Position numbers and translations under genes: made by a program. Below are positions 1-64,000 of a stretch of 64,000 bases of DNA, one piece after another. Positions within the stretch are counted from its first letter, which is position 1. Each line of letters begins with the position of its first letter. This DNA is from Promethearchaeota archaeon (lineage in GTDB: Archaea > Asgardarchaeota > Lokiarchaeia > Sigyniarchaeales > SOKP01): positions 1-64,000 of the forward strand of contig JAHPZI010000026.1 in assembly GCA_019058295.1 (NCBI GenBank), read 5' to 3'. The notes under the pieces were generated by a model that did not search any database, was not told where the DNA came from, and saw nothing but the letters and a program-made list of their open reading frames with translations.

Positions 1-144
1 AATTATAGAAATACAGTTCAATGGATTTTTATGCTTTTACTTCCTTTGATACTGTAACTTTTTATTTTATTACTTTTTCATTTATTTTAAAGAAGAAATA
101 TAAAATATTTCTGTATTATAAAAGCTACATTCCTTTAGTTTATT

Positions 145-1377
145 TTATCCATCTTTTATTCCTTCTTCTGTTATAGCGAATACTGCTTCGCTCTCTGGGA
201 GCGATGGCGAATCAACAATTTTAGCGACTCTCTGTTCTCCTTTTCCTTTTCTAAGATAGACCCTAATAGTGCTGCCGTGAGCCACTACATTACCACCAGC
301 TGCCCGTAAGGGATTTCCATAAAAAACATCTGGCTTCGATTGTACCTGATTAGTGACAACTATTGCTAATTCAGGATAAATATCGCATAATCGGAGTAAG
401 TCATGGAGATGTTGATTTATTAGCTGCTGCCGATTTGCTAACGTTCCACGTCCTATGTATTCGCTTCTGAAATGACCAATTAAGCTGTCAACAATAATCA
501 GCTTAATATTCTTCTCTTTAATGATATTTGCAGCCTCTTTAATTAATAGAATTTGATGATCTGAGTTATAAGCACGCCCAAAAACGATGTTTTTCAACAC
601 TTTTTGATAATCCAAATCCTTTGCTTCTGACATTTGAATTATTCTTTCGGGTCTAAATGTTCCTTCTGTATCAATATATAAAGCATTGCCTTCAATCCCT
701 CCTTGTTCTCTAGGTAATTGAACATTAACGCATAATTGATGGCAGATCTGAGTCTTTCCTGTCCTAAACTCTCCAAAGAATTCGATTACACTACCTGTTT
801 CGATGCCAGATCCTAGTAAATCATCCAATTCCTGACTACTTGTAGTAATTCGAGCGATATTCTTTCTGCGCTCCCATATATCCTCGGCAGATTTGAATCC
901 AATTCCTAACCGTTCCATTGAAGCCTTGATAAGCTTCGCCGTAGTTTTCTCTCCAAGCCCTGAATCGTTAATTATAATATTTGGAGGAGTATATGCTATT
1001 GATTCAAGACTATTAAATCCAGATTTTATAAGTTTATTAAGAGTAGCTTCTCCGACTCCTGGAAGGCTCTTTACTGCTTTTATGCACTCTTCTATGTCTT
1101 CTGAAGCATAAATTTCCTCTTCAAGATCTTCCTCTTCGTTAAGTTGTTCCAATTCATCGAAGGCTTCAATTAATTCTTGGTCGTCGTCATAATCTTCAAT
1201 ATCATCTTCTAATATTTCTTCCTCTGCCTCATCATCTTTTTCTCCTATGTTTACATCTTCAGCATCGTCATCTTGAGCATATTTTAGATGGTCTTTATAG
1301 ATCTTCCCTTTTATATGCGTTCTATTACATTCAGCGCAAAAATAGCCCCCATTTTTTATTTCTACTGCTTTTGCCAT
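145..1377 (-). CDS. radA: DNA repair/recombination protein RadA with N-terminal Zn-finger-like motif and acidic extension
   Basis: HhH domain (LPGVGEAT), Walker A GEFRTGKTQ, YIDTEGTFRPER, IIVDS, VTNQV, LRKGKG; ~95 extra N-terminal residues. Confidence 0.97.
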   Translation of the reverse strand: MAKAVEIKNGGYFCAECNRTHIKGKIYKDHLKYAQDDDAEDVNIGEKDDEAEEEILEDDIEDYDDDQELIEAFDELEQLNEEEDLEEEIYASEDIEECIKAVKSLPGVGEATLNKLIKSGFNSLESIAYTPPNIIINDSGLGEKTTAKLIKASMERLGIGFKSAEDIWERRKNIARITTSSQELDDLLGSGIETGSVIEFFGEFRTGKTQICHQLCVNVQLPREQGGIEGNALYIDTEGTFRPERIIQMSEAKDLDYQKVLKNIVFGRAYNSDHQILLIKEAANIIKEKNIKLIIVDSLIGHFRSEYIGRGTLANRQQLINQHLHDLLRLCDIYPELAIVVTNQVQSKPDVFYGNPLRAAGGNVVAHGSTIRVYLRKGKGEQRVAKIVDSPSLPESEAVFAITEEGIKDG

Positions 1378-1598
1378 AATTAATCACATAATAAATTTTT
1401 AGTTCCATTTCTAATTATGTTATATGTAGAAAACCGCTTATTTTAAAAGCAATAGACTTAAAAATTTCTAATTTCTATTATATTTTTTTTCATAGAATAA
1501 TAAAAAAAGAGACTTTTTCAATATTCTTTAAATTTATTTTTTAATGCTGGTTTGTTGGATAAAGAAGTCTTGAGTTTAAAAAGAATTCAAATAAACTC

Positions 1599-1976
1599 TT
1601 ACATTAAATTTTTTATCTGTTCGCTAACTTTTCTTAGCTCTATAAAGCATGTATCCATACGAGCATCAACATCAAGACACACACATATAATGAGCTCTTC
1701 ACCCGCTTCCATGATTGCGAAATTGCCCTCGTTGCCTTGAAGGATACAGACGTCTAAAGTTCCTGATTTCAATTCGAGGAGTACTCGTTCAGATACACTT
1801 AAAATTGTCGCCGTCATGGCTGCTAATCTAATATCTGAGATACCTTCTTCCAGTATAGCTTGTATAATAAGACCCTCGGCTGAAACTACGGCAGAACTCT
1901 TCACTCCTTCAATATTATCATGGAGTGTCTGAAGCAAAAATCTCAATTGCTCATCGCTCGTTGGTAAACACCTCAA
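1599..1976 (-). CDS. Roadblock/LC7 domain protein (start uncertain; probably ACG at 1961)
   Basis: GVKSSAVVSAEGLII...LAAMTATIL..SER...EL..G.L pattern, ~120 aa. Confidence 0.9.
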   Translation of the reverse strand: MRCLPTSDEQLRFLLQTLHDNIEGVKSSAVVSAEGLIIQAILEEGISDIRLAAMTATILSVSERVLLELKSGTLDVCILQGNEGNFAIMEAGEELIICVCLDVDARMDTCFIELRKVSEQIKNLM

Positions 1977-2010
1977 CTCTCAATTGCTCATCGCTAATTG
2001 GTAAACACCT
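1941..2010 (-). repeat. Tandem 33-bp direct repeat (period 37) covering the roadblock RBS and first codons
   Basis: 1941-1973 tctcaattgctcatcgctcgttggtaaacacct vs 1978-2010 tctcaattgctcatcgctaattggtaaacacct, 31/33 identical. Confidence 0.95.
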
Positions 2011-2218
2011 AAAGAAAATCTCTTGATATTGTTTATATTCGATCTTAAAGCAAGTTTTAAAGACTTGCTATATTATTTAATTATTTAAGAGTTCAATTAA
2101 TTATTTATAAAATAATCATTATCTAATTTAAAACTATAGATAATCATTTATATGAATATAATTATTAAAATATAGCCTTGTAAAAAAAATTATTAATTTT
2201 ATGATCGGTGAGATTTAA

Positions 2219-3454
2219 TTGAGTTTAAGATTAAAATTTGAATATTATCCAAAAATAGATAGTGCTCTACTTAAGGATGCATATAAATTCATCCAAGAGA
2301 ATAAAGAGAAATGGGATACTCCTTTCTTTACTGATACAAAATCTCATATAGACGTAGAAAAAATTCAAAATACGACTAAACATGTTATAAATAAAAATTT
2401 AAGAAATGTTATTGTTTTAGGAACAGGGGGGTCAATTCAAACTTTGTTGGCAATAAAACATTTAGCTATGAAAAAGATTTATCCTATAACGAGTTCACGA
2501 GCAGTTGAGTTAAATAAATGTTTAAATGAGACAAATCCGGAAGATTCTATTGTGATTCCTATTTCTAGAGGTGGGGAAACACTAGATATAAATTCTACTA
2601 TAGGAACTTTTCTTAAGGAGGGTTATAAATTTATTGGTCTTTCTTCAATGGGTACTATGAATGAAATATTAAAAAAAATAAACTGTCCTATTTTAGATGT
2701 TCCCGATTTGTCAGGTCGATATGCTGGTTCTATGTCCAACGTAGGAATTGTTCCTGCGTATCTCTCAGGTATTAATATTGAAGATTATATAAGGGGATTA
2801 GAAGAAGGATATACTTTATACATGAACTCTGAGAACAATATTGCATTAGAATTTTCATGTTATCTTTTTAATTTATATAAAAAAGGGTATAAAGTAGTAT
2901 TTTCTATGCCATATTCAAAGAACCTTGAAGAAAGTGTGGGATTATTTGTTCAATGTATATCAGAAAGTACAGGCAAAGATGGGAAAGGTTTGATGGGCAC
3001 ATTCCAATCTGCGCCTTTATGTCAACATTCAGTACTGGAGTATCTCTTAGGAGGCACTAAAGGTGCTACAATTCCTATTTTATGGACTATTAGAAATGAG
3101 CATCCAGATTTAACGCTAGAATCTTCTATTAACTACATTAACGGTGAAAACGCACAGAATATTGTAAATTACCAGGCAGATGCGACATTCCAAGCATTAA
3201 TCAAACAAAGCGTGCCTTCTGCTAAAATCTCAATTGATACTCCTAAAGAAATTGTCATTGGGCATTTGATCTCTTTTATCCTATCCACGATATACTATCT
3301 TTGTATCTTGTTTGGTGTGAATTGGGCAAATAATCCAAAAGTTGTTATTGGAAAGAAAATCTGCAATGAAGCTTTAAAGGATAAAGTTCCTTCTGAAGAA
3401 AGAGAAAAAATAAGAAAAAAAATAGCCGACGATATTTTTAGAAATTTTTTCTAA
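2219..3454 (+). CDS. pgi: Glucose-6-phosphate isomerase-like (double SIS domain) protein
   Basis: GTGGS, ISRGGET, SGRY, ESTGKDG, QHS motifs; TTG start after GGTG SD. Confidence 0.75.
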   Translation: MSLRLKFEYYPKIDSALLKDAYKFIQENKEKWDTPFFTDTKSHIDVEKIQNTTKHVINKNLRNVIVLGTGGSIQTLLAIKHLAMKKIYPITSSRAVELNKCLNETNPEDSIVIPISRGGETLDINSTIGTFLKEGYKFIGLSSMGTMNEILKKINCPILDVPDLSGRYAGSMSNVGIVPAYLSGINIEDYIRGLEEGYTLYMNSENNIALEFSCYLFNLYKKGYKVVFSMPYSKNLEESVGLFVQCISESTGKDGKGLMGTFQSAPLCQHSVLEYLLGGTKGATIPILWTIRNEHPDLTLESSINYINGENAQNIVNYQADATFQALIKQSVPSAKISIDTPKEIVIGHLISFILSTIYYLCILFGVNWANNPKVVIGKKICNEALKDKVPSEEREKIRKKIADDIFRNFF

Positions 3455-3488
3455 TCTTTTTTTGTTATAAAATTTAATTTTATTAGTT

Positions 3489-4928
3489 CTAATTTTGGTG
3501 GATGAAAGCAGTATACAAAACATTTACCGCTTTTTTACAATCTTTCCTTTCAATTATGAACGTTATATTCAACTCCGATGATCCTTGAGCAATTGCTCTT
3601 ACGTTTATATTATTATTACCCATTGTAGTAAAAACTTTTCCAGCAATACCAGGTGTTTGAAGCATTCCCGCACCAATTACAGCAATTAAAGAAATATCAT
3701 TATCAATTTTTATGGAAAACCACTGTTTACCAAAAAATTCAGAATTTCTTAATAAAAAGCTTACTTTCATTGAATCTTCTAAATCAATTCCAAATGTAAT
3801 ATTATTTTCCGAAGAACTTTGCGATATAAATTTAATATTTACATTATTATCACCAAGAAGTGAAAATAATTTTGATACTGTACCGTGTAAAGATATCATA
3901 GTCCCACTTTCAATTGTTACCATTGTCAGTCTTTCGATTGAGGTAATGGCTTTAATTTTTTTATCGTCCTTAACAATCTCTTTAGTAATAGTCGTAAATT
4001 CGTTTGTTTCTGGATTATTAAAATCTCTAATTTCTGATGGAATATCTCTTTTTTCGTTAACATCAAGACATACAGGATGTAGTACTTTTGAGCCAAAAAA
4101 AGCTAATTCCTTTGCTTCAATGTAAGATATTTGCCTTAATAGATCTGTTTTATCTGAAATTTTAGGATCAGCATTTAAAAATCCTTTAACATCTTTCCAG
4201 TAAATGACCTTAGTGTTATATTTTGGCATTAAACAAAAAGCCAAAATTGCTGCAGTTAAATCCGTTCCTCCACGACCTAAAGTTGTAATTTTTTTATTTT
4301 TAGTTGACCCATAATACCCTGTCACACAAATTAGATCAATTAAATCTGAATCTAATATTGGAACTATTTTTTTCTCAACTAATTCTTGACACTCGTCTAA
4401 GATTGGGAGGGCATTACCAAAGTTTTCGTCAGTAATGATAATCTCATCAGATGATATAAATTGAGATTTAAGATCTTTATCAATTGAATTAAAATATTGA
4501 GAGAAAATAAAAGTGCTTAGTCTTTCTCCATAAGATACTATTATATCTTGAATATCCATACTCGGTCTCAATAAACGAACAATTCGTCCTAATTGACTTA
4601 ATTCTTCAATATTATCGTCTAAGAAATCCAATGTATCATTATATTCAAGTTTAGTTTCATCAATGATCTCATCGATTATTTTTTTATGAATATTGTAAAT
4701 ATTTTCTATGATAAAATCACATTCAGTAGCTTCTTCACACGATTTTGTATAAAAATCTATAAGTTTATCGGTTATCCCTTTTATAGCGGATGTTACTATT
4801 ATTAATTTTTGATTCAAGTATTTTTTTATAATTTGAGTTGTTTTTTCAAATGACTTAGTATCTTGTAAGCACGAACCACCAAATTTCATTACAATAAGGT
4901 CTTTTTTTTTAATCGTCAATTTAAACAC
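3489..4928 (-). CDS. lysC: Aspartate kinase with two ACT domains
   Basis: KFGGS, SYGERLS, TLGRGGTDLTA, DVKGFLNADP, FGSKVLHP, ISQSSSE, AQGSSE; real start likely TTG a few codons in. Confidence 0.95.
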   Translation of the reverse strand: MFKLTIKKKDLIVMKFGGSCLQDTKSFEKTTQIIKKYLNQKLIIVTSAIKGITDKLIDFYTKSCEEATECDFIIENIYNIHKKIIDEIIDETKLEYNDTLDFLDDNIEELSQLGRIVRLLRPSMDIQDIIVSYGERLSTFIFSQYFNSIDKDLKSQFISSDEIIITDENFGNALPILDECQELVEKKIVPILDSDLIDLICVTGYYGSTKNKKITTLGRGGTDLTAAILAFCLMPKYNTKVIYWKDVKGFLNADPKISDKTDLLRQISYIEAKELAFFGSKVLHPVCLDVNEKRDIPSEIRDFNNPETNEFTTITKEIVKDDKKIKAITSIERLTMVTIESGTMISLHGTVSKLFSLLGDNNVNIKFISQSSSENNITFGIDLEDSMKVSFLLRNSEFFGKQWFSIKIDNDISLIAVIGAGMLQTPGIAGKVFTTMGNNNINVRAIAQGSSELNITFIIERKDCKKAVNVLYTAFIHQN

Positions 4929-5070
4929 CAGTTAAGTATCTTATAATAATAATCAATAAGAAACAAAGTAAATAGATTTTTTTATAAATCATTAAAAAAG
5001 AATGGAAAAAAAAAAGAATTTAGAAATTAATTCTTTTTTATAATAAATAGGAAAAAAAAAAATATTTTCG

Positions 5071-5862
5071 ATGAAGTTAAGTATAATTATTCCTTGCTAT
5101 AATGAAGAATCTACTCTTAAAAAATTATTAGAGCATCTATTTAAGATTCAATTTCCTATAGAAAGAGAGATTATTGTTATTGATGATGGATCTGTAAGAA
5201 ATCATAAAGATTTTATTAAAGAAGAGATAAATTCAAATAAAATTAAATTCATAAGGTTACCTCAAAATCAAGGAAAAGGATTTGCAATTAGAGTTGGATT
5301 AAAATTCGCTTCTGGTGATGTTTTTATAAATCAGGATGCTGATTTTGAATATATTCCTTCCGATATACCTAAGCTATTAAATCCAATATTAAAAAATAAA
5401 GCTAATGTAGTTTATGGCACAAGATTTGCTACAAGACCAAAATTTATGTCTAAGTCCCATTATTTAGCGAATATAGTTCTAACAAAAATAGCCAATTTCA
5501 TATATCATACTAATTTAACAGATATGGAAACAGGGTACAAATTATTTACTAAGAAAGTCTTAAGTACAATTAAACTTAACGCTCGACAATTTGAATTTGA
5601 CCCAGAAATTACATCTAAAATAATTTTAAGTGGCTTTAAAATTCATGAAATACCGATTCAATATAAATATCGTGATTTTAATGACTCTAAAATCAATTGG
5701 CTTGATGGAGTTGAGTGTTTATTTATTCTTCTTCAACAAAGATTTTGTCCAAAATCAAATTTTTATCAATTTATATATAAAATCTTTAAATATCACTTTA
5801 AAAAAATCATTCTTAAATTAACAAAATTTATAGCTAAATTTGTTTATATGCGTCGAATTTAA
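5071..5862 (+). CDS. GT2 glycosyltransferase (polyprenol-phosphate glycosyltransferase, DPM1-like)
   Basis: IIIPCYNEE, IDDGS, NQGKG, QDADFEY, VYGTRF, TDMETGYK. Confidence 0.92.
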   Translation: MKLSIIIPCYNEESTLKKLLEHLFKIQFPIEREIIVIDDGSVRNHKDFIKEEINSNKIKFIRLPQNQGKGFAIRVGLKFASGDVFINQDADFEYIPSDIPKLLNPILKNKANVVYGTRFATRPKFMSKSHYLANIVLTKIANFIYHTNLTDMETGYKLFTKKVLSTIKLNARQFEFDPEITSKIILSGFKIHEIPIQYKYRDFNDSKINWLDGVECLFILLQQRFCPKSNFYQFIYKIFKYHFKKIILKLTKFIAKFVYMRRI

Positions 5863-5863
5863 T

Positions 5864-7240
5864 TCATTTTAAACTATCAATAAATCTATTCAAAAGAGCC
5901 CAAAAATGCTTAAGTGATTGAATTTCTTTAAGAATTCCAATAATAATTTTAGGTCTAAGATAGAACTCAAGATAGGCTCTTCTTTGAATATTTTTCATCA
6001 TCTTTCGAGTCATACCATCTGGGACATATCCCACATCATGCACAAAAAAGTGGTCATAGTTGATTTTTTTCATTCCCTTATCCATTAATTCCTTATAAAG
6101 CTCGGATCCAGGCAACGGCATAAAATTATTAAATTGAGCTCTATTAATGTTTACTAATTTTGATAATCCAATAGTTTGAAGCATTTCATATTTAGTTTCT
6201 CCAGGTATTCCAAACATAAAAAAGCCTGTAGTTTTTATATTGATATTATTAAAAATTTTCATTTTTTCTATAATTTTCTTAATTGAAAGATGTTTTTTTG
6301 TAATATTATGTATACGCTGAGAGCCAAATTCAAGGCCTAATGCCAAAGAATGGCACCCTGATCTCTCCATAAGTTTTAACCCATCTTCATCTAGGGTATC
6401 AATCCTCACGCCTGAAGGACAACTCCATGTGATATTCATCTTTAATTTTATTAGAGTTTCACAAAATTCCGTTAAAAGTTTCTTGAATAAAGTGAAGTTT
6501 TCGTCTTCTATTAAAAAATCTCTTACTCCATAATTTTTTTTCAAAAACTTCATCTCCTTAATCACATTTTCTATAGATCTTTTTCTAATTCGACGTGTGG
6601 TAACTGCTTTACCAGCACAAAAAGTACATTCCATTGGACAACCTCTTGTTATAATTATCGGAGCTGTGGGGAAGCTTTTGAAGAATCCACCATGGGGCAT
6701 TGGGGGGTAATTTCTTGGATCCATTAAATCCCAAGCTGGAAATGGAATAATATCGAGATCTTCAACTATTTCTATTGGATTAATTATTATTTTGTTTCCT
6801 TTCCGCCATATTAGATTTGGTACTTCTTGGAAATTTGGATTATTTGATTGAAGCTGAGACAAGAGCTCAGGAAAAGCAATCTCTGCCTCACATATTAAAG
6901 CAAAATCCGCTCTTGGAAAATCTTTTAATATTTCTTCATGAACTCCTGAGGGGTGATAACCACCAAGAACTATAATCGTATCCGGTTGAAATTTTCTTAT
7001 GATCTTTATATGCTTTCTTGTGGGAGTTACATCAAAGGTAAACATCTGAATGCCAATTAGATCAAAATCATTATTTTTAATGTAATTTTGAAAATCACCA
7101 AATGTGAAATTTTTTTGAAGACAATGCAGTATTGTAACATCATGTCCAGATTCTCTTAAAACAGATGCATTATAACCAATGCCGAGACTTGGCATTATAA
7201 CATAACTTCTGTTTATTGGCATCATCAGCAAGATTTTCAT
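5864..7240 (-). CDS. Cobalamin-binding radical SAM protein (class B methyltransferase-like)
   Basis: N-terminal B12-binding region (PSLGIGY, LGGYHPS), TRGCPMECTFC, EDENF, GIPGET, PLPGSEL. Confidence 0.92.
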   Translation of the reverse strand: MKILLMMPINRSYVIMPSLGIGYNASVLRESGHDVTILHCLQKNFTFGDFQNYIKNNDFDLIGIQMFTFDVTPTRKHIKIIRKFQPDTIIVLGGYHPSGVHEEILKDFPRADFALICEAEIAFPELLSQLQSNNPNFQEVPNLIWRKGNKIIINPIEIVEDLDIIPFPAWDLMDPRNYPPMPHGGFFKSFPTAPIIITRGCPMECTFCAGKAVTTRRIRKRSIENVIKEMKFLKKNYGVRDFLIEDENFTLFKKLLTEFCETLIKLKMNITWSCPSGVRIDTLDEDGLKLMERSGCHSLALGLEFGSQRIHNITKKHLSIKKIIEKMKIFNNINIKTTGFFMFGIPGETKYEMLQTIGLSKLVNINRAQFNNFMPLPGSELYKELMDKGMKKINYDHFFVHDVGYVPDGMTRKMMKNIQRRAYLEFYLRPKIIIGILKEIQSLKHFWALLNRFIDSLK

Positions 7241-7461
7241 TTTAGTGATCCATTGGCAATTTTATTTCCTAGTAAAATATGGTAATCTTGTTTAAATTTA
7301 AAAATATAGGTTTTTAAATTAAGTTTCTGTGAATATTTGATTTTCTATTAAAAAACAGATTAAAATCAATTGGTAAAATTCAATAAGTATAAATATTAAA
7401 TATATTTTGATATTTCAACTTAGAAATTATTGCAATATAAATAATAAAGAACCAAGAGAAA

Positions 7462-8460
7462 ATGAAAGAAATAACAAAGAGAATTTTGATCGGAATCTCT
7501 ACAATAATGTTAATTATTGTCATGATTCTCTATGTTGATATAAAGGAAATTCTAAATAATTTAAATAAAATTTCATTATTAGGTATATTCCTATTTATTC
7601 TGATTTATACAACCACATTTATTTTACGTTCATTTAAACTAAAACAGGTATATCACGGCTTAAATCTTAAATCTTCACTCTTAATATTATATTGTTCCTA
7701 TGGTGTTGGATTTGCCATTAATGAATTAACACCAGGTAAATTTGGGGACCTAGCAAGAATTGAATTTATACAACAAAAGGAAAAAGATATATCATTATCT
7801 AAGAGTCTTTGTGGTGTATCAATCGAGAGATTTATAGATTTACTAGTACTGTTTTCATTTATTAGTTTAGTTACTATTTATTTATATTTAAATAAATTCA
7901 AGGGAACTTCCAATCTAAACTTACATATTTATTTAGGTATTGGTGCACTTATCCTATGTGGAGCCATAGTGATGTTAATTTTACTTTTTTTCACATCTGA
8001 TTGGATATTAAATATTATTGGTAAGATTTCTTCAAAGTTTAAGCATAGATTGGAGCTTTTTCTTGAGAATTTTTTGAACGGAGTAAATGAATTTAGAAAA
8101 AATAAGAAAAGTTTAATTAAAGTTATTATCTTGAGTTTTCCAACATGGTTTTTAGATACACTTACTCTCGTGCTTCTTTTTTATTTAATTGGATATGAAA
8201 TTCATATATTCATAATTATAATGGCTCAAATAATAGTATTCTTTACAAAAGCATTTCCAATTACCCCCGGTGGATGGATTATTTCGGAAAATGTAGGTTC
8301 CTTATTAATTTTTTTATTTTATCCATCAATTCCTTATAATATTATTTTATCTATTTTTATTTTGGATCATTTAATAAGATCAGCCTATATATTTGTTTAT
8401 GGAGTATTTTCTTCTGTTGGTTTTAATTTTAAATTTGAAAAAATGACAAAACAGATTTAA
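7462..8460 (+). CDS. Flippase-like membrane protein (lysylphosphatidylglycerol synthase TM / UPF0104)
   Basis: N.LTPGKFGDLAR, SIERFID, PITPGG motifs; multiple TM helices. Confidence 0.88.
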   Translation: MKEITKRILIGISTIMLIIVMILYVDIKEILNNLNKISLLGIFLFILIYTTTFILRSFKLKQVYHGLNLKSSLLILYCSYGVGFAINELTPGKFGDLARIEFIQQKEKDISLSKSLCGVSIERFIDLLVLFSFISLVTIYLYLNKFKGTSNLNLHIYLGIGALILCGAIVMLILLFFTSDWILNIIGKISSKFKHRLELFLENFLNGVNEFRKNKKSLIKVIILSFPTWFLDTLTLVLLFYLIGYEIHIFIIIMAQIIVFFTKAFPITPGGWIISENVGSLLIFLFYPSIPYNIILSIFILDHLIRSAYIFVYGVFSSVGFNFKFEKMTKQI

Positions 8461-8518
8461 AGGAACCAAAACAGAATATATAGGATGGATTAAAGAGATT
8501 TTAGGACTTTAATTCATA

Positions 8519-8635
8519 TTAAAACAGGAGAATAATTACTAAAATTGATAATAATATTCCAATTAAGGAAAAAAATAATGCCATAAGAAGATTATCTACT
8601 TTTATCTCCCTTTTTATCAATCTTAAATTTAAATT
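8519..8635 (-). pseudogene. 3' remnant of a third GT-C paralogue
   Basis: Translates NLNLRLIKREIKVDNLLMALFFSLIGILLSILVIILLF*, aligning with the C-terminus KLNLGFIKREIIVNNHMLTFYLSFIGVFYSILIIIFYL* of 9971-11020. Confidence 0.8.
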
Positions 8636-8731
8636 GCTTAAGAGATTTATGTACTTATTTTAATAAGTTTAAGTTATTGATTACAATGAAAAAAACTCTG
8701 AATTAGTATAATAAAAAATATTTTCATTAAA

Positions 8732-9793
8732 TTAATAGATTGGAGTTTTAAAAATAAATATAATTATAATATATGATAAAAATACTCCAATAAATGACAA
8801 ATAAAAGGTCAGCAGATGATTATTTACTATTATTTTTTTTTTCATAAATTTTAAATTCAATTTAAACCTAAAAAATTCTCTCTCCTTTAAAATTCCGTAA
8901 AATATTATGGATTGAAACCATCGTAAATATGGCCAGCTGAAAAATAAATAAGTACCGAGCGCAACCATTGAAATTATGATTATTTCAAAAATATCAGAAT
9001 TTTTTAATCTAAATAAAAGAAATAAAATAAATATACATATAAAAGGAATTAATCTTATATATATAGGCACATAAGACCCTCTCTCATTCCACTCTGCTAA
9101 TGATTGATAATAGTAAGGTAAGTAAAAAAGGGGTAAAACTATAAAAATGAAAATTAATAACGGGATAATGGTAAGAGAAATTTTTAAATCTTTCCAGTCT
9201 TTTTCATATAGAAATTTAATAATAAGAAATCCTATTGCTGGTATGGTATAAAACTTAATACACATTGATAAACCTATAAAGATATAAAATAGATATCTCG
9301 CATAGATCTCTTTTTTTGGGTAAAATATCAATGCTAATAAGAAAAAGAAGAAGAAGAAAGAATCTGTAATATGATATCCGCAATTTTCTAAGCTAAAGGA
9401 ATTATTTAGAAACCAAAACGGATTTAGTAAAAATAAAGCAAATGCATATTTTGGATTATTAATGTTAAAACTTTTTATAACAAAATAGAACATAAAACAT
9501 GTCAATAAGTCCCAAAAAAAAGCCCAAAAAACAAAAACTTCAAACCTTCCAAAAGATAAAAACACAAATACCAAAATAAAAATTTGAGTCAGTATCGGAT
9601 AACCTCCCCATTGCTTAGAATAATTTAATTGAACATCTCCCCAAGATTTTTGAGGATTTAACATATGGAAATAATAATAATAAAATAACATAATTATTCT
9701 TGCCATAATACCTAAAAAAATAAAGATTAAAGCCTTTTTGGCAAAAATTTTATCCAGTATTCTTTTTTCTTCTATAATAACATCATTTTCCAT
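8732..9793 (-). CDS. Polytopic membrane protein, probable GT-C glycosyltransferase (GT87/PIG-M-like), paralogue 1
   Basis: WGD in first loop, WDLLT, LLNP, IKFYT; ~10 TM segments; next to GT2 and flippase. Confidence 0.65.
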   Translation of the reverse strand: MENDVIIEEKRILDKIFAKKALIFIFLGIMARIIMLFYYYYFHMLNPQKSWGDVQLNYSKQWGGYPILTQIFILVFVFLSFGRFEVFVFWAFFWDLLTCFMFYFVIKSFNINNPKYAFALFLLNPFWFLNNSFSLENCGYHITDSFFFFFFLLALIFYPKKEIYARYLFYIFIGLSMCIKFYTIPAIGFLIIKFLYEKDWKDLKISLTIIPLLIFIFIVLPLFYLPYYYQSLAEWNERGSYVPIYIRLIPFICIFILFLLFRLKNSDIFEIIIISMVALGTYLFFSWPYLRWFQSIIFYGILKEREFFRFKLNLKFMKKKIIVNNHLLTFYLSFIGVFLSYIIIIFIFKTPIY

Positions 9794-9970
9794 AAATATT
9801 CACCATAAAGAACATCTTATAAAGTTTTTTTTATTGAGAATCTATCCTAAATTTAATTTACTAAAGAAAATTCTGTATTTATTTTAACAAATTTAATTTA
9901 TTAAATCTAATGAAAAGAATTCTGAATTAGAAGTATAAAAAAAATCTCATTTAATTAATAGATTGAAGTT

Positions 9971-11020
9971 TTATAAATAAAAAATAATAATTAAAATTGA
10001 GTAAAAGACTCCAATAAATGACAAGTAAAAAGTCAACATATGATTATTTACTATTATTTCTCTCTTTATAAATCCTAAATTCAATTTAAACCTAAAAAAT
10101 TCTCTCTCCTTTAAAATTCCGTAAAATATTATAGATTGAAACCATCTTAAAAATGGCCAGCTGAAAAATAGATAAGTGCCGAATGCAACCATTGAAATTA
10201 TTAATACTTCAAATATATCAGATTTTTCTAATCTATATACAATAAATAAAGTGAATATACATATAAAAGGAAGTGCTCTTATAAATCTTGGCACATAAGA
10301 ACCTTTTAAATTCCATATTGCTAATGCTACATAATGATAAGGTAAGTAAAAAAGTGGTAAAAATATCAATACTATCACTAGTGGGATGATGAGAATTCCC
10401 ATTATTTTTAATTCTCCCCAGTTTTTTTCATATAGAAATTTAATAAATAGAAATCCTATTGCTGGGATAGTGTAGTATTTTATACACATTGATAATCCTA
10501 AAAATATGTAAAACAAATATCTAGCATAACGCTCTTTTCTTGGATAATAGATGAGTGCCAGGAAAAAAAAGAACAAAAAGAATGCATCTGTAATGTGATA
10601 TCCACAACCCTCTAAGCTAAAAGTATTGATAAAAAAGAATAATGGATTGATTAAAAAAAAACCAAAAGCATATTCTTTATTTTTGATATTAAAACTTTTT
10701 ATAACAAAATAGAACATCAAACATGTCAACAAATCCCAAAAATAGGCCCATAAAACAAAAATTTCAAACCTCCCAAAAGATAAAAACACAAATACTACAA
10801 TAAAAATTTGCGTCAGTAAAGGATAATGCTCTCCGTATTCATAATAATAATTTCTATGAGCATCTCCCCAAGAAATATAAGGATTTAACAAATGAATATA
10901 ATAATAATAATAAAGCACCACTATTCTTGCTGTAATACCTAGAAAAATAAAGATTGAACCCTTTATGGTATAAATTTTATCCAGACTTTTTTTTTCTTCT
11001 ATACCAACCTCATTTTCCAT
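9971..11020 (-). CDS. Polytopic membrane protein, probable GT-C glycosyltransferase, paralogue 2
   Basis: Colinear and highly similar to 8732-9793 over its whole length. Confidence 0.65.
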   Translation of the reverse strand: MENEVGIEEKKSLDKIYTIKGSIFIFLGITARIVVLYYYYYIHLLNPYISWGDAHRNYYYEYGEHYPLLTQIFIVVFVFLSFGRFEIFVLWAYFWDLLTCLMFYFVIKSFNIKNKEYAFGFFLINPLFFFINTFSLEGCGYHITDAFFLFFFFLALIYYPRKERYARYLFYIFLGLSMCIKYYTIPAIGFLFIKFLYEKNWGELKIMGILIIPLVIVLIFLPLFYLPYHYVALAIWNLKGSYVPRFIRALPFICIFTLFIVYRLEKSDIFEVLIISMVAFGTYLFFSWPFLRWFQSIIFYGILKEREFFRFKLNLGFIKREIIVNNHMLTFYLSFIGVFYSILIIIFYL

Positions 11021-11145
11021 AAATATTCAGCATATAAAACATCTTATAAAGTTTTTTCTTTATCGACAAATTTATCCTAAATTTAATTTACATGTATACA
11101 TACATATTTATGGAAAGAATATTAACAAATGGTATTTAAATTAAA

Positions 11146-12408
11146 ATGAAAAAAGTTGAACTGTTAGCCCCCGCAAAAAATTTCAAGACAATAAAAGCAG
11201 CTTTAAAATATGCGGATTCTATTTATTTTGGAGTTAAAAAGCTTAATATGAGAATGCGGTCAGAGAATATAGCTTTAGAAGATCTAAATAAAATAGTAGA
11301 TTATTGTGAGAAAAATAATTTAAAAACAATATTAGCAACAAACGTTCTCGTATACGATAACGAATTGGAATTACTTCGTGAAATATTAGAGAAAGCAAAA
11401 GATGCAGGAGTCAATGCGGTGATTGTTCATGATTTAGCAGCAATACAAATATCTAGAGAAATTAATTTACCATTTCATATATCCACACAATGTAATATAT
11501 CTAATTCCTTATCTGCTGAATTTTACGAACAATTAGGAGCTGAACGTATTATTTTAGCTCGCGAATTATCACTAGAAAAGATTAAAGAAATTAAAAGAAA
11601 TATGACTAAAGCAGAAATCGAAGTTTTCATTCATGGTGCAATGTGTACATCAATAAGTGGTAGATGCTATTTTTCGCAAGATATTTGTGGTACAGAAGAA
11701 AAATCAGCAAATAGAGGTAGTTGTATTCAACCTTGCAGAAGAAGATGGTGGGTGAAGGGTGAATCCGGAGAAGAATACATTTATGATGGAGTTCGATTCT
11801 TGAATTCAAGAGATTTATGTACTATAGCTTACATACCGCAATTAATCGAGGCTAACATTGATGCGTTTAAGATCGAAGGGCGAATGAGACACCCTCATTA
11901 TGTTGAAATTGTGAGTAAAACATATCGAGAGGCTATTGAAGCTTATTATAGTGGAACATTTACGGAAAAAAAAGTGGGTAGATGGATTACAGATTTAAAA
12001 AAAGTTTATAATAGAGGATTTACACCTGGATTTTATTTCAAAAGGATGACTGAAGATGACCATCAACATAAATCACCTGCAAATTTATCTCACTTTAGAT
12101 ATATCAAAGTTGGATGGGTTGAAAAATATAATCAAAAAACCCAAACCGCAATTATTTTCTTAAATAATGGATATTTAACTAAAAACGATGATTTAATTAT
12201 AATGGGTAAAAAGACTGACACTTATATTCATCAAAGAGCTAAATCAATAAAATACAAAGGAAAAAATGTCATCAAAACACCTCGAGGAAAACTAAATAAT
12301 ATTATTAAAGTTGAATTAAAACTCGATGATAATGCCGTTGGTAATGGGGAAGATCGGATTTATATATTTACAGATAAAACATACGGAAAAAAAAAATATT
12401 CTTTATAA
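11146..12408 (+). CDS. Peptidase U32 family Fe-S protein (TrhP/RlhA-like RNA hydroxylation family)
   Basis: ELLAPA, HISTQ, LARELS, HGAMCTSISGRC, NRGSCIQPCR, KIEGR. Confidence 0.92.
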   Translation: MKKVELLAPAKNFKTIKAALKYADSIYFGVKKLNMRMRSENIALEDLNKIVDYCEKNNLKTILATNVLVYDNELELLREILEKAKDAGVNAVIVHDLAAIQISREINLPFHISTQCNISNSLSAEFYEQLGAERIILARELSLEKIKEIKRNMTKAEIEVFIHGAMCTSISGRCYFSQDICGTEEKSANRGSCIQPCRRRWWVKGESGEEYIYDGVRFLNSRDLCTIAYIPQLIEANIDAFKIEGRMRHPHYVEIVSKTYREAIEAYYSGTFTEKKVGRWITDLKKVYNRGFTPGFYFKRMTEDDHQHKSPANLSHFRYIKVGWVEKYNQKTQTAIIFLNNGYLTKNDDLIIMGKKTDTYIHQRAKSIKYKGKNVIKTPRGKLNNIIKVELKLDDNAVGNGEDRIYIFTDKTYGKKKYSL

Positions 12409-12501
12409 GCACTGGAAAACAAAACGATGGAGATACTTAATGATATTTTCGTCAAAATTATTATTTAACGATTTTCAATAGTTTTATCCATTGTAAAGGT
12501 T

Positions 12502-14058
12502 TCAATACAGACCTATATCCTCTTCACTGACAAATTGAGGTGTTTCTTTCTTATATACAATCTTTTGATCTTGTATGAACTTATATGGTTCAAGAACTTC
12601 AGCTGACACATCTTTAACCGTTACAACCGCACCCTGCTTACGAAGTGTGTCCTGTACTAATTTTACATCTATCATCTTTGGATTGACATTATTCTTGATA
12701 GCTAGAGCTGCTGCCGTACCTGCTGCTTGACCGGTACAAATAGAAGGTGTGCAGTAGCGTATCCCTAAACCACTGAAAGCTCCCGCCGATATTGTTGTAC
12801 CCGCCGCCATGAGGTTATCTATACCTTTAGACACTAAACAACGATATGGAACATCATGTGGCAAAATTTCATAACTAAACCTGCCTACTGCTTCATAGAG
12901 GTCTGGAGGCATATTGCTTACAGCGACGGAATCATCAAAAGATCTTCCCTCACGCATGTCATTTATGGATAGAATATGTTCACCAATAATTCTATGTCCG
13001 ATGGCATTGAAAGGCATTGTAGATGTTTTCTCAATATATGATTTCTTAAAACCTGGCACATTCTCCTTTACAAGATTAAAGATAGACCAAGCTTGCTTCC
13101 TGAGATCTATTTCACATTTGGTTAATACTTTAGCCATCCATGCTTTTTTACGACTTGGGATTATATAAAATGGATTCATCACGAATACTCTTCCACTTCT
13201 GTAAACATCCATGTTTGTGGCTAAAATAACGCTTCGTCCTTTGATATAGGCCCCACTTTTTTTTGCTTCTTTAATCATCTTTCTACCCCCATACATCTCA
13301 CCCCATTCTTCCTCATTTTTTGCCCTAAATTCCCAAAATTTTTTAATGTCAGCTCCATTAATAAAAAAAGAATTTAAAAATGCTCCTGGGTGGCCTTTAA
13401 TAACTCCTGCAGGAAAACCTTCATCACCCATGCAAGGTGCTCCAGATTTCCATGCTATATGACCTAAACCAGTGGTATCAATTATTATCTTCCCTAATAT
13501 TGCCTTTCTCCCCTCGTTGGTTTCAACTATCACACCTTTAAGTGTGTTTCCTTCCCTTATAGCACCTACTGCGAATGTATGGTATAGAAGACTGACACGG
13601 GCTTCTTCCATCATAGTTTCGAGCAGATATTTATAATATTCAGGATCAAACGCCAATCCCCATGGTCCCCAATATCCAGTCTCTGTCTCCACCAGTCTTT
13701 TTGGGAGTTTTTCTGCACCAATAGTTTCCATAAAGTTATCCTTCATTTTACTTCGTTCCTTTGGTGATAGATCCTTCAAATTTGTCAACGCCCCCCCTTT
13801 TTCAAGGCGCTTTAAAATTTCCTGTATGATGCCACTATGCAATTCAGGATCGACAAAACTAAACATAGGATTAACACCTTGCGTTTGAAGCCCTCCTAAA
13901 TGATTGAATTTTTCTATTAATATTGTTTTAGCACCATTTCGCCCTGATGCCAATGCTGCACCAATACCAGCTGGTCCTCCACCAACAACAATTACATCCA
14001 CATCCTCTAAGACATCAATTTCCTTTTGAGGTTCAATAATCTTTTTCATTTTAACCAC
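12502..14058 (-). CDS. FAD-dependent oxidoreductase (likely start ATG at 14049)
   Basis: DVIVVGGGPAG..AA, IIDTTG, VPYRCLV, NLMAAG, TGQAAGTAAALA. Confidence 0.9.
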   Translation of the reverse strand: MVKMKKIIEPQKEIDVLEDVDVIVVGGGPAGIGAALASGRNGAKTILIEKFNHLGGLQTQGVNPMFSFVDPELHSGIIQEILKRLEKGGALTNLKDLSPKERSKMKDNFMETIGAEKLPKRLVETETGYWGPWGLAFDPEYYKYLLETMMEEARVSLLYHTFAVGAIREGNTLKGVIVETNEGRKAILGKIIIDTTGLGHIAWKSGAPCMGDEGFPAGVIKGHPGAFLNSFFINGADIKKFWEFRAKNEEEWGEMYGGRKMIKEAKKSGAYIKGRSVILATNMDVYRSGRVFVMNPFYIIPSRKKAWMAKVLTKCEIDLRKQAWSIFNLVKENVPGFKKSYIEKTSTMPFNAIGHRIIGEHILSINDMREGRSFDDSVAVSNMPPDLYEAVGRFSYEILPHDVPYRCLVSKGIDNLMAAGTTISAGAFSGLGIRYCTPSICTGQAAGTAAALAIKNNVNPKMIDVKLVQDTLRKQGAVVTVKDVSAEVLEPYKFIQDQKIVYKKETPQFVSEEDIGLY

Positions 14059-14110
14059 TTCCTATTCAATATTTTACTATTAATTTTTATATAATCTTAA
14101 TATTGTTTTT

Positions 14111-14149
14111 TAATATTTAAGTCTACAATGTAGATTTATTTATAAATTA
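14111..14149 (-). promoter_or_regulatory. Promoter/operator copy 1 (TCTAC-N3-GTAGA palindrome plus TTAAATA box) upstream of FAD oxidoreductase
   Basis: Reverse complement taatttataaataaatctacattgtagacttaaatatta matches 14974-15012 at 36/39. Confidence 0.8.
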
Positions 14150-14234
14150 TGTTAATAATATCTAAAATAAGTTATATTGAGGAATAAATACTTTTTAAAT
14201 TTATTAAATAAACTTAAAAATTTTTTTAGATTAA

Positions 14235-14951
14235 TTGATATCGATGGTTATCAAAAAAACAATTTCTAATGATAGAAAAAAAAGAAGACATAGATCACCC
14301 GAGAAGAAAACTCAACAATTTGATAAGATTTTGGAAGTTGGGAAGCAATTGTTTCTAGAACAAGGACAAGAAGGTTTTACAATGCGTAGATTAGCAAAAA
14401 GATTAGAAATGGATCCTAATAATCTTTATAATTATGTAGAAAGTAAACGAGAACTATGGATTGCGATAAGGAAGAAGTTTTATGAACAATATCGGAATGA
14501 AAACCGAGAAATCATTAAGCATTTTAATGGTTCAGTTATAAATTTGTTATTATTAATTTTTGAACACTTTTTTGAATTTGCAGAAAAAGATTATGCTGCT
14601 TTTCGCATGATGCACATTATTCTATCCCCTCCATCAGAAAAAATCGGCCCATTTGAAAAAGAATATAAACAATTTAGATTTTTAGATAGAACTACGCAGA
14701 TAATTCAAAAAGCTATTGATGAAGGAGAAATTAAAGAAGATAATGCTGGTTTACTCTCATTCTTTTTATTTAGTCTATTATTAGGAGCAACTATGGTGGA
14801 AAAGGTCATGCGAGATAAAGAACATATCAATGATAAAATAGGAGAGGAAGTAGACGAACTAATGCAATTTGAAAATCAAAATTTCACAAGCAAGGAATTT
14901 CGGAAATATTTATTGAGGAAAATCGAAAAAGCATTAAGAAATCCCAATTAA
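14235..14951 (+). CDS. TetR/AcrR family transcriptional regulator
   Basis: ILEVGKQLFLEQG...FTMRRLAKRL...LYNYVESKREL HTH. Confidence 0.93.
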   Translation: MISMVIKKTISNDRKKRRHRSPEKKTQQFDKILEVGKQLFLEQGQEGFTMRRLAKRLEMDPNNLYNYVESKRELWIAIRKKFYEQYRNENREIIKHFNGSVINLLLLIFEHFFEFAEKDYAAFRMMHIILSPPSEKIGPFEKEYKQFRFLDRTTQIIQKAIDEGEIKEDNAGLLSFFLFSLLLGATMVEKVMRDKEHINDKIGEEVDELMQFENQNFTSKEFRKYLLRKIEKALRNPN

Positions 14952-14973
14952 ATGTTAAACATAATTTTTAATC

Positions 14974-15012
14974 TAATTTAAAAATAAATTTACATAGTAG
15001 ACTTAAATATTA
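14974..15012 (+). promoter_or_regulatory. Promoter/operator copy 2 upstream of glycyl radical enzyme
   Basis: taatttaaaaataaatttacatagtagacttaaatatta; TTAAATA lies 22-28 nt before the ATG. Confidence 0.8.
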
Positions 15013-15030
15013 TAAAAATATATTTAAATT

Positions 15031-17478
15031 ATGGTTGTTCAAAATCTCAAAATGGAACCACTTCTAGGTACACCTTCAGAAAGGGTTCTAAAAATTAGAG
15101 ATAAAATGCTTCTTAGTCCCTTTGAATTGGATCTTGAACGAGCACGATGTTATACCAGAATTTGGAAACTTATGGAAAATTCCCCTCCTTGTATGAGAAA
15201 AGCTAAAGCATTAGAAGAATTCCTGCAAAAACTTCCCATTAGGATTGATAATGATGAGATTCTTGTAGGAGTAAAATCTAGTAAATTAAGAGCCGATCCT
15301 TTCGAAATAGAGCGCGGAGGTAATGTTACTACTTGGGATTTAATTTTAGACGATTCTCTGGATGAAAAAACTAAAAAAATGGCTGGTCTTTTGGGCGGAA
15401 CCGTTAATCGTTGTGCTCCTTTAACAGAGCAAGAGATTAACGAGTTAAAAAATCAAATTATTCCCTTCTGGAAAGGAAAAACATTAAAAGACAAGAAAAT
15501 AGAACTTTTAAAGGAAGCAGGCTTATACAAAGAATATTCTGGGCCTGGGGCTCGGATTTTCAATTCATTCTTGCCAACTATTCCCGATGGTTACACATTG
15601 CTTTATGACGTTCAAGGACATATTGTTCCAGGTTTTAAACGAGTTCTTGAATTTGGTTTTGAAGGAATAGAAAGAAGAGCAGAAAAGGAACTAAGGAACC
15701 TTAATGAAAAAGATGAAGATTATGATCATCGCAAAGATTTTCTAGAATCTGTTCAGGTTGTAGCAAAAGCCGTTTGCGATTATTCCAATCGTTATTCAGA
15801 CTTAGCAATGGAAATAGCTGAAAAAGCTGATGAAAAAAGAAAAGCAGAACTTTTAGATATAGCTGAACGATCAAGGCAAGTGCCAGCTTACCCTCCCAGA
15901 AACTTTATGGAGGCCCTACAGTCAATATGGATGACTAATGTAGTTATGGAAATGAGTTATGGAGAATTAAATGTTTTTTCTCAAGGACGCGTGGATCAAT
16001 ATCTTTATCCTTATTATAAGGCTGATTTAGCAGAAGGACGCATTACATCTGAAAATGCTTTAGAAGCGATTGAAGAATATTTAGTCAAACTCGCTTCAGT
16101 TGTTATAGCAGGACAAAACAATATAACTATTGGTGGACTAGATCGAGATGGAGAGGACGCCACAAATGAAGTGACATATCTCTTTCTCGAGGCTACTGCG
16201 AATGTAAAAAGTTTATTAAACACATTGTCAATAAGGATTTCTTCAAAAACTCCGTTTGATTTTTTGAAAAGAGTATGTGAGACCCATCGATATACTGGAG
16301 GGATGGGTATTCATAATGATGATAAGATAGTAAACCTACTTCAAAAAGCTGGTTATTCACTAGAAGATGCCCGTGACTATTCAATAGTTGGTTGTGTGGA
16401 ACCTACAGGCACTGGTAATGATTTCTCTTGTACAGGAGGTATTGGTATTTGGATGGCGGTTGTTTTTTCAATGGCACTAAATGAAGGACGTGTTCATTTA
16501 TTAGGAAATCGCCAAGTCGGTGCAAAAACTCCCGATCCTAGTACTTTTTGTAATTTTGAAGATGTGAAGAAAGCTTTTGTTGACCAACTCTCTTTTGCAA
16601 TAGAAAGAGTTGTGAAAATGGCCGATTTAAGGGATCAAGCATTTGCAAAGGATTTTCCTTCCCCTTTACTTTCATCTACAATAGAAGGATGTTTAGAGAG
16701 TGGAAAAGATATAACTCGAAATGGGGCTCGCTACAACAATAGCTGTATGAATGCACAAGCACTAGGAACTGTGGCTAATTCACTCGCAGCAATTCGCTGG
16801 GCAGTGTTCGAAAAAAAATTATTGACAATGGGTGAATTGGTTAAACATCTACGTAATAATTTTAGGGGGGCGAGAGTTCTTAGAGAACAATTACTAAATA
16901 AAGCTCCTAAATATGGGAATGGTGATGAAAGGGTAGATGAGCTTGCGAAATGGGTTGCAGAAGTTTTTACTGAAATTGCAAGAAAATATAAAGGAAGGGG
17001 CAATGAAGGTGAGTATCGCCCAAGTTTGGTATCTGCTGCAGGATCACAAATTATTGAAGGTCGAATTTTAGGAGCAACTCCAGATGGAAGAAAAGCAGGT
17101 CAACCAGTTTCCAATGGTCTTTCTCCTGTAAATGGTACAGAACTTAAAGGTCTTACTATGGCACTTAAATCCGCAGCTTTAGCAGGAGAATCACCATTAA
17201 CTGATGGATTAGCTATGAATGTAAATATATCTCCCAGCTTAATAGATACAGATGAAGGTATATGTAACTTGGCTTCTATGATCGAAGCTTATTTTGAGTT
17301 AGGTGGAAAGGAACTTCAGATTAATCCGTATGATGCCGATACACTGAGAGATGCTCAATCACATCCAGAAAAGTATAGTGATTTATCAGTTAAGGTTACA
17401 GGATATTCGGCTCGTTTCATAGATCTAAGCAAAAGTCTTCAGGACGACATCATTAAACGAACAGAATTCAGCAAATAA
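15031..17478 (+). CDS. Glycyl radical enzyme (PFL superfamily, eliminase-type Cys loop)
   Basis: GRVDQYLYPYY, Cys loop IVGCVEP, PKYGN, GATPDGRKAG, Gly loop DLSVKVTGYSARF. Confidence 0.95.
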   Translation: MVVQNLKMEPLLGTPSERVLKIRDKMLLSPFELDLERARCYTRIWKLMENSPPCMRKAKALEEFLQKLPIRIDNDEILVGVKSSKLRADPFEIERGGNVTTWDLILDDSLDEKTKKMAGLLGGTVNRCAPLTEQEINELKNQIIPFWKGKTLKDKKIELLKEAGLYKEYSGPGARIFNSFLPTIPDGYTLLYDVQGHIVPGFKRVLEFGFEGIERRAEKELRNLNEKDEDYDHRKDFLESVQVVAKAVCDYSNRYSDLAMEIAEKADEKRKAELLDIAERSRQVPAYPPRNFMEALQSIWMTNVVMEMSYGELNVFSQGRVDQYLYPYYKADLAEGRITSENALEAIEEYLVKLASVVIAGQNNITIGGLDRDGEDATNEVTYLFLEATANVKSLLNTLSIRISSKTPFDFLKRVCETHRYTGGMGIHNDDKIVNLLQKAGYSLEDARDYSIVGCVEPTGTGNDFSCTGGIGIWMAVVFSMALNEGRVHLLGNRQVGAKTPDPSTFCNFEDVKKAFVDQLSFAIERVVKMADLRDQAFAKDFPSPLLSSTIEGCLESGKDITRNGARYNNSCMNAQALGTVANSLAAIRWAVFEKKLLTMGELVKHLRNNFRGARVLREQLLNKAPKYGNGDERVDELAKWVAEVFTEIARKYKGRGNEGEYRPSLVSAAGSQIIEGRILGATPDGRKAGQPVSNGLSPVNGTELKGLTMALKSAALAGESPLTDGLAMNVNISPSLIDTDEGICNLASMIEAYFELGGKELQINPYDADTLRDAQSHPEKYSDLSVKVTGYSARFIDLSKSLQDDIIKRTEFSK

Positions 17479-17573
17479 TAACATTCTTTTTAAAATATAT
17501 CTTTTTTAAATCCATTTTTTTGATTTCTTTTTCCCTACTATCTGTTCAGGATTTACTTTCTTCTTCCAATATT

Positions 17574-19331
17574 TTACCTAAAAATTTTTACTCCACGTTT
17601 CTCTAATTTCTCTAATGAGTCTGGGAATGTAATGATATTATTTTTTTCTAAATTAAGATATTTAAGTGATGAGAGTGACTCTATCGACTCTGGCAAGGTT
17701 GTCAAGGTGTTAGCTCTTAAAAATAAATATTTGAGAGACGAGAGAGAACCAATAGTCTTCGGAAGTTCCGTTAAATTATTATTGCCTAAATATAAATATT
17801 TTAAAGAGTGGAGTGAACCTATTGAGTCTGGGATTTTTTCTAATTTATTATAATAACAGTACAAATATTTTAGTGAATTAAGGGTCCCAATTGAATTAGG
17901 AATCTTAATTAAATGATTCTTTCCTAAATCTAATATTTCAAGTGTAAAGAGAGAACCTATTGAATCGGGTATAGTTTCTAATTTATTAAATCCTAAGATT
18001 AAAGTTTTTAATTTATGAAGAGATCCTATGGATGCTGTTAGAGTGGTTAATTTATTACTTGATAAATCTATTTCTTTTAAAGAAGATATCTGTCCTATTG
18101 ATTCTGGGAGCATTCTAATGTTGTTTTTACTCAAATCTAAGATTTCTAATGAAGATAGAGATCCTATCGATTTAGGTAACTCCTTTAACAAATTATCATA
18201 TAAATCAAGTTCTTTGAGTGAAGTAAGCAACCCAATTGATTCAGGAAGCGTTTCCAGACGATTAAGACCAATTTTTAATTCTTCAAGTGAAACAATTTTT
18301 CCTATTGATTCTGGAAGATTATTTAGATAATTTCTCTGCAAATTTAATCGTCTTAGGGATCTTAATCCTCCTATTGTATCTGGAAGTGATTCTATTTTAT
18401 TATTATGGATGTCTAATCTCATTAATGATTTTAAATTGCCTATAGATTCAGGTAATTCAGTTAAATAATTAGATGATAAACTTATATTCTCTATAGATGA
18501 AAGTGAACCTATAGTCTTTGGAATAGATTTTAGCATATTTTCCATCAAACCTAAATATTTAAGGTTGCTAAGAGCTCCTATTGATTCTGGTAAAGTTTCT
18601 ATATTATTTCCTTTTAAAAACAAAGCCGTTAAAGAGGTTAATGAACCTATCGATTTAAAAATAGATTTTAAATTATTATTTCTTATATTGAGTCTTTTTA
18701 GTGATTTTAATGAACCAATAGATTCAGGTAAAGTTGATAATTCATTATTTCCCAAATACAATATTTCTAATGAAAAAAGAGAATTGATGGATGTTTTAAA
18801 AATTTCAAGTTTATTTCCACTTAAATCTAGTGTTTTTAAATTTGATAAATTGTTTAAAGATGAGGGTATATCCTTTAAATAATTCTCGCTTAAATCCAAG
18901 AATTCTAAAGAAGAGAGAGATCCTAAAGATTCTGGTAAAGATACTAAATTATTCGATTCTAGGTGTAATTCCTTTAAGGAGGAAAGATTACCTATTGATT
19001 CAGGCAATTCTGATAAGTGATTCTCACTAAAATCTAAAATTTCAAGAGAATCGAATGAAAAAATTTCATCAGGAACATTCTCTAAATAATTTCCTCTTAA
19101 ATATAACTCTTTAAGAAAACTCAAAGAATTTATTGATTTTGGAATAGAGGTTAATCCACAAGAAAAGAGTCCTAATCCAGAGATATGACCTTCATGAACA
19201 AAAAAACCAATGTTATAATATTGAAGTTCAGTGAGTTCAGGTAAAGATGTTCCAATTATTTTTTCTAAAACTCCAATTACTTCTTTTTCTTCCACTGGAA
19301 TTAAATCTTCAGAAGTTCTTTCTTCTGGCAT
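17574..19331 (-). CDS. Leucine-rich repeat protein (~22-23 repeats of 23 aa)
   Basis: Repeated LxxLxLxxNxLxxLPESIGxL. Confidence 0.97.
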   Translation of the reverse strand: MPEERTSEDLIPVEEKEVIGVLEKIIGTSLPELTELQYYNIGFFVHEGHISGLGLFSCGLTSIPKSINSLSFLKELYLRGNYLENVPDEIFSFDSLEILDFSENHLSELPESIGNLSSLKELHLESNNLVSLPESLGSLSSLEFLDLSENYLKDIPSSLNNLSNLKTLDLSGNKLEIFKTSINSLFSLEILYLGNNELSTLPESIGSLKSLKRLNIRNNNLKSIFKSIGSLTSLTALFLKGNNIETLPESIGALSNLKYLGLMENMLKSIPKTIGSLSSIENISLSSNYLTELPESIGNLKSLMRLDIHNNKIESLPDTIGGLRSLRRLNLQRNYLNNLPESIGKIVSLEELKIGLNRLETLPESIGLLTSLKELDLYDNLLKELPKSIGSLSSLEILDLSKNNIRMLPESIGQISSLKEIDLSSNKLTTLTASIGSLHKLKTLILGFNKLETIPDSIGSLFTLEILDLGKNHLIKIPNSIGTLNSLKYLYCYYNKLEKIPDSIGSLHSLKYLYLGNNNLTELPKTIGSLSSLKYLFLRANTLTTLPESIESLSSLKYLNLEKNNIITFPDSLEKLEKRGVKIFR

Positions 19332-19493
19332 TATTACTTTCTATAAAAAATTTTTTATATATTTTTCTTTTAAAAAAAGATATTCATTTCTTATATATGT
19401 AATATAATACTAAAATTATTTCATAAATTAGATTGCTAATATTTTAACTTTAATTATGAAATAGAAGAAAATATATTCAAAAAAAAAATTCAA

Positions 19494-20246
19494 TCAAAAA
19501 TAAAGATCCATTGATTGAGCATATCTATAAGACATTTGTATATTTTTATTTCCTTCGTCAGAGATATTCATATGGCCAGGTAATAAATATTTCACGTCTA
19601 AATTATTCGCTATAAATTTAATTGAGTTTTGGAGATCTTTTAAAGAACTTCCTGGGAAGTCGAACCTGCCTATACTACCACCTGTAAATACTAAATCCCC
19701 AGGAATTAATACTTTTTTGGAGGGTTCGTAGTAAGAGATCGAACCTAAAGAATGTCCTGGTGTATAATGAATTTGAAAACTGAACTCAGAATTAATACTA
19801 ATTTCTTTTAGATTGGTTAAATCTGTGATTTTAAGGGGTATTATCTTAGCTCCAAACATTTTAGGAGTTATTCCAAGAGCCCCAGGACAAATTTTTGATT
19901 CATCCCCTTCAGATAAGATTTTAACAGTTTCTCCATACGCAAAAATTTCAGGAGGATTATCTTTCATGGCTTCTAAAATTTTGTACAAACCTATTACATG
20001 ATCTATATGTTCGTGAGTTAGGAACACTTTAGTTATATTATTATAATCTAGATTTTGTTTTTCCATACCGAGAAATAGACCATTTACCGAGAGTGAATTT
20101 CCAGCATCAAATAAAACGATTTCTTGAGTATCGCTGTCGATTATACAATACTGATTACAATCTAACATTTGATTTTCTGAGAAATAATACAAATTTTTTA
20201 GGACTTCTTTACCTCTTTTTTCAGAACTACTGCTTTTAAAAAACAT
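19494..20246 (-). CDS. Metallo-beta-lactamase fold hydrolase (glyoxalase II-like)
   Basis: THEHIDH, TPGHS, GDLVF, GRFDFPG, PGH. Confidence 0.93.
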   Translation of the reverse strand: MFFKSSSSEKRGKEVLKNLYYFSENQMLDCNQYCIIDSDTQEIVLFDAGNSLSVNGLFLGMEKQNLDYNNITKVFLTHEHIDHVIGLYKILEAMKDNPPEIFAYGETVKILSEGDESKICPGALGITPKMFGAKIIPLKITDLTNLKEISINSEFSFQIHYTPGHSLGSISYYEPSKKVLIPGDLVFTGGSIGRFDFPGSSLKDLQNSIKFIANNLDVKYLLPGHMNISDEGNKNIQMSYRYAQSMDLYF

Positions 20247-20324
20247 ATTATTGAAAAAAGTTAGCTTAACTTTAATGTTTTTTCTTTATAAAGGTTAATA
20301 AATTCTGCAAAATAATTATATATT

Positions 20325-20720
20325 ATGTCTAAAGAGCCCAATATTGATGATTTAAAATCTAAAATAGGATTTGGAATAAAGATATGGTTAGAATTTGGTT
20401 CTATTGATAAAAAAAAGAATATTTTGGGTTCTGGATGGGCAAAACTTTTAGAAAATTTAGATAAAAACATGAGTGGATCATTGACTCAAGCTGCTGAAGA
20501 ATGTGGATATTCGTATAAATATGCTTGGAATATTTTAAAGCGCATTGAAAAACGTACTGGAATGTCAGTTGTTAATACTGGGAAAGGTGGACGAGGTGGT
20601 GGGGGTTATGTCGAATTAAATGAATGGGGGAAATATCTTTTAAAAACTTATAATAATTTACTATTTGAACTTGAAATAATAGAAAAAAGACTTGGAGAAA
20701 CTTTTAAAATTAATGAATAA
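20325..20720 (+). CDS. ModE-type winged-helix regulator (stand-alone)
   Basis: LGSG..KLL...GSLTQAA...GYSYKYAW...GGRGGG. Confidence 0.88.
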   Translation: MSKEPNIDDLKSKIGFGIKIWLEFGSIDKKKNILGSGWAKLLENLDKNMSGSLTQAAEECGYSYKYAWNILKRIEKRTGMSVVNTGKGGRGGGGYVELNEWGKYLLKTYNNLLFELEIIEKRLGETFKINE

Positions 20721-21016
20721 ATACTTTTTAATATATAATAGCATTTCCGCACAATAATAAATCTAATTTGAAACAATCATGGGGGATAGTCTTAAACAAT
20801 TTGGTGAAACTTATTGGATTTGTCTTTTAAAAGGATATTTTAACAAAACTGCTAGAACTTTTAAACCAATAATTTATTAATTAATAAGATTAAATGAATT
20901 TAATTTGGGTTGAAAATGTTATAAGAAAAATTAAGAATAATTTTAATAATTAAGGGATTATAAGATCTAATAATAATAATTATAAATATAAAAAAAATTG
21001 AGGCTATAACCGTAGA

Positions 21017-22501
21017 ATGGCTTTACCGCTTCCAGGAACACCAGTTATAATTGATATCGGTAGTGCTTATGTTAAATTAGGTTTTGCTGGTGAACCTACA
21101 CCTCGTTTTGTTTTTCCTTCTATTGTTGGTACTGAAAAATATAGAGCAGTAATGGTTGATGTTGGCGGTCAAAGGAATTATTACGTTGGAAATGATGCCA
21201 TGAAAATGAGGGGCGTCCTTAAAGTAAATTATCCTATACAGAGAGGCGCGATTATGGATTGGGAGGCGTACTACGAGATTTTAAACTATATTTTTTATAC
21301 TTTACTTAGAATAGAGAATCTTTCAAATTATCCCATAATATATGCTGAGCATCCTTTTGTACCAAGAGAAACTAAAGAATTTATAGCAAGAGTTTTGTTC
21401 GAAACGCATAAAGTTAATTCTTTAATAATGTTGCAATCCCCATTTTTATCAATGTTTTCCGTTGGGTTGACAACGGGATTGGTAATTGAGAGTGGGGACG
21501 GGCTAACTTGGATTGTTCCAATAGTTAATGGGATTATCCAACAACAAGCAATCCAAAAGTTAAATCTTGCTGGAATAGATGTAAATCACAATTTAAGAAC
21601 GTTAATGATGAGAGAAGGAATTAACATTGAATCTTCAGCAGCAGCAGAAATATTAAAAGAAATAAAAGAAAAAAACTGCTATTTTGTATTAGATCCTCAA
21701 TCTCCTCCACTTTCGCAAGGGTCCTTCGCGTATCCAATGCCTGATGGCTCGGTTAAACAAATTCCAAGTAATGTTTTGCATGAAGCTCCTGAGGTTATGT
21801 TTCAACCTGGTATGTTAGGTTATAATATAATGAATATCCCCCAGGCGATAATATATTGTTTACAAATGATGGATAAAGCCTATTGGAGTGACTTATTATC
21901 ACACATTGTACTTTCAGGCGGGAACCTCTCTTATAGCGGATTTGAAGAACGATTGAAACAGGAATTGATGACCCTTTTGCCTCAGTTGGGACCTATTCCT
22001 AAAGCTCAAGTTCAGCCAACTCCTATTGGCAGCCAAGAGCCTAAGCTTGAAGCAATTAAAGTAAAAGAAAAAACAATAGACACATGTCCTGAATGTGGTG
22101 AATTAGTAGACTTATCTGGTGGGGGGGAGTCCTGTCCTTCTTGTGGAGCGAGTATGAAATTGCCACAATTATCCATAGATATAGGAAAGTCAATTGATAA
22201 GAAATCGAGGAAATGTCCCCATTGTAATAAAAAAATTATGGATGCATCATCTGTCTTTTGTCCATTCTGTGGAAAAGGAATTGCTGATAACTTTTCTAGT
22301 GTGAAAGAGTTTACAGATATCTCAGATTCAGATGAGGTTATTAAATTTTTTGTTCCTGATAATCTTCAATATGCTATTTTTAATGGATCCGCAATACTTG
22401 GAAGCCTTCCAAGCTTTCAGAATCTATTCGTTACATACGACGAATTTCAAAGTAATACAAATGCCTTATACAGAGAGATTTCTGATGTTTTTAAAATATA
22501 G
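21017..22501 (+). CDS. Actin family protein with inserted double zinc ribbon
   Basis: IIDIGSAYVKLGFAGE..P.FVFPSIVG, YPIQRG, IESGDG, NLAG, IKEKNCY, PDG, IVLSGG, GSAILGSL; four CxxC motifs in residues 357-418. Confidence 0.95.
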   Translation: MALPLPGTPVIIDIGSAYVKLGFAGEPTPRFVFPSIVGTEKYRAVMVDVGGQRNYYVGNDAMKMRGVLKVNYPIQRGAIMDWEAYYEILNYIFYTLLRIENLSNYPIIYAEHPFVPRETKEFIARVLFETHKVNSLIMLQSPFLSMFSVGLTTGLVIESGDGLTWIVPIVNGIIQQQAIQKLNLAGIDVNHNLRTLMMREGINIESSAAAEILKEIKEKNCYFVLDPQSPPLSQGSFAYPMPDGSVKQIPSNVLHEAPEVMFQPGMLGYNIMNIPQAIIYCLQMMDKAYWSDLLSHIVLSGGNLSYSGFEERLKQELMTLLPQLGPIPKAQVQPTPIGSQEPKLEAIKVKEKTIDTCPECGELVDLSGGGESCPSCGASMKLPQLSIDIGKSIDKKSRKCPHCNKKIMDASSVFCPFCGKGIADNFSSVKEFTDISDSDEVIKFFVPDNLQYAIFNGSAILGSLPSFQNLFVTYDEFQSNTNALYREISDVFKI

Positions 22502-22632
22502 CTAAAACTAATTATTTTTCATCAAGAATTATAAAAAAATCTACTTAAATTGTTTTAAATTTCGATAATTTTTAATTTCAAGTTGAATTTAGAAATTTAA
22601 GTTTAAAAGATTAATCTAAGGTAATTACTTAA

Positions 22633-23787
22633 TTGAAAATATCGAAAATTCGATTATTAACAATTTTTATGTTATTCCTTGTGATCTCTTTAAGTTTATC
22701 ACCATTCGCATTAGCAAAAACACGAAAAACGTATTTATCTGATTTTCTCTTAGATAATTTTATCGATGATGAAGGTTTTTCAAACTGCAATAGAGAGGAA
22801 TATCGTGAGGATAGTGATGAGGTATCATACGAAGCAACCGCTTATGCTTTAGAAATTCTTGGAGGTTATAATTTGTTAGAACAGAAAGATCTATTTGGAA
22901 AAGTCGAAAAGAGCTATAATTCTTCAGATCTTCAAGAAGATTTAGAAAAAACCCTTGATTCTATGTATGGTTCTGGTTTTGAAGATATTTATGATACATA
23001 TTATATTTTAAAATCATTAGAAGATATGGATGTTGAAATCGATGGAACTTTAGCTCTTCAAATTAAACTATATCTCGATGCCACTGCCCAGAGCAATGGA
23101 GGTTTTGCTGGTACAGATACTTCTACATCAGCTACTCTAATTTCAACCTATTTTGCTTTACAAATTTATGACTTACTAGATCAACCTCTTCCAGATCCAA
23201 GAGGTTTTATCTTGTCGTGTGGTAATCCTGATGATGGTGGATATGGAGGTGATCCTACATCTTCCTCAACTATCGCCAATACATATTACGCTATTTTAAT
23301 CATGGATTTTTTAGATGATTTTGGGGCTTTAATCTCAGAGAGTGCGACCATTGATTATCTTAATCAGTTTTATGTTGATGATGAGAATGATGAAGATAAT
23401 TACGGGGGATATTTACCTGATCTAATAAATGCTAAATATGCATTACTTAGTAGTACTTACTATTGTCTAAAAGCCATTTCTTTACTCGATAAAGATGAAA
23501 TAGAAGATGAAGATGCTACCTCAGAATGGCTTTTAGATCGACAGAATTTCCAAGACGGAGGTTTTGTTGATCAAAGTGAAGGATACGAACAAAAATTTTC
23601 TTCAGTAATTAGTACGTATTTTGCCCTAGAAGCGTTAGATTTACTAGGTAAGGAAGATCTATTAGAAGAAAAAGTTTTCATGTTAGAATGGGAATGGTAT
23701 GATTGGTTAATATTCTGTATTATATTGATAGCTCTTATCGCATTGGCTATAATAGGTATTTATATTAGACGAAAAAGAAGATTATAA
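22633..23787 (+). CDS. Secreted, C-terminally anchored prenyltransferase/squalene-cyclase-repeat (alpha/alpha toroid) protein
   Basis: Signal peptide, repeated (D/N)GG(F/Y)...(S/N)TY(F/Y)A(L/I) units, C-terminal TM plus RRKRRL. Confidence 0.8.
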   Translation: MKISKIRLLTIFMLFLVISLSLSPFALAKTRKTYLSDFLLDNFIDDEGFSNCNREEYREDSDEVSYEATAYALEILGGYNLLEQKDLFGKVEKSYNSSDLQEDLEKTLDSMYGSGFEDIYDTYYILKSLEDMDVEIDGTLALQIKLYLDATAQSNGGFAGTDTSTSATLISTYFALQIYDLLDQPLPDPRGFILSCGNPDDGGYGGDPTSSSTIANTYYAILIMDFLDDFGALISESATIDYLNQFYVDDENDEDNYGGYLPDLINAKYALLSSTYYCLKAISLLDKDEIEDEDATSEWLLDRQNFQDGGFVDQSEGYEQKFSSVISTYFALEALDLLGKEDLLEEKVFMLEWEWYDWLIFCIILIALIALAIIGIYIRRKRRL

Positions 23788-23885
23788 AACATTCTCGTTC
23801 CTTTTTATATTTATTCAATACCATTCTTCAAGCTAAAATAGAATTTCTTGAAAATTAATAATATAAAAGAATAATTCAATGCGAT

Positions 23886-24755
23886 TTGGTAATAATGGGA
23901 AAAATTCTCGATGGAAGAAAACTGGCAGATAAATTGAATTTAGAATTAAAAAATGAAATTGATGAAGTCATAAAAAGGACAAGAATCAAACCAAAATTAG
24001 CCACAATTTTGGTTGGAGAAGATCCAGCATCAAAAATATATGTGAATATCAAACATAAAACATGTACTCAAGTTGGGATTGAATCATATCAAGTTAATCT
24101 GAGTAAGGATATAAACAAGACAGAATTAATTAATGAAATAGAAAAATTAAATCAAGATGCAAATATTCATGGGATCTTATTACAATTGCCTCTCCCCTTG
24201 AAAATTCGAGACTTTACACCTCAATTTCTTGAAAAAATTTCACCACTTAAAGATGTAGATGGTTTTCATCCTATAAATAGAGGTAAACTCTTTGATTATA
24301 ACGAAGAATTAGCTCCGTGTACCCCTAAAGGCATAATTGCACTGTTAGAACATTATAATGTCGAAATAAAAGGAAAAGATGTAACCATAATTAATCGGTC
24401 CAATCTTGTAGGGAAACCATTGATTTTTATGCTTTTAAAAAGAAATGCTACCCCTACTATATGCCATACATCTACTAAAGACTTAGACCGCTTTATAAAG
24501 CAAGCAGATATTTTAGTAGTCGCTGTAAGCCGACCAAAATTTATTTCTAAAGAAAAAATTAAAGAAGGTGTGATAATAATTGATGTCGGAACCAATAGGG
24601 TAGAAGGTAAATTATGTGGAGATGTAGACTTTGAAGATGTATTAGAAAAAGTTAGTATGATTACGCCAGTTCCAGGTGGTGTTGGTCCGATGACTGTAAG
24701 TTATTTACTTCAAAATACTTTCAATGTGTTTAAAAAACAAATAAATATAAATTAA
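23886..24755 (+). CDS. folD: Methylenetetrahydrofolate dehydrogenase/cyclohydrolase
   Basis: ILDG, GEDPAS..YV..K, GILLQLPLP, KDVDG, PCTP, RSNLVGKP, TPVPGGVGPMT. Confidence 0.97.
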   Translation: MVIMGKILDGRKLADKLNLELKNEIDEVIKRTRIKPKLATILVGEDPASKIYVNIKHKTCTQVGIESYQVNLSKDINKTELINEIEKLNQDANIHGILLQLPLPLKIRDFTPQFLEKISPLKDVDGFHPINRGKLFDYNEELAPCTPKGIIALLEHYNVEIKGKDVTIINRSNLVGKPLIFMLLKRNATPTICHTSTKDLDRFIKQADILVVAVSRPKFISKEKIKEGVIIIDVGTNRVEGKLCGDVDFEDVLEKVSMITPVPGGVGPMTVSYLLQNTFNVFKKQININ

Positions 24756-24866
24756 ATAAAAATCGAAGAAAAAAAATAAATTAATAAATTATTATTTTAA
24801 CATTATAAAATAAACAATTAAAGATTATTCCAAAATTTAATTAAATATATTTGTATAATTCGGGTT

Positions 24867-25319
24867 ATGGCTGTCCTTGAATGCGGAATTAATATAGGTA
24901 ATAGAAATTTAATAGAGGTTCGATACTACGCATCATCAGACGTTTTAGATCCAAATCTCCGTGCAGGATTTCTATCTGCTTTAGAAAGTTTTACCACTGA
25001 AGTATTCTCTGACAGCATCAATGTAGTTTCCCTTGCTTCTTTTAAATTAGTTTGTTTCTGTGAGATGGTAGCATTACCCGGTGATGACGAAGATAATACG
25101 CAGCCCCTGTTAGCATATGCCATAATAGAAAAAGAAACTGAGTCAGAAGTAGTCAAACGTCTTTTAAATCAGATTATTATGACTTTTACTAATCGCTATT
25201 CTGTCTTAGATATTTTCGAAAAGAAACCTAAATATTTCAGAAAATTTGATATAAGGATTAGCGATATTCTTGGTGATTTAAAAATGAAAACAGAAGACCG
25301 GTTCAAATCTCTCTTCTAA
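24867..25319 (+). CDS. Longin-like domain protein
   Basis: ~150 aa; beta-beta-helix (LRAGFLSALESFTTEVF)-three strands-helices pattern typical of longin domains. Confidence 0.65.
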   Translation: MAVLECGINIGNRNLIEVRYYASSDVLDPNLRAGFLSALESFTTEVFSDSINVVSLASFKLVCFCEMVALPGDDEDNTQPLLAYAIIEKETESEVVKRLLNQIIMTFTNRYSVLDIFEKKPKYFRKFDIRISDILGDLKMKTEDRFKSLF

Positions 25320-25356
25320 AGTAATGTCTTAAATTATTTTTTAGTTGTGATATAAT

Positions 25357-26550
25357 TTGAGTTCGAATATTGGACCTGAAGCGCAAGCTGCTTACCAGAA
25401 ATATCTTGATGCTGGGACTTTAGATGAAAAAATTAAGAGATTAGAAGAATTTCTCTCTCTAGTTCCTAAACATAAAGCAACCGAGAGAATTGTAGCTCTC
25501 AATAGATCTCGTCTCGCTAAATTAAAGCGTCAACAAGAAGAACATAAACAGAGATTGAAATCCTTAGGTAAAAAAAGTCCATTTTCAATCAAAAAAGAAG
25601 GTATTCAAGTAATTCTGATAAGTGATTATTATAATCCAGGTGTTGGAAAGAGTTCAATTTTAAATTACTTAACCGGGGCAGCTAAAAAGAAAATTGGTAA
25701 ATTTACGTCAATTCCTGAAATAGGGATATATAAATTTAAAAAAATAAAATTTCAAATTGTTGAGATGCCCTCCATAATGGAAGGTGCGTCAAAAGGAGTA
25801 GGCAATGGTAAAGAAATTCTTGCACAAATTAGGTCCTCAGATTTAATCTGTATTTGTATTGATTTATCACGAAATTTTGAAAATCAGATGAATTTAATAC
25901 TAACCGAACTTTCTAACGCAGATATTAAAATAAATGATCCTCCTCCCCCTATAACTATTGAAAAAACGGGTTCCAACAAAATCCAAATATTTTACTTAAC
26001 AAGTGAAGCTCAAAAAATGGAAAACATGGAGGATTTAAACGAAAAAATAATTGAAGTTGTTCAAGAAGCTGGAATCCGAAATGGAATTGTAAAAATTTAT
26101 GGTGAAATCAATCTTGATCAAGTTGTAGACGCTTTAACTCCTTCAGTAGTATATAAAAATGCATTAATTTTAGGAACTAAAGGAGATCTCCCTCACACTG
26201 AAACTGCTTATATTGATTTAAAAAACCAATATTCTTCTCAATTTCCACTAATTTTTGGTACAAGTGTTAAGAAAAACAACTTTCCTAACAATTTTGGAGA
26301 TATTATATTAGAAATTTTGAAAAAAATAAAGATTTACACTATGAACATTTCTGGAAAAGTTGCTGAGAAACCTCTTATAATGGATAAGGGTGCCACTGTA
26401 AAAGATGTAGCATTTCGGATTCATAAAAGTTTCAAAGAATTATTTGATTATGCCGTAATCGTTAGAGAAGGAGCTCGTCAAAAAAAGAAAAGAGTGGGTA
26501 TAGATTATAAATTAGAAGATAATGATATTATAGAGATTCATACTATTTAA
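25357..26550 (+). CDS. DRG/OBG-family GTPase-like protein with TGS domain, degenerate G motifs
   Basis: PKHKATE N-terminus, PGVGKSS, G.GNGKEIL..IR, TKGD, C-terminal TGS (TVKDVAFRIH...RVG.DY.LED.DIIEIH). Confidence 0.88.
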   Translation: MSSNIGPEAQAAYQKYLDAGTLDEKIKRLEEFLSLVPKHKATERIVALNRSRLAKLKRQQEEHKQRLKSLGKKSPFSIKKEGIQVILISDYYNPGVGKSSILNYLTGAAKKKIGKFTSIPEIGIYKFKKIKFQIVEMPSIMEGASKGVGNGKEILAQIRSSDLICICIDLSRNFENQMNLILTELSNADIKINDPPPPITIEKTGSNKIQIFYLTSEAQKMENMEDLNEKIIEVVQEAGIRNGIVKIYGEINLDQVVDALTPSVVYKNALILGTKGDLPHTETAYIDLKNQYSSQFPLIFGTSVKKNNFPNNFGDIILEILKKIKIYTMNISGKVAEKPLIMDKGATVKDVAFRIHKSFKELFDYAVIVREGARQKKKRVGIDYKLEDNDIIEIHTI

Positions 26551-26611
26551 ACTATAAAATAGCTATTTTAATTTAAAACTAGAAGAATAAAATGATTTAT
26601 TTCTTATTATT

Positions 26612-29287
26612 TCAATTCGACTTTATAAATTCAATTATTTTAGGAATTTCAGAGATTTGATCTATATAAACTTGATTTAAATTAGAAATTCCTCCTGAAA
26701 TATTTTTAATACTTTCAAACGAGTAAATTAAATTCTCTAGATAATCAATAATATCTCCCTTAAAAACCAGAATTTTATATTCTTCATTTAAATATTCGCA
26801 AATTTGCTCTATGGAAAGTTTTTCATTGATTCTTAAATTAAGAATAATATTTTCAAGATTGAGCCGACCGCAATCGCAATATGGACTATCTTTACAATTA
26901 CAATTAAATATGTCATTAATCCATTTTGTAATAAAGTTAATAAATTCTTTTGAAAATGTTTTTCTCTTCTTAATATATTCAGCATTCATTAAAGAAAGAA
27001 CGCTTGCACTAAATAAATTGTTAGAAAAATACTTCATACTTACGTTTTTAGATAAATCTGCTACGATCTTTTTAGAGATATACACATTCCTTAACGGTTT
27101 TAAGTCAAGTGCCAAATCTAATACACTTTCGATTTTATTTAATTTTAATTTTTCTATAATATCTAAACTCTGATCAACTGTAAGAAAAGATTTCGATACA
27201 GATTGTCCTAAATTAGTAGGTTTATGAATGAAATTTTCTTTTATCCTTATTAATTTTAAAGAATTTAATTTTTTTAATACTTGGTCGAGATTATACTCTT
27301 GATTAATTAATAAATCGTAGAATGCATAAATATGATCTAATTCAATTCCTTGATTAAACATTGAGATAAACGCGAGCAATTCTGTAATTGATTTATCTTC
27401 GTCAGGAATTAATTCGAAATCTTTAATTTTTCCATTTAATAATTTAATTGCTATATTTTCTTCTGTAATTTTCATTTTTGGCGAATAAACTTTCCCAGGC
27501 TCAACAAGTAAATATGTCAACCCCAAATCATGCTTTCCTAATCTACCAGCTCTTCCTAACATTTGCTCAAATTCGGCTACTGTTAACCAATTTATTCCCA
27601 TCGCTAAAGATTCGAATATTACTTGAAGCGCAGGAAGGTCTACACCTGCAGCTAAAGCTGCTGTGGCAACAACACCTGCAATTTTTTGTGATTGAAATTC
27701 TAACTCAATAACCTTTCTTTCTTCCGTTGTTAACCCACTATGGTATGATCTAACGAAAATGTTCCTATTCTGAAGATATGCTGTTAAGGCTTCGCATTTT
27801 TTTCGTGTATTTGTAAATATGATTGATTGTCCTTTAAAACCATATTTTGATTTTCTTTTAAAAGCCGCTCGCACAATTTTTGAAATTAATTGATGTTTTC
27901 TTTGTTCATTTAAAGCTAATATTAGATGGCGCTCAATTGGAACAGGCCTATTATTGTATTGAATTAAAGATGCATTTAATTTTTGTGCAAGTGTTTCTGG
28001 TTCTCCAATCGTAGCACTTAGATATAAATATTGAGAATTTCTATATAGCGACTTTAACCGAGCGATAAAACCGTCTAATAAAAAACCCCGGTCAGGATCG
28101 ATCAAGGTTTGAATTTCATCAATAATAATGGTACCAATACTTCCTAATCGCTCTTTGTTTCCACTTCTTAGTATATAATCAATTGCTTCATAAGTCGCTA
28201 TAATGATGTCGGCATTTATTAGTTCCTCTAAATTATCATCTTCTTCCTTTTTATCAAGCAAAGATTCTCCCACTCTTTTAAAAATTCTCAGATTAAGAGG
28301 TTTATACTTATTCTTGAACTCTTCTGTTCTTATATTAGCTAAAGCAACAATGGGAACCAAATATAACATTTTCTTTTTATCCATTAATATCTTTGAAACT
28401 CCTGCCAATTCTCCAACTAAAGTTTTACCTCCTGAAGTTGGCGCCATTATTAATTGATCTTTTCGGTCTGAAAGTAGACCATTATCTATAGAGATCGCTT
28501 GAATTGGTAAAAGTGTAGAAATCTCCATATTTTCTAAAATATTTTTCAAAGAACCTGGCACACTAAGATTTTTGACTTTATAATTAAGATATTTTTGGCT
28601 TACATCAGGATTCTTTTCGATGTCATATAACGTAATTTCTCTATTCCCAACAGGATTAAAATCAGATTTAAAAGCACTTAAGACTTTTTTAACATCTTTA
28701 AATTTCAAAATCATATGATTAAAGAAATTTTTTAATTTAGGGTTAATACGCTGATCCATGGATAATAGACCAATAAGCTGTGCTTCTCTTATAATGATAT
28801 CCATAGCACAATTAGAACAAATTATATCATTTTTATACGATTTTATCTGAATATTTTTATCTAATATCGTAAATTTTCCCTCATCTAAACATAATTTACA
28901 AAATGTTAATTGAGTTATCTTATCTTTATCTAATTGAAAATTTTTAAGCATCTCCATTATTGGCGCAAATTCTTTAGATTCTGTTTGACTCGAAAATGCA
29001 ATAAATTTATTTTCATCAGCAAGCAAGAATTTTTTGAAAAGGCGAGGATCTATAGGTATTTGATTTTGCTTTCCATCTTCCTGAGTTTTTGTAAATTTTA
29101 AGGGACGCATTTTATTTTTAATATCTAATCCAAATGTAACTAACCCTCTAAAGAAAGGCTCATTCACATAAGAGATGGTTTTCGAGCGCGATTTTAAATA
29201 GAAAAAATTAACATTAAACATTAACTCGATTTTTTGCTTATGTATTTTATCAATAACTATAAAGTAATTCTTTAAAGGAATAGTCAA
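26612..29287 (-). CDS. Archaeal Ski2-like SF2 helicase with Cys-rich C-terminus (DUF5814-like)
   Basis: LLPIQ, APTSGGKT, DEIQ, SAT, YHSGL, AGVDLP, QMLGRAGR, CNCKDSPYCDCG. Confidence 0.92.
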   Translation of the reverse strand: MTIPLKNYFIVIDKIHKQKIELMFNVNFFYLKSRSKTISYVNEPFFRGLVTFGLDIKNKMRPLKFTKTQEDGKQNQIPIDPRLFKKFLLADENKFIAFSSQTESKEFAPIMEMLKNFQLDKDKITQLTFCKLCLDEGKFTILDKNIQIKSYKNDIICSNCAMDIIIREAQLIGLLSMDQRINPKLKNFFNHMILKFKDVKKVLSAFKSDFNPVGNREITLYDIEKNPDVSQKYLNYKVKNLSVPGSLKNILENMEISTLLPIQAISIDNGLLSDRKDQLIMAPTSGGKTLVGELAGVSKILMDKKKMLYLVPIVALANIRTEEFKNKYKPLNLRIFKRVGESLLDKKEEDDNLEELINADIIIATYEAIDYILRSGNKERLGSIGTIIIDEIQTLIDPDRGFLLDGFIARLKSLYRNSQYLYLSATIGEPETLAQKLNASLIQYNNRPVPIERHLILALNEQRKHQLISKIVRAAFKRKSKYGFKGQSIIFTNTRKKCEALTAYLQNRNIFVRSYHSGLTTEERKVIELEFQSQKIAGVVATAALAAGVDLPALQVIFESLAMGINWLTVAEFEQMLGRAGRLGKHDLGLTYLLVEPGKVYSPKMKITEENIAIKLLNGKIKDFELIPDEDKSITELLAFISMFNQGIELDHIYAFYDLLINQEYNLDQVLKKLNSLKLIRIKENFIHKPTNLGQSVSKSFLTVDQSLDIIEKLKLNKIESVLDLALDLKPLRNVYISKKIVADLSKNVSMKYFSNNLFSASVLSLMNAEYIKKRKTFSKEFINFITKWINDIFNCNCKDSPYCDCGRLNLENIILNLRINEKLSIEQICEYLNEEYKILVFKGDIIDYLENLIYSFESIKNISGGISNLNQVYIDQISEIPKIIEFIKSN

Positions 29288-29563
29288 GTGTTAACACAGC
29301 TAAAAGTTTTATAAATTTAAATCAGTATATAATGCTATAAGGATTTATCGAATGTTAATTTTATTATTTCTTAATAATAAAAATGTTCCTAAAAATTATA
29401 TTGAAAATATACTATATTGGTATATCTGGGTAGTTTAAAATATATTTAATGTTGTAACTTCTCATGTTTTTAGAGGAAATAAGCCTAATCTGAAAATATT
29501 TATAAATTAATAAAAATAAATAAAAATTACATTAATGGAATTTTTTTCCAGTGCGGTGAAAAC

Positions 29564-31129
29564 ATGTCGAGAAGAAATATAAATATAGTCATAATTTTGA
29601 TTTTAGGGATTCTTTTTTGCTCGGTTTGTTTTTCAATAAATATAAGTTATAAAAATGAAAATAGAATAAAACAAGATGAAAAATCTATAATTGAAAGGCA
29701 ACCAATAGAACAATCTTTAGACACTACTACTAATAACAAAAATGAAATAGATACAAACATAGATCCTACCAGTACGGTTTCTTATGATTTACAAACTGGA
29801 ATTGAAACAATAATTCCAAGTAAATCATATTCGAAATTGAATAAAGAATCATATTTTAATATAGCAGAACCAATTGTAAATCCATCATCCGCAGAAAAGA
29901 CTTCTCTTATTGAAAATAGTATAAAAAAATCTGAAGATGAAATTATTATAAATGATGTAATACTTCCTGATGACAGAGAAAGAGAGACTTCAACAACCAT
30001 TTACCCTTTGAGCACTATATGTAAACTATATATAACAGCTGCTGATAATGACGAATACCATGGATCAGGATTTTTAGTTGATAGTTATCATGTCTTAACA
30101 GCAGGGCATTGCGTCTTCATCCATGATCATGGTGGTTGGGTTAGATCCATAGAAGTTGTCCCAGGAAAGGATTTCAATAATGAACCTTATGGTCGTGCAT
30201 ATTATACAACTTCTAGATCTTATACTGCTTGGACAATTGATGAAAATCAAAATCACGATTGGGCCCTTATAACACTTGATCGTCTTATAGGAGCAGATAC
30301 AGGTATTATGCCATTCCGAACATTTGATATTGCAAATCCTGTATATAGTGGACCTTTAAGCGTAGCAGGATATCCGACAGATTATCCATTTATTGGATCC
30401 CTCTATGAAGGTGAATTCATGCTTAGTTCTACCGAAAGCGGTGTTTCGGTTAGCGATACCATTCATTGGTATAATATGGACACTTATGGCGGAATGAGTG
30501 GCGGTCCTGTTTGGAGAGAGGAAAGTCCAGGTAATCTTTATGCGCTCTCAATCCATGCATATGGAAATAATGATGGGACTGGTCTCAACCATGGAACCCG
30601 AATAAATGAAGAGAAATTCAATCGGCTTCATGCTTGGTTAAGGGAAGATGCAATTCCTGATATGGTAAAGTCTGATGCTGGATGTTCTTCATCTCCAGTT
30701 GGAGGTAATAGAGAATTAGAAGCTTGGTGTGAAGTCAGAAATATTGGTTCTGGTGAAACAGGTGAAATTACAGTTAAATATTACGCATCAGAAGATAAAA
30801 AAATCAAAGATTCTGATACACTTCTTGGAAAAGACACAATCTCATCAATACCTCCTCTTGATATTGTAAAATCTTCTTGGAAAGGTCATATTTATGATCT
30901 TCCGGAAGGAGAATATTATATAGGCTTCATTATAGATGAGAATGATGATATTATTGAGTTTGATGAAGACAATAATAAAGGGTTATGTAGCTCTGATCCA
31001 ATTAAAGTGAGATACGATTTTATCATTCAGTTTTTTACATCGGTTCCTGGATTTATAACAATTGGTAGTGTTGCTCTTATTTCAATAGGTACTATTTTAG
31101 TTGAGAAAAAATTAATTGTTAAAAGATAA
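29564..31129 (+). CDS. Membrane-anchored trypsin-like (glutamyl-endopeptidase-like) serine protease with CARDB-like domain
   Basis: Signal peptide, propeptide, LTAGHC, DWAL, GMSGGP, EVRNIG...DE...I.EFDEDNN, C-terminal TM. Confidence 0.92.
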   Translation: MSRRNINIVIILILGILFCSVCFSINISYKNENRIKQDEKSIIERQPIEQSLDTTTNNKNEIDTNIDPTSTVSYDLQTGIETIIPSKSYSKLNKESYFNIAEPIVNPSSAEKTSLIENSIKKSEDEIIINDVILPDDRERETSTTIYPLSTICKLYITAADNDEYHGSGFLVDSYHVLTAGHCVFIHDHGGWVRSIEVVPGKDFNNEPYGRAYYTTSRSYTAWTIDENQNHDWALITLDRLIGADTGIMPFRTFDIANPVYSGPLSVAGYPTDYPFIGSLYEGEFMLSSTESGVSVSDTIHWYNMDTYGGMSGGPVWREESPGNLYALSIHAYGNNDGTGLNHGTRINEEKFNRLHAWLREDAIPDMVKSDAGCSSSPVGGNRELEAWCEVRNIGSGETGEITVKYYASEDKKIKDSDTLLGKDTISSIPPLDIVKSSWKGHIYDLPEGEYYIGFIIDENDDIIEFDEDNNKGLCSSDPIKVRYDFIIQFFTSVPGFITIGSVALISIGTILVEKKLIVKR

Positions 31130-31547
31130 AATTGATGAGGCAATTTTTATGAAATTTAAAGTAAATATAACGAAAATTATTGGAGTAATAATCGGTCTTG
31201 TTGGAGTAATAATTGCAATAATTTTATTGATACCAGGTCTTCAGCCTATGATGGCATGGACAGATGGTTCTAATAATCAAACGATACTTTCGGGATATCT
31301 AATACTTACAATTTTAATAGCTTGGGTCGTTGCGATTGTTGGTGTTGTCTTAGGATTTTTAACAGAACGATATGGCGGTCTTTTTTTCATAGTAGCTGCT
31401 GGTATTTGCATCGGAATCTTTTCATATTGCTTCATTTCTTCATTCGATAGCCCTGATCCCTCTGTTTTTAGCCTTGTGACTATTCCTTTTGGGGGGTTTC
31501 TTTACTTGGTTGGAGGAATAATTACTATTTTAGGAGAGAAAAAATAA
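31116..31547 (+). CDS. Four-TM membrane protein (likely start ATG 31149)
   Basis: Four hydrophobic segments. Confidence 0.75.
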   Translation: MLKDKIDEAIFMKFKVNITKIIGVIIGLVGVIIAIILLIPGLQPMMAWTDGSNNQTILSGYLILTILIAWVVAIVGVVLGFLTERYGGLFFIVAAGICIGIFSYCFISSFDSPDPSVFSLVTIPFGGFLYLVGGIITILGEKK

Positions 31548-31672
31548 TAATCCTTTTTTCACTCATAATTTTTCTTTTAAAATTATTTTAAGAAGAAATA
31601 AAAAGTTGCATAACAAACAGTTTTAAAGATCAAAAGTGAATAAAATAAGAAATATAAATCAATATATAAAGT

Positions 31673-31834
31673 TTAAAAGCCAAAGATTTGTTTAATTTTA
31701 TCATAAACTCCTTTTATTTGTCTAAGTTTAGTCTCATCACCCAAGTTTAAAAAATGCTCAATCCATTGGGCTAAACCACCTTGTTTAATCCAATCTATAA
31801 AGTATTGTACAGCTTGTTTATCTGCGTCCGACAT
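31673..31834 (-). CDS. Unannotated 53-aa small protein MSDADKQAVQYFIDWIKQGGLAQWIEHFLNLGDETKLRQIKGVYDKIKQIFGF
   Basis: ATG...TAA read manually; higher GC than flanks, protein-like amphipathic composition. Confidence 0.7.
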   Translation of the reverse strand: MSDADKQAVQYFIDWIKQGGLAQWIEHFLNLGDETKLRQIKGVYDKIKQIFGF

Positions 31835-31974
31835 AGTTACTCAAAGATAATTTTAATTTTCTTATATTATTTATTAATTTAAAGTTCTTATTATAAAAAA
31901 AATATAACATATTATACTTATAATTTTTTATAAAAAAGAAAATGATTTTTTTTAAATAATGGAGAAAATAAAAT

Positions 31975-32934
31975 ATGCCAGATGTAAGAATTAAGACTCC
32001 AAACCTCGATGATATTTTCGAGAGATGGAAAAATAAAGCAGGAAGGACGCAACGTAAACAAATGGAGAAACAATTTGGCACAAAAGGCTCTGTGTTCACA
32101 TTAGATGCGATATCTGCTGCTGAATATGTAACCCCGCCTGCCCTTAAAGGAGCAGCTATTTATTTTTCAATAAAAAAAACTGTTGCGGCTTCTTCGGTTA
32201 AAGAAGAAAACATAGTCCTCGCACCAAGATTAGGTCGTGAAACTTTTTATTCTTTCAAAGGAAGCAGGGATATTGATAAGGACAATTGGAAAGGTAATGA
32301 TGAAGTGCCAATGTTTGAGTCAATACAACCAGTTCCATGTAAAACTTGCCGAGGCAATGGATATATTGAAAATAAATGTAAGGCGTGTAAGGGTACAGGA
32401 AAAATTGTAGAAAATTGGGTAGTTCTCGTAGGAGAAGAACAGAAAAAAGAAAAAAAAACATTTGAATATCCATGTGGAAATTGTTATGGCACGGGCAAAT
32501 TACCAACTCCGTGTAAAGAATGTGGAGGCCATAAAAATCTCTATAAGTATGAAATTCTCCCAGTTCCTTTCAAAACGGTTGCAATGGGTATACCTATACT
32601 TCACAGCAGTTTACAAACTAAATATGAAAAAGAAATGGGAAAAGATCTACAGGAACTCATTGAAAAAGTAGAAGGTATAAAGTTTAGCGATTTCAAAGAG
32701 CTTAACGCCAAAGCAGAAGGATCCTTAGGTTATTGGGATAAAAATGTTAAGAAAACAATTAGTGCAGCAGGAAGTGATTACAAAACCCACGATAAAGATA
32801 AAGACACAAAAATCCAATCTCAAATATATCTCTATCCTATGGTTAAGCTCAATTGTAAATCGAAGCGGGGAAAATCATTCGAAATCTTCAGTATAGGGTC
32901 TGATCAAAACTTTATGATATATTCCAATTTTTAA
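31975..32934 (+). CDS. Protein with DnaJ-type Cys-rich zinc finger but no J domain
   Basis: CKTCRGNG, CKACKGTG, CGNCYGTG, CKECGG; no HPD motif. Confidence 0.85.
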   Translation: MPDVRIKTPNLDDIFERWKNKAGRTQRKQMEKQFGTKGSVFTLDAISAAEYVTPPALKGAAIYFSIKKTVAASSVKEENIVLAPRLGRETFYSFKGSRDIDKDNWKGNDEVPMFESIQPVPCKTCRGNGYIENKCKACKGTGKIVENWVVLVGEEQKKEKKTFEYPCGNCYGTGKLPTPCKECGGHKNLYKYEILPVPFKTVAMGIPILHSSLQTKYEKEMGKDLQELIEKVEGIKFSDFKELNAKAEGSLGYWDKNVKKTISAAGSDYKTHDKDKDTKIQSQIYLYPMVKLNCKSKRGKSFEIFSIGSDQNFMIYSNF

Positions 32935-33041
32935 TTTTTAGTTAAAATTTTTTTTTATTTTTTATATATTATTGATAAGCATTTACTAAATCTAGCTTTA
33001 AACTTAGGTTTCATCTTTTTAAAAAATAATTTTCTGATATA

Positions 33042-33707
33042 ATGGAGTTAATAGCTGTATCTTGGAGTGGAGGTAAAGATAGCACATTAGCGCTTTATTA
33101 TTCACTGTTGGAAAAAAAATATGAAGTTAATTCATTACTGACAACATTCTCTGCGGAATATAATAGAACAAGTATGCATGGTATAAGGATTGATTTATTA
33201 GAAAAACAAATCCAATCTATTGGGATACCTGTTAATTTAATTTCTCTTCCTAAGGATGTTAGTAATGATAAATATGAGGAAATTATGAGAAAAGAAATGA
33301 TTACTCTTAAATCTCACCAAGTTTTAAGTGTTGTGTTTGGAGATATATTTTTAGAAGATCTACGTGAACAAAGAGAATCCAATCTTTCTAAAATTGGAAT
33401 GAAAGCGTTATTTCCGCTTTGGCGTAAAAATTCAAGAGAATTGGCTAGAGAATTTATAGATTTAGGATTTAAAGCAATTATAGCTTGTGTAGATTCAACT
33501 TATCTTAATGATTCTTATGTTGGACAAATATATAATGATAATTTCTTATCATCACTACCTTCAAATGTGGATCCTTGTGGAGAGAACGGAGAATTCCACA
33601 CATTCGTATTTGATGGACCGATTTTCTCTTATCCAATAAAATTTAAGAAAGGAAAAATTGTTTTGCGAGAAGAACGCTTTTACTATATTGATTTGATTCC
33701 ACAATAG
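33042..33707 (+). CDS. Diphthine-ammonia ligase (Dph6)-like PP-loop ATP pyrophosphatase
   Basis: SWSGGKDS, FGDIFL, FPLW, DPCGENGEFHTFV.DGPIF. Confidence 0.9.
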   Translation: MELIAVSWSGGKDSTLALYYSLLEKKYEVNSLLTTFSAEYNRTSMHGIRIDLLEKQIQSIGIPVNLISLPKDVSNDKYEEIMRKEMITLKSHQVLSVVFGDIFLEDLREQRESNLSKIGMKALFPLWRKNSRELAREFIDLGFKAIIACVDSTYLNDSYVGQIYNDNFLSSLPSNVDPCGENGEFHTFVFDGPIFSYPIKFKKGKIVLREERFYYIDLIPQ

Positions 33708-33771
33708 ATTAGTTTCATTATTAAAATATTTATATGATCGTAATCCTTAATTCTTATAATTAAAAATTGAG

Positions 33772-34500
33772 TTGAAAATAATGTTAATTGATCCAAAAGT
33801 AACTAAATTGTCAATCTTTAATGGTGGCGGTGGTATTGTAGAGAGAGAAATTAAGCTTACCTTAAGCCAAGGAGCGAATGAATTTGAAATTGCGAATGTG
33901 CCCGCGAGTTTTAATCCTAATTCTGCTGACATAAAATTAGAATATGTTTCTCCCGGTGATAAAGATCTTATAACATTACAGCAAACAATCGTTTCTTTAC
34001 CAGATGTAAATACATCCCAACAAATAATTGACCGTGAAAAATCAGCAGCGACTAATATTATAACTTATAGTATCGATTTTACACGTGAATTACGAGAAAA
34101 AGTATCTGAAATTTGTGAAGCAAGTTCATATAGGACATATGCAGATATGAAGGGCACCTTTAATTTTATTATAAATTCAAAGATAAACGGCGAGGTTATT
34201 GTAAAAATTCTATATTTTATCGCAGATCTTCGAATTAAATGGGAAACCACACTTCAAGTAAATATTAATGATGATGGGAACTCTGCTGAAATAGAAGCAT
34301 ATCTTGTTGTAGATAATCAAACAGGATTTTCTTATGAAGATGTAGAATTAGGATTTGCGATCTTTGAGCTTCCTAGGACTACTTTTGAAACAACTGGAGC
34401 AGATTTTGATTTTGCTGCTAACATGCCCGTGGAACAACAAGCTTTTTCGGAGTTAAGTAAGCAAAAGAGAACACAAAGAATGAGAAATTTAATGTTATGA
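33772..34500 (+). CDS. DUF4140/DUF4139-like protein, N-terminal half
   Basis: IFNGG..IVERE..L..G.NE....VP; W...L...A.LVVDNQTG.SYEDVEL. Confidence 0.6.
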   Translation: MKIMLIDPKVTKLSIFNGGGGIVEREIKLTLSQGANEFEIANVPASFNPNSADIKLEYVSPGDKDLITLQQTIVSLPDVNTSQQIIDREKSAATNIITYSIDFTRELREKVSEICEASSYRTYADMKGTFNFIINSKINGEVIVKILYFIADLRIKWETTLQVNINDDGNSAEIEAYLVVDNQTGFSYEDVELGFAIFELPRTTFETTGADFDFAANMPVEQQAFSELSKQKRTQRMRNLML

Positions 34501-34511
34501 GGTGATAAAAA

Positions 34512-35198
34512 GTGAAAGCAAATATACCTACTCGGAATAAAATTAAATTAAATTGGTTTAAATCGAAAGCAAATCTTGATATTGAACGAAATATAAATAT
34601 ACAATACGATGCAAGTAGTGTTACATATAATAAACACAATTGGGAGGTCTCTGTAAAATATGTCCTTGTTAAGCAAGGAGATCCTAAAGAAATCCCTGTA
34701 AATTCCCCTATGACTCTGTATAAAGGTGGACTTCCATTTTTATTTCTCTCTACAGCAGGGATTATTGGGAATAAGATTATTTCTGAAGAACTTATAGATG
34801 ATGATATAAAAATTGATGATGATATTGTACAGATAATAGAGGGCGAAGAAAAGGTAACTTATGAAGATGCGAGTGACCCAAAACAACATATTGAAGTAAG
34901 AACTCGATTTGATAAGATTTCTCGAAGAATTACTATTGAAAACAAATTAGATAATGAAATTGACTTAGTCTTTGACTTCAAACAAACGAAAGACATCACC
35001 TTTGTTAAGGCAACTCCAGAACCCTCTACAATAGAAGAGCCCGATTATAAATTTGAGATTAAAATTCCATCTGAAGAAAAATCAAGAATAACCTTGGAAC
35101 TTCAAGCTAAAATCGTAAAGCGAGTGACAAAAATTAAACCTGAATTTATAAGAATCCCAAAAGTCAAACCTGAATTAATAAAAAAAGAAGGACAATAA
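34512..35198 (+). CDS. Beta-rich protein, probable DUF4139 C-terminal half
   Basis: GAGGTG SD 7 nt before GTG; RRITIENK...FEIKIP..EK..I.L pattern. Confidence 0.5.
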   Translation: MKANIPTRNKIKLNWFKSKANLDIERNINIQYDASSVTYNKHNWEVSVKYVLVKQGDPKEIPVNSPMTLYKGGLPFLFLSTAGIIGNKIISEELIDDDIKIDDDIVQIIEGEEKVTYEDASDPKQHIEVRTRFDKISRRITIENKLDNEIDLVFDFKQTKDITFVKATPEPSTIEEPDYKFEIKIPSEEKSRITLELQAKIVKRVTKIKPEFIRIPKVKPELIKKEGQ

Positions 35199-35226
35199 CT
35201 AAGAAAACAAATAAAGATTTGATAAA

Positions 35227-36246
35227 ATGGGCAAACAAAACGAAATCATTGAACCATCAAATTTATTTGAAAAAGATGGAACACTTGTACAGAGGGGGTG
35301 GGGGAGAAAACCGCTTTTAACCTACAACAAAGAAGATATTAGAGCAAAAAAGTATCGAATTAAAGAATGGGACCATTATTCGATTTTAAATAAAGAATTT
35401 GGATTACAAGTAACTATTGCTAGTATTGGTTACTTAAGATTGATGGGATTTACTTGGCTCGATTTTATAGATCAGGTTAGATTTGGCAAAGATATGATTC
35501 AACCTTTCAAACATATAGATTTACCTAGAAGCTCGTTAGAAGAAAGTGATATCATTTTTCCTAGTAAAAAACTGAATGCCAGCATTTCTACTCGTAAGGG
35601 TAAAAGAATAATTACGATAGATCATCCAAAATTTGATAATAGAGGATTAAAAGGAGAAATTATCCTTTATGATGATCCTAAGTTTGATAACACTGTCGTT
35701 GTTACCGGGTATGACGATCCTAAAAGGTTTTATTATAATCATAAGGTTAACTATATGCCAGCAGAAGGTACAATGCAATTGGGCAATAAATCTTATACTT
35801 TCGACCCAGAAACTTCGTTTGGGCTTTTAGATTGGGGCCGAGGTGTATGGCCATACCGAACTCATTGGTTATGGGGTTCTGCTTGTGGTAAAGTAGATGG
35901 TGTACCAGTGGCCTTTAATATTGGTTATGGCTTTGGCGACCTTTCAACCCATACAGAAAATATCATATTTTACGATGGAAAAGCCCACAAAATTGATGAG
36001 GTTACGTTCCATCACGAGAATCGAGATCCAAAAAAACCTTGGCAATTTACTAGCAATGATGATAGATTCAACATGGTCTTGAATCCACTTATTCCACAAG
36101 AAGCAAAGTTAAATCTTGGAATCATTAAGTTAGATACTTCAATTCTTCATGGGCTCTATTCCGGGGATATCGTTCTAGATAATGGTGAGAAAATTCACAT
36201 TGATGAGATGTTGGGACACGCTGAGGACATCTACTGGAAATGGTAA
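35227..36246 (+). CDS. DUF2804 family protein
   Basis: RIKEWDHY, FYYNHK, LDWGRGVW...T.W.W, GFGD....TEN, GHAE. Confidence 0.82.
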   Translation: MGKQNEIIEPSNLFEKDGTLVQRGWGRKPLLTYNKEDIRAKKYRIKEWDHYSILNKEFGLQVTIASIGYLRLMGFTWLDFIDQVRFGKDMIQPFKHIDLPRSSLEESDIIFPSKKLNASISTRKGKRIITIDHPKFDNRGLKGEIILYDDPKFDNTVVVTGYDDPKRFYYNHKVNYMPAEGTMQLGNKSYTFDPETSFGLLDWGRGVWPYRTHWLWGSACGKVDGVPVAFNIGYGFGDLSTHTENIIFYDGKAHKIDEVTFHHENRDPKKPWQFTSNDDRFNMVLNPLIPQEAKLNLGIIKLDTSILHGLYSGDIVLDNGEKIHIDEMLGHAEDIYWKW

Positions 36247-36289
36247 AAGAAAAAATATTATCAACTATTAGCGTTAGAAATAGAAGAAA

Positions 36290-36910
36290 TTAACTCTCTA
36301 TAATAAATATCTTTTCAAATGCTTCAGGGAGTGCATCAATAATTCTTCTCCTTGCCGTTAGCGCAAAAAGAATTGCAAAAACTGCCCCAAATATAAATTG
36401 AAATATATTACCAGGTATTTCAACGATGGCAACTGCTGGACCATATAAAATGCTTTCATAAATAAAATATCCGGATACAATAATGATCCCTCCGAAAATT
36501 ACAGCTATTATATCTCTATAGGTTAATTTTTTATAATTTTTTCTTGGATTTGCAATTAATCCAATGACTAATCCCTCTAATCCTTTAATTATCAACGTTG
36601 CAGGAGCGTATATGACATAACCTGATAATAAATCTGCTAACATAGAACCAACACCTCCTGCAATTCCTCCAATAACAGGCCCCAATAATAATCCTGCGAT
36701 CATTACACCTAAATCCCCTATGTTAATGTATCCTCCTGTAGCAGGAATAGGAATCTGAATAACCATTGTTAAAACACATATCACGGCAGCAAAAACAGCA
36801 ATCATGGCAATTACAACAGAATTTGATGGTAAATAGTATCCCATAAAAGTTTTTTCTTTTAAAGAAATGTATCTTTTTTCTTTTTCTTCTGTTTCGCTTT
36901 CATTATTCAT
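36290..36910 (-). CDS. ECF transporter S component
   Basis: IPIPATGGYINIGD, GGVGSMLADL..GY, APATLIIKG.EG. Confidence 0.92.
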   Translation of the reverse strand: MNNESETEEKEKRYISLKEKTFMGYYLPSNSVVIAMIAVFAAVICVLTMVIQIPIPATGGYINIGDLGVMIAGLLLGPVIGGIAGGVGSMLADLLSGYVIYAPATLIIKGLEGLVIGLIANPRKNYKKLTYRDIIAVIFGGIIIVSGYFIYESILYGPAVAIVEIPGNIFQFIFGAVFAILFALTARRRIIDALPEAFEKIFIIES

Positions 36911-37092
36911 TTTTTAGCCCTTTTTAATATATAAAAATTTTTTATTTTACATTGAGGTTAATAAATTTCCGGATTATCGATATATTTAAAATCTTTATTA
37001 CTTATTAATCTTTATTTGCATTATAAACCTATATATTTGAGTGATTTCTATTCATTAATATAATAAATAAACTATGGTCGAAGTGGTAAAAA

Positions 37093-37848
37093 ATTCTTGT
37101 ATGGGTAATATTATTTAGTATATTGGGGAGCATTGGAGCGATCTCCGCCGCTGCGGCTTTTGTGTTTTTAGCTGATAAAGCTCAAAAATACCTTGTTACT
37201 ATTTTAATTGCGTATGCTACAGGAACTCTACTAACTGCTGCTTTATATGGGCTGATACCAGAAGCTATAGAAGGTGCAGGTGGTGAACCACATATGATAA
37301 TGTTGCTTGTTTTAGGAAGTATTCTTTTTTTCTTTTTTTTGGAGAAAATAATCATTTGGCGTAATTGTTCAGATACCACATGCGATGTCCACGCAGCAGC
37401 GGGACCTATTGTACTTGTTGGAGATGCGTTTCATAATTTAACCGATGGAGTAGTAATTGCAGCTGCATTCTTAACAGATTTTACGATTGGCATTGCTGTG
37501 GGTTTTGCTATAATAGCACACGAAATTCCTCAAGAAACAGGTGATTTCGGAATTCTTCTTAATGGGGGTTATTCAAAGAAAAAGTCCTATTTATATAATG
37601 CGATATCTAGTACAACCACAATACCAGCAGCAATTATAAGTTATTATATTTTAGGGTCAGTAACACTTATAATACCTTATATCTTGGCGATTTCAGCAGC
37701 AAGCTTTCTTTATATAGCTTTATCAGATTTAACACCAGAACTCCATCAAAAACTAGGTTTAAAACACAGTGTACGACAATTGATTTTTATTTTAGCAGGA
37801 ATTATTACAATGTTGGTCATTTTTACATTTGCAATACATAATCATTAA
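37093..37848 (+). CDS. ZIP family metal (Zn) transporter; reading frame extends upstream to ATT 37093
   Basis: GDAFHNLTDG, AHEIPQE.GDF, FLYIALSDL.PELH; in-frame ILVWVILFSI completes TM1. Confidence 0.93.
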   Translation: MLVWVILFSILGSIGAISAAAAFVFLADKAQKYLVTILIAYATGTLLTAALYGLIPEAIEGAGGEPHMIMLLVLGSILFFFFLEKIIIWRNCSDTTCDVHAAAGPIVLVGDAFHNLTDGVVIAAAFLTDFTIGIAVGFAIIAHEIPQETGDFGILLNGGYSKKKSYLYNAISSTTTIPAAIISYYILGSVTLIIPYILAISAASFLYIALSDLTPELHQKLGLKHSVRQLIFILAGIITMLVIFTFAIHNH

Positions 37849-37999
37849 TACATTAAATAATAACTTTAGAATAATAAAAGATAAAGAGTCAAAAGATCTT
37901 AATCGAAATGAAGATTAATCCATCATCAATAAACTTATTAATCCTATGTAATTATACAAATATTAGATAAAGACATCTATGAATTAAAAAGTATCAATT

Positions 38000-38113
38000 A
38001 TGAAAGAAAGAACTTCAAATATATGGTTGGGTATTTGTGGAGCCTTAGTCGTACTAATTATTCTAATAACTAATATTATAATCATATATCAACTCATAAG
38101 GAAATATTCCTAA
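38000..38113 (+). CDS. Unannotated 37-aa single-TM small protein MKERTSNIWLGICGALVVLIILITNIIIIYQLIRKYS
   Basis: ATG...TAA read manually; one long hydrophobic helix flanked by basic residues. Confidence 0.45.
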   Translation: MKERTSNIWLGICGALVVLIILITNIIIIYQLIRKYS

Positions 38114-38168
38114 GAAGAAATCCTATATTATAAATAAATATGAAATTAGTTTCAAAAAAAAACTGCTA

Positions 38169-38645
38169 TTATTTCAAAATTTCATTAGATGCATAAGCTT
38201 TTACAACTTTTCCAAAGAATGCGTAATGACTAGATTTAAATGGTATTTGAGAGTCACCAAGTAATTCACACTCATAACTTAAAAGGCTATCTTTAATTGT
38301 AGGAACTCCCTTAATTCCTTTTATCATTTCAGCTCCTGTTTGTTTGAACTTATCAGTATTCCGACCAGAAGCAGAGCCTGCTACATTAGTAAATTTAGAC
38401 GTTTTATCTGAAACTATATTCACTGTGAATGCTTTAGTTCCTTCTTTAAGACATTCAAAAGTATATCTCGTCGTAGCAACCGCAACTGCTATTATTGGTT
38501 CATATCCAACGTTTCCTAACATTTTCCAATCAAGTGTCATCATATTCGGTTTCCCATTCTTATCTACTGTTACCAAGAGAGCAGTAGTATCATTAAATTG
38601 TTCTGAATACTCATATGGTCCAATTTCTTTTCTATTTTCTGACAT
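38169..38645 (-). CDS. Flavin reductase-like FMN-binding protein
   Basis: GKPNMMT..W, RYT, FTVNI, GSASGRNTDKF, YECE, H..FFGKV. Confidence 0.9.
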   Translation of the reverse strand: MSENRKEIGPYEYSEQFNDTTALLVTVDKNGKPNMMTLDWKMLGNVGYEPIIAVAVATTRYTFECLKEGTKAFTVNIVSDKTSKFTNVAGSASGRNTDKFKQTGAEMIKGIKGVPTIKDSLLSYECELLGDSQIPFKSSHYAFFGKVVKAYASNEILK

Positions 38646-38737
38646 AATTTATCTTATTAGTTAATTTAAATTAATTATATTATTAATTGAAACAAATATC
38701 ATTTAAAATTTATTAAAATAAATAATGACGATTTATT

Positions 38738-39697
38738 ATGAGTCCTGATATAATATGCTTGGGTGAGCTCCTAGTCGAGATTATGCGAACAGAAGTCGAT
38801 ATTCCTCATAAAAAGATTGGTGAAACATATAAAGGCCCTTTTCCAAGTGGTGCTCCAGCTAATTTTATAGATTCTGCGGCTCGTATGGGAAAGTCGTTAA
38901 ATATCTCAACAGGCTTTATTGGAGTAATTGGAAATGACGAATTTGGGGATGTAATTATTAATAAATTGAAAAGTGATGGTGTAGATGTCTCTCAAATTAG
39001 AATTGCTAAAGAAAAAACAACGGGTATAGCGTTTAATCAATATAATTCTGATGGCTCAAGAAAATTTATTTTTGCTGCTGGGGCTGCTGGTGAAACTAAT
39101 CCTACAGATGTTAAAGGAGAATATTTTAAGGATGTTAAAAGTCTTCAAATAATGGGCAGTGGATTATCAATCAGTGAAAATTCACGAGAAGCATGTTATA
39201 AGGCAATAAAGATAGCGAAAAACCAAAATTCTAATGTAATTATCTCATTTGATCCTAATTTACGACCCGAAATGCTAGATTTGAATACAATTATTAAAAT
39301 TTGTAACCCTGTTTTAGAATCAACTACTATTTTACTCCCAAGTGGAGAAGAAGCTGAAATGTTAGCAGGAGTTAGAGGAGAAAAAGAAGCGTGTCAAAAA
39401 TTATTAGATAAAGGACCTAAAATTATCGTGTTGAAACAGGGTAAAAATGGATGTACAATTTTTACTAACGATAATAAAGATGGTATTATAGTACCGGGAT
39501 TTAAGGCAAACGAAATAGATCCAACGGGTGCAGGAGATTCATTTGGGGGTGCATTTATCGTGGGATATTTAGCAGGATGGGATTTAAAAAAAGCAGCAAA
39601 ATTTGCTAATATTGTAGGAGCTTTAAAAGTAGAATTTTTTGGTCCTATGCCTGAAACTACTTATGAAGAGGTTATTAGTTTATTAGAAAAACCTTAA
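38738..39697 (+). CDS. PfkB family sugar kinase
   Basis: GELLVE, SGAPAN, G.DEFG, FDPNLR, DPTGAGDSF. Confidence 0.95.
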   Translation: MSPDIICLGELLVEIMRTEVDIPHKKIGETYKGPFPSGAPANFIDSAARMGKSLNISTGFIGVIGNDEFGDVIINKLKSDGVDVSQIRIAKEKTTGIAFNQYNSDGSRKFIFAAGAAGETNPTDVKGEYFKDVKSLQIMGSGLSISENSREACYKAIKIAKNQNSNVIISFDPNLRPEMLDLNTIIKICNPVLESTTILLPSGEEAEMLAGVRGEKEACQKLLDKGPKIIVLKQGKNGCTIFTNDNKDGIIVPGFKANEIDPTGAGDSFGGAFIVGYLAGWDLKKAAKFANIVGALKVEFFGPMPETTYEEVISLLEKP

Positions 39698-39708
39698 TAT
39701 AAGACTTT

Positions 39709-41745
39709 CTATTCTTTAAACTCAGATTTTTTTGGATGACTAATTAAGTGTAAAGAAAAAACATCTGCACCAGTTATTTGATTGTTTTTTATCGTAAAAT
39801 ATCTAAAGCCTGGCGCTTTAAACTTATCTTTTAACGATATGGGACCAACTGCTTGAGTTTGGAACACAAAAGGTTTATAAACATCGAACCAAATTTTTAA
39901 TTCATTCTGATCTTTGAATTTTTTAAAAAAATCTCTATATTTGTTAGTATAAACTTCTACAGGTACGGTAACATGAATAGGGAAAAAAAGATATCCAAAA
40001 TTGAATTTCTCGGGATTTTTTGTCTCTTTTAATCTAAATTCTTTAAGGGTATGGGTATGGCCACAGAGTACCAAATCTACTTTCCTTCTGATTATTTCAT
40101 CTGAGCCTGTAAAAATTCTAAGGAGATTAGCCCAATTATACATAATTGTTTGATATTTTAAATTTAATACTCGATCTAATCTAGAATCTCCAACATACTT
40201 CTCTAAATTATTCTCATAAAAATCTCTCCACATTATTTTTCGGTTCAATCTAAAAATCTTTTTAAATTTCCTCTGCGTCGATCGTCCAAGACGGGGAGAT
40301 ATAGGGGGTGTGTGCATTACGACAATAATTTTTTCATTATGTGATAATCTTATGTATGCTCTTAAAAGGTCAACTTGGTAGTCTTTTATTCCTTTAGTAG
40401 AGGGACCACCACTTAAGAGATCATGCATATTAGCAGTAGAATCTTGACCAGTATCAAGAAAGATAAAATTGTATTCATCTCCAATTTTCAATTTATAATT
40501 CAAATTGGGATTCAAATATCTAAAATAATCCCTTAAGTACTTATCCCTTGAACGTATAACTGTAAAATAATTAAAGAATTTAATATCATAATATCCTTTA
40601 ATATCTTTTTTCTTCATTCCAAATATTTTACGTACTTTTGCAAATCTTAAACTATAATGTCCTTTACGATAGTCATGATTACCTACTAAAGTGAAAATCG
40701 GGGCTAATATTTCTTCTTTATTAATGTATTCTTCTTCTGTTAAATATGGATATTTGTCTAATCTCCTATTTATACCGAGTAAGATTTCAATAAACACAAA
40801 AAAATTGTTTTTATATTGATAATTCCCTCTGGCTATAGTAATATAATCTATTAAATCACCAGTCATTAAAACAAAATCTAATTCATCATCTTTAACCCTC
40901 TCATTAATATAATTAATCAATTTTCTCAAATTTTGGTTGAAATTATATTTACCATATCGTAAATCATTTAGATGGTCTTCTTGAAATTCCTTTCTAAATT
41001 CAAAATCTCTGGTTAAAATAAAATGAGCTTTACTTGAAAGTTGCTTTTTTAGAGTCCTATATTTTTTAATTTTATCTTTTGCTTTATCTTTTAAAAACTT
41101 CGAAATAAAATCATTTCTTCGAGCAACATGAAAATCTGTAGCATGTATAAATTTAAAATCATCCCAATCCTTATCAAAAAACGCAATTGCGTGATAATTA
41201 ATTTTCTCTTCAATTATATTGGGAATATCGTGAACTATATCAAATATTAAAGAAGATTTTTTAGAACTCTTTAAGAGTTTATGAATTACTTTTGCATTTT
41301 TCACTTGGAATTTGATGTTATAAAGATCTTTTCTCTCTCCAAAAAGACCTTCAATTTGTAACATAGTATTAAAAATATCCCATATTACACAATGCTCTTC
41401 ATTTAATACACTATCTTCTCTAAAATCTAATTTTTCTACTTTTTCAATCTCCTGTATTTGTAATGAATATTTTTCACCTCTCCTTTTGGAAAAATCTCCT
41501 TTATCATTTAAAATAGGTTGAATAAATAAATTCAAATGAAAAAATTGTAAAATTTCGTTTACATTTTGCCCAGGAATTGCAATTATTAATGCATCAAAAA
41601 CAATTTTTTTGATAAAATTACCATTATCGTCTATATAATCTCTTAGATTTATTAAAATTGGTTGCCCCAGATTAGGCTTGATGATTATAGGATATTTCCC
41701 TGTTTTCAAGTCTAAATTATACATCTTTAAGAGATCTTTTCTCAA
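39709..41745 (-). CDS. Calcineurin-like metallophosphoesterase with long N-terminal region and insertions
   Basis: TDFH, TGDLID, GNHD, MHTP, GHTH. Confidence 0.88.
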   Translation of the reverse strand: MRKDLLKMYNLDLKTGKYPIIIKPNLGQPILINLRDYIDDNGNFIKKIVFDALIIAIPGQNVNEILQFFHLNLFIQPILNDKGDFSKRRGEKYSLQIQEIEKVEKLDFREDSVLNEEHCVIWDIFNTMLQIEGLFGERKDLYNIKFQVKNAKVIHKLLKSSKKSSLIFDIVHDIPNIIEEKINYHAIAFFDKDWDDFKFIHATDFHVARRNDFISKFLKDKAKDKIKKYRTLKKQLSSKAHFILTRDFEFRKEFQEDHLNDLRYGKYNFNQNLRKLINYINERVKDDELDFVLMTGDLIDYITIARGNYQYKNNFFVFIEILLGINRRLDKYPYLTEEEYINKEEILAPIFTLVGNHDYRKGHYSLRFAKVRKIFGMKKKDIKGYYDIKFFNYFTVIRSRDKYLRDYFRYLNPNLNYKLKIGDEYNFIFLDTGQDSTANMHDLLSGGPSTKGIKDYQVDLLRAYIRLSHNEKIIVVMHTPPISPRLGRSTQRKFKKIFRLNRKIMWRDFYENNLEKYVGDSRLDRVLNLKYQTIMYNWANLLRIFTGSDEIIRRKVDLVLCGHTHTLKEFRLKETKNPEKFNFGYLFFPIHVTVPVEVYTNKYRDFFKKFKDQNELKIWFDVYKPFVFQTQAVGPISLKDKFKAPGFRYFTIKNNQITGADVFSLHLISHPKKSEFKE

Positions 41746-41862
41746 TATTTTAATTTAGGAAATTAATAATAAAATCTTTATTTATAATCTAATTTTTGGA
41801 TTTAAATGTTATTTATTATATTATTTCAAAATATTCAAAAGTTATATAAATGATATAAAAAT

Positions 41863-43338
41863 ATGAGTGAAGAAAGGTTATATCAGCCAGATTTTTCTAG
41901 TATTTTTGGAAAAGAATTTTCAAACGCTTTTCTTTATGGTCAAATCGATTCCTTAGTTTGGCCTATATTTACGGACTTAGAAAAGTCTGACACATTGAAA
42001 AATCTTTTAAAACTCAAAGATAACGAAGGTCGTGGATATTTTTATCATAGAAATATAAGTCTAGATGACGAAAAAATAGAATTAAATTGTTCAAATATAG
42101 ATCTTGCGTTAATTCAAGCATTAGAATTAGGAAGAGAATATGGAATTCCAAACTCTAATGTTGTAGCAACCGTTAAAAAAGAGCCTAATTTATTTAGAGC
42201 TGTATTATCTTTTAATATATCTCAAATTTCCGATTCCTTATCGGAGCTTAAAAGTCTTGAAAAAGAGGTTAATGTAGTTGGAATTGTTTTTTATCCTTCT
42301 TATACTAAATCTGAAATAATTACAGACAATAGACCTTTTGATGATTTTTTAGAATATTGTAGAAATAAAGATTATTTTATTAAGATTGATATTGGAAATC
42401 TAATGCTTCCTAAGAATTATCCGGAATTTACTTCATACATAAAAATCAAATCGTTTCTATCAAAACATCCTGAAAATATCGTCATTTTAAGTGGTTTGGA
42501 TATTTCTGGAGATTTTAATCTATATTATCAATTGGTTAAACTATATAATAATGTATGGATTGAGATTGATCCAAGATCCATTGGAGGTATGACTCCAACA
42601 GATTGTTTTAAAGAATTATTTTCAATTAAAGGTTTTATTCAAAATTGTTGGCATAGAATATTAATAGGAAGCGCAACTCCAACATTGGAAATCTCTCAAA
42701 TGGTACGAGGTTTTTTAGAAGCAACAGAAGATCTTGCTTTCTCTCAAAAATGTATCTTAAGAACATGGGGCTTTCGAAATGGCAATAGACTAAATTCATC
42801 AATCTTCTCTATTGAAAATATTGATTTAAAACAGTTTGAGACTATTATAAAAATTGATAATCCTTATGTTCTCGAGAGTGAAAATGAAGTTAATCTCATT
42901 TACAACATTAAATTAAGAAGTTTCAGCATTACTCAATTAATCTTTTTAACTCAATTAATAAAAGAAGTTCTTAGTGATTCATTAAATAAATTTCCAAATT
43001 TACAAAATGGGGAATTTTTTATTAGAACTTATCATACCACCACCTCTTTAATCGTTAATGAACATGAATTTGGAAATTACCTTGATATGCATTATATGTT
43101 TGCCGAAATTACGAGAAAGGACAGCTCAAAGTCTTTACATACTGTTAGAGCATTAGAAAACCGAGCCGATTTTAATCCCCTTGACCATCAAATCGCTACA
43201 ACTTATGGTCATAAACAATTAAATCTTCCTATTATAAAAAGAAATTTAGAAATTGGAAGCCGTGAAAACTTTTATATTCTAGTTACTTTTGGACCAAGAG
43301 TATTTCAACTTTATATTCAAATAAAACTACTAAAATAA
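41863..43338 (+). CDS. Fusion: degenerate amidohydrolase-like domain plus C-terminal YjbQ/UPF0047 domain
   Basis: C-terminal HTTTSLIVNE...H...L.IG....I....FGPR; N-part VVGIVFYP, KHP, NVWIE, RILIGS. Confidence 0.65.
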   Translation: MSEERLYQPDFSSIFGKEFSNAFLYGQIDSLVWPIFTDLEKSDTLKNLLKLKDNEGRGYFYHRNISLDDEKIELNCSNIDLALIQALELGREYGIPNSNVVATVKKEPNLFRAVLSFNISQISDSLSELKSLEKEVNVVGIVFYPSYTKSEIITDNRPFDDFLEYCRNKDYFIKIDIGNLMLPKNYPEFTSYIKIKSFLSKHPENIVILSGLDISGDFNLYYQLVKLYNNVWIEIDPRSIGGMTPTDCFKELFSIKGFIQNCWHRILIGSATPTLEISQMVRGFLEATEDLAFSQKCILRTWGFRNGNRLNSSIFSIENIDLKQFETIIKIDNPYVLESENEVNLIYNIKLRSFSITQLIFLTQLIKEVLSDSLNKFPNLQNGEFFIRTYHTTTSLIVNEHEFGNYLDMHYMFAEITRKDSSKSLHTVRALENRADFNPLDHQIATTYGHKQLNLPIIKRNLEIGSRENFYILVTFGPRVFQLYIQIKLLK

Positions 43339-43358
43339 AAAAAAAAAGAATTTATAAA

Positions 43359-46300
43359 TTATTTTTTAAACATTTCAACTATTTTTCGTCGCTTTAAGAT
43401 TAATGCAACAGATACTAACGCGATTGCCATTAGTAAGAACGAAAGTTCATAACCATAGATTATCTCTGCCCCATCATCACTATCATCATCATCTCCACCC
43501 ACAACAGGAATTCCACCTCGTGGACCCATAAATAACCATGCAACCATAACTAACAGGGTTCCATTTTGGTTATACACTTCTAAAGTTACATTATTATTTA
43601 CAGTATCTTTAGTAAATTTTCCCATGGGAAATTCAGATAACGGGATATAATCCCAAATACCAGATTCAGGATGAGAGGGATTATATTGATATACAGCTAA
43701 CCACTCGATTTTACTAACGGGATACCTTGCAGGTAAATCCATTTTAAATGTTAAATTATAGGCTTCATTCGTATGATTTATACAGAATAAATCAGTGAAA
43801 AACATTGGATTACCATGTGCCGTAGACAATGAGCTGTTTACAGGATTATGATATAGCACCGCTTCGAAGAAACTAAGGTTACCGAAATAATCAACTGTTA
43901 CAGTTGCGTTTATGTCAGGTATTATATAATTATCAAACTCAAAAGTTATATTATTAGGACCTGGACCCCCATCATAATTTATGTATGTATATTCCTTTTT
44001 AAAAATATTAGCGATAAATGTCTCACCTTCGTAATTCGCAAATGTGTACCAATAATTAGAAACACCAGTATCTATGTCCAAATACCATTCAAGAAATGCC
44101 GAAAAACTAGGCGCCTCAGGACTAGTTATATCAATTCTCAAAATTTCAGTCGTATTTAATGTTACGATTGGTTGTACTTCCCCTTCAAACATCATTTGTA
44201 CAGCAAAAAAAGCGAGAAAGTCTCCAAAAGTCTCAGCAAGATCATATGATTTTATCCCTTTTGGGGTTAAGATTGGTACGAAAGAGCCTGATAGATTAAA
44301 ATATTTAAAATAATCACCAATTGGAAATGGATAATAATTATTTGCTGCCCCTACTATAATAGTGTCATTTGCATAGATATCAAGATCTGTGAGATCAACC
44401 CATTCACCTATTTGGACTCCATTATCATCACTTATAATATTCCATACCTCAATTTTTGCCCATACATTTGAAAATGTTAACCAGGATTGAAAAACAGGTG
44501 GTCCCCCTTCATCTCCATTTCCATCATCACCACGAATTAAATCTCCCAGAAAAATAGCTGTTTGATTAATATCTACTATTGTTACATTGACTTCGATTGT
44601 TGGTCCACCCCTAGGAAAGTTTGAACCAAAATAATAGCTATCGCCTATTTCCACACCCCATTCGACTTTATCTGTGTGATTATAATTATTTACACTAATT
44701 GTTGTTAAATTAAATTCAACCATATTTCCAGAAAGATTGAATTCGACAGAAAAATCTGCTTTCATAATGGTGCCATTATTGTAATAAGATAATGCCATAT
44801 AGAAATCTGTATCAGTATCATTTAAAATTAAAGTTTGAGTAATTGTATTTACTTTAATCTCATCCCATATTGGTAATCCAATATCCCTAGCCATTTTTGA
44901 ACTGTAAAAACTCTCATTTAGAGCTCTTCCGATGGAAATCAAATGCAATTTTTTGAATCTCAGCGGTATAACACCTGGGAATCCCATTGAATGCTCAGAT
45001 ATATTCATATAAAATTTAGGATTAAAGGAAGAGCTGTAGTTGTATTCATTCAGAGAAAATTCATCCATATTTTTAGGTTTCACTAGTTTTCTAACTATTG
45101 GATCCCAGTATAACATTTCAGCGTTTATTTGATTCATCCAACAAACCAAACCATCTCCTCTATCTTTATTAATTAAACCCATGGAAGTAACATTCATTAT
45201 ATAAAAATCAACGAATGGGAAGGTTACTATACCCATTTCTTCAGATATCTTTCCATGTAAAGTTCCTGTAGTTTCATAATACATTTCTTCCCCGATATTT
45301 ATTTCAGATGACCAATTCCATTCTTCAGGCGCTCCTATTGCGTAAAATGATAAATGTTTACTATAAATTTCAATCCTATTTTTAGTTGTATTAATTGTGT
45401 AATTTACATTTTCTGTCAGCTCAATCCATTCAGATTCATTGAAATGTTCAGATTCATTGAACATGTAGACTTTAATCTTTTTTTCAGGTATTCCTGAGTT
45501 ATTCAATTCCCACTCGTCATATTTAATTGTTAAATTTGCCCATTCTACTAAATTCGACTTGTTTGTATAAGCATCGATATATATTGTAAAATTCTCGATT
45601 TCTTCATAGAATGGGACTCCGGCAGCCTCAAAGGGATTTTCTTCTAAAACTGAGTAATATAACTCTATAGTTGGAGTTCCGGTTGTTGTAAGGTTTAGCT
45701 GTACCTTATGATTTTCAACTGTTATTGGTTTGAAATCAAACTCATATTCTTCATCTACAATTGTTTTATTTTCTTTTCTAAACAGCATTCTTGAGATATA
45801 ACCCTCTTCCTCTGTTAACCATAGATTTACAATTCCAGATTCATTCGTTTTTATGAGAAGACGAAAGTTTGCCTCAGGAAATAATATCTCTAATTCATTC
45901 TCATCCGGAACATCGGGAATTCCCCCTTCCATAGAGAAGTGATCTCCCATAAATTCTAAATCTTCTTTTTCTGTTGTATTTGGGAATACACCTACCATAC
46001 CATTCTCAATTATGCTTGGGATGAATGGATAAAAATTATTCGCACTACCTAAAACTTGATTAGTTATAAATAAATTGTAAGTTTCTGTTGTATCATCCCA
46101 TATTGATATATTCCCAAGCACGTTCTGAAAAGTCATATTTATCGGACCCCAATACGTCATTACTTCTGCCATTGAATAGTTAAATCCATTTACATCAATT
46201 TTAAATTCTGAAAATTCAGGTTCTTCTTCACCACCTCTACTATCACTAAGACCATAATAGAACACATCTCCTTCATCCACTCCCCAATCAATTTCATCTG

Positions 46301-47105
46301 TGATGTTATATTCATCAACTTTCTTAATTGTGTAATTATAAAATCGCCAATTAGATTCTTGATTTCCATCATCTTCCAAAATTAAGATGCATGCTTCTTG
46401 ATATTCTAATTTATCATTGGAGTCATATTTAATTCGCACATAAAAATCACCTGTATAAAAATCTCCTGTACGATAAGGAACGGTATTATCATTATCTCCG
46501 AGGAAACTTATATTAAAACCACCCGTATTAGGAACTACAGAATTGAAATAATTCAACCTCCCCCATTGATATGGTTCATACAAAGACTCATTCAATATAT
46601 CTGCTATCACTGTAAAATCTTGTGTAGTACCATTTCTAGGAATAATAAATGGGGCGAATCCTCCCTCCGAAAAATAATATCTCTCGCGAGGAGTTCTTGA
46701 GTCATTATATCCAAACATAGCTAATGTATATGGTTCATGAAATTGTTTTAGAGAATCACTAACACAATCATAATAATATTCTGTAGCAGTGACTCGTGAG
46801 ACATTTGTAGCATCATAATTAGTGTAATCAAATGAAGTAATATTGATTATATGAATCGATTTAGATGAAAAAATTAAATTGCCTGTTTCATTATCATATA
46901 CTTCCATTTCCAATTCATAAATGAGCTGATCATCGACAGCAAACTCCCAATGCCACTCATTCCGAGGATCTACATAAGGATCTATTGGAATATTCTCATC
47001 TGCTTTTCCTGAAGGAATCAGGAATCCTAAGAGCATCGTAAAAGGTATAGCGACTGAAATAATTAAGATAATAGCTTGAACTTTTTTCTTTTTAGCTTCA
47101 TTCAT
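43359..47105 (-). CDS. Giant cell-surface protein with internal duplication and Loki-CTERM-type sorting signal
   Basis: Signal anchor; repeated W.V..GD..Y modules; many NxS/T sequons; GGDDDDSDDGAEIIYGY-TM-KRRK. Confidence 0.85.
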   Translation of the reverse strand: MNEAKKKKVQAIILIISVAIPFTMLLGFLIPSGKADENIPIDPYVDPRNEWHWEFAVDDQLIYELEMEVYDNETGNLIFSSKSIHIINITSFDYTNYDATNVSRVTATEYYYDCVSDSLKQFHEPYTLAMFGYNDSRTPRERYYFSEGGFAPFIIPRNGTTQDFTVIADILNESLYEPYQWGRLNYFNSVVPNTGGFNISFLGDNDNTVPYRTGDFYTGDFYVRIKYDSNDKLEYQEACILILEDDGNQESNWRFYNYTIKKVDEYNITDEIDWGVDEGDVFYYGLSDSRGGEEEPEFSEFKIDVNGFNYSMAEVMTYWGPINMTFQNVLGNISIWDDTTETYNLFITNQVLGSANNFYPFIPSIIENGMVGVFPNTTEKEDLEFMGDHFSMEGGIPDVPDENELEILFPEANFRLLIKTNESGIVNLWLTEEEGYISRMLFRKENKTIVDEEYEFDFKPITVENHKVQLNLTTTGTPTIELYYSVLEENPFEAAGVPFYEEIENFTIYIDAYTNKSNLVEWANLTIKYDEWELNNSGIPEKKIKVYMFNESEHFNESEWIELTENVNYTINTTKNRIEIYSKHLSFYAIGAPEEWNWSSEINIGEEMYYETTGTLHGKISEEMGIVTFPFVDFYIMNVTSMGLINKDRGDGLVCWMNQINAEMLYWDPIVRKLVKPKNMDEFSLNEYNYSSSFNPKFYMNISEHSMGFPGVIPLRFKKLHLISIGRALNESFYSSKMARDIGLPIWDEIKVNTITQTLILNDTDTDFYMALSYYNNGTIMKADFSVEFNLSGNMVEFNLTTISVNNYNHTDKVEWGVEIGDSYYFGSNFPRGGPTIEVNVTIVDINQTAIFLGDLIRGDDGNGDEGGPPVFQSWLTFSNVWAKIEVWNIISDDNGVQIGEWVDLTDLDIYANDTIIVGAANNYYPFPIGDYFKYFNLSGSFVPILTPKGIKSYDLAETFGDFLAFFAVQMMFEGEVQPIVTLNTTEILRIDITSPEAPSFSAFLEWYLDIDTGVSNYWYTFANYEGETFIANIFKKEYTYINYDGGPGPNNITFEFDNYIIPDINATVTVDYFGNLSFFEAVLYHNPVNSSLSTAHGNPMFFTDLFCINHTNEAYNLTFKMDLPARYPVSKIEWLAVYQYNPSHPESGIWDYIPLSEFPMGKFTKDTVNNNVTLEVYNQNGTLLVMVAWLFMGPRGGIPVVGGDDDDSDDGAEIIYGYELSFLLMAIALVSVALILKRRKIVEMFKK

Positions 47106-47218
47106 AAATTTTCAATCAAAATTTTTTATTAAATTTTTTAAAAATTTAATAATATTACTTATATTTAACAATTAATATATTTTTTAATAACAAAACTAAC
47201 GAGAGATTTTAATCCTCA

Positions 47219-47272
47219 GGACCAAGAGTATTTCAGATATTTGTTAGAATTAAATTACTAAATAAGAGATAA
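47219..47272 (+). pseudogene. Duplicate 3' end of the YjbQ-fusion gene
   Basis: GPRVFQIFVRIKLLNKR* vs GPRVFQLYIQIKLLK* (43291-43338); exact 17-mer ggaccaagagtatttca at 43291 and 47219. Confidence 0.85.
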
Positions 47273-47300
47273 TAAAAAAAAAAAATATTGTTTAATAATT

Positions 47301-49304
47301 TTATATTTTTTTACGTCGATTTAAGGTAATTATTACTGAAAATAGAGCGATTATTGCTATTAAGATGGAAATATCATAACCAGGAATAATTTCACCCTCA
47401 TCGTCATCATCGTCGTCATCACCTGCTCCAGGAAGGGCAGCGCCTGGTGGTATTGGCACTCCTATAGCAAAATAATTTGAGTTTGGACCCCCTTCAGCTG
47501 GAAAATATATATATATTACATTATTCACAGTATCAATTTCGTAAAACTCACTTGGGGCTGCCTCCCACTTCATTGTTTCAAAGTTAAAAGCATATGGTCT
47601 TAATTTTGCTTCATTAACTCCTGCCGCAGTTAACGCTGCACCATCGTAATATATGGTCAAGTTAGCAGATTCAACTGCTTTGGTATTGTTTGTATAAACA
47701 TCAAAGAAAAAGCGAACTGAAGCAGGAAGCTCCTCCTTAAAACGAAAATTTAATGGATTTTCTGGTAATAATGCCCAAAATAATCTGTAATCCTCACCGT
47801 AAGTCACATTTGTAGTTACATTTGCACGTAATTGCCAATTTGTGACTAAACTTGAATAACATAAAAAATCGGTTAGATTATTCGGTTCTAAGACAGTCGT
47901 TGTATTCTTATAAAAACTTATTATTTTTCCTTCTGGACCTTGTATTTTATAAAATTTCACTATGCCAGTTGCATTATCCGCTATTATTACGATTTCCGAT
48001 ATTTCATCACCATCTTCCAATCTTACTCTAAGTTCCCCGTTATTCTCAGTGAAATAGACTTTAGTCATCTCTACCATTGGTGCCGTAATATTATTCAGCA
48101 TAAATTTCCAATCGCTAAGCTTTGTATTTTTAGGAATAAAAAATAGTGGCAAGGGACCACCCTGGTAAAAAGGGAAATATGGATAGAGATTATTAGCTTG
48201 GTATATTAGAAAGTTTGTTTGTTGAGGATCCCATTTTTCTGATGTAAAATTCCATATAGATATGTTAACATAGATTCTGTAGAATGGCATAAAGCCTCCT
48301 GAGAAAAATTCGAACATAGGATCTGTAAATTGTTCTCTTTTCATTGCAGCAATATCTAATTTAAGTTCTAAGTCTCCCTCTTCTCCTGTATAGCCAAAAT
48401 AGAATGTATCACCAACATCAAAATCCCATTCAATTTCATCGGTTATATTGATGCTAAATACTCTTCGCATTGTAATATTAACTATAGTATCTAAACTACC
48501 ACTTTCACCTTGTACCAAGAAATAACCTTCAGCATATTTAAGAGTTCCATTATTATAAAAATACCAATCCCAATAATATCCGTCAGTTGAATTTTTAAAC
48601 CATATCTTATTCTCGCCTGGATCACTCCCACATAAGTCAAAATGACTCATGAAACCTCCCAAAGACATCATTTGTATATAAGTATTGTTTATAATATCAT
48701 CCATTACATTAACATCAACATTCGCAAATTTCGAACCATTAACAGGAAGTAATATTGGTTGATAAAATCCTTCCATTGCGGCATATTTCTCTGGAAAGAA
48801 GAGGTGAGTTCTATTATATCCGAACATAGCAAGTTGAAATGGAGGCACGTCTGGATTAGTTTCTAATTGTTTGGTGGTATAGTTAAAAAATAACAAAGAA
48901 CCATTCACACTCGATAAGATTTGTCCAGGTCCCATAAAATCTGTTGTTATATTTTCAAAAGAAGTAATATTAACAATACTGAATTCTCTCATAGCCATAA
49001 CTGCAGTAGTAAAATTTCGCATTGTAACATCCATCTCAAATATTAACTTTTCGCCTACATCCACATCATCATGCCAAGTCCATTCATTTCTAGGTTCAAT
49101 ATGTGTGGCATTGGGTATGTCTGGACCTTCTACTTGTGGTGTATCATCAGTATCTTTGATTACTTGAAGATTTTTATCTCTACTTGATATCTCGTTTTCA
49201 TCAGGAATATTTGCAACCATCGAATTAAAGAAAAATGCAGTCGGAAAAATAATAAGTAAGGTAAAAAGTATTATAATCCTTTTTTTCTGTTTTGTTTTAT
49301 TCAT
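47301..49304 (-). CDS. Cell-surface protein, single-unit paralogue of 43359-47105, Loki-CTERM-type C-terminus
   Basis: Shared PRNEW.W, NITSF, LAMFGYN, NITDEI.W motifs; DDDDDDEGEIIPGY-TM-RRKK. Confidence 0.87.
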   Translation of the reverse strand: MNKTKQKKRIIILFTLLIIFPTAFFFNSMVANIPDENEISSRDKNLQVIKDTDDTPQVEGPDIPNATHIEPRNEWTWHDDVDVGEKLIFEMDVTMRNFTTAVMAMREFSIVNITSFENITTDFMGPGQILSSVNGSLLFFNYTTKQLETNPDVPPFQLAMFGYNRTHLFFPEKYAAMEGFYQPILLPVNGSKFANVDVNVMDDIINNTYIQMMSLGGFMSHFDLCGSDPGENKIWFKNSTDGYYWDWYFYNNGTLKYAEGYFLVQGESGSLDTIVNITMRRVFSINITDEIEWDFDVGDTFYFGYTGEEGDLELKLDIAAMKREQFTDPMFEFFSGGFMPFYRIYVNISIWNFTSEKWDPQQTNFLIYQANNLYPYFPFYQGGPLPLFFIPKNTKLSDWKFMLNNITAPMVEMTKVYFTENNGELRVRLEDGDEISEIVIIADNATGIVKFYKIQGPEGKIISFYKNTTTVLEPNNLTDFLCYSSLVTNWQLRANVTTNVTYGEDYRLFWALLPENPLNFRFKEELPASVRFFFDVYTNNTKAVESANLTIYYDGAALTAAGVNEAKLRPYAFNFETMKWEAAPSEFYEIDTVNNVIYIYFPAEGGPNSNYFAIGVPIPPGAALPGAGDDDDDDDEGEIIPGYDISILIAIIALFSVIITLNRRKKI

Positions 49305-49462
49305 ATTTTTTCAGCAAAAAATTTTTTTTTTAGATTTTTTTAAAAATTAGTTAAATAAAAAATAGTTTGTTTAAGTTTTTATACTTTTCAGTAGTATTTT
49401 TATGTAAAATTCGATTAAAGATATTGGTAAAAATTAGAAATTTTTCGATGTACCCCATGCAA

Positions 49463-49552
49463 TTCTCATATTTAAATCTATTTATAATTCATTCATAAAA
49501 TTTTGAATTTATTTTGAAAAATTGGAAAAAATCAAACATTTAAATATGAGAA
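49463..49552. repeat. 15-bp perfect inverted repeat in divergent intergenic region
   Basis: ttctcatatttaaat (49463-49477) / atttaaatatgagaa (49538-49552), with outer taccc/gggta. Confidence 0.75.
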
Positions 49553-49729
49553 AAGGGTATAGATCTTAGACATTTTTTTTCATCGGATGATTTTATATGA
49601 TCAATTATCTATTTGTTTCAAAGACTATTTTAATAAAAAATCATCTAGGTTATTTTTTTTATTTAAAGGAAAATTAAGTTTTTAAAATCTGTAATTATAA
49701 TAACTTATCAATAAGAATATATTAAATGT

Positions 49730-51196
49730 ATGATCTATAAAAGCGATAAAATGTCGGATGACGAAGAAGAGGAAAAAAACAGCAAAACAGAAAAGGATGT
49801 GGAGAAAGTAGATAAGGAATTCTTATCGAAAGCTAAAAATTCAAGAGATATGATTGATAAAAAGTTGAGAACATTTGAAAACACGATAACAGATATTTCA
49901 AAGACTAAGGAGGATAAGGATAAAAACAGAGAAGAGGACAAAAAAGAAAAACCTCAAATTCAAGGAGATCTAAATGAAGTACAGAGTCAATTTGAATCCA
50001 TTTCAAAAAAAATAGATGACAAAAAGGACTATTTATCGGCTTTAGAAGTAAAAATTGCTGCGCTTGAAGAGAGTTATAATCGAAAAAATGAAGAAAATAT
50101 CAATATAGAAGAACAGTTAAAAATTACTAGAGAAAGTAAAGAGACTTTAGATGAGGAATATAAAGAACTATTGAGAAATAACGAACAATTAGTAAAAACA
50201 TATGAAAATAGACAAGTCGATCTAATTGTTCTTACAGACAGTATCAAGGAAAAAGTTACAGCTCAAGACGATCTAAGAGCAAAGATTGCGAAATTAAACA
50301 AGGAAGTTGAGGAAAATGAAAACAATCTTGTTAAGCAAAGAGAAGAAGCGGAAATGATTGAGCAAAAATTAAAAAGTCTTAGAACTGAGAACGATTCTCT
50401 TAAAGTATCAATTGATAAAAATAAAATTGAATATCAACATATTGAAAAATTAGCTGAGGCAAAAGAAGAAGAATTAAAGTTATTAAACGAACAATTAGAC
50501 AAAAAAGAAGATAGAATAAAAGAGATTGAGGCACTGCTAAAGGAATATAGCGAAGGATTTCCTGAAAAGGAAAAACAAAAGCAAACATATGACGAACTTC
50601 TTGAAAAATATAAAGTTCAACTTACGGAGAAACAACAAGATTTGATTGGTATTGAATCACGACTACAATCATTAAATGAAACAGTAGAATCTCTTGAGGA
50701 ACAGATTTCTAAGAAAACTGAAGCAATTGAAGTAAGTGAGAAAAGATTAACAGATATTAAAAATGCAATTGAAGATTCAACAACAGAATATAATGAACGA
50801 GAAGAGCGCCTTGTTGCTACAACTGAGAAGTTAGAAACTTTTAAAGAAGAATATGATAAATTGGTTAAAAATAAGGAAGTAATTGAGGAAAGTATCAAGG
50901 ATTCTCGAGAACTCTTTCAAAAATTAAAAACAGAATTAGATGCTCAAGAGAAGGAGATAAGAGATAAAGAATCAAGAATTTCTCGATTGGGTTTTATGTC
51001 AACTATATTTAGGATTTCTAAAGTTTATGGGGGGCTAATTATTGGATTAGGATTTATTCTTATAATAATAAGTATTGCATATCTCCTTAATATCATGAAT
51101 GTTGGACCAGGAACTAATTTCATGAGCTTTTTAATATTAATAATAGCTGCTGGAGCTATAATAGCTTCAGGTTTGCTACACTATGTAAAATCTTGA
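49730..51196 (+). CDS. Long coiled-coil protein with two C-terminal TM helices (likely start 49751)
   Basis: ~400 aa E/K-rich heptad region, no P-loop, two hydrophobic helices at the end. Confidence 0.88.
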   Translation: MIYKSDKMSDDEEEEKNSKTEKDVEKVDKEFLSKAKNSRDMIDKKLRTFENTITDISKTKEDKDKNREEDKKEKPQIQGDLNEVQSQFESISKKIDDKKDYLSALEVKIAALEESYNRKNEENINIEEQLKITRESKETLDEEYKELLRNNEQLVKTYENRQVDLIVLTDSIKEKVTAQDDLRAKIAKLNKEVEENENNLVKQREEAEMIEQKLKSLRTENDSLKVSIDKNKIEYQHIEKLAEAKEEELKLLNEQLDKKEDRIKEIEALLKEYSEGFPEKEKQKQTYDELLEKYKVQLTEKQQDLIGIESRLQSLNETVESLEEQISKKTEAIEVSEKRLTDIKNAIEDSTTEYNEREERLVATTEKLETFKEEYDKLVKNKEVIEESIKDSRELFQKLKTELDAQEKEIRDKESRISRLGFMSTIFRISKVYGGLIIGLGFILIIISIAYLLNIMNVGPGTNFMSFLILIIAAGAIIASGLLHYVKS

Positions 51197-51273
51197 GAAA
51201 AGATTAATTTTTAGCTACTTTATAATTAATGATTAAATAGAAAAATTAATTATTGATACAGTTGTAAAAAGGT

Positions 51274-53181
51274 TTGACCGAGAAAGACGCCGAGGAAATA
51301 ATAACAGAACTATCTGAAAAAAAATATGGTATAAAAGCAGGAATTTTATACGGTGTCGGGTGCGGAATTGGAGGTTCTATATTTATATTATTAGGTACTG
51401 GAATTGATTTAGCAGGACCAGGTGTTTTAATTAGTCTTATACTTGGTGGTGTTCTGATTTTACTGATTGCACTCAATTATTCTGAACTTTCAATCAGTTT
51501 ACCAGTTTCTGGTGGAGCCTATAACTTTGGTAAGGAAGGTCTCGGGGGATTTTCAGCATTTATCATCGGGTTTTTTTTATGGATTGCTAATATTGCTACA
51601 TGTTCTTTTTCAGCCCAAATACTAGCTCTCATAATTGTGATCTTTTTTCCTTTTTTAAATGAATCTATTTTCATAATAACGATCTCTGTTCTTTCTATTC
51701 TATTTATCACTATTGTATTTTTTAGAACTCAAAGATTTGCGGTACGAACGCTAATAATTCTAACACTCATATTAATAGTAATTATCTGTATATTTATCAT
51801 ATCAGGTCTTTTTATTTCTCCAATCACTAATCCTTCTGGTTATAATCCGAATTATATATCTACAAAAACAAACATTTTTGGTGTACTATTGATATTTGCG
51901 CTTCTTTTTATTTTCTTTACTTCAATAACTTCAAACTTAGCATATTTTAATCCAGATTTGAAAAACCCTTCAAAAAATATCCCCGTTGTTAATATTTTAG
52001 CAATTTTATTAACTCTAATAATTTATATATCGATAACATTAGTCGTTTTGATAAATCTTGGTAATATATCAGGAAATATTGGGGAGTCGCCAATCTTATT
52101 AGGAGAGATCTTATATAATATTTTGGGACCTTTTGGATTTTATCTCATGGGTATCGCAGCAATAATTTCAATTTTAATTGCTATGAACGCAGCCGTAGGT
52201 TCAGGTATCAGTGTTTTTCAAGCATTAGCAAGAGATCATTATATACCTAACGCTTTTCTAAAAAAAGGTAAAAAAACTGATTTACCTGTATATTCATTGA
52301 TTGTAACTACGATTGTAGCAATCGTGTTCACAATTTTTGCGGAAATTTATGCAGGAATTGGATTTACTGCCGGTATTACAGGTTTTATCTATTTTGTTGG
52401 ATTAGCATTTGTTAATTTAGCTGCCGTGTATTTAAGATATAAAAGGAAAGAATTAGATCGTCCATTTAAAGCACCTTTTTTCCCCTTCTTACCTATAATA
52501 GTAGCTATAACGTGTTTAGTTCTGGCCGTTTTTTTATTCATTTTAGAACCAGCTGCTTTTATATTAGGTTTGATTATTCTCGCAATAGGACTAGTCTATT
52601 ACATGATAATCATAGCTGATCGATATTCTCTCGTTATGACATTAGCAGGAATTAAAGTACTATGTGTAATTGTTGTAGGGCTCTTTATTTGGATTATTAA
52701 TAATGTAAGTATATTAAGTTTTGAGTTATCAGGATTAGGTAATATCTTTTCCAGTGTTTTGTTGCGAATCTTAATTATAATTTGTATAATAATTATTGCT
52801 ACAATTATACTGGATATAGTTCCTCTAAGAGAATTATTATTTTACTTTACTAGAAAATTAGATAGGAAAAAAGTCGCTATAGATCTTGGTTTTGGACAGA
52901 TAATTGAATTTGATAAGACTAAAGTTAAAATAGTTTACATAGTAAACTTAATAATTGCATTATCGGAAATCTTTTCGGCGCTCTTTATCTTTTTTATTGT
53001 CTACTTATTTGGAATGAATTATGTTTCTATAGTACAAATAAAATTAGGAGATATTATAATACAACAAGTAATGGCAGAATATTTCTTAGTAGCAATTTTA
53101 GTTTTTTTCGCAAGCAGTCTCTTAATAAGTGGAGTTATAATGGTATATATTAATAGAGAAGTTTTAGTTCTTGGAATGTAA
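51274..53181 (+). CDS. APC-superfamily amino acid permease with extra C-terminal TM helices
   Basis: IGGSIF, AGPG, YSEL....PVSGGAY, KNPSKNIP, LARD, RPFKAPF. Confidence 0.92.
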   Translation: MTEKDAEEIITELSEKKYGIKAGILYGVGCGIGGSIFILLGTGIDLAGPGVLISLILGGVLILLIALNYSELSISLPVSGGAYNFGKEGLGGFSAFIIGFFLWIANIATCSFSAQILALIIVIFFPFLNESIFIITISVLSILFITIVFFRTQRFAVRTLIILTLILIVIICIFIISGLFISPITNPSGYNPNYISTKTNIFGVLLIFALLFIFFTSITSNLAYFNPDLKNPSKNIPVVNILAILLTLIIYISITLVVLINLGNISGNIGESPILLGEILYNILGPFGFYLMGIAAIISILIAMNAAVGSGISVFQALARDHYIPNAFLKKGKKTDLPVYSLIVTTIVAIVFTIFAEIYAGIGFTAGITGFIYFVGLAFVNLAAVYLRYKRKELDRPFKAPFFPFLPIIVAITCLVLAVFLFILEPAAFILGLIILAIGLVYYMIIIADRYSLVMTLAGIKVLCVIVVGLFIWIINNVSILSFELSGLGNIFSSVLLRILIIICIIIIATIILDIVPLRELLFYFTRKLDRKKVAIDLGFGQIIEFDKTKVKIVYIVNLIIALSEIFSALFIFFIVYLFGMNYVSIVQIKLGDIIIQQVMAEYFLVAILVFFASSLLISGVIMVYINREVLVLGM

Positions 53182-53183
53182 TA

Positions 53184-53912
53184 ATGGACTTCCCGAAAAT
53201 AAATTTACATACTCATTCAGTTTTTTCCGATGGAAAAAATAGTATTAAACAGATGGTAACCGTAGCACTTAAATTAAAAATAAACTATCTTGCTATTACA
53301 GACCATTTTTCAGATTCTTGGAAATGTAAAATAATACCTACTCTAAATACAGCTGAAAAAATTGAGGACTACTTAATTAAAATTGAAAATTGCCAGAGCT
53401 ATTTAAAAACCAACAATAAAAATCTAAGACTTTTTAAGGGAATTGAAATAGATCTAGGAAGCTCAGAAAAGGTAATAAAGAAATTTATCAGACCTGAACA
53501 TTTTGATATAATTTTATTTGAGTATTTAGAGACTCCTGAGGGCATGGCTTATGTTAGAAATATAATTGAATACTGGAAAAACTTAAAACCTGTTAATAAT
53601 AAGTTTCCAATATTAGGATTAGCTCATTTTGATCCTTCTAATTTTATCTATCAAGGTTTAGATTCATTAATATATTTTCTCAAAGAGTTTAACATTTATT
53701 ATGAATTTAACTCAAGTTATTATGAATGCTTCTCTAGAAAAAATGAATTATTTTTTAAGAAATTAAAAGAACATAAGATATATGTAGCGATAGGAAGCGA
53801 TGCCCATAATTTAAATGGGTTGGATTTTATTGAAGAACCATTAAAAATGATTGAAATTTATAATCTCGAGAATAATTTTAAACTTTTTTTAGAAAGATTG
53901 AAAAATATTTAA
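53184..53912 (+). CDS. PHP domain phosphoesterase
   Basis: HTHS.FSDG, ITDH, GIEID, LAH, GSDAH. Confidence 0.92.
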   Translation: MDFPKINLHTHSVFSDGKNSIKQMVTVALKLKINYLAITDHFSDSWKCKIIPTLNTAEKIEDYLIKIENCQSYLKTNNKNLRLFKGIEIDLGSSEKVIKKFIRPEHFDIILFEYLETPEGMAYVRNIIEYWKNLKPVNNKFPILGLAHFDPSNFIYQGLDSLIYFLKEFNIYYEFNSSYYECFSRKNELFFKKLKEHKIYVAIGSDAHNLNGLDFIEEPLKMIEIYNLENNFKLFLERLKNI

Positions 53913-54044
53913 TAAAGGGAAAATTGGCAATTTAATCTGAAAATATAAAATTAAAATTACTAAAATATTGATGTAATTTTTTCAACCTGAAATTTACAAA
54001 ATAAAACAACTTTCCTTTTATTTATTGTAATCTTAGCTACCATT

Positions 54045-54626
54045 TTATACATTAATCCATCTATGTCTAAATCTTCGTTTGGTGTCAGGTTTTTCAATAA
54101 AAGGTTTATCAAGAAATTCTGTTACTATTTGACCAAGTTTCTTGCATGTTGCCATTGATCCAAAGAAAAAATTTCTTTTTCTTGAATTTTGGAATATAAA
54201 AGCTAAAGCATAACCACCACCACCATCATAGCTAGAAGAAACTTCTTTAATTTCATGAAATTCAATTATTTCCGTTGTTTTAAATCGACGAGATTTGTTA
54301 TTAAACATTACTTTTTTTGATTGATTATCAAAAAGAATTTCTCTTTTTCGCTTATAACCGTATATAAATAAACCTAATGGAACAAATGTTATTAGAGAAA
54401 AAAATGGAAAAATTAATAATAAATAAGATAACTCAAAAAACATTGCAATCCCACTTGATAGATATCCAAAAATTAAAAAGAAAATTATGAATGGAAGACC
54501 AAATAAAAAGAAGACTTTTATTGCTAATAAAATTTCATGCCAAACATCATAACTAATTATTAACTCTTTCTCAGTCTTTGAAAGTTCCCAGTAAATCTTT
54601 AACCATTCCTCCTGATTATTTTCCAC
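54045..54626 (-). CDS. Two-TM membrane protein with C-terminal soluble domain
   Basis: Two hydrophobic helices; GAGGGTG SD before GTG. Confidence 0.7.
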   Translation of the reverse strand: MENNQEEWLKIYWELSKTEKELIISYDVWHEILLAIKVFFLFGLPFIIFFLIFGYLSSGIAMFFELSYLLLIFPFFSLITFVPLGLFIYGYKRKREILFDNQSKKVMFNNKSRRFKTTEIIEFHEIKEVSSSYDGGGGYALAFIFQNSRKRNFFFGSMATCKKLGQIVTEFLDKPFIEKPDTKRRFRHRWINV

Positions 54627-54648
54627 TTTGCACCCTCAACTTATATTT

Positions 54649-55074
54649 TTATTTTGAAAATGATAAATTAACCGTTCCATTCATAACTCTTATATTATTT
54701 ATTTTTTCAACTTGATATTCACAATGTACAACTTTTCTATTATCTTCATGCTTAATATCAATAATTTTTCCATTAAATATTATTTCATCGTTAGGATAAA
54801 CTGGATTCTCAAATTTAATCGTTATACCGGATAAAGCATTTATGTTACCATCAATCCAATCAATAATCCATTTAGGAACGAAAGAAAACAAAAAATTCCC
54901 AGCTATAAGGATATCATCATAACCCAATCGATGAACATATAATTTGCTAAGATGCATAGGATTGATTTCTTTTGCTAATTTGTTGTATTGTTTATAGGTT
55001 TTTTTTTCCATTTTAACTTTGAAAGATGGAATCTCTTGTCCTATTTCTATTTCTTTTGTTATCATTATAAACAC
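54649..55074 (-). CDS. MaoC-like hot-dog dehydratase
   Basis: EINPMHLS...G...I.IAG, IKFENPVYPND. Confidence 0.85.
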   Translation of the reverse strand: MFIMITKEIEIGQEIPSFKVKMEKKTYKQYNKLAKEINPMHLSKLYVHRLGYDDILIAGNFLFSFVPKWIIDWIDGNINALSGITIKFENPVYPNDEIIFNGKIIDIKHEDNRKVVHCEYQVEKINNIRVMNGTVNLSFSK

Positions 55075-55089
55075 TTCCTATTTGACTTT

Positions 55090-55581
55090 CTATAATTTGA
55101 AAAAACAATCATGATTATCTACAGCGTAAATAATATTGTTTTCATCTAAAACAGATAATTTAAAAACAATATTATAATAGACGCCTTTTTTACCAGATTT
55201 TTTAATCGGCTCTGATAATTCCGTTTTGATTTTATATTTTTTATTCATTGTCATTGGTTTAAAGAATTCAATTTCTGAACCTACATGTATAAATGCCTTA
55301 ACTAATTTTGAGAATAAATGTGGACCACCTTTAGTAAGAATAAGTTGAACTAACGGATTCGTTAAGCTCGTCATATAACTTGGGGGGATAACTTTACCCT
55401 CAAATCCTGCTTTATTTGCCGCTATATTGTCAAGATAAATTAAATTATCATCACCAATCAAATCACAGAATTTTGTTATCTCTTTATCATCTGGTTTAAA
55501 TTCGTAAAATCCTATTTCTTTTACATTTTTTTTTAACTGTCTGTTAAGTTCTTCTACTTTCGATATGTTATTTTCTGCCAT
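55090..55581 (-). CDS. MaoC/FAS1-like dehydratase N-terminal partner
   Basis: I.KFC..IGD.N.IY.D..AA..AG......PP, IHVGSEIEF.KP. Confidence 0.85.
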   Translation of the reverse strand: MAENNISKVEELNRQLKKNVKEIGFYEFKPDDKEITKFCDLIGDDNLIYLDNIAANKAGFEGKVIPPSYMTSLTNPLVQLILTKGGPHLFSKLVKAFIHVGSEIEFFKPMTMNKKYKIKTELSEPIKKSGKKGVYYNIVFKLSVLDENNIIYAVDNHDCFFKL

Positions 55582-55664
55582 AGTAATAGTATTCTTGGAA
55601 ATTTTTAATGATATATATGTTTTTTTTAAAATCTTAGTCCTCAGAAAAAAAAGTGGAATATGAA

Positions 55665-56201
55665 TTATAGAATAATAATAACTTGATAATAATCAAGAAT
55701 TATTAAACCCAAAAATCCTAATTCTATTAAGAGCCAGATATTCCGTTTTAAATTCCTTACTACTTTTAATCCCTTACCACTATAACTGATTATATTGTAA
55801 ATAAACATCAATATCCAAGCTAATAAAAGAATTACAACGGGAAGGATCAATGCCATAATATGTCCATCAGTAAAATCTATTAAATACTTATAACCAAGAA
55901 TAACAAATCCAATTATAACAAACGTAAATCCAAGCCCAAATGTATATTCCGCAAAGTTTATAAATCTCTTTATTTTCTTTTCAGATATTTCTTCAAATTG
56001 AGATTCATAATGCGCTCTTGAATTTGCGGTTACTGAATTAATAAATAAAATAAAAGCCATCATTAACAAAAAAGTTACAGTTATTATCCCATGTTTAGGT
56101 TTGAATTGCCAAATTAAAGCAAGTATCGTTAAAAGAGCGCCAATCATAGTTGTGGAGAGAACAATCCAGTCTTTTACATTTACTTCATCTTCTTTTGCCA
56201 T
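55665..56201 (-). CDS. Five-TM membrane protein of unknown function
   Basis: Hydrophobic helices; GAGGT SD before ATG. Confidence 0.75.
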   Translation of the reverse strand: MAKEDEVNVKDWIVLSTTMIGALLTILALIWQFKPKHGIITVTFLLMMAFILFINSVTANSRAHYESQFEEISEKKIKRFINFAEYTFGLGFTFVIIGFVILGYKYLIDFTDGHIMALILPVVILLLAWILMFIYNIISYSGKGLKVVRNLKRNIWLLIELGFLGLIILDYYQVIIIL

Positions 56202-56308
56202 TTTTTTACCTCAAAATTATTACTTAATTAATTAATTGCTTACAAAAACTTTAGATTTATTACTTATAAAAGTTTTGCGATGTGTTATAATCGTTATCAA
56301 CTATAAAA

Positions 56309-57112
56309 TTGAAATATTCATTATCTTTTTATAATCGCATTTTTTTAGTTTATATTATGGAATTAGAAGAAAAAATTGAATTAGCTGCAAAATGGATAGC
56401 TGAGTCAAAGAACTTAGTAATTTTTACAGGTGCGGGAATTTCGACAGGTAGTGGATTACCGGATTATAGAGGTCCAGATGGCGTATGGACTAGACGAGAT
56501 AAAGGCCTCCCTCCCCCAAAATCACCACCGTGGGATCAAGTAAAACCTAATCAGGGACATTTCATCATTCTAGAATTATTAAAAATGGGAAAACTAGATT
56601 TTGTTATTTCTCAAAACGTTGATGGACTACATGCGAAATCAGGAATTCCCTTTGACAAACTTGCTGAGCTCCACGGGAATATGTACTTCATGAAATGCCT
56701 TGAATGTGGCAAAAAGATGACATTCGAAGATGCAGGTTGGGATAAAAATAAATGGGGTAAAGGCTATAGAACTAATCGTGTTCATAATGGTCAACCAACA
56801 TGCCCAAACTGTGGAGGAAGGCTAATTTCAAGCATAGTTAATTTTGGGGATCCTTTACCGGAAGACGAATTATACGAATCAATAAAAAGATCTCAGCAAT
56901 CTGATGTATTTTTTGTGATAGGTTCCTCCTTAGTTGTTACCCCAGCAGCAAACATGCCAGAGTACGCAAGAAGAAGTGGTGCAAAATTAATTATTTTAAA
57001 TATGGGAGATACTCCTTATGATAGCGTGGTGGACCTAAGATTCTTTAATAAAATAGAAGACATACTTCCTCCAATCTTTGAAAAAGTAAAAAATATAATT
57101 AATTCAAGTTAA
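56309..57112 (+). CDS. cobB: Sir2 family NAD-dependent protein deacylase (likely start ATG 56357)
   Basis: TGAGIST.SG.PDYRG, SQNVDGLH, ELHG, CxxC...CxxC, FGD.LP, GSSL.V.PA. Confidence 0.95.
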   Translation: MKYSLSFYNRIFLVYIMELEEKIELAAKWIAESKNLVIFTGAGISTGSGLPDYRGPDGVWTRRDKGLPPPKSPPWDQVKPNQGHFIILELLKMGKLDFVISQNVDGLHAKSGIPFDKLAELHGNMYFMKCLECGKKMTFEDAGWDKNKWGKGYRTNRVHNGQPTCPNCGGRLISSIVNFGDPLPEDELYESIKRSQQSDVFFVIGSSLVVTPAANMPEYARRSGAKLIILNMGDTPYDSVVDLRFFNKIEDILPPIFEKVKNIINSS

Positions 57113-57114
57113 AT

Positions 57115-58782
57115 TTATTTCAATTTAGCAAAAATTTTTTTGCTTCTATCAACTTCTTTGAGAATTCTTCTTCCTTCTTTATTAGATAATGATAAATTAA
57201 TTTCACTATTTCTGCTTAAGGATCCCGTAAAAATTTCCTTCTGGTCGGCGAAAACTTTAATATTTTGGCTAGCAAACCTTGGAGCTGCTTTTAATATAAC
57301 TTTATCTTTTTTTATTATTACATCAAGCTCAATTCTTTCCTTATTTGAACTTACTCGTTTAAAAGTGGATGATTTTTTAAAATCAAGTGAAGAAGCTTTT
57401 GAAAGTTTTGATTTTTGTGGATTAATAGGATTTATGACGACATCTTGCCCAAAAGAATAAATTTCGAAAGCAAGTTGTCCTGAATTGAAATCTCTAACTT
57501 CTACAACAGGTCTGGCGAGATCTTTATCCCTAAAACCATGAGGTACTTTTACCGTCATTTTTATTATTAAAACTGTCGAAATGTCGCCCCCCTCTATAAA
57601 TATAATTGTATCTATAATAGAAGGAAGCATTCCAAGTTCGATGCGGCCAATAAATCTTTGGATTGCATCTATCGCGGATGAAGAGTGTACAACGCCAACC
57701 ATACCAACACCAGATAACCGAAAATCTGAATATATTTCAAAATCTTTTGTGGTTCTTACTTCATCAAAAATAGTGAAATCAGGTCTTACTAATAAAAGAA
57801 TATCTGCTGAATTTTCAAGATTACCCTCTAATTTAGTATATTGAGTAATTTCTGGTTTAACTTGTAAATCTCTCACACTTTCTAAAGTTTTAACTACTTT
57901 ATTCTGACCTAAATAATAATTAGCTAGTGCTGCAGAAAAAGTCGATTTACCTGCTCCTGGAGATCCGCAAACTAATATTCCCTCTGCGGTTTGCAATCTC
58001 TTTTGTAGTCTGGCATCAATTGAATAATCTGACAGTGTTAAGCTAACTAATGGATGAGTAGCTGTTATTTCAACATCAGTAGAAAATGGTGGACGTGTTA
58101 TTACTATTCTAAATTCCCTTAATTGTGCGACTACTGCGCCTTCTCTTTCTATTTCTATAAACGAATGTTCGTCTTCTCTTACATTTTCAATTATCTCAAG
58201 GGCAATATCTTCTATTAGTTTATTGCCAATAGGCTCAGAATCAATTTTTACTAAGTGCCAATCACCAGGAGAACCTTTCTTTGCATAAGGTGGTAAATTT
58301 CGTTTAAGATGAACGCTCATGGTTGATTCATCAAAATAATCGAATATCTTAAGTTTAAGAGGTTCTTCTTTAAGGGGTGGTTTTTTTTCCCATGCAAACA
58401 ACACTTCTAATCCTTCAAAAATACCAATATCTCCTTGAATTCTATCAGCCGTAATTAATACTGCATTGTTTTCTAAGGCTGATTTTCGGATTAGCGCATC
58501 AAGCTCCCCGCCCGGACTCATTTTTATTTCTTCCCTCGTTGGACGGCTTCCAATGATTTTCAAATTAATTTTTTTCTCATTATGAAGCTCACGCAATTTT
58601 TTTAATACATTGAGACCATAAAATCCTATCTCCTTCTGAATATTTGTACGATATTCAACTTCTGCAATTACGATATTAGAAATAATGATTTCTGGATGAT
58701 CTCCCAATTCTCCGTCTTCGATTAGACTTAGAATCTGACCATTGAATATGACTGATGTATCGCAAGCAAATTTATCTGGCAT
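57115..58782 (-). CDS. PIN-domain ATPase (archaeal PINA)
   Basis: PIN (DTSVI, V.AE.E, D, TAD), GSPGAGKSTF, ESVRDL, RPD.TIFDEVR, GVGMVGVVH. Confidence 0.92.
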   Translation of the reverse strand: MPDKFACDTSVIFNGQILSLIEDGELGDHPEIIISNIVIAEVEYRTNIQKEIGFYGLNVLKKLRELHNEKKINLKIIGSRPTREEIKMSPGGELDALIRKSALENNAVLITADRIQGDIGIFEGLEVLFAWEKKPPLKEEPLKLKIFDYFDESTMSVHLKRNLPPYAKKGSPGDWHLVKIDSEPIGNKLIEDIALEIIENVREDEHSFIEIEREGAVVAQLREFRIVITRPPFSTDVEITATHPLVSLTLSDYSIDARLQKRLQTAEGILVCGSPGAGKSTFSAALANYYLGQNKVVKTLESVRDLQVKPEITQYTKLEGNLENSADILLLVRPDFTIFDEVRTTKDFEIYSDFRLSGVGMVGVVHSSSAIDAIQRFIGRIELGMLPSIIDTIIFIEGGDISTVLIIKMTVKVPHGFRDKDLARPVVEVRDFNSGQLAFEIYSFGQDVVINPINPQKSKLSKASSLDFKKSSTFKRVSSNKERIELDVIIKKDKVILKAAPRFASQNIKVFADQKEIFTGSLSRNSEINLSLSNKEGRRILKEVDRSKKIFAKLK

Positions 58783-59377
58783 TAAAATCAGAATCTATAT
58801 CCTTATTCATAATTTGAAATTTCTTAACATTATAATAAATAGGCTTACTTAATCTATCCACTGTTGCAACAATTAGTTCCTTGCGAGAACTCAGAGCAAC
58901 TTTAGACATTTTATCTAAATCTCTTAATTCAATTGGACTTCCCTCAAAAACGGGAAAAATCAAATATTTTGCAGAATCTTTTTCATAATCCGCACCTCGA
59001 TTATAAACTCGAAATTCAATTCCATCGCCATATCCCGTACGAACAATATACCCTCTCTTTCTTAAGTCCATGTAAATAATGTACTTATGCCATAATCTAT
59101 CGTCAAATTGAGTAAAATAAGTTAATAAATCTTCAAAATCGTGTTGCTTTTTAGTTTTATCATTATCTTCCCATAATAAAATTCTATTTCTTTCGCAAAG
59201 AAGTAGCGTTTCGACTGGAGCTAATATTAAAATTTCTTTTTCTTCTGTTGTTTTTTCAACATTACCTATGTATGAATTTTTATAAAATTCTTCAATTCCT
59301 TCAAGATCCGAAATTACAACTTTATCTTGTTCTATAGCACCTTCTATTTGAATCTTCTCATCAGATTTTTCTGTCAT
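58772..59377 (-). CDS. endA: tRNA-intron endonuclease subunit, possibly non-catalytic
   Basis: L...E.L.L, Y.DLRKRGYIVRTG, FRVY, RKELIVA.VD. Confidence 0.88.
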   Translation of the reverse strand: MTEKSDEKIQIEGAIEQDKVVISDLEGIEEFYKNSYIGNVEKTTEEKEILILAPVETLLLCERNRILLWEDNDKTKKQHDFEDLLTYFTQFDDRLWHKYIIYMDLRKRGYIVRTGYGDGIEFRVYNRGADYEKDSAKYLIFPVFEGSPIELRDLDKMSKVALSSRKELIVATVDRLSKPIYYNVKKFQIMNKDIDSDFNAR

Positions 59378-59474
59378 AACCTAATTTATAATTATATTTT
59401 CTAATTAATGAATTTAACCATTCTAAGGCTTTTTAAGAAAATTAAATTAGTGTAGAATATTATGGAATTTAATT

Positions 59475-60044
59475 ATGAAGGATTTACTCGAAACCATTTT
59501 AAATAAATTAAATGGTGCTTCAAAAATCATTTTCATTGGAGTTGGAGAAGTGAAATTAAACGATGATGGAGTAGGACCATATATTATAAGTGAACTTTTA
59601 TCATACTCTAATGAAAACTTCCTTTTTATTAATGCTAGTACCGATCCAATGGATAGAATTGATGAAATCGTAGATTTTAATCCTTCACATATAGTAGTTA
59701 TAGACACTTGTACATATAATGGTCCACCTGGAACTGTAGCGATATTAGAACGAGAAAATATGTGTGATTATGTACCTATTTCAACTCATACTATACCGCT
59801 CTCTGTTGTAATTGATTTATTAGTAGAACGATTGCCAAATGCGGAGATTTTCATGATTGGATTAGTTCCAGAAGATTTAAAGGGTTTTACCCAATTAACC
59901 CTCTATAAAGAGAACGAATTATCCCTTGATGATTACTCTGAGAATATCGATTTGCCTTTTTTTAATTTTAATTTATCAGACACTATTAAAGATGTAGCAG
60001 ATAAACTAATAGATATAATAAAAAAAATTACTGAAAAAATATAA
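59475..60044 (+). CDS. Hydrogenase maturation protease (HycI-like)
   Basis: GVG....DDGVG, VVID, PGTV, STHTIP. Confidence 0.88.
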   Translation: MKDLLETILNKLNGASKIIFIGVGEVKLNDDGVGPYIISELLSYSNENFLFINASTDPMDRIDEIVDFNPSHIVVIDTCTYNGPPGTVAILERENMCDYVPISTHTIPLSVVIDLLVERLPNAEIFMIGLVPEDLKGFTQLTLYKENELSLDDYSENIDLPFFNFNLSDTIKDVADKLIDIIKKITEKI

Positions 60045-60059
60045 ATTATTTTTTAGACT

Positions 60060-60314
60060 TTAATAACCGCCTGCCTGCGTAGCCATAACAGTTATTACAT
60101 CTTTTTTAGGATGGATACCTATTTTAGCAAATTTTAATTGATCAGGTAAAACCTTCCCTTTAAAAATAAATTGAATAGCTAAAATCGGATTTAGCTTATA
60201 TTCTCTCTGAACTGATTTTTTAATATCAGCAATATTTTGATTAGGATCTACCTCAATTAATTTAATAGCCTGGTCTGGCGGGACTCCAGTAAGCCTAAAT
60301 CTGTATTGTGTAAT
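60060..60314 (-). CDS. Unannotated 84-aa ubiquitin/SUMO-like protein with C-terminal GG-Y; apparent ATT start
   Basis: (I/M)TQYRFRLTGVPPDQAIKLIEVDPNQNIADIKKSVQREYKLNPILAIQFIFKGKVLPDQLKFAKIGIHPKKDVITVMATQAGGY*; SD-like AGGAAGTG 7 nt upstream. Confidence 0.88.
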   Translation of the reverse strand: MTQYRFRLTGVPPDQAIKLIEVDPNQNIADIKKSVQREYKLNPILAIQFIFKGKVLPDQLKFAKIGIHPKKDVITVMATQAGGY

Positions 60315-60473
60315 TTTTAATCACTTCCTTTTTTAAATTCGGAGATAAAATATATTATTATATATATAAAGTTAATAAAAATAATTAAGTATTTTAGTCT
60401 AAAAGGTTATACTTGAGTTTAAAGCGACTTTTTTTTAGGATTCAATTAGATATTCAAGAAGGTGTTAGATATT

Positions 60474-60662
60474 TTAAAACCGAAATGGTTCAGGTGGAGG
60501 TGGGGGTCCAGGTGGTGCAGGACCTGGAGGAATAGGGGGGCCAGGTCTAAATGGAGGTCGTTTAAGTAAATTTTCTAATGATGAAAGTCTTTTTTCTATC
60601 TCATTTATCCTTTTTTCAATTTTATTAATTCTATCTAATAAATTCGGGTTTTCTAATGACAT
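60474..60662 (-). CDS. Small coiled-coil plus polyproline protein
   Basis: RINKIEKRINEIEKRLSSLE heptads, then PPFRPGPPIPPGPAPPGPPPPPEP; GC-rich patch explained by Pro/Gly codons. Confidence 0.8.
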   Translation of the reverse strand: MSLENPNLLDRINKIEKRINEIEKRLSSLENLLKRPPFRPGPPIPPGPAPPGPPPPPEPFRF

Positions 60663-60862
60663 TTCTATATTAATTTAATTTATTCTTTGTAGTTTTATAA
60701 TTATGATACTTATTATTTTTAAAATTTTTATCTAAATTTATTGAAAAAACATATTTAGTCGGGATCTATACTTTTTTAAATATAAAGGTTTTTCAGAAAA
60801 AAAAGAGTTTTAGTCCAGAAAAAAAGTATAATTTTTTATATTTATATTATTATATTTCTATT

Positions 60863-61981
60863 ATGGAAAGCTGGAATATTTCTAAAAAGCTAAAAGGTGA
60901 GTTATTAACAAAAGCCAGTGGTATTGAAGATAATAGCAGAAGAATATTATTTATTCTAAGAAATCTTGGTCCACAAAGATTTACCAATTTAATAAAATAT
61001 TCTAATTTAAGTAGATCTACAGTCTCAAAATATTTAAGTTTCCATAGAAAAAATAATTATGTTGAACAGAGAATAATTACTGATAAATTATCCAATAAAC
61101 AATATCAAGGGTATGTTATTACGGAAAAGGGCATTGAAAAGCTTGGTGAAGAACCTTTAAGATTGAAGAAAGAATTATTTATGATTAATGAACTTAAAAA
61201 TAATGTTAAAAAGCTTGAAAATTTAATCGCATTCTATAAAGAAATAAGCGTAGAAGAATCATTTATTTTTCATATAGTAAGAATTATTTCCAAAATCGGT
61301 GATAATTTTTTTGAAATTCAACAAGATAGAGATCTTTATCTTGCCCTTTTTTATGTTTTTTACAACTCAATTCTCGGGCAAGGTGCTTTTGCAAAAAAAT
61401 ATTGGCACCTTGATGAATTAAATGATACAAAAAGACCTGAAGAATTCTCAGGTTATAAATTAAATTTACAACAATTTTGTGAACTTTATAATATAGCACC
61501 AGAAGCTATAAACTATTTGGCAAGACTTAAGCTTATGACAAATGAGCTTGGTTTTTATCTAATTAAACGTAAAAATGATGACTTTTTTTTCCATGAAGAA
61601 GATCTATTAGGAACAACAACTTTACGTTTGATAAAAGATCGATTAATTGAGGAAATAATATATATAGATGCGGGAATTCATTCTGAAATTTATGATTTAG
61701 ATAAAATGTCAGAGGAAATATCCGAACACTTAAAAGAAATGGGATTAATATGGAATGCAATTCAAGAACAATTTGAACTATTAATTTTGAACCTTATAAT
61801 AAAAAATGCAATTGACATCGGTTTTTTAGAAACTGATAGGAAAAAATTAATGGAAATAATTTCTCAATCTAAGAAATTGCCTAAATCTATTGAAGGAAAA
61901 ATGCTTCAAGAAAGCATTTTAAATGGCTCAAGGATTGAAGAGAACTTAAATATTCTCACTATTATAGAGAATGAAAATTAA
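60863..61981 (+). CDS. Winged-helix (ArsR/MarR-like) regulator with large C-terminal domain
   Basis: ILFIL...GP.RFT.L.....LSRSTVSKYL...Y.ITEKG. Confidence 0.85.
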   Translation: MESWNISKKLKGELLTKASGIEDNSRRILFILRNLGPQRFTNLIKYSNLSRSTVSKYLSFHRKNNYVEQRIITDKLSNKQYQGYVITEKGIEKLGEEPLRLKKELFMINELKNNVKKLENLIAFYKEISVEESFIFHIVRIISKIGDNFFEIQQDRDLYLALFYVFYNSILGQGAFAKKYWHLDELNDTKRPEEFSGYKLNLQQFCELYNIAPEAINYLARLKLMTNELGFYLIKRKNDDFFFHEEDLLGTTTLRLIKDRLIEEIIYIDAGIHSEIYDLDKMSEEISEHLKEMGLIWNAIQEQFELLILNLIIKNAIDIGFLETDRKKLMEIISQSKKLPKSIEGKMLQESILNGSRIEENLNILTIIENEN

Positions 61982-62059
61982 TCGTTAAAATAAGATTTTA
62001 AAAATTAAAAAAAAAAAAAAATTAATTTTTATTGATATTGCCTTACATTGCTCAGTAGA

Positions 62060-63112
62060 TTATCTTCTTTTCTTCCTAATTATTATAAAAATAATAAGGC
62101 CAATTAATGCGACAATTACAGCACCAGCAATAAGAGCAATCCACCACCAATTTTCAGTAATATAAACTGCACTAAATCCAAATTGCGTTAATTCAAATTT
62201 TGCGATTATGTCTCCATCGTAAGTCCACTCATAATAATACATAATCCCATCATTATTAAATCTGATTTCAGAATCGAATTCTTCGAATTCACCGATTAAT
62301 TCGACATTGGTCCAAAGTCCAACATCTCTATCTCGGAAAAAATAATTAACATCAGGTGCACCCACACTAACACGATCTTCGAGATTGGTTCCATAATCCG
62401 CAACATATCCTCTATCTTCGATCCATTCATCACAATCATCAGCGACATCATCATAGTCTAAATTTTTTGGAGCAAAAAACATTGGCCATTCTGGTGAAAC
62501 AACCCAATCAAATGGATCTTGTAAAACTGGACCTGTAGGGGTAAATTGTTTAGTAATAGTATAATAATATAGCCCCATACCAAGTTGAACGGCTATAAAA
62601 GTTTGTGTGCCGGAGGGTGTTGTATACGGAATCAATTGATCCGCAAAGCTTGCTAATAGATAATCGGAATAGACGATCTCTTCACCTTCCCAAATTTTAA
62701 AGGATTCGCTTTTATCTAAATCTTCCCAATCTTCTTCTTCTTCTTTTTCATAGATATTTATTCTTGTCTTTACATAACCGACATCATCTTCATCGTCTAT
62801 AGCTCCGTCATAATCTGTATCATCGTCATCTTTGATATCATCTACAACAACTCTCCAACCAACGATATCATCATCAAATTCGAGGTGGTCGAAAATAGCA
62901 TCTGCATATCTATCTCTAAGTTCTGGATCGGTCACACCCCAATCTTCAAAATAATCTTCTAATGGCCCTTTATCGAATTCAGTATTATAGATAAAGTCTT
63001 GGTTTTCATTAACTCCGACATAATTAGGTTGAGCAGCGTATCCACTCGCAATATAAGGTAATAGTAATGATACAATCAACAATCCATATAATATTGCTTT
63101 TGATACTTTCAT
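62060..63112 (-). CDS. Acidic secreted protein with C-terminal TM anchor
   Basis: Signal peptide, YVGV.E..DFIY start, D/E-rich, TM plus RKKRR. Confidence 0.82.
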   Translation of the reverse strand: MKVSKAILYGLLIVSLLLPYIASGYAAQPNYVGVNENQDFIYNTEFDKGPLEDYFEDWGVTDPELRDRYADAIFDHLEFDDDIVGWRVVVDDIKDDDDTDYDGAIDDEDDVGYVKTRINIYEKEEEEDWEDLDKSESFKIWEGEEIVYSDYLLASFADQLIPYTTPSGTQTFIAVQLGMGLYYYTITKQFTPTGPVLQDPFDWVVSPEWPMFFAPKNLDYDDVADDCDEWIEDRGYVADYGTNLEDRVSVGAPDVNYFFRDRDVGLWTNVELIGEFEEFDSEIRFNNDGIMYYYEWTYDGDIIAKFELTQFGFSAVYITENWWWIALIAGAVIVALIGLIIFIIIRKKRR

Positions 63113-63262
63113 TATTAATCTTTTTTTTTTGGAAATTAAGCTTAAATAATTATCTTTTTCTTTTATTTAAAAATTTATGATACTAAAATTAAGTTTATAA
63201 AACCTTCCACGATAATCAATTATGGATTACAAAAGTGGAAGAAAAAAGGAGAAAAATTTATT

Positions 63263-64000
63263 TTAAGAATAATCGAGCATCTTATTTATCGGACCTAATG
63301 CTCTTTTAGCAACATTTTTTGGAACCTTGATTTCAAAGTTTTTATCATCCAAATTTTCGAGGAGGTATTTAATCAATTCTAGGTTATGCTTTTTCATATT
63401 ATGACAAATCATCTTATCACTTGCTAAATAATACTTATTAGTTGGAAAATCTTCGATCATACGTTCTAAAAGTCCTATTTCAGTTCCTATTATGAATTCA
63501 TTTATTTCAGATGGGCTTTCTTTAACATATCTATGCATCTGTGTTGTAGAACCAACGAAATCGGATAATTCTCTCACACTTCGTTGGCATTCAGGATGTA
63601 CTATGACTTTTGCTTTTGGATGTGCTCTTTTTATTATTCGAACATCTTCTATTGTTAGTTGAGAATGAACATAACAATGACCATTTTCTGGCATTTTAAT
63701 AGTTTTAATTTTCGATATTTGTTCTGTATAATCTGCCAAATTAGCATCAGGTCCAAATAGAACTGCTTGAGCATTAAATTCTTCCTTTATTTTCTGAACA
63801 ATTTTCACGGCATTAGATGAAGTACAACAAATATCAGATTCTGCTTTGACAGCAGCAGTAGAATTCACATATGTAACAACTGGTAAACCCGGATTTTTCT
63901 TTTTAAAATCTATAACCATTTCAGGAGTGAGAAAAGCAGCCATGGGACAACATGATTCATAGTTAGGAATTAACACATGCTTATCTTGATTTAAGATTGA
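63263..64000 (-). CDS. nadA: Quinolinate synthase (5' end beyond window)
   Basis: CPMA, YVNSTA.VKA.SD.CCTSSNA, PD.NL, C.VH, HPEC, GST, GTE, C.NMK; frame open to window edge. Confidence 0.96.
   Translation of the reverse strand, partial: SILNQDKHVLIPNYESCCPMAAFLTPEMVIDFKKKNPGLPVVTYVNSTAAVKAESDICCTSSNAVKIVQKIKEEFNAQAVLFGPDANLADYTEQISKIKTIKMPENGHCYVHSQLTIEDVRIIKRAHPKAKVIVHPECQRSVRELSDFVGSTTQMHRYVKESPSEINEFIIGTEIGLLERMIEDFPTNKYYLASDKMICHNMKKHNLELIKYLLENLDDKNFEIKVPKNVAKRALGPINKMLDYS

Follow-up and report, generated by a model that had tools for sequence, protein, structure and literature searches.

AUU as the probable start codon of a ubiquitin-like gene and a ZIP transporter gene in a Lokiarchaeia-type archaeon, set within apparently genome-wide use of AUH starts

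Start codons that depart from AUG at the third base are known from several systems. In E. coli, infC and pcnB are AUU-initiated genes, and ATT, ATC and ATA are listed as initiators in NCBI table 11. Bacterial AUU starts are nevertheless rare, gene-specific regulatory exceptions. Animal mitochondria start translation at AUA, AUU and AUC without a Shine-Dalgarno (SD) motif, and their modified tRNA-Met also reads AUA internally. The factor aIF1/eIF1 has been shown to destabilise complexes on non-AUG codons (PMC6237735). In eukaryotes, eIF1 has been described as autoregulated via the poor context of its own start codon (Ivanov et al., 2010, as cited in PMC6237735). For Asgard archaea, a "likely rare ATT start codon" was remarked upon for the tubulin gene AtubA of a MAG from the Kariarchaeaceae, within Heimdallarchaeia (PMC13394414). 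The literature search yielded no systematic account of AUH initiation in Asgard archaea, this remark being the only mention.

The initial annotation of the 64,000-nt stretch of DNA analysed here (the window), from a low-GC Lokiarchaeia-type archaeon, proposed SD-positioned non-AUG initiation in three genes: ATT in a ubiquitin-like (Ubl) gene and in a ZIP-family metal transporter gene, and ACG in a roadblock/LC7 gene. Direct re-reading of the window found the letters of all three start strings exactly in place, and the SD and start strings of the ordinary comparison genes at 9793, 34512 and 14049 also matched. A canonical start is missing at the 5' edge of three of the 52 long ORFs in the window, namely these same three genes; the count includes the roadblock frame although its second codon is TTG. 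The joint reading, which is likely correct, is that Ubl and ZIP start at AUU within a genome-wide use of AUH codons, and that in the roadblock gene an ATG has mutated to ACG, with translation starting there or at a TTG five codons to either side. Coordinates are collected in Table 1.

Table 1. Coordinates of the three genes and of the features around their proposed starts.
Feature	Position	Strand	Remarks
Roadblock/LC7 gene, from ACG 1961-1959	1602..1961	-	Alternative in-frame TTGs at 1976-1974 and 1946-1944
Two tandem 37-nt copies (SD + 7 nt + start + S-D-E-Q-L-R)	1937..2010	-	Direct sequence reading
ATT-led upstream ORF, 15 codons, from the distal copy	1951..1998	-	Derived from sequence; putative
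ZIP mini-ORF, out-of-frame ATG, over the ZIP start	37075..37119	+	14 codons + stop; basis of the frameshift idea
ZIP SD, GAAGTG	37080..37085	+	7 nt (GTAAAAA) upstream of ATT
ZIP-family metal transporter gene	37093..37848 (including stop)	+	Proposed start ATT 37093-37095
Ubl gene	60063..60314	-	84 codons; proposed start ATT 60314-60312; stop codon 60062-60060
Ubl SD, AGGAAGTG	60322..60329	-	7 nt (ATTAAAA) upstream of ATT

Start codons of the ubiquitin-like and ZIP genes

The Ubl product belongs to the ubiquitin family, with a beta-grasp match (PF00240, Pfam; 3.9e-9; 36.6 bits against a curated cut-off of 25.4) and a C-terminus that reads ...QAGG plus one residue. With the register anchored on a PDB match beginning at residue 20 (ubiquitin L15), residues 1-10 align by eye with ubiquitin M1-G10. 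The open frame has 86 codons, the earliest canonical one being codon 78. Among species-level genomes, the orthologous start codon is ATT in eight, ATA in one and ATG in nine, and the SD lies at the same place. At three orthologous loci the GTG of the SD is in frame with Ubl and could be the true start in those relatives. Judged by codon differences from its orthologues (16-44 synonymous and 0-7 non-synonymous, with the own genome as reference), the gene is under strong purifying selection.

The ZIP product (PF02535, Pfam; 3.5e-30) has an in-frame TAA two codons before the ATT. Its first canonical codon is a TTG, codon 11 of the open frame and the tenth residue from the ATT, and this codon is not conserved. 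The orthologues start with ATT (six), ATA, ATC, ACG/ATT or ATG (seven), and share W4 and the subsequent residues. A ZIP paralogue on contig C19 also has an ATT start.

In both genes, in-frame stops lie directly upstream, and the interval from stop to conserved N-terminus holds no ATG, GTG or TTG, only an ATH codon homologous to the orthologues' start. An alignment of orthologue starts, a check suggested by the initial annotation, places each ATT at a position shared with ATT, ATA, ATC or ATG in relatives from independent assemblies, some of which lack the A-run. This comparison strongly supports starts at the SD-positioned ATT, not at ATG, in Ubl and ZIP.

For these two genes the initial annotation had also offered an alternative at AAA-AAT-T, either a +1 frameshift or a homopolymer error. 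Under this explanation, programmed frameshifting, transcriptional slippage or an assembly error would join the reading frame to an upstream GTG (Ubl) or ATG (ZIP). In the own genome these codons do lie 10 nt (Ubl) and 19 nt (ZIP) upstream, in the frame that shifting by +1 at the A-run would connect, and at six Ubl loci that carry ATT the GTG stands in this +1 relation. However, this relation is a product of the 7-nt SD spacing alone, and it is lost at the three loci with an in-frame GTG. The ZIP genes of two relatives (G005 and G007) read TAA TAA ATT and have no A-run; in a third (G022) the frame of the nearest upstream ATG meets TGA within two codons, and in a fourth (G010) a -1 and not a +1 shift would be required. 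The mini-ORF over the ZIP start was found only in the four closest relatives, the equivalent path being absent in others. No conserved shift site or slippery motif was found across the Ubl and ZIP orthologues, and in ATG-bearing orthologues the SD occupies the site of the supposed GTG start. A homopolymer error is opposed by the same frame and ATT in at least six independently assembled genomes, some without the A-run. Because of the orthologue codons, the stops and the purifying selection, homopolymer error, a pseudogene and a conserved +1 frameshift are largely refuted, and this explanation is very improbable. A programmed +1 frameshift of the prfB/antizyme type, which would need a 0-frame ORF running from a canonical start into a conserved shift site, is rejected: the orthologues differ in frame relation and in sequence, and in G022, G005 and G007 the path runs into stops.

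Could the two genes start further downstream, or be decaying pseudogenes? In the own genome, ZIP has an in-frame TTG nine codons past the ATT. This codon is TTA in most relatives, though, the residues before it are conserved with synonymous changes, and a start there would remove part of the first transmembrane helix. In Ubl, a start at codon 78 would leave only eight residues, against the many synonymous and few non-synonymous differences along the gene. Downstream starts or decay are thus hardly credible for either gene.

With AUU as the start, Ubl and ZIP would be intact, expressed genes. The SD helix about 7 nt upstream would set the AUU in the P site, where the ordinary CAU initiator tRNA presumably reads it with a third-base mismatch. 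We infer that initiation occurs at the ATH codon itself and that Met is incorporated at the N-terminus. The exchange of ATG and ATH among relatives may reflect AT-biased drift under relaxed third-base discrimination.

Probable ATH starts across the genome and the initiation machinery

Searches of the own assembly did not find 16S rRNA, a SUI1/aIF1 match or an initiator-type tRNA; at 79% completeness this is not proof of absence, and the points made here on all three are based on relatives' genomes. The 16S rRNA of relatives ends in ...GGATCACCTCCT, and because this 3' end matches the SD motifs of the window, these are regarded as true Shine-Dalgarno complements. Together with the next two bases (AT), AGGAAGTG is complementary to it at 9 of 10 positions. 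The 7-nt spacing in Ubl and ZIP falls within the ATG peak at 5-9 nt after SD motifs.

A genome-wide tally, also suggested by the initial annotation, compared in-frame codons at d=5-9 with those at flanking spacings in long ORFs that lie behind an SD motif and lack a canonical start. ATA, ATT and ATC are enriched at the ATG spacing, making up 60 of 147 codons at d=5-9 versus 28 of 220 off-peak (Fisher p=1e-9). Chance would account for about 19 of these 60, and at least one of those listed runs antisense to a real gene. Beside them stand 234 canonical SD-led sites. In a genome of the same genus, eight ATH sites were found beside 28 canonical ones, and three of the eight are orthologues of own-genome sites with the same start codon. 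Candidates for ATH starts include uS12, HisA, IscU, CopA, flavodoxin and TFB, with N-termini that appear family-typical when the translations are read by eye. On this count, AUA, AUU and AUC may be the start codons of about 15-20% of the genes led by an SD in this family of Lokiarchaeia type. ATH and ATG sites showed no difference in SD strength (mean -8.67 vs -8.46 kcal/mol, p=0.46), and within these SD-selected sites there is no sign of a stronger SD offsetting the ATH start. Of the "relaxed or regulated" start-codon selection initially proposed, the relaxed form is favoured; gene-specific regulation fits less well, because ATG, ATT, ATA and ATC freely interchange among close relatives.

Instead of mismatch tolerance, the decoding of AUH codons might depend on a dedicated tRNA or a modified one, such as an initiator modified at C34 or a tRNA from a 27-gene array. 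Such an array is present in the own genome (G000:C22:30303-33335) and in G005, and it encodes a Met(CAU) tRNA with an A1:U72 pair, plus Ile(UAU) and Ile(GAU). Yet the tRNA-Met of the array does not have the three G:C pairs that initiators carry, and the canonical initiator anticodon stem-loop, GGGCTCATAACCC, was found in G005 and G007, the closest relatives. When 41 genomes were searched for altered anticodons on initiator-like stems, CAU versions alone resembled initiators: no tRNA was found that combines the initiator-type GGG/CCC stem with a non-CAU anticodon, and TAT, GAT and AAT matches to that pattern were not tRNAs where checked (ARAGORN). A special tRNA is therefore unlikely, and mismatch reading by the ordinary initiator is preferred.

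The start codon of aIF1 could bear on how stringency is set. The aIF1 start is forced to ATT or ATC in 16 of the 18 family-f1 genomes with the 5' end read; elsewhere it is ATA in two f2 genomes and TTG, GTG or ATG in others. The relatives' aIF1 genes thus have the non-optimal start, conserved in a clade, that is expected of an autoregulated fidelity factor. The numbers of ATH beside canonical sites, from small samples of 0.2-0.8 Mb, were 1/34 in a genome with an ATA-started aIF1 (G030), 3/53 with TTG (G032) and 5/31 with ATG (G038). A simple causal link from the aIF1 start codon to ATH usage is not supported. It is possible, if doubtful, that a relaxed third base is shared family-wide in these Lokiarchaeia, with AUH starting about one in six SD-led genes (ubiquitin, TFB, uS12 and aIF1 among them), and that it is set or stabilised by a self-limiting aIF1 acting as an eIF1-like stringency rheostat, which the archaeal relatives of eukaryotes would then already possess.

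The roadblock gene and its duplicated 5' region

The roadblock product matches Robl_LC7 (PF03259, Pfam; 4.8e-12). On the minus strand, its SD GAGGTG (1974-1969) is followed by TTTACCA and the ACG. The distal of the two tandem copies (2010-1974) has ATT at 1998-1996, and the proximal copy (1973-1937) has the ACG. Both the in-frame TTGs and this tandem duplication of an SD-plus-start module were overlooked in the initial annotation. The duplication is unique to the own genome when compared with relatives. A contig from a second sample covers 1815-2221 without gaps and with no listed differences in the duplicated stretch, and a BLAST search of the genome for the 5' insert as a repeated element gave short chance matches only.

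Relatives have ATG (MS[DE]EQL) at the position of the ACG, or an adjacent TTG in four genomes of the same order. By homology alone the ACG resembles a near-cognate start, but in-frame TTGs are available. The ACG is probably an ATG that mutated within a rearranged, duplicated 5' region, the true start being the ACG or a TTG five codons to either side. On balance, a TTG start is slightly favoured: either the upstream TTG, giving a 5-residue extension, or the downstream TTG, reached by termination-reinitiation after the ATT-led upstream ORF. Both TTGs are in frame, and the downstream one occurs only in the own genome, relatives having CTN or TTA. The putative upstream ORF begins with ATT after AGGTG + 7 nt, a well-supported type of start in this genome, and ends with TGA at 1953-1951, within main-frame codons 3-4; the downstream TTG follows 4 nt later. 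Its duplicated source is real in the second sample, and ACG shows no peak or enrichment after SD motifs genome-wide. In favour of the ACG, GAGGTG precedes it by exactly 7 nt. The upstream TTG overlaps GAGGTG and has no SD of its own, and a start at the downstream TTG would lose S-D-E-Q, which is kept in the own genome and conserved in relatives. ACG as the roadblock start is not established, and of the three genes in which non-AUG initiation was initially proposed, Ubl and ZIP are those that orthologue alignment supports.

Meaning for annotation and comparison with known systems

The initial annotation expected a "hidden proteome" to result from such starts, and this holds in part. Public protein sets give mixed N-termini for Ubl, either cut short at V11, lengthened by as many as ~28 residues or prefixed with MIK; the own-genome ubiquitin gene would be wholly missed by standard ATG/GTG/TTG calling. 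If AUH starts are this frequent, gene calling from those three codons would mis-annotate a sizeable share of Asgard proteins, distorting inventories of eukaryotic-signature proteins, structure predictions and expression constructs. A testable mechanism is also raised, namely tolerance of a third-base mismatch by the archaeal 30S, aIF1 and aIF2. Does aIF1 tune start-codon stringency via its own weak start, like IF3 and eIF1?

As in infC and pcnB, an SD-positioned codon that departs from AUG at the third base would start a normal protein-coding gene. The likeness to infC goes further, for there the gene of a fidelity factor is itself near-cognate-started, and the relatives' aIF1 is its counterpart. 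The difference lies in scale and setting: ATH makes up about 15-20% of SD-led sites here, in unrelated housekeeping genes of an archaeon with eukaryote-type initiation factors. As for eIF1, the weak ATT/ATC start of family-f1 aIF1 would make aIF1 synthesis self-limiting. Autoregulation has been described for eIF1, whereas for aIF1 it is a suggestion drawn from start codons, and G030 has few ATH starts (1 vs 34) although its aIF1 is ATA-started. Animal mitochondria likewise have a third-base-relaxed AUN start set in an AT-rich genome, but here the standard code and SD positioning are retained. The closest parallel within the Asgard archaea is AtubA, a eukaryotic-signature protein that annotation had shortened and that an ATT start, plausibly spaced from a ribosome-binding site, makes complete. 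That case is a single-gene remark from another Asgard class, whereas Ubl and ZIP are accompanied by an orthologue series and a genome-wide statistic.

Start codons of Ubl and ZIP

The initial annotation described non-AUG starts 7 nt after a Shine-Dalgarno (SD) motif in genes for a ubiquitin-like protein (Ubl), a zinc-transporter-family protein (ZIP) and a Roadblock/LC7 protein (roadblock). The three strings are present in the window exactly as described (AGGAAGTG-ATTAAAA-ATT, GAAGTG-GTAAAAA-ATT and GAGGTG-TTTACCA-ACG, respectively), confirming non-canonical codons at SD spacing in these genes. The motifs are genuine SD complements because the 16S rRNA of relatives ends in GGATCACCTCCT. Pfam confirmed the ubiquitin, Zip and Robl_LC7 domains, and of 52 long open reading frames (ORFs) in the window, these three are the only ones whose 5' edge has no ordinary start. 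The metagenome-assembled genome under study (G000; family f1) comprises 3.2 Mb in 30 contigs (30.7% GC, 79% complete), and the DNA runs containing the window, which is C26:1-64000, originate from sediment metagenomes. Close homologues of the encoded proteins are assigned by their sources to Candidatus Lokiarchaeota or Promethearchaeota archaeon.

Comparative and statistical evidence supports ATT initiation of Ubl and ZIP well, making it highly probable. The first ATG, GTG or TTG in the 86-codon Ubl frame is codon 78. If numbering begins at ATT, the first ten residues (x-T-Q-Y-R-F-R-L-T-G) match ubiquitin M1-G10 in a by-eye alignment; the PDB alignment begins only at residue 20 (ubiquitin L15). 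Eighteen orthologous loci were compared across species-level genomes of the order. The SD has the same position in all of them, and the homologous codon is ATT in eight (G000, G007, G002, G006, G009, G022, G001, G023), ATA in one (G004) and ATG in nine. The ATT/ATA-bearing orthologues differ from G000 by 16-44 synonymous and just 0-7 non-synonymous codons. This pattern indicates strong purifying selection on Ubl, which must accordingly be translated. In public protein predictions, the family has mixed N-termini (MTQY..., MIKITQY..., MWKKITQY..., V11 truncations and extensions of up to ~28 residues). The nearest representative is 96% identical to the G000 protein, which may itself lie within one of the 90% clusters that these representatives stand for.

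At the Ubl C-terminus, GG is followed by a single residue that varies (Y, F, I, E or S), and in some relatives GG is itself the end. By sequence, the GG-plus-one ending is the layout of a putative precursor trimmed to expose Gly-Gly. No E1 or E2 gene is adjacent to Ubl within the window; its neighbours encode a HycI-like protease and a tRNA-splicing endonuclease.

The ZIP frame is interrupted by TAA two codons upstream of ATT, and the first canonical codon (ATG, GTG or TTG) is a TTG at the tenth residue, within the first hydrophobic helix. Across 16 loci, including that of G000, the homologous codon is ATT in six (G000, G005, G007, G002, G022, G006), ATA in G010, ATC in G020, ACG in G003 (with an in-frame ATT immediately before) and ATG in seven. 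W4 and the following residues are kept via synonymous changes, and most relatives have TTA in place of the TTG. A ZIP paralogue in G000 (62% identity) likewise carries ATT at the equivalent start position; it is preceded by in-frame TAA TAA, and no canonical codon follows those stops. G000 shares with its four closest relatives a 14-codon ATG mini-ORF that runs across the ZIP start in another frame and might influence translation of ZIP.

The upstream GTG or ATG stands in a +1 relation to the ATT frame, and the initial annotation had offered a +1 frameshift or homopolymer error as an alternative for both genes. Such explanations, slippage included, are regarded as refuted for Ubl and ZIP. The +1 relation is an automatic outcome of 7-nt SD spacing and is not conserved. 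Of the nine ATT/ATA loci of Ubl, three have the GTG of the SD in frame and six have it at +1, as expected from an SD spacing of 6 or 7 nt and not from a real start codon. For ZIP, G010 would require a -1 shift, the nearest upstream ATG frame in G022 meets TGA within two codons, and G005 and G007 read TAA TAA ATT with the A-run absent. No shift motif is conserved among the orthologues compared, and many independent assemblies are mutually consistent at these starts.

Coordinates of the features discussed (window positions unless a contig is named)
Feature	Position	Strand
RadA/Rad51 gene	145-1383	minus
Region covered by second-sample contig	1815-2221	
Roadblock replacement stretch	1937-2100	minus
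Roadblock distal copy, ATT	1998-1996	minus
Roadblock TTG overlapping SD	1976-1974	minus
Roadblock proximal copy, ACG	1961-1959	minus
Stop TGA of distal ORF	1953-1951	minus
Roadblock downstream TTG	1946-1944	minus
ATG mini-ORF	37075-37119	plus
ZIP ATT	37093-37095	plus
Ubl C-terminus	60060-60074	minus
Ubl ATT	60314-60312	minus
ZIP paralogue	G000:C19:63094-63831	minus
tRNA array	G000:C22:30303-33335	
tRNA array in close relative (L170)	G005:C160	
aIF1 example in relative (L190)	G007:C174:10640-10852	

ATH codons across the genome

The scan of G000 covered all SD-like motifs that precede an ORF of 100 codons or more. An in-frame stop had to lie at most 20 codons upstream, with no canonical codon before the site; for non-canonical codons, the 10 codons that follow also had to be free of canonical ones. 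ATG was most frequent 5-9 nt downstream of the SD's GTG. This interval held 234 canonical sites (181 ATG, 40 TTG, 13 GTG), and the ~17% share of TTG agrees with the earlier claim that TTG starts are frequent. The tally of codons at SD spacing that the initial annotation had proposed revealed enrichment of ATH: 60 of 147 non-canonical in-frame codons at 5-9 nt (ATA 27, ATT 26, ATC 7) versus 28 of 220 at flanking spacings (Fisher p=1e-9). Chance would account for ~19 of the 60, and the remaining ~40 put ATH at roughly 15% of SD-led sites, compared with 20% before this correction. At least one site, antisense to an aspartate kinase gene in the window, is a false positive. No difference in SD strength separated ATH sites from ATG sites. 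The genes are diverse, and many translations read by eye have family-typical N-termini (uS12, HisA, IscU, CopA, flavodoxin, TFB, ABC ATPase, small GTPase).

ATH and canonical sites numbered 8 and 28 in a 400 kb sample of G001 (same genus), with three of the eight being orthologues of G000 sites with an identical start codon, and 3 and 11 in 198 kb of G016 (same family, other genus). In family f2, the counts were 3 and 53 (G032, 800 kb), 1 and 34 (G030, 400 kb) and 5 and 31 (G038, 400 kb). From these small samples, the trait looks concentrated in, and not exclusive to, f1.

The roadblock 5' end

In relatives, the roadblock start is an ATG (MS[DE]EQL) at the ACG position or, in four genomes of the order, a TTG next to it; in G012 the codon at this position is ATT, and an in-frame ATG lies four codons upstream. 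Compared with G005 and G007 (protein 96-98% identical), ~37 nt at the G000 5' end are replaced by ~150 nt. This stretch includes a hairpin (AGCAAGT-CTTTAAA-ACTTGCT) and a 37-nt unit of SD, 7 nt, start and S-D-E-Q-L-R that occurs twice in tandem. The arrangement is real, since another sample of the same study yielded a contig of 407 nt that covers it gaplessly, with no differences listed in 1941-2012. S-D-E-Q-L is re-coded (AGC GAT versus TCT GAC in G005 and G007), which suggests recombination with a distant allele.

Where does roadblock translation begin? Initiation at ACG is possible given its ideal SD spacing, but the codon has no independent support and the genome-wide scan of G000 showed no ACG peak after SD motifs. 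It is also possible that the TTG overlapping the SD is used, giving a 5-residue extension. A third possibility is reinitiation: the distal ATT begins a 15-codon ORF, and the downstream TTG, which is CTN or TTA in relatives, follows its stop by 4 nt. Thus, of the three proposed non-AUG starts, the ATT codons of Ubl and ZIP are upheld by orthologues, whereas the roadblock ACG is not established, given the in-frame TTGs and the lack of an ACG peak.

Ahead of the HhH and Rad51 domains, the product of the RadA/Rad51 gene in the window has ~100 additional N-terminal residues, which include a CxxC motif and an extended acidic run.

Initiation machinery and known systems

The closest relatives (G005, G007) and many others have the canonical anticodon stem-loop of the initiator, GGGCTCATAACCC. 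In a search of 41 genomes, initiator-like stems bearing a different anticodon were not tRNAs where checked with ARAGORN. In the simplest reading, the SD would place the AUH codon and ordinary Met-tRNAi would then tolerate the third-base mismatch. Outside the window, G000 carries an array of 27 tRNA genes in ~3 kb (~44% GC for one of them), including Met(CAU) with an A1:U72 pair, Ile(UAU) and Ile(GAU). G005 has a conserved version of this array, and few further tRNAs were found in the G000 assembly.

A review of archaeal initiation gives only AUG, GUG and UUG as start codons (PMC7531240). The sole mention of an Asgard ATT start in the literature searched is a Heimdallarchaeial tubulin with a 'likely rare ATT start codon' (PMC13394414). 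The AUH starts described here would be a clade-level variant of known near-cognate initiation, with real consequences for the annotation of eukaryotic-signature proteins.

The factor aIF1 (SUI1) destabilises complexes formed on non-AUG codons (PMC6237735). No aIF1 match was found in G000, which is attributed to its incomplete assembly (79%). In 16 of 18 f1 genomes with the 5' end read, aIF1 has no ATG, GTG or TTG between the in-frame stop and the zinc knuckle (example loci L190, L209, L208 and L187). A conserved AAGGTTGTGA or similar motif, whose TGA is the in-frame stop, lies 10 nt upstream of ATT or ATC. The start is ATA in two f2 genomes and TTG, GTG or ATG in the rest of f2, and ATG in family f4. 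G030 has an aIF1 ATA start yet few ATH starts, so the trait seen across the genome is not accounted for by the start codon of aIF1 alone. In three same-genus relatives (G001:C10, G003:C337, G004:C112), aIF1 and the ZIP orthologue are within ~1.5 kb of each other; in G007 they are not. The AUH start of aIF1 in relatives parallels the autoregulation of infC, which starts with AUU, and that of eIF1, which has a poor start context; a comparable feedback on aIF1 itself is hypothetical.

What the first reader, a model, noticed from the sequence alone, without database searches (positions are those of the whole stretch)
21017..22501. Actin homologue carrying a ~118-aa double zinc-ribbon insertion
Seen: a colinear actin core is interrupted between ERLKQELMTLLP and IKFFVP (actin DRMQKEITALAP...IKIIAP). 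The insert, about residues 323-440 (nt ~21983-22336), has a Pro/Gln linker then CPEC..CPSC and CPHC..CPFC. The Q137 equivalent is retained (IMLQ), but the phosphate-2 Asp is Glu (IESGDG) and the H161 equivalent is Trp. Knowledge: several eukaryotic Arps carry specialising surface insertions. Inference: an Arp-like actin with a built-in interaction module and possibly altered hydrolysis or polymerisation.
Basis: partly seen in the sequence, partly recalled or inferred. Interest (0 to 1): 0.75.

Follow-up and report, generated by a model that had tools for sequence, protein, structure and literature searches.

The report
Asgard actin relative carrying zinc ribbons
This is a real, intact actin-like gene of Loki-type Asgard archaea with two small zinc-binding modules on flexible tethers spliced into a filament-contact loop and actin's ATP-splitting residues replaced; it is kept across a whole archaeal order, including a cultured strain, but its odd build appears undescribed and its job is untested.

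Summary
The ORF 21017-22501 (+, 494 aa) is intact. It is an actin fold (Pfam Actin 3e-71; model TM 0.9 to actin) split by a 115-aa insert (residues 325-439) at the actin 322-326 loop of subdomain 3. The insert holds two C4 zinc ribbons between low-confidence linkers.

It is not chimeric. About 95% of genomes of one Lokiarchaeia order carry it (145 of 153). All 8 Cys are invariant in 32 orthologues, and the first ribbon is present in all 52 compared.

One reader detail is wrong. Actin Q137 aligns with Ser141 (S/T in 50 of 52), not with the non-conserved Gln140. With H161 to W, D154 to E and H73 to R, the hydrolysis and sensor residues are gone while the ATP-binding loops stay.

The family is one clade (100/100) outside Lokiactin plus eukaryotic actin/Arp1, and it evolves much faster than Lokiactin.

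New here: published primers show the Lokiarchaeum ossiferum copy is GenBank UYP44711.1, one of the three "ARPs" shown transcribed in 2022, and it has only one ribbon. The gene also sits in a conserved cluster: ModE-like regulator, this gene, a membrane-anchored prenyltransferase-beta-like toroid protein, FolD.

My best reading is a substoichiometric, ATP-bound Lokiactin-associated adaptor or end-binder. This is inference.

This scan found the same family before on other genomes.

The parts
21017..22501 (+). Complete ORF of the zinc-ribbon actin-related protein (494 aa, P0001)
   Evidence: Open frame. The N-terminus MALPLPGTP is conserved in orthologues. Orthologues occur in 145 of 153 genomes of the order.
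21017..21988 (+). Actin fold, N-terminal part (residues 1-324: subdomains 1, 2, 4 and most of 3)
   Evidence: Pfam PF00022 matches residues 9-323, E 3.2e-71. pLDDT is mostly above 90. Foldseek TM 0.9 to actin.
21434..21442 (+). Q140-S141-P142. Ser141 is the equivalent of actin Q137 (catalytic Gln lost)
   Evidence: HMMER alignment. MAFFT site table: S/T in 50 of 52.
21488..21511 (+). Phosphate-2 loop ESGDGLTW (E158 = actin D154; W165 = actin H161)
   Evidence: E in 49 of 52; W in 39 of 52 and never His. Invariant in the close orthologues.
21989..22333 (+). Insert of 115 aa (residues 325-439) in the subdomain-3 loop equivalent to actin 322-326
   Evidence: Lokiactins and actins have 0 residues here. 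The 52 family members have 97-210 residues.
22076..22156 (+). Zinc ribbon 1 (residues 354-380; C357, C360, C373, C376), acidic, present in every family member
   Evidence: Invariant in all 38 sequences of A2, including 38-48% identity relatives. pLDDT about 73-78. Pfam DZR / Zn_Ribbon.
22208..22279 (+). Zinc ribbon 2 (residues 398-421; C400, C403, C415, C418), absent in 5 of 52 relatives
   Evidence: Pfam DUF7575 / Zn_ribbon_3 matches residues 398-421. Missing in family f4 and in the L. ossiferum genus.
22334..22498 (+). Actin fold, C-terminal part (residues 440-494: last strand of subdomain 3 and return to subdomain 1)
   Evidence: Aligns to actin 344-393. pLDDT 88-95.
20325..20720 (+). Conserved upstream neighbour: 131-aa ModE-N-terminal-like winged-helix regulator (association only)
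   Evidence: TIGR00637 E 1.7e-15, below cut-off. Found upstream on the same strand in loci of families f1 and f3.
22633..23787 (+). Conserved downstream neighbour: 384-aa protein with an N-terminal signal/anchor helix, an alpha/alpha toroid and a C-terminal membrane helix plus a short basic tail (association only)
   Evidence: Adjacent in 29 of 31 loci across families f1-f4, down to 24% identity. Pfam Prenyltrans 1.4e-17. The model resembles prenyltransferase beta subunits, TM 0.72.
23886..24755 (+). FolD, the next conserved member of the syntenic block (probably housekeeping)
   Evidence: Pfam THF_DHG_CYH. Synteny.

Best explanation
Shown: the gene encodes an actin-related protein that is specific to one order of Lokiarchaeia and was inherited vertically.

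- It keeps the actin fold and the nucleotide-binding loops.
- It has replaced the residues that activate the lytic water and sense phosphate: Q137 to S/T, H161 to W, D154 to E, H73 to R, N111 lost.
- It carries one or two C4 zinc ribbons on flexible, length-variable tethers.
- These tethers emerge from the subdomain-3 loop that in F-actin touches subdomain 4 of the next subunit on the barbed-end side.

Inferred: it binds ATP but hydrolyses it poorly, and it does not build bulk filaments. It works in substoichiometric amounts with the Lokiactin cytoskeleton. It uses its well-kept pointed-end face (D-loop, MRGVL, PDG) to dock onto Lokiactin. Its altered barbed-end face, with the ribbons, blocks further subunit addition and ties that point to a protein ligand. 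It would thus be a filament-end binder or anchor. The ligand is unknown. The co-encoded single-pass membrane protein with a short basic tail is a candidate.
For: Identity and conservation
- Actin fold.
- The 8 Cys are invariant. The first ribbon is invariant down to 38% identity.
- Present in 145 of 153 genomes of the order and essentially nowhere else in 247 other Asgard genomes.
- One clade with 100/100 support whose internal branching follows the host families.

Nucleotide site
- D11, G13, K18, G156, G158, K213, E214, G301 and G302 are kept.
- Q137, H161, D154, H73 and N111 are replaced.

Tethers
- Linker pLDDT is below 50 and ribbon pLDDT is about 73-78.
- Insert length varies from 97 to 210 aa.

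Surfaces
- Pointed-face elements are invariant or nearly so: Y42 and M46 in the D-loop, R65-G66-V67-L68, P242-D243-G244.
- Barbed-face positions Y169 and I341 are variable, R290 is W and Y294 is L.
- The barbed face is the best-conserved surface between Lokiactin and eukaryotic actin (0.70 identity against 0.59 overall). Between this family and Lokiactin it falls below average (0.33 against 0.37).

Low dosage
- The L. ossiferum orthologue is UYP44711.1 (primer match).
- The authors report Lokiactin transcripts severalfold higher than those of the other three homologues (PMC9834061).

Rate and ribbon charge
- Lokiactin is 91% identical between families f1 and f3. This protein is 41% identical.
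- Ribbon 1 is acidic by its sequence. This favours a protein ligand over nucleic acid.

Synteny
- Conserved adjacency with the membrane toroid gene in 29 of 31 loci.
Against: There is no biochemical or localisation evidence.

- The difference between pointed and barbed faces is only a trend. Within-family conservation is 0.77 against 0.68 (permutation p about 0.06). Identity to Lokiactin is 0.44 against 0.33 (p about 0.22).
- The contact residue lists come from my knowledge of F-actin structures, not from a structure handled here.
- Many groove residues (F147, S148, G150, T152, I460, L461, L464) are still conserved, so the barbed groove may still bind something, including another subunit's D-loop.
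- Long flexible tethers could let the insert loop out of a filament contact.
- I could not inspect model coordinates.
- The toroid family is far wider than this actin family (222 of 400 genomes), and FolD is conserved in the same block. The synteny may therefore be inherited gene order rather than function.
Confidence: 0.42

Rival explanations
1. It is a polymerising actin paralogue. It forms its own filaments or co-polymerises along Lokiactin filaments, and the ribbons hang off the polymer surface as attachment points.
For: The D-loop and much of the hydrophobic groove are both conserved within the family, as expected if the two faces meet each other. The hydrophobic-plug scaffold F262, P264, G268 is invariant. 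Long disordered linkers could let the ribbons exit an interface. Arp1 shows that an actin relative can polymerise (established knowledge).
Against: The insert replaces the 323-325 contact residues. Q137 and H161 are lost, Y169 and I341 are variable, and the lateral-contact residues are changed. It evolves fast compared with the filament former Lokiactin. Its transcript is lower than Lokiactin's in L. ossiferum. The paper's abstract describes only F-actin-like twisted double-stranded filaments.
Confidence: 0.22
2. It is a non-cytoskeletal monomeric actin-fold module, as nuclear Arp4 and Arp8 are in chromatin remodellers. It would be an ATP-locked scaffold in a multiprotein complex, with the ribbons binding nucleic acid or another protein and no link to Lokiactin.
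For: Loss of hydrolysis residues with retained ATP-binding loops resembles structural Arps. Zinc ribbons are common nucleic-acid or protein binders. A small DNA-binding-type regulator is the conserved upstream neighbour.
Against: The universal ribbon 1 is acidic, a poor fit for nucleic acid. The D-loop, a filament-contact element, is among the best-conserved segments. No chromatin or RNA gene is in the conserved cluster.
Confidence: 0.15
3. It is an artefact: a chimeric assembly, a gene fusion error or a decaying pseudogene.
For: None found. The source is a 79%-complete metagenome-assembled genome.
Against: The same uninterrupted architecture is seen in more than 120 independent protein clusters and about 145 genomes, including closed single-contig genomes. 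The Cys are invariant. The stretch is held by contigs from other samples.
Confidence: 0.01

Closest known systems
Lokiactin (conserved Asgard actin; solved relative 'HC1 actin', PDB 9wc4; this genome's copy at G000:C2, locus L001)
   Same: Same fold and colinear core. It is the best solved-structure match (2.6e-72). The D-loop (KY..M.DV), the SD2 motif and the PDG loop are shared. Both occur in the same genomes.
   Different: Only about 37% identical. It lies outside the Lokiactin clade. The catalytic Q137 and H161 and the sensor residues H73 and N111 are replaced. It has a 97-210-aa zinc-ribbon insert where Lokiactin has none. It evolves far faster and is confined to one order, whereas the paper reports Lokiactin in all Asgard lineages.
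The 'ARPs' of Ca. Lokiarchaeum ossiferum in Rodrigues-Oliveira et al. 2022 (PMC9834061), specifically GenBank UYP44711.1
   Same: It is the orthologue. The paper's qPCR primers for UYP44711.1 lie inside the L. ossiferum family member. In that paper it is placed among Asgard and eukaryotic ARPs and shown to be transcribed.
   Different: The paper does not mention zinc ribbons, the insert or the catalytic substitutions (0 occurrences of 'zinc'). The L. ossiferum protein has one ribbon; the window's has two.
Eukaryotic Arps with specialising insertions (Arp3, Arp5, Arp8; Arp1/centractin)
   Same: The design principle is shared: an actin core plus lineage-specific surface inserts that change polymerisation and add binding surfaces (established knowledge). 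Match scores to Arp1 equal those to actin.
   Different: No orthology is shown. It does not group with Arp1. From my own knowledge, untested here, none of these eukaryotic Arps has a zinc-ribbon insert or an insert at the 322-326 loop. Arp2 and Arp3 keep Q137 and H161 (knowledge).
DZR / zinc-ribbon domains (Pfam PF12773, PF13240, PF13248, PF24460)
   Same: Two CxxC-x(12)-CxxC knuckle pairs. Relatives score above the Pfam cut-off.
   Different: Here the domain is embedded inside another domain's loop rather than at a terminus. The window's own DZR score is 27.1 against a cut-off of 27.3. No function is attached to these families.

Membership tests
Actin family (Pfam PF00022) | Significant match to the family profile over the whole core | tested here: met
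   240.5 bits against a cut-off of 27, for residues 9-323 plus the C-terminal piece.
Actin family (Pfam PF00022) | Four-subdomain actin fold | tested here: met
   AlphaFold2 model with core pLDDT above 90. Foldseek TM 0.89-0.92 normalised to actin chains.
Actin family (Pfam PF00022) | Nucleotide-binding phosphate-1, phosphate-2 and adenosine motifs | tested here: met
   D13, G15, K20, G160, G162, K217, E218, G301 and G302 are invariant or nearly so. Binding itself is not testable here.
Lokiactin (orthologue of the conserved Asgard actin) | Falls inside the Lokiactin clade | tested here: not met
   It forms a separate 100/100 clade with a stem of 0.50 substitutions per site.
Lokiactin (orthologue of the conserved Asgard actin) | Catalytic Q137 and H161 and sensor H73 retained | tested here: not met
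   S/T, W and R respectively.
Eukaryotic Arp subfamilies (Arp1-Arp10) | Orthology to one subfamily in a tree | tested here: inconclusive
   It does not group with the two Arp1 sequences included.
Double zinc ribbon (Pfam DZR PF12773) | Two C4 knuckle pairs matching the profile | tested here: met
   The window protein scores 27.1 bits (cut-off 27.3). Relatives score 32-42 bits. The 8 Cys are invariant.
Double zinc ribbon (Pfam DZR PF12773) | Zinc actually bound | not testable with these tools
   Needs metal analysis of purified protein.
LIM domain (considered because of weak matches to CRP1/CRP2) | Contiguous double finger with fixed spacing and a His ligand | tested here: not met
   The match (E 0.0016) spans the second half of ribbon 1, the variable low-confidence linker and the first half of ribbon 2. 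That linker varies in length across the family.

The most novel reading that the evidence does not exclude
This would be the first prokaryotic actin-derived filament-end regulator. An ATP-locked Arp caps or anchors Lokiactin barbed ends. Through its acidic zinc ribbon it clamps the short basic cytoplasmic tail of the co-encoded surface protein, which has an extracellular prenyltransferase-beta-like toroid. Together they would form a transmembrane link between the cell surface and the actin cytoskeleton in the archaea that make actin-filled protrusions.
Probability: 0.15. Interest if true: 0.85.

Novelty: new variant of a known kind. Interest (0 to 1): 0.6.

Why it matters
[quoted passage not shown] What their actin-related proteins do is unknown.

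This family is a clean handle on that question:
- It is nearly universal in the order that contains Ca. L. ossiferum, a strain grown in enrichment culture.
- It is transcribed there.
- It has an unusual and easily tested design: hydrolysis residues removed, and detachable zinc-ribbon modules at a filament-contact loop.

If it proves to be an end-binder or membrane anchor, it would show that regulating actin filaments with modified actin paralogues, the logic of Arp2/3 and dynactin, arose independently or earlier in archaea. Even if not, it corrects database labels such as 'centractin' or 'zinc ribbon domain protein'.

Tried and rejected
There is no result either way.
- No RNA holder was listed among public runs for the stretch. 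The holders are sediment metagenomes.
- The atlas feature search with the insert gave only sub-threshold generic DZR clusters.
- LIM-domain similarity (CRP1, E 0.0016) was rejected as a Cys-spacing artefact across the variable linker.
- Chimeric assembly or pseudogene was rejected.
- A statistical contrast of pointed-face and barbed-face conservation gave only a non-significant trend.
- The idea that the toroid neighbour is restricted to genomes with this actin was rejected. The toroid family is in 222 of 400 Asgard genomes. In three loci outside the order it is not next to the regulator, FolD or an actin.
- Literature searches for zinc ribbon with Asgard actin or ARP found no description.
- NCBIfam gives only far-below-cut-off matches to MamK and crenactin.
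- Model coordinates are not exposed, so I could not see where the conserved QLGxIPKP start of the insert packs.

Full report
**Observation**

The window holds an uninterrupted ORF at 21017..22501 on the + strand, encoding 494 aa. Pfam Actin matches residues 9-323 (E 3.2e-71). DZR and other zinc-ribbon models match residues 357-421. Against solved structures the best match is 'HC1 actin' (9wc4, 2.6e-72), followed by eukaryotic actins and Arp1 at about 1e-65. A second aligned piece joins residues 432-481 to actin 344-393.

A MAFFT alignment with Lokiactins and eukaryotic actin puts the insert between actin positions 324 and 325. In the window protein it is residues 325-439, 115 aa.

One detail is wrong. 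Actin Q137 aligns with Ser141, not Gln140, in both the HMMER and the MAFFT alignment. Gln140 is Pro in most relatives.

**Is it real and conserved?**

A word-indexed search returned more than 120 clusters of about 500 aa, all with Actin plus zinc-ribbon Pfam hits at 59-90% identity. Their labels are mostly Promethearchaeota or Lokiarchaeota genomes assembled from metagenomes.

- In 32 of these, all eight Cys are invariant.
- An exhaustive profile-free search of 50%-identity representatives found more distant members at 38-48% identity with the ribbon at the same site. Ribbon 1 stays invariant in them.
- Searching 400 Asgard genomes with the insert plus C-terminal part found it in 145 of 153 genomes of the window's order (four families). 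It was in 0 of 7 genomes of the other families of the class, and gave only 3 weak hits in about 240 other genomes.

Chimeric assembly is excluded.

**Link to the literature**

Genome G138 is a single contig of 6,035,313 bp. The RT-qPCR primers published for GenBank UYP44711.1 both match inside its family member (primers from PMC9834061). The other six published primers had no match in the loci I held at that point.

- So the L. ossiferum orthologue is one of the three 'ARPs' of Rodrigues-Oliveira et al. 2022. It was placed with Asgard and eukaryotic ARPs in their tree. The authors report Lokiactin transcripts severalfold higher than those of the other homologues.
- G138 has four actin-family genes, matching the paper's count.
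- That paper never mentions zinc. Full-text searches found no description of the architecture.

**Structure**

An AlphaFold2 model from 38 sequences has mean pLDDT 81. The actin core is mostly above 90, the two ribbons are about 71-78, and the three linkers (333-349, 384-396, 425-439) are below 50. Foldseek gives TM 0.89-0.92 relative to actin chains.

Insert length ranges from 97 to 210 aa across 52 members. Of these, 47 have two ribbons and 5 have one: family f4 and the L. ossiferum genus. The design is conserved ribbons on variable tethers.

The start of the insert (L324, G325, I327, P328) is strongly conserved, and an acidic EF motif (E431, F432) occurs in at least 90% of members.

**Active site and surfaces (52 members)**

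- Kept: D11, G13, K18, G156, G158, K213, E214, G301, G302.
- Replaced: Q137 to S/T (50 of 52), H161 to W/T/F (never His), D154 to E (49), H73 to R (52), N111 to V/M/T.
- I infer nucleotide binding without efficient hydrolysis or phosphate sensing.
- Pointed-end face elements are very well kept: Y42 and M46 in the D-loop, R65-G66-V67-L68, P242-D243-G244.
- On the barbed-end face, Y169 and I341 are variable, R290 is W, Y294 is L, and the 323-325 contact is replaced by the insert.

Within-family conservation is 0.77 for the pointed face and 0.68 for the barbed face (p about 0.06). Identity to Lokiactin is 0.44 against 0.33 (p about 0.22). As a control, between Lokiactin and eukaryotic actin the barbed face is the best-conserved surface (0.70 against 0.59 overall). 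That privilege is lost here (0.33 against 0.37 overall). These are trends, and the contact lists come from my knowledge of F-actin structures.

**Phylogeny**

The tree used IQ-TREE with LG+C20+F+G4, 44 sequences and 376 columns.

- The family is one clade (100/100) on a stem of 0.50.
- It is weakly placed (62/69) as sister to Lokiactins plus eukaryotic actin and Arp1.
- It does not nest in Lokiactin and does not join Arp1.
- Its internal order follows the host families (f4, f2, f1, f3). This indicates vertical descent from the order's ancestor and secondary loss of ribbon 2 in the L. ossiferum genus.
- Terminal branches are 0.1-0.7, against at most 0.07 for the order's Lokiactins.
- Lokiactin is 91% identical between families f1 and f3; this protein is 41%.
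- Eukaryotic Arp2-10 were not available, so sisterhood to those is untested.

**Genomic context**

The block is: a 131-aa ModE-like winged-helix protein, this gene, a 384-aa membrane protein, then FolD.

- It recurs across families f1-f4.
- The membrane protein is adjacent in 29 of 31 loci, even where it is only 24-27% identical.
- That protein has an N-terminal hydrophobic helix, an alpha/alpha toroid resembling prenyltransferase beta subunits (Pfam 1.4e-17; TM 0.72), and a C-terminal membrane helix followed by a 5-8-residue basic tail.
- It has no invariant Cys or His.
- Its family is wider than the actin family (222 of 400 genomes).
- In three loci outside the order it is not next to these genes.

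The association is suggestive but unproven. T-rich sequence after the actin stop codon suggests separate transcription units.

**Interpretation**

The identity is secure: an order-specific, hydrolysis-impaired actin-related protein with tethered zinc ribbons. The mechanism is inferred.

- I favour a low-abundance Lokiactin-associated adaptor or end-binder (0.42).
- The rivals are a polymerising paralogue (0.22) and a non-cytoskeletal scaffold (0.15).

**Earlier findings of this scan**

This scan had already met the family on other genomes and reached matching conclusions. New here are:

- the UYP44711.1 identification;
- the one-ribbon variants;
- the conserved gene cluster and the fold of the neighbour;
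- the surface-conservation comparison.

Noticed in passing
G000 contig C2, locus L001 about 1400-1530 (minus strand); outside the window: The genome's only Lokiactin gene carries two unique inserts of about 30 nt, each with a hairpin, near its 3' end. Read straight through, the frame ends 18 aa early. Skipping both restores the conserved C-terminus. Five congeners lack them. Contigs of two samples hold them, and related strains in three runs (X2, X3, X4) diverge exactly at the first insert. Neither sequence recurs in the genome. The scan already reads them as tRNA-type mini-introns.
   Followed up: partly
window 22633-23787 (+): A membrane-anchored protein whose model resembles the beta subunit of eukaryotic protein prenyltransferases (RabGGTase, GGTase-III; TM 0.72). 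It has DGGF repeats but no conserved Cys or His zinc ligands, a signal-like N-terminus and a C-terminal membrane helix with a basic tail. It is probably an extracellular binding toroid, not an enzyme.
   Followed up: partly
window 24867-25319 (+) and 25357-26550 (+): A 150-aa protein without a Pfam match is conserved just after FolD in family f1 loci. It is followed by a DRG/TGS-type GTPase.
   Followed up: no
L016 (L. ossiferum, gene about 7819-9317, minus) and loci L017, L021, L022: The L. ossiferum genus and family f4 have only the first zinc ribbon. In the tree the L. ossiferum genus nests among two-ribbon relatives, so it lost ribbon 2 secondarily.
   Followed up: yes
G000 contig C23, locus L003: A third, very weak actin-fold hit in the genome (PF00022 18.7 bits, 347-aa frame). 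It may be another divergent actin-superfamily protein.
   Followed up: no
window 17574-19331 (-): A 585-aa protein made almost entirely of leucine-rich repeats, with no other domain.
   Followed up: no
G128 contig C5, loci L049/L052: A 575-aa actin-family protein in a sister family of the class also looks split or extended: its two Actin matches are separated. It is on a very long branch. Its extra sequence was not examined.
   Followed up: no

Follow-up and report, generated by a model that had tools for sequence, protein, structure and literature searches.

The window, a stretch of 64,000 nucleotides, very probably holds the ubiquitin gene of Lokiarchaeia, encoded on the minus strand as an ATT-started precursor of 84 residues and orthologous to Lokiarch_37670 (Table 1). 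The latter is listed as Lokiarch_37670|Ub in Supplementary Data 1 of Hatano et al. (2022, Nat Commun, PMC9192718) and was used there as Lokiarchaeal ubiquitin; by direct reading of that file, 78 of the 83 residues up to the Gly-Gly are identical in the window protein. Lokiarch_37670 (from Lokiarchaeum sp. GC14_75) is of equal length and likewise ends in ATQAGG plus a pro-tail, but its start codon is ATG instead of ATT and its pro-tail is ISIIH (five residues) instead of a single Tyr. Database homologues are 69 to 96% identical and labelled as ubiquitin-like protein or hypothetical protein of Promethearchaeota, including Lokiarchaeum ossiferum. Judged by these sequence matches, the protein is already known, as the published Lokiarchaeal ubiquitin, and is no new kind of modifier.

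The frame itself, which the initial annotation had described as hidden on the minus strand, was confirmed in its coordinates, its GG-Tyr-stop end, and its absence from the open reading frame (ORF) list, in which no entry (canonical start, at least 30 aa) falls at 60060-60314. From stop to stop it spans 86 codons (60320..60060), with the 84-aa product read from 60314-60063, and it ends in GGC GGT TAT TAA (GG at 60071-60066, Tyr at 60065-60063, stop at 60062-60060). Upstream lie an in-frame TGA (60323-60321), TTA, AAA, and then ATT (60314-60312), and the sole in-frame ATG, GTG, or TTG is ATG 60086, at residue 77 counted from ATT; the sequence thus agrees with the earlier description of a TGA three codons above the ATT and of nothing canonical before M77. 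The Pfam ubiquitin family (PF00240) matched residues 19 to 82 (E 4e-9, 36.5 bits versus a cut-off of 25.4), and a six-frame family search of the genome returned the same locus. By six-frame search, orthologues with 73 to 99% identity were present in 35 of 41 relatives in the order, and the gene was found in 135 of the 161 genomes of the class. Substitutions were overwhelmingly silent: the nearest relative differed by 16 synonymous and 0 nonsynonymous changes, the next two by 26 to 27 synonymous and 2 nonsynonymous changes, and pN/pS against the window gene was 0.00 to 0.02 among members of the genus and did not exceed 0.24 in the order as a whole. The 84-codon frame is a functional gene under selection, far beyond chance. 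Partial tblastn matches in five genomes (G015, G019, G040, G130, and G136) were rejected as split genes and reflect contig ends or missing bases; in another genome (G033), the match was limited to the last 25 residues, inside a 126-codon frame.

Table 1. Positions of the ubiquitin gene, its parts and neighbours, and related loci (window numbering unless a contig or locus is named)
Feature	Position	Strand	Remark
Ubiquitin precursor gene	60060..60314	-	84 codons, ATT to Tyr, plus TAA stop
ATT initiation codon	60312..60314	-	From aligned start regions of 67 species
Shine-Dalgarno-like motif GGAAGTGAT	60320..60328	-	5 nt before ATT; contains in-frame TGA 60323-60321
Gly82-Gly83, predicted conjugation end	60066..60071	-	ATQAGG motif in relatives
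Tyr84, one-residue pro-tail, predicted removable	60063..60065	-	Variable tail in relatives
62-aa coiled-coil and polyproline gene	60474..60662	-	Directly upstream of ubiquitin gene
372-aa winged-helix gene	60863-61981	+	Divergent; at ubiquitin locus in 14 of 29 relatives' loci
HycI-like protease gene	59475-60044		Convergent with ubiquitin gene
ThiF/MoeB-type E1-like gene, short, 252-codon frame (L031)	contig 26: 66883-67581	-	6.6 kb from ubiquitin gene
Caldiarchaeum-like operon (L034)	contig 28: ~182.2-186.0 kb		Second, different ubiquitin-like system
Third Ubl type (L041, L042)	contig 12: 9883-10257; contig 22: 3492-3878		
Insert-bearing ubiquitin locus, G018	L017:1501-1830		
Insert-bearing ubiquitin locus, G024	L050:280-600		
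Insert-bearing ubiquitin locus, G027	L029:1480-1790		
Insert-bearing ubiquitin locus, G066	L052		
Insert-bearing ubiquitin locus, G098	L053		
Insert-bearing ubiquitin locus, G116	L054		

Among 67 species with aligned start regions, the start codon of the ubiquitin gene was ATG in 36, ATT in 23, ACG in 4, ATA in 2, and GTG and TTG in 1 each, every non-ATG codon being a single-base neighbour of ATG. ATT, ATA, or ACG therefore stood at this position in 29 of the 67 sampled species, in line with the earlier suggestion of a systematically unannotated gene; that suggestion failed for relatives with ATG, in which the gene is called and named. A GGTGA/GTGAT-type motif preceded ATG, ATT, ATA, and ACG starts by 5 to 9 nt in nearly all relatives (pairing was judged against the general archaeal anti-Shine-Dalgarno [SD] sequence, the organism's own 16S not being assembled in this 79%-complete genome). 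Indels of 1 nt in the spacer put the GTG of the motif in frame in some genomes and a TGA in frame in others, which marks the spacer as noncoding. At several loci (L003, L004, L082, and L089), translation has no alternative start, because a stop codon stands two codons ahead of the ATT. ACG occupied the position in four genomes of a sister genus (L063, L068, L069, and L070), in two of which a TGA lies three codons upstream, so that ACG appears to act as a start; to our knowledge, initiation at ACG is not established for prokaryotes.

Assembly error could be excluded as the origin of the ATT, because independent assemblies agree and contigs from RNA libraries keep it. The latter, from relatives 85 to 99% alike and from 3 to 4 studies, cover 60067-60334; they are short and carry no 5' end, strand, or expression level, their uncovered flanks are uninformative, and they give a weak hint of expression. 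Read from the aligned starts, the upstream SD-like motif, and the upstream stops, the ATT start of the ubiquitin gene is real, which upholds the view of ATT as the necessary start. Translation of the mRNA has to begin with the AUU at 60314, which follows the SD-like GGAAGUGAU after 5 nt. That the gene is instead a silent or untranslated relic in this genus, or is read with a frameshift from the out-of-frame GTG at 60324, is extremely improbable. Such readings could draw on the absence of a canonical in-frame start and on the overlap of that GTG with the SD-like motif, but a relic would not be expected to show the excess of synonymous over nonsynonymous changes to all three nearest relatives (16 to 0 and 26 to 27 to 2) or an ATT kept in 23 species, and ten essential or conserved genes of the same genome show a like pattern. 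As for the frameshift, the GTG frame reaches TAG after nine codons, and the spacer indels mark the region as noncoding.

Those ten genes were picked from a genome-wide screen for coding-like ORFs whose first canonical start lay at least 15 codons inside the coding sequence, with SD-preceded codons recorded at most 5 codons from the upstream stop. The commonest SD-preceded codons after the upstream stop were ATT (22 ORFs) and ATA (15 ORFs). The ten conserved genes (loci L072 to L081, on contigs 6, 8, 10, 21, 22, and 25) encode uS10, uS12, TFB, a flavodoxin, a Ras-like GTPase, HisA, a metallo-beta-lactamase (MBL hydrolase), a methyltransferase, V-ATPase AC39, and an ABC ATPase, and each has an SD-like motif followed by ATT, ATA, ATC, CTG, or ACG. 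Pfam domains began 16 to 97 residues before the first ATG, GTG, or TTG in nine of the ten; the ABC ATPase was borderline, its domain starting at that residue. As a crude estimate, SD-led ATT, ATA, or ATC starts make up very roughly 1 in 7 (40 to 68 cases versus 248 SD-led first ATGs). Since the ten conserved genes share the pattern, the lack of a canonical start belongs to the lineage and not to ubiquitin, and the use of AUU, AUA, and other near-cognate starts is a lineage-wide habit. It is because of this habit that gene finders limited to ATG, GTG, and TTG miss the ubiquitin gene. The initial annotation was accordingly right that callers omit or truncate the gene for want of a canonical start, a want that is not special to this gene. 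AUU starts are known from infC and pcnB of Escherichia coli, and ATT, ATA, and ATC are listed as starts in NCBI table 11. As in the window gene, the near-cognate start of infC and pcnB stands behind an SD motif; unlike there, it is no rare gene-specific device here, and the codon of the ubiquitin gene toggles between ATG, ATT, ATA, ACG, GTG, and TTG among close relatives. A literature search returned no paper describing such near-cognate start usage for Asgard archaea.

The ubiquitin-fold hallmarks noted at the outset were borne out by the Pfam ubiquitin match and by structure prediction. AlphaFold2, run with 59 homologues, gave a beta-grasp fold (mean pLDDT 91.6, pTM 0.81) with the element order E-E-H-E-E-(short H)-E and strand 1 starting from residue 2. 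With Foldseek, the model matched ubiquitin, NEDD8, SUMO, and Caldiarchaeum ubiquitin with a probability of 1.00 (TMq/TMt of 0.76/0.83 for 1ubq and 0.74/0.70 for Caldiarchaeum ubiquitin 6fnn_C; 0.75 to 0.76 for NEDD8). A family profile search of PDB sequences had the MDY2/Get5 UBL (34 bits), RAD23, ISG15, and ubiquitin among its best 60 matches. In the HMM alignment to ubiquitin, I50 corresponds to I44, G53 to G47, K54 to K48, and K32 to K27, residues that are invariant or nearly so in the family; L8, I50, G53, and M77 (at the V70 position) are invariant, and a hydrophobic patch of the L8/I44/V70 type is thus kept. With eukaryotic ubiquitin the protein shares the beta-grasp, L-T-G at positions 8 to 10, the equivalents of I44, G47, K48, and K27, the GG end, and synthesis as a precursor. 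Identity is about 20 to 23%, however, and the window protein differs by a loop that is longer by five residues (V-P-P-D-Q) between the first two strands, by a Pro in place of K63, and by a tail reading A-T-Q-A-G-G instead of L-R-L-R-G-G, without Arg72 and Arg74 and so without the Arg residues that eukaryotic Uba1 reads. Unlike its eukaryotic counterparts, the gene is neither a polyubiquitin nor a fusion to a ribosomal protein. Close relatives of this ubiquitin domain, with an R-L-T-G-V-P-P motif, also occur fused into Lokiarchaeial proteins of 370 to 880 aa that have no further Pfam domain (P0130, P0133, P0135, P0138, P0140, P0145, P0162, and P0191), mostly without a GG end, and no second Pfam domain was found in ten larger proteins with this Ubl domain.

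The initial annotation had inferred a SUMO-like modifier. A distinct SUMO-type modifier, serving a second pathway with its own E1/E2 and Ulp-like protease apart from archaeal ubiquitin, is a highly improbable reading of these data, even though the tail gives it some footing: T-Q-A-G-G is uncharged, lacks the arginines of ubiquitin, and resembles the Q-T-G-G of SUMO, with which the protein shares a Q-x-G-G end and a short pro-peptide after it. SUMO2 (7p99_C) also had the best Foldseek E-value, and the SUMO model Rad60-SLD (PF11976) gave a weak match (E 0.0013). That match, however, reached 19.0 bits against a cut-off of 23.8, whereas ubiquitin passed its own, and alone did so among ubiquitin, SUMO, Urm1, UFM1, and ThiS/MoaD. 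TM-scores were higher for ubiquitin and NEDD8 (0.74 to 0.76) than for SUMO (0.62 to 0.70), and no SUMO was among the best 60 PDB sequence matches of the family profile. The flexible N-terminal arm of SUMO is missing, strand 1 of the predicted fold beginning at residue 2; a search for the C48/Ulp protease family (PF02902) found no match in the genome, which is 79% complete; and published work takes the orthologue for the ubiquitin of the lineage and reports its binding to UEV (PMC9192718). The evidence favours ubiquitin over SUMO, with the uncharged tail as the sole SUMO-like trait.

We consider it very unlikely, too, that the protein is a dual-function beta-grasp protein of the SAMP/Urm1 kind, activated without an E2 by the short MoeB/UbaA-like E1 whose gene lies at a distance of 6.6 kb, and acting in sulfur transfer, E2-independent protein modification, or both. 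The 252-codon ThiF-family frame on the same contig would fit such a system, as would a ThiF gene that another contig carries about 10 kb away from the orthologue and the lack of linkage between the ubiquitin gene and any E2. Against it, the Pfam families ThiS, MoaD, and Urm1 gave no match even at E values up to 1, so that the grouping with sulfur carriers raised earlier as a possible objection did not materialize; the neighbourhood is not conserved, Lokiarchaeum ossiferum having no E1 within 10 kb; and the ubiquitin-type L8/I44 patch and the K48 equivalent are conserved. Ubiquitin remains the reading that we adopt below.

The genome encodes 4 ThiF-type E1-like, 3 UQ_con E2-like, and 6 JAB/MPN (JAMM) proteins, with two of the JAB genes inside E1/E2 clusters. 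Three E1/E2 sets can be distinguished, two of which carry their own, different Ubl genes, and the ubiquitin gene is adjacent to none of them. It had been stated that the window contains no E1 or E2; this is correct for the window, but its contig carries a ThiF-family gene 2.9 kb past the end of the window. In this gene, an R-Y-S-R-Q motif and a nucleotide-binding loop lie upstream of the first ATG, and the only possible starts are ATT codons behind a GAGGCGA motif. The operon on contig 28 encodes an 85-aa Ubl ending in VVGG-F, an E2-like protein, a 293-aa E1, a 163-aa JAMM, a Roadblock/GTPase-like protein, and a zinc-ribbon protein. In the third Ubl type, the N-terminus is extended by a long acidic stretch and the C-terminus reads S-T-A-G or S-T-A-G-I, with a single Gly; on contig 12, the Ubl ending in STAG-I is clustered with a 411-aa E1, an E2, and a JAMM. 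The remaining E1/E2 pair is on contig 4. Elsewhere on contig 28 (148.9-152.1 kb), three JAB/MPN genes of 446, 484, and 319 codons are clustered in 3.2 kb, at 148.9, 150.3, and 151.7 kb; the other three are found at 184.7 kb of contig 28, 7.3 kb of contig 12, and 273 kb of contig 21.

The proposed GG-X pro-tail held up in the comparison of relatives. In the 59 database homologues, G82 was invariant and G83 nearly so (at least 90%). Of the 63 loci of relatives in which the ATQAGG end was found, 18 had no residue after the GG, 40 had one, 3 had two, 1 had three, and 1 had thirteen; single-residue tails were F, I, V, Y, C, S, N, K, or A, mostly the first four. A tail varying from 0 to 13 residues after a conserved GG points to a precursor with a removable pro-peptide. 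In Caldiarchaeum subterraneum, a nine-residue tail on pro-ubiquitin blocks activation by E1 until it is cut by an Rpn11-like JAMM (Hennell James et al. 2017, PMC5654768). That protein (PDB 6FNN) and the window protein are both archaeal GG-plus-tail precursors of the ubiquitin family, but the Caldiarchaeum gene lies in an operon with E1, E2, RING, and JAMM genes, whereas the window gene stands alone. By analogy with Caldiarchaeum and eukaryotes, the C-terminal Tyr is probably clipped by one of the six JAMM/MPN proteins; the exposed Gly83 would then be adenylated by an E1-like enzyme encoded elsewhere, and an E2-like enzyme would take over the activated ubiquitin, which would finally reach substrate lysines. 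It may also be read by UEV/Vps23 of the ESCRT machinery, as reported in print for the orthologue rather than here: Lokiarch_37670 interacts with Lokiarchaeota UEV-domain proteins (Vps23) in the yeast two-hybrid system (PMC9192718). The Pfam UEV model gave no match in the present genome and was likewise silent in control genomes.

The surroundings of the ubiquitin gene are not conserved beyond the family and are completely different in Lokiarchaeum ossiferum. The HycI-like protease gene is kept at the locus only in the closest relatives, and with linkage so limited, this protease was rejected as a candidate for the tail protease. On the other side, the gene for the 62-aa coiled-coil and polyproline protein, for which no Pfam family scored above cut-off, adjoins that for ubiquitin at 10 of the 29 loci of relatives (tblastn) and forms a conserved local block with the 372-aa winged-helix gene. 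A scan of 59950-60750 for bacterial promoters and terminators, with a bacterial model inapplicable to archaea, gave fewer promoter-like sites than shuffled sequences and no terminators.

Six relatives carry inserts of 30 to 31 nt in the orthologous ubiquitin gene. Four insertion sites occur, one each behind codon 4, K61, and K70 and one, used in three genomes, between I74 and T75. The inserts of G018, G027, G066, and G098 contain an in-frame stop, and the 31-nt insert of G024 shifts the frame. Each folds into a helix, a 3-nt bulge, a 4-bp helix, a second 3-nt bulge, and a helix, with the last bases of exon 1 pairing with the end of the insert; in G027 the central helix is mismatched. When each bulge is cut behind its second base, the conserved frame is restored exactly (four cases by script, two by hand). 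These inserts are probably tRNA-type introns of the bulge-helix-bulge class, borne by the mRNA. In the literature searched, tRNA-type introns inside archaeal coding sequences were documented only for cbf5. The ubiquitin gene of the window has no insert. A database protein of 76 aa (P0049), ending in KKDVIKC, looks cut off at such an insert.

For Lokiarchaeia, these results mean that callers accepting only ATG, GTG, or TTG drop or distort a central ubiquitin gene in the 29 of 67 sampled species with other starts; database entries include over-extended proteins of 106 and 112 aa and truncated ones of 75 to 76 aa. Because near-cognate starts escape gene callers, tables of the presence and absence of eukaryotic signature proteins that rest on their output will under-count ubiquitin. 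Standard proteomics of K-GG remnants would also fail, as the last tryptic site is K71, leaving a remnant of 12 residues (D-V-I-T-V-M-A-T-Q-A-G-G). It is conceivable, but in our estimation unlikely, that the ubiquitin supply of Lokiarchaeia is set at the RNA level, the repeated swaps of ATG for ATT, ATA, or ACG and the repeated bulge-helix-bulge introns being a regulatory coupling and not tolerated noise; if so, ubiquitin output would depend on how stringently start codons are selected (aIF1-type proofreading) and on the endonuclease and ligase of tRNA splicing. As a clean test case with very strong conservation, the ubiquitin gene is suited to the study of near-cognate initiation in archaea, and its counterparts in relatives are suited to that of mRNA splicing by tRNA endonuclease.
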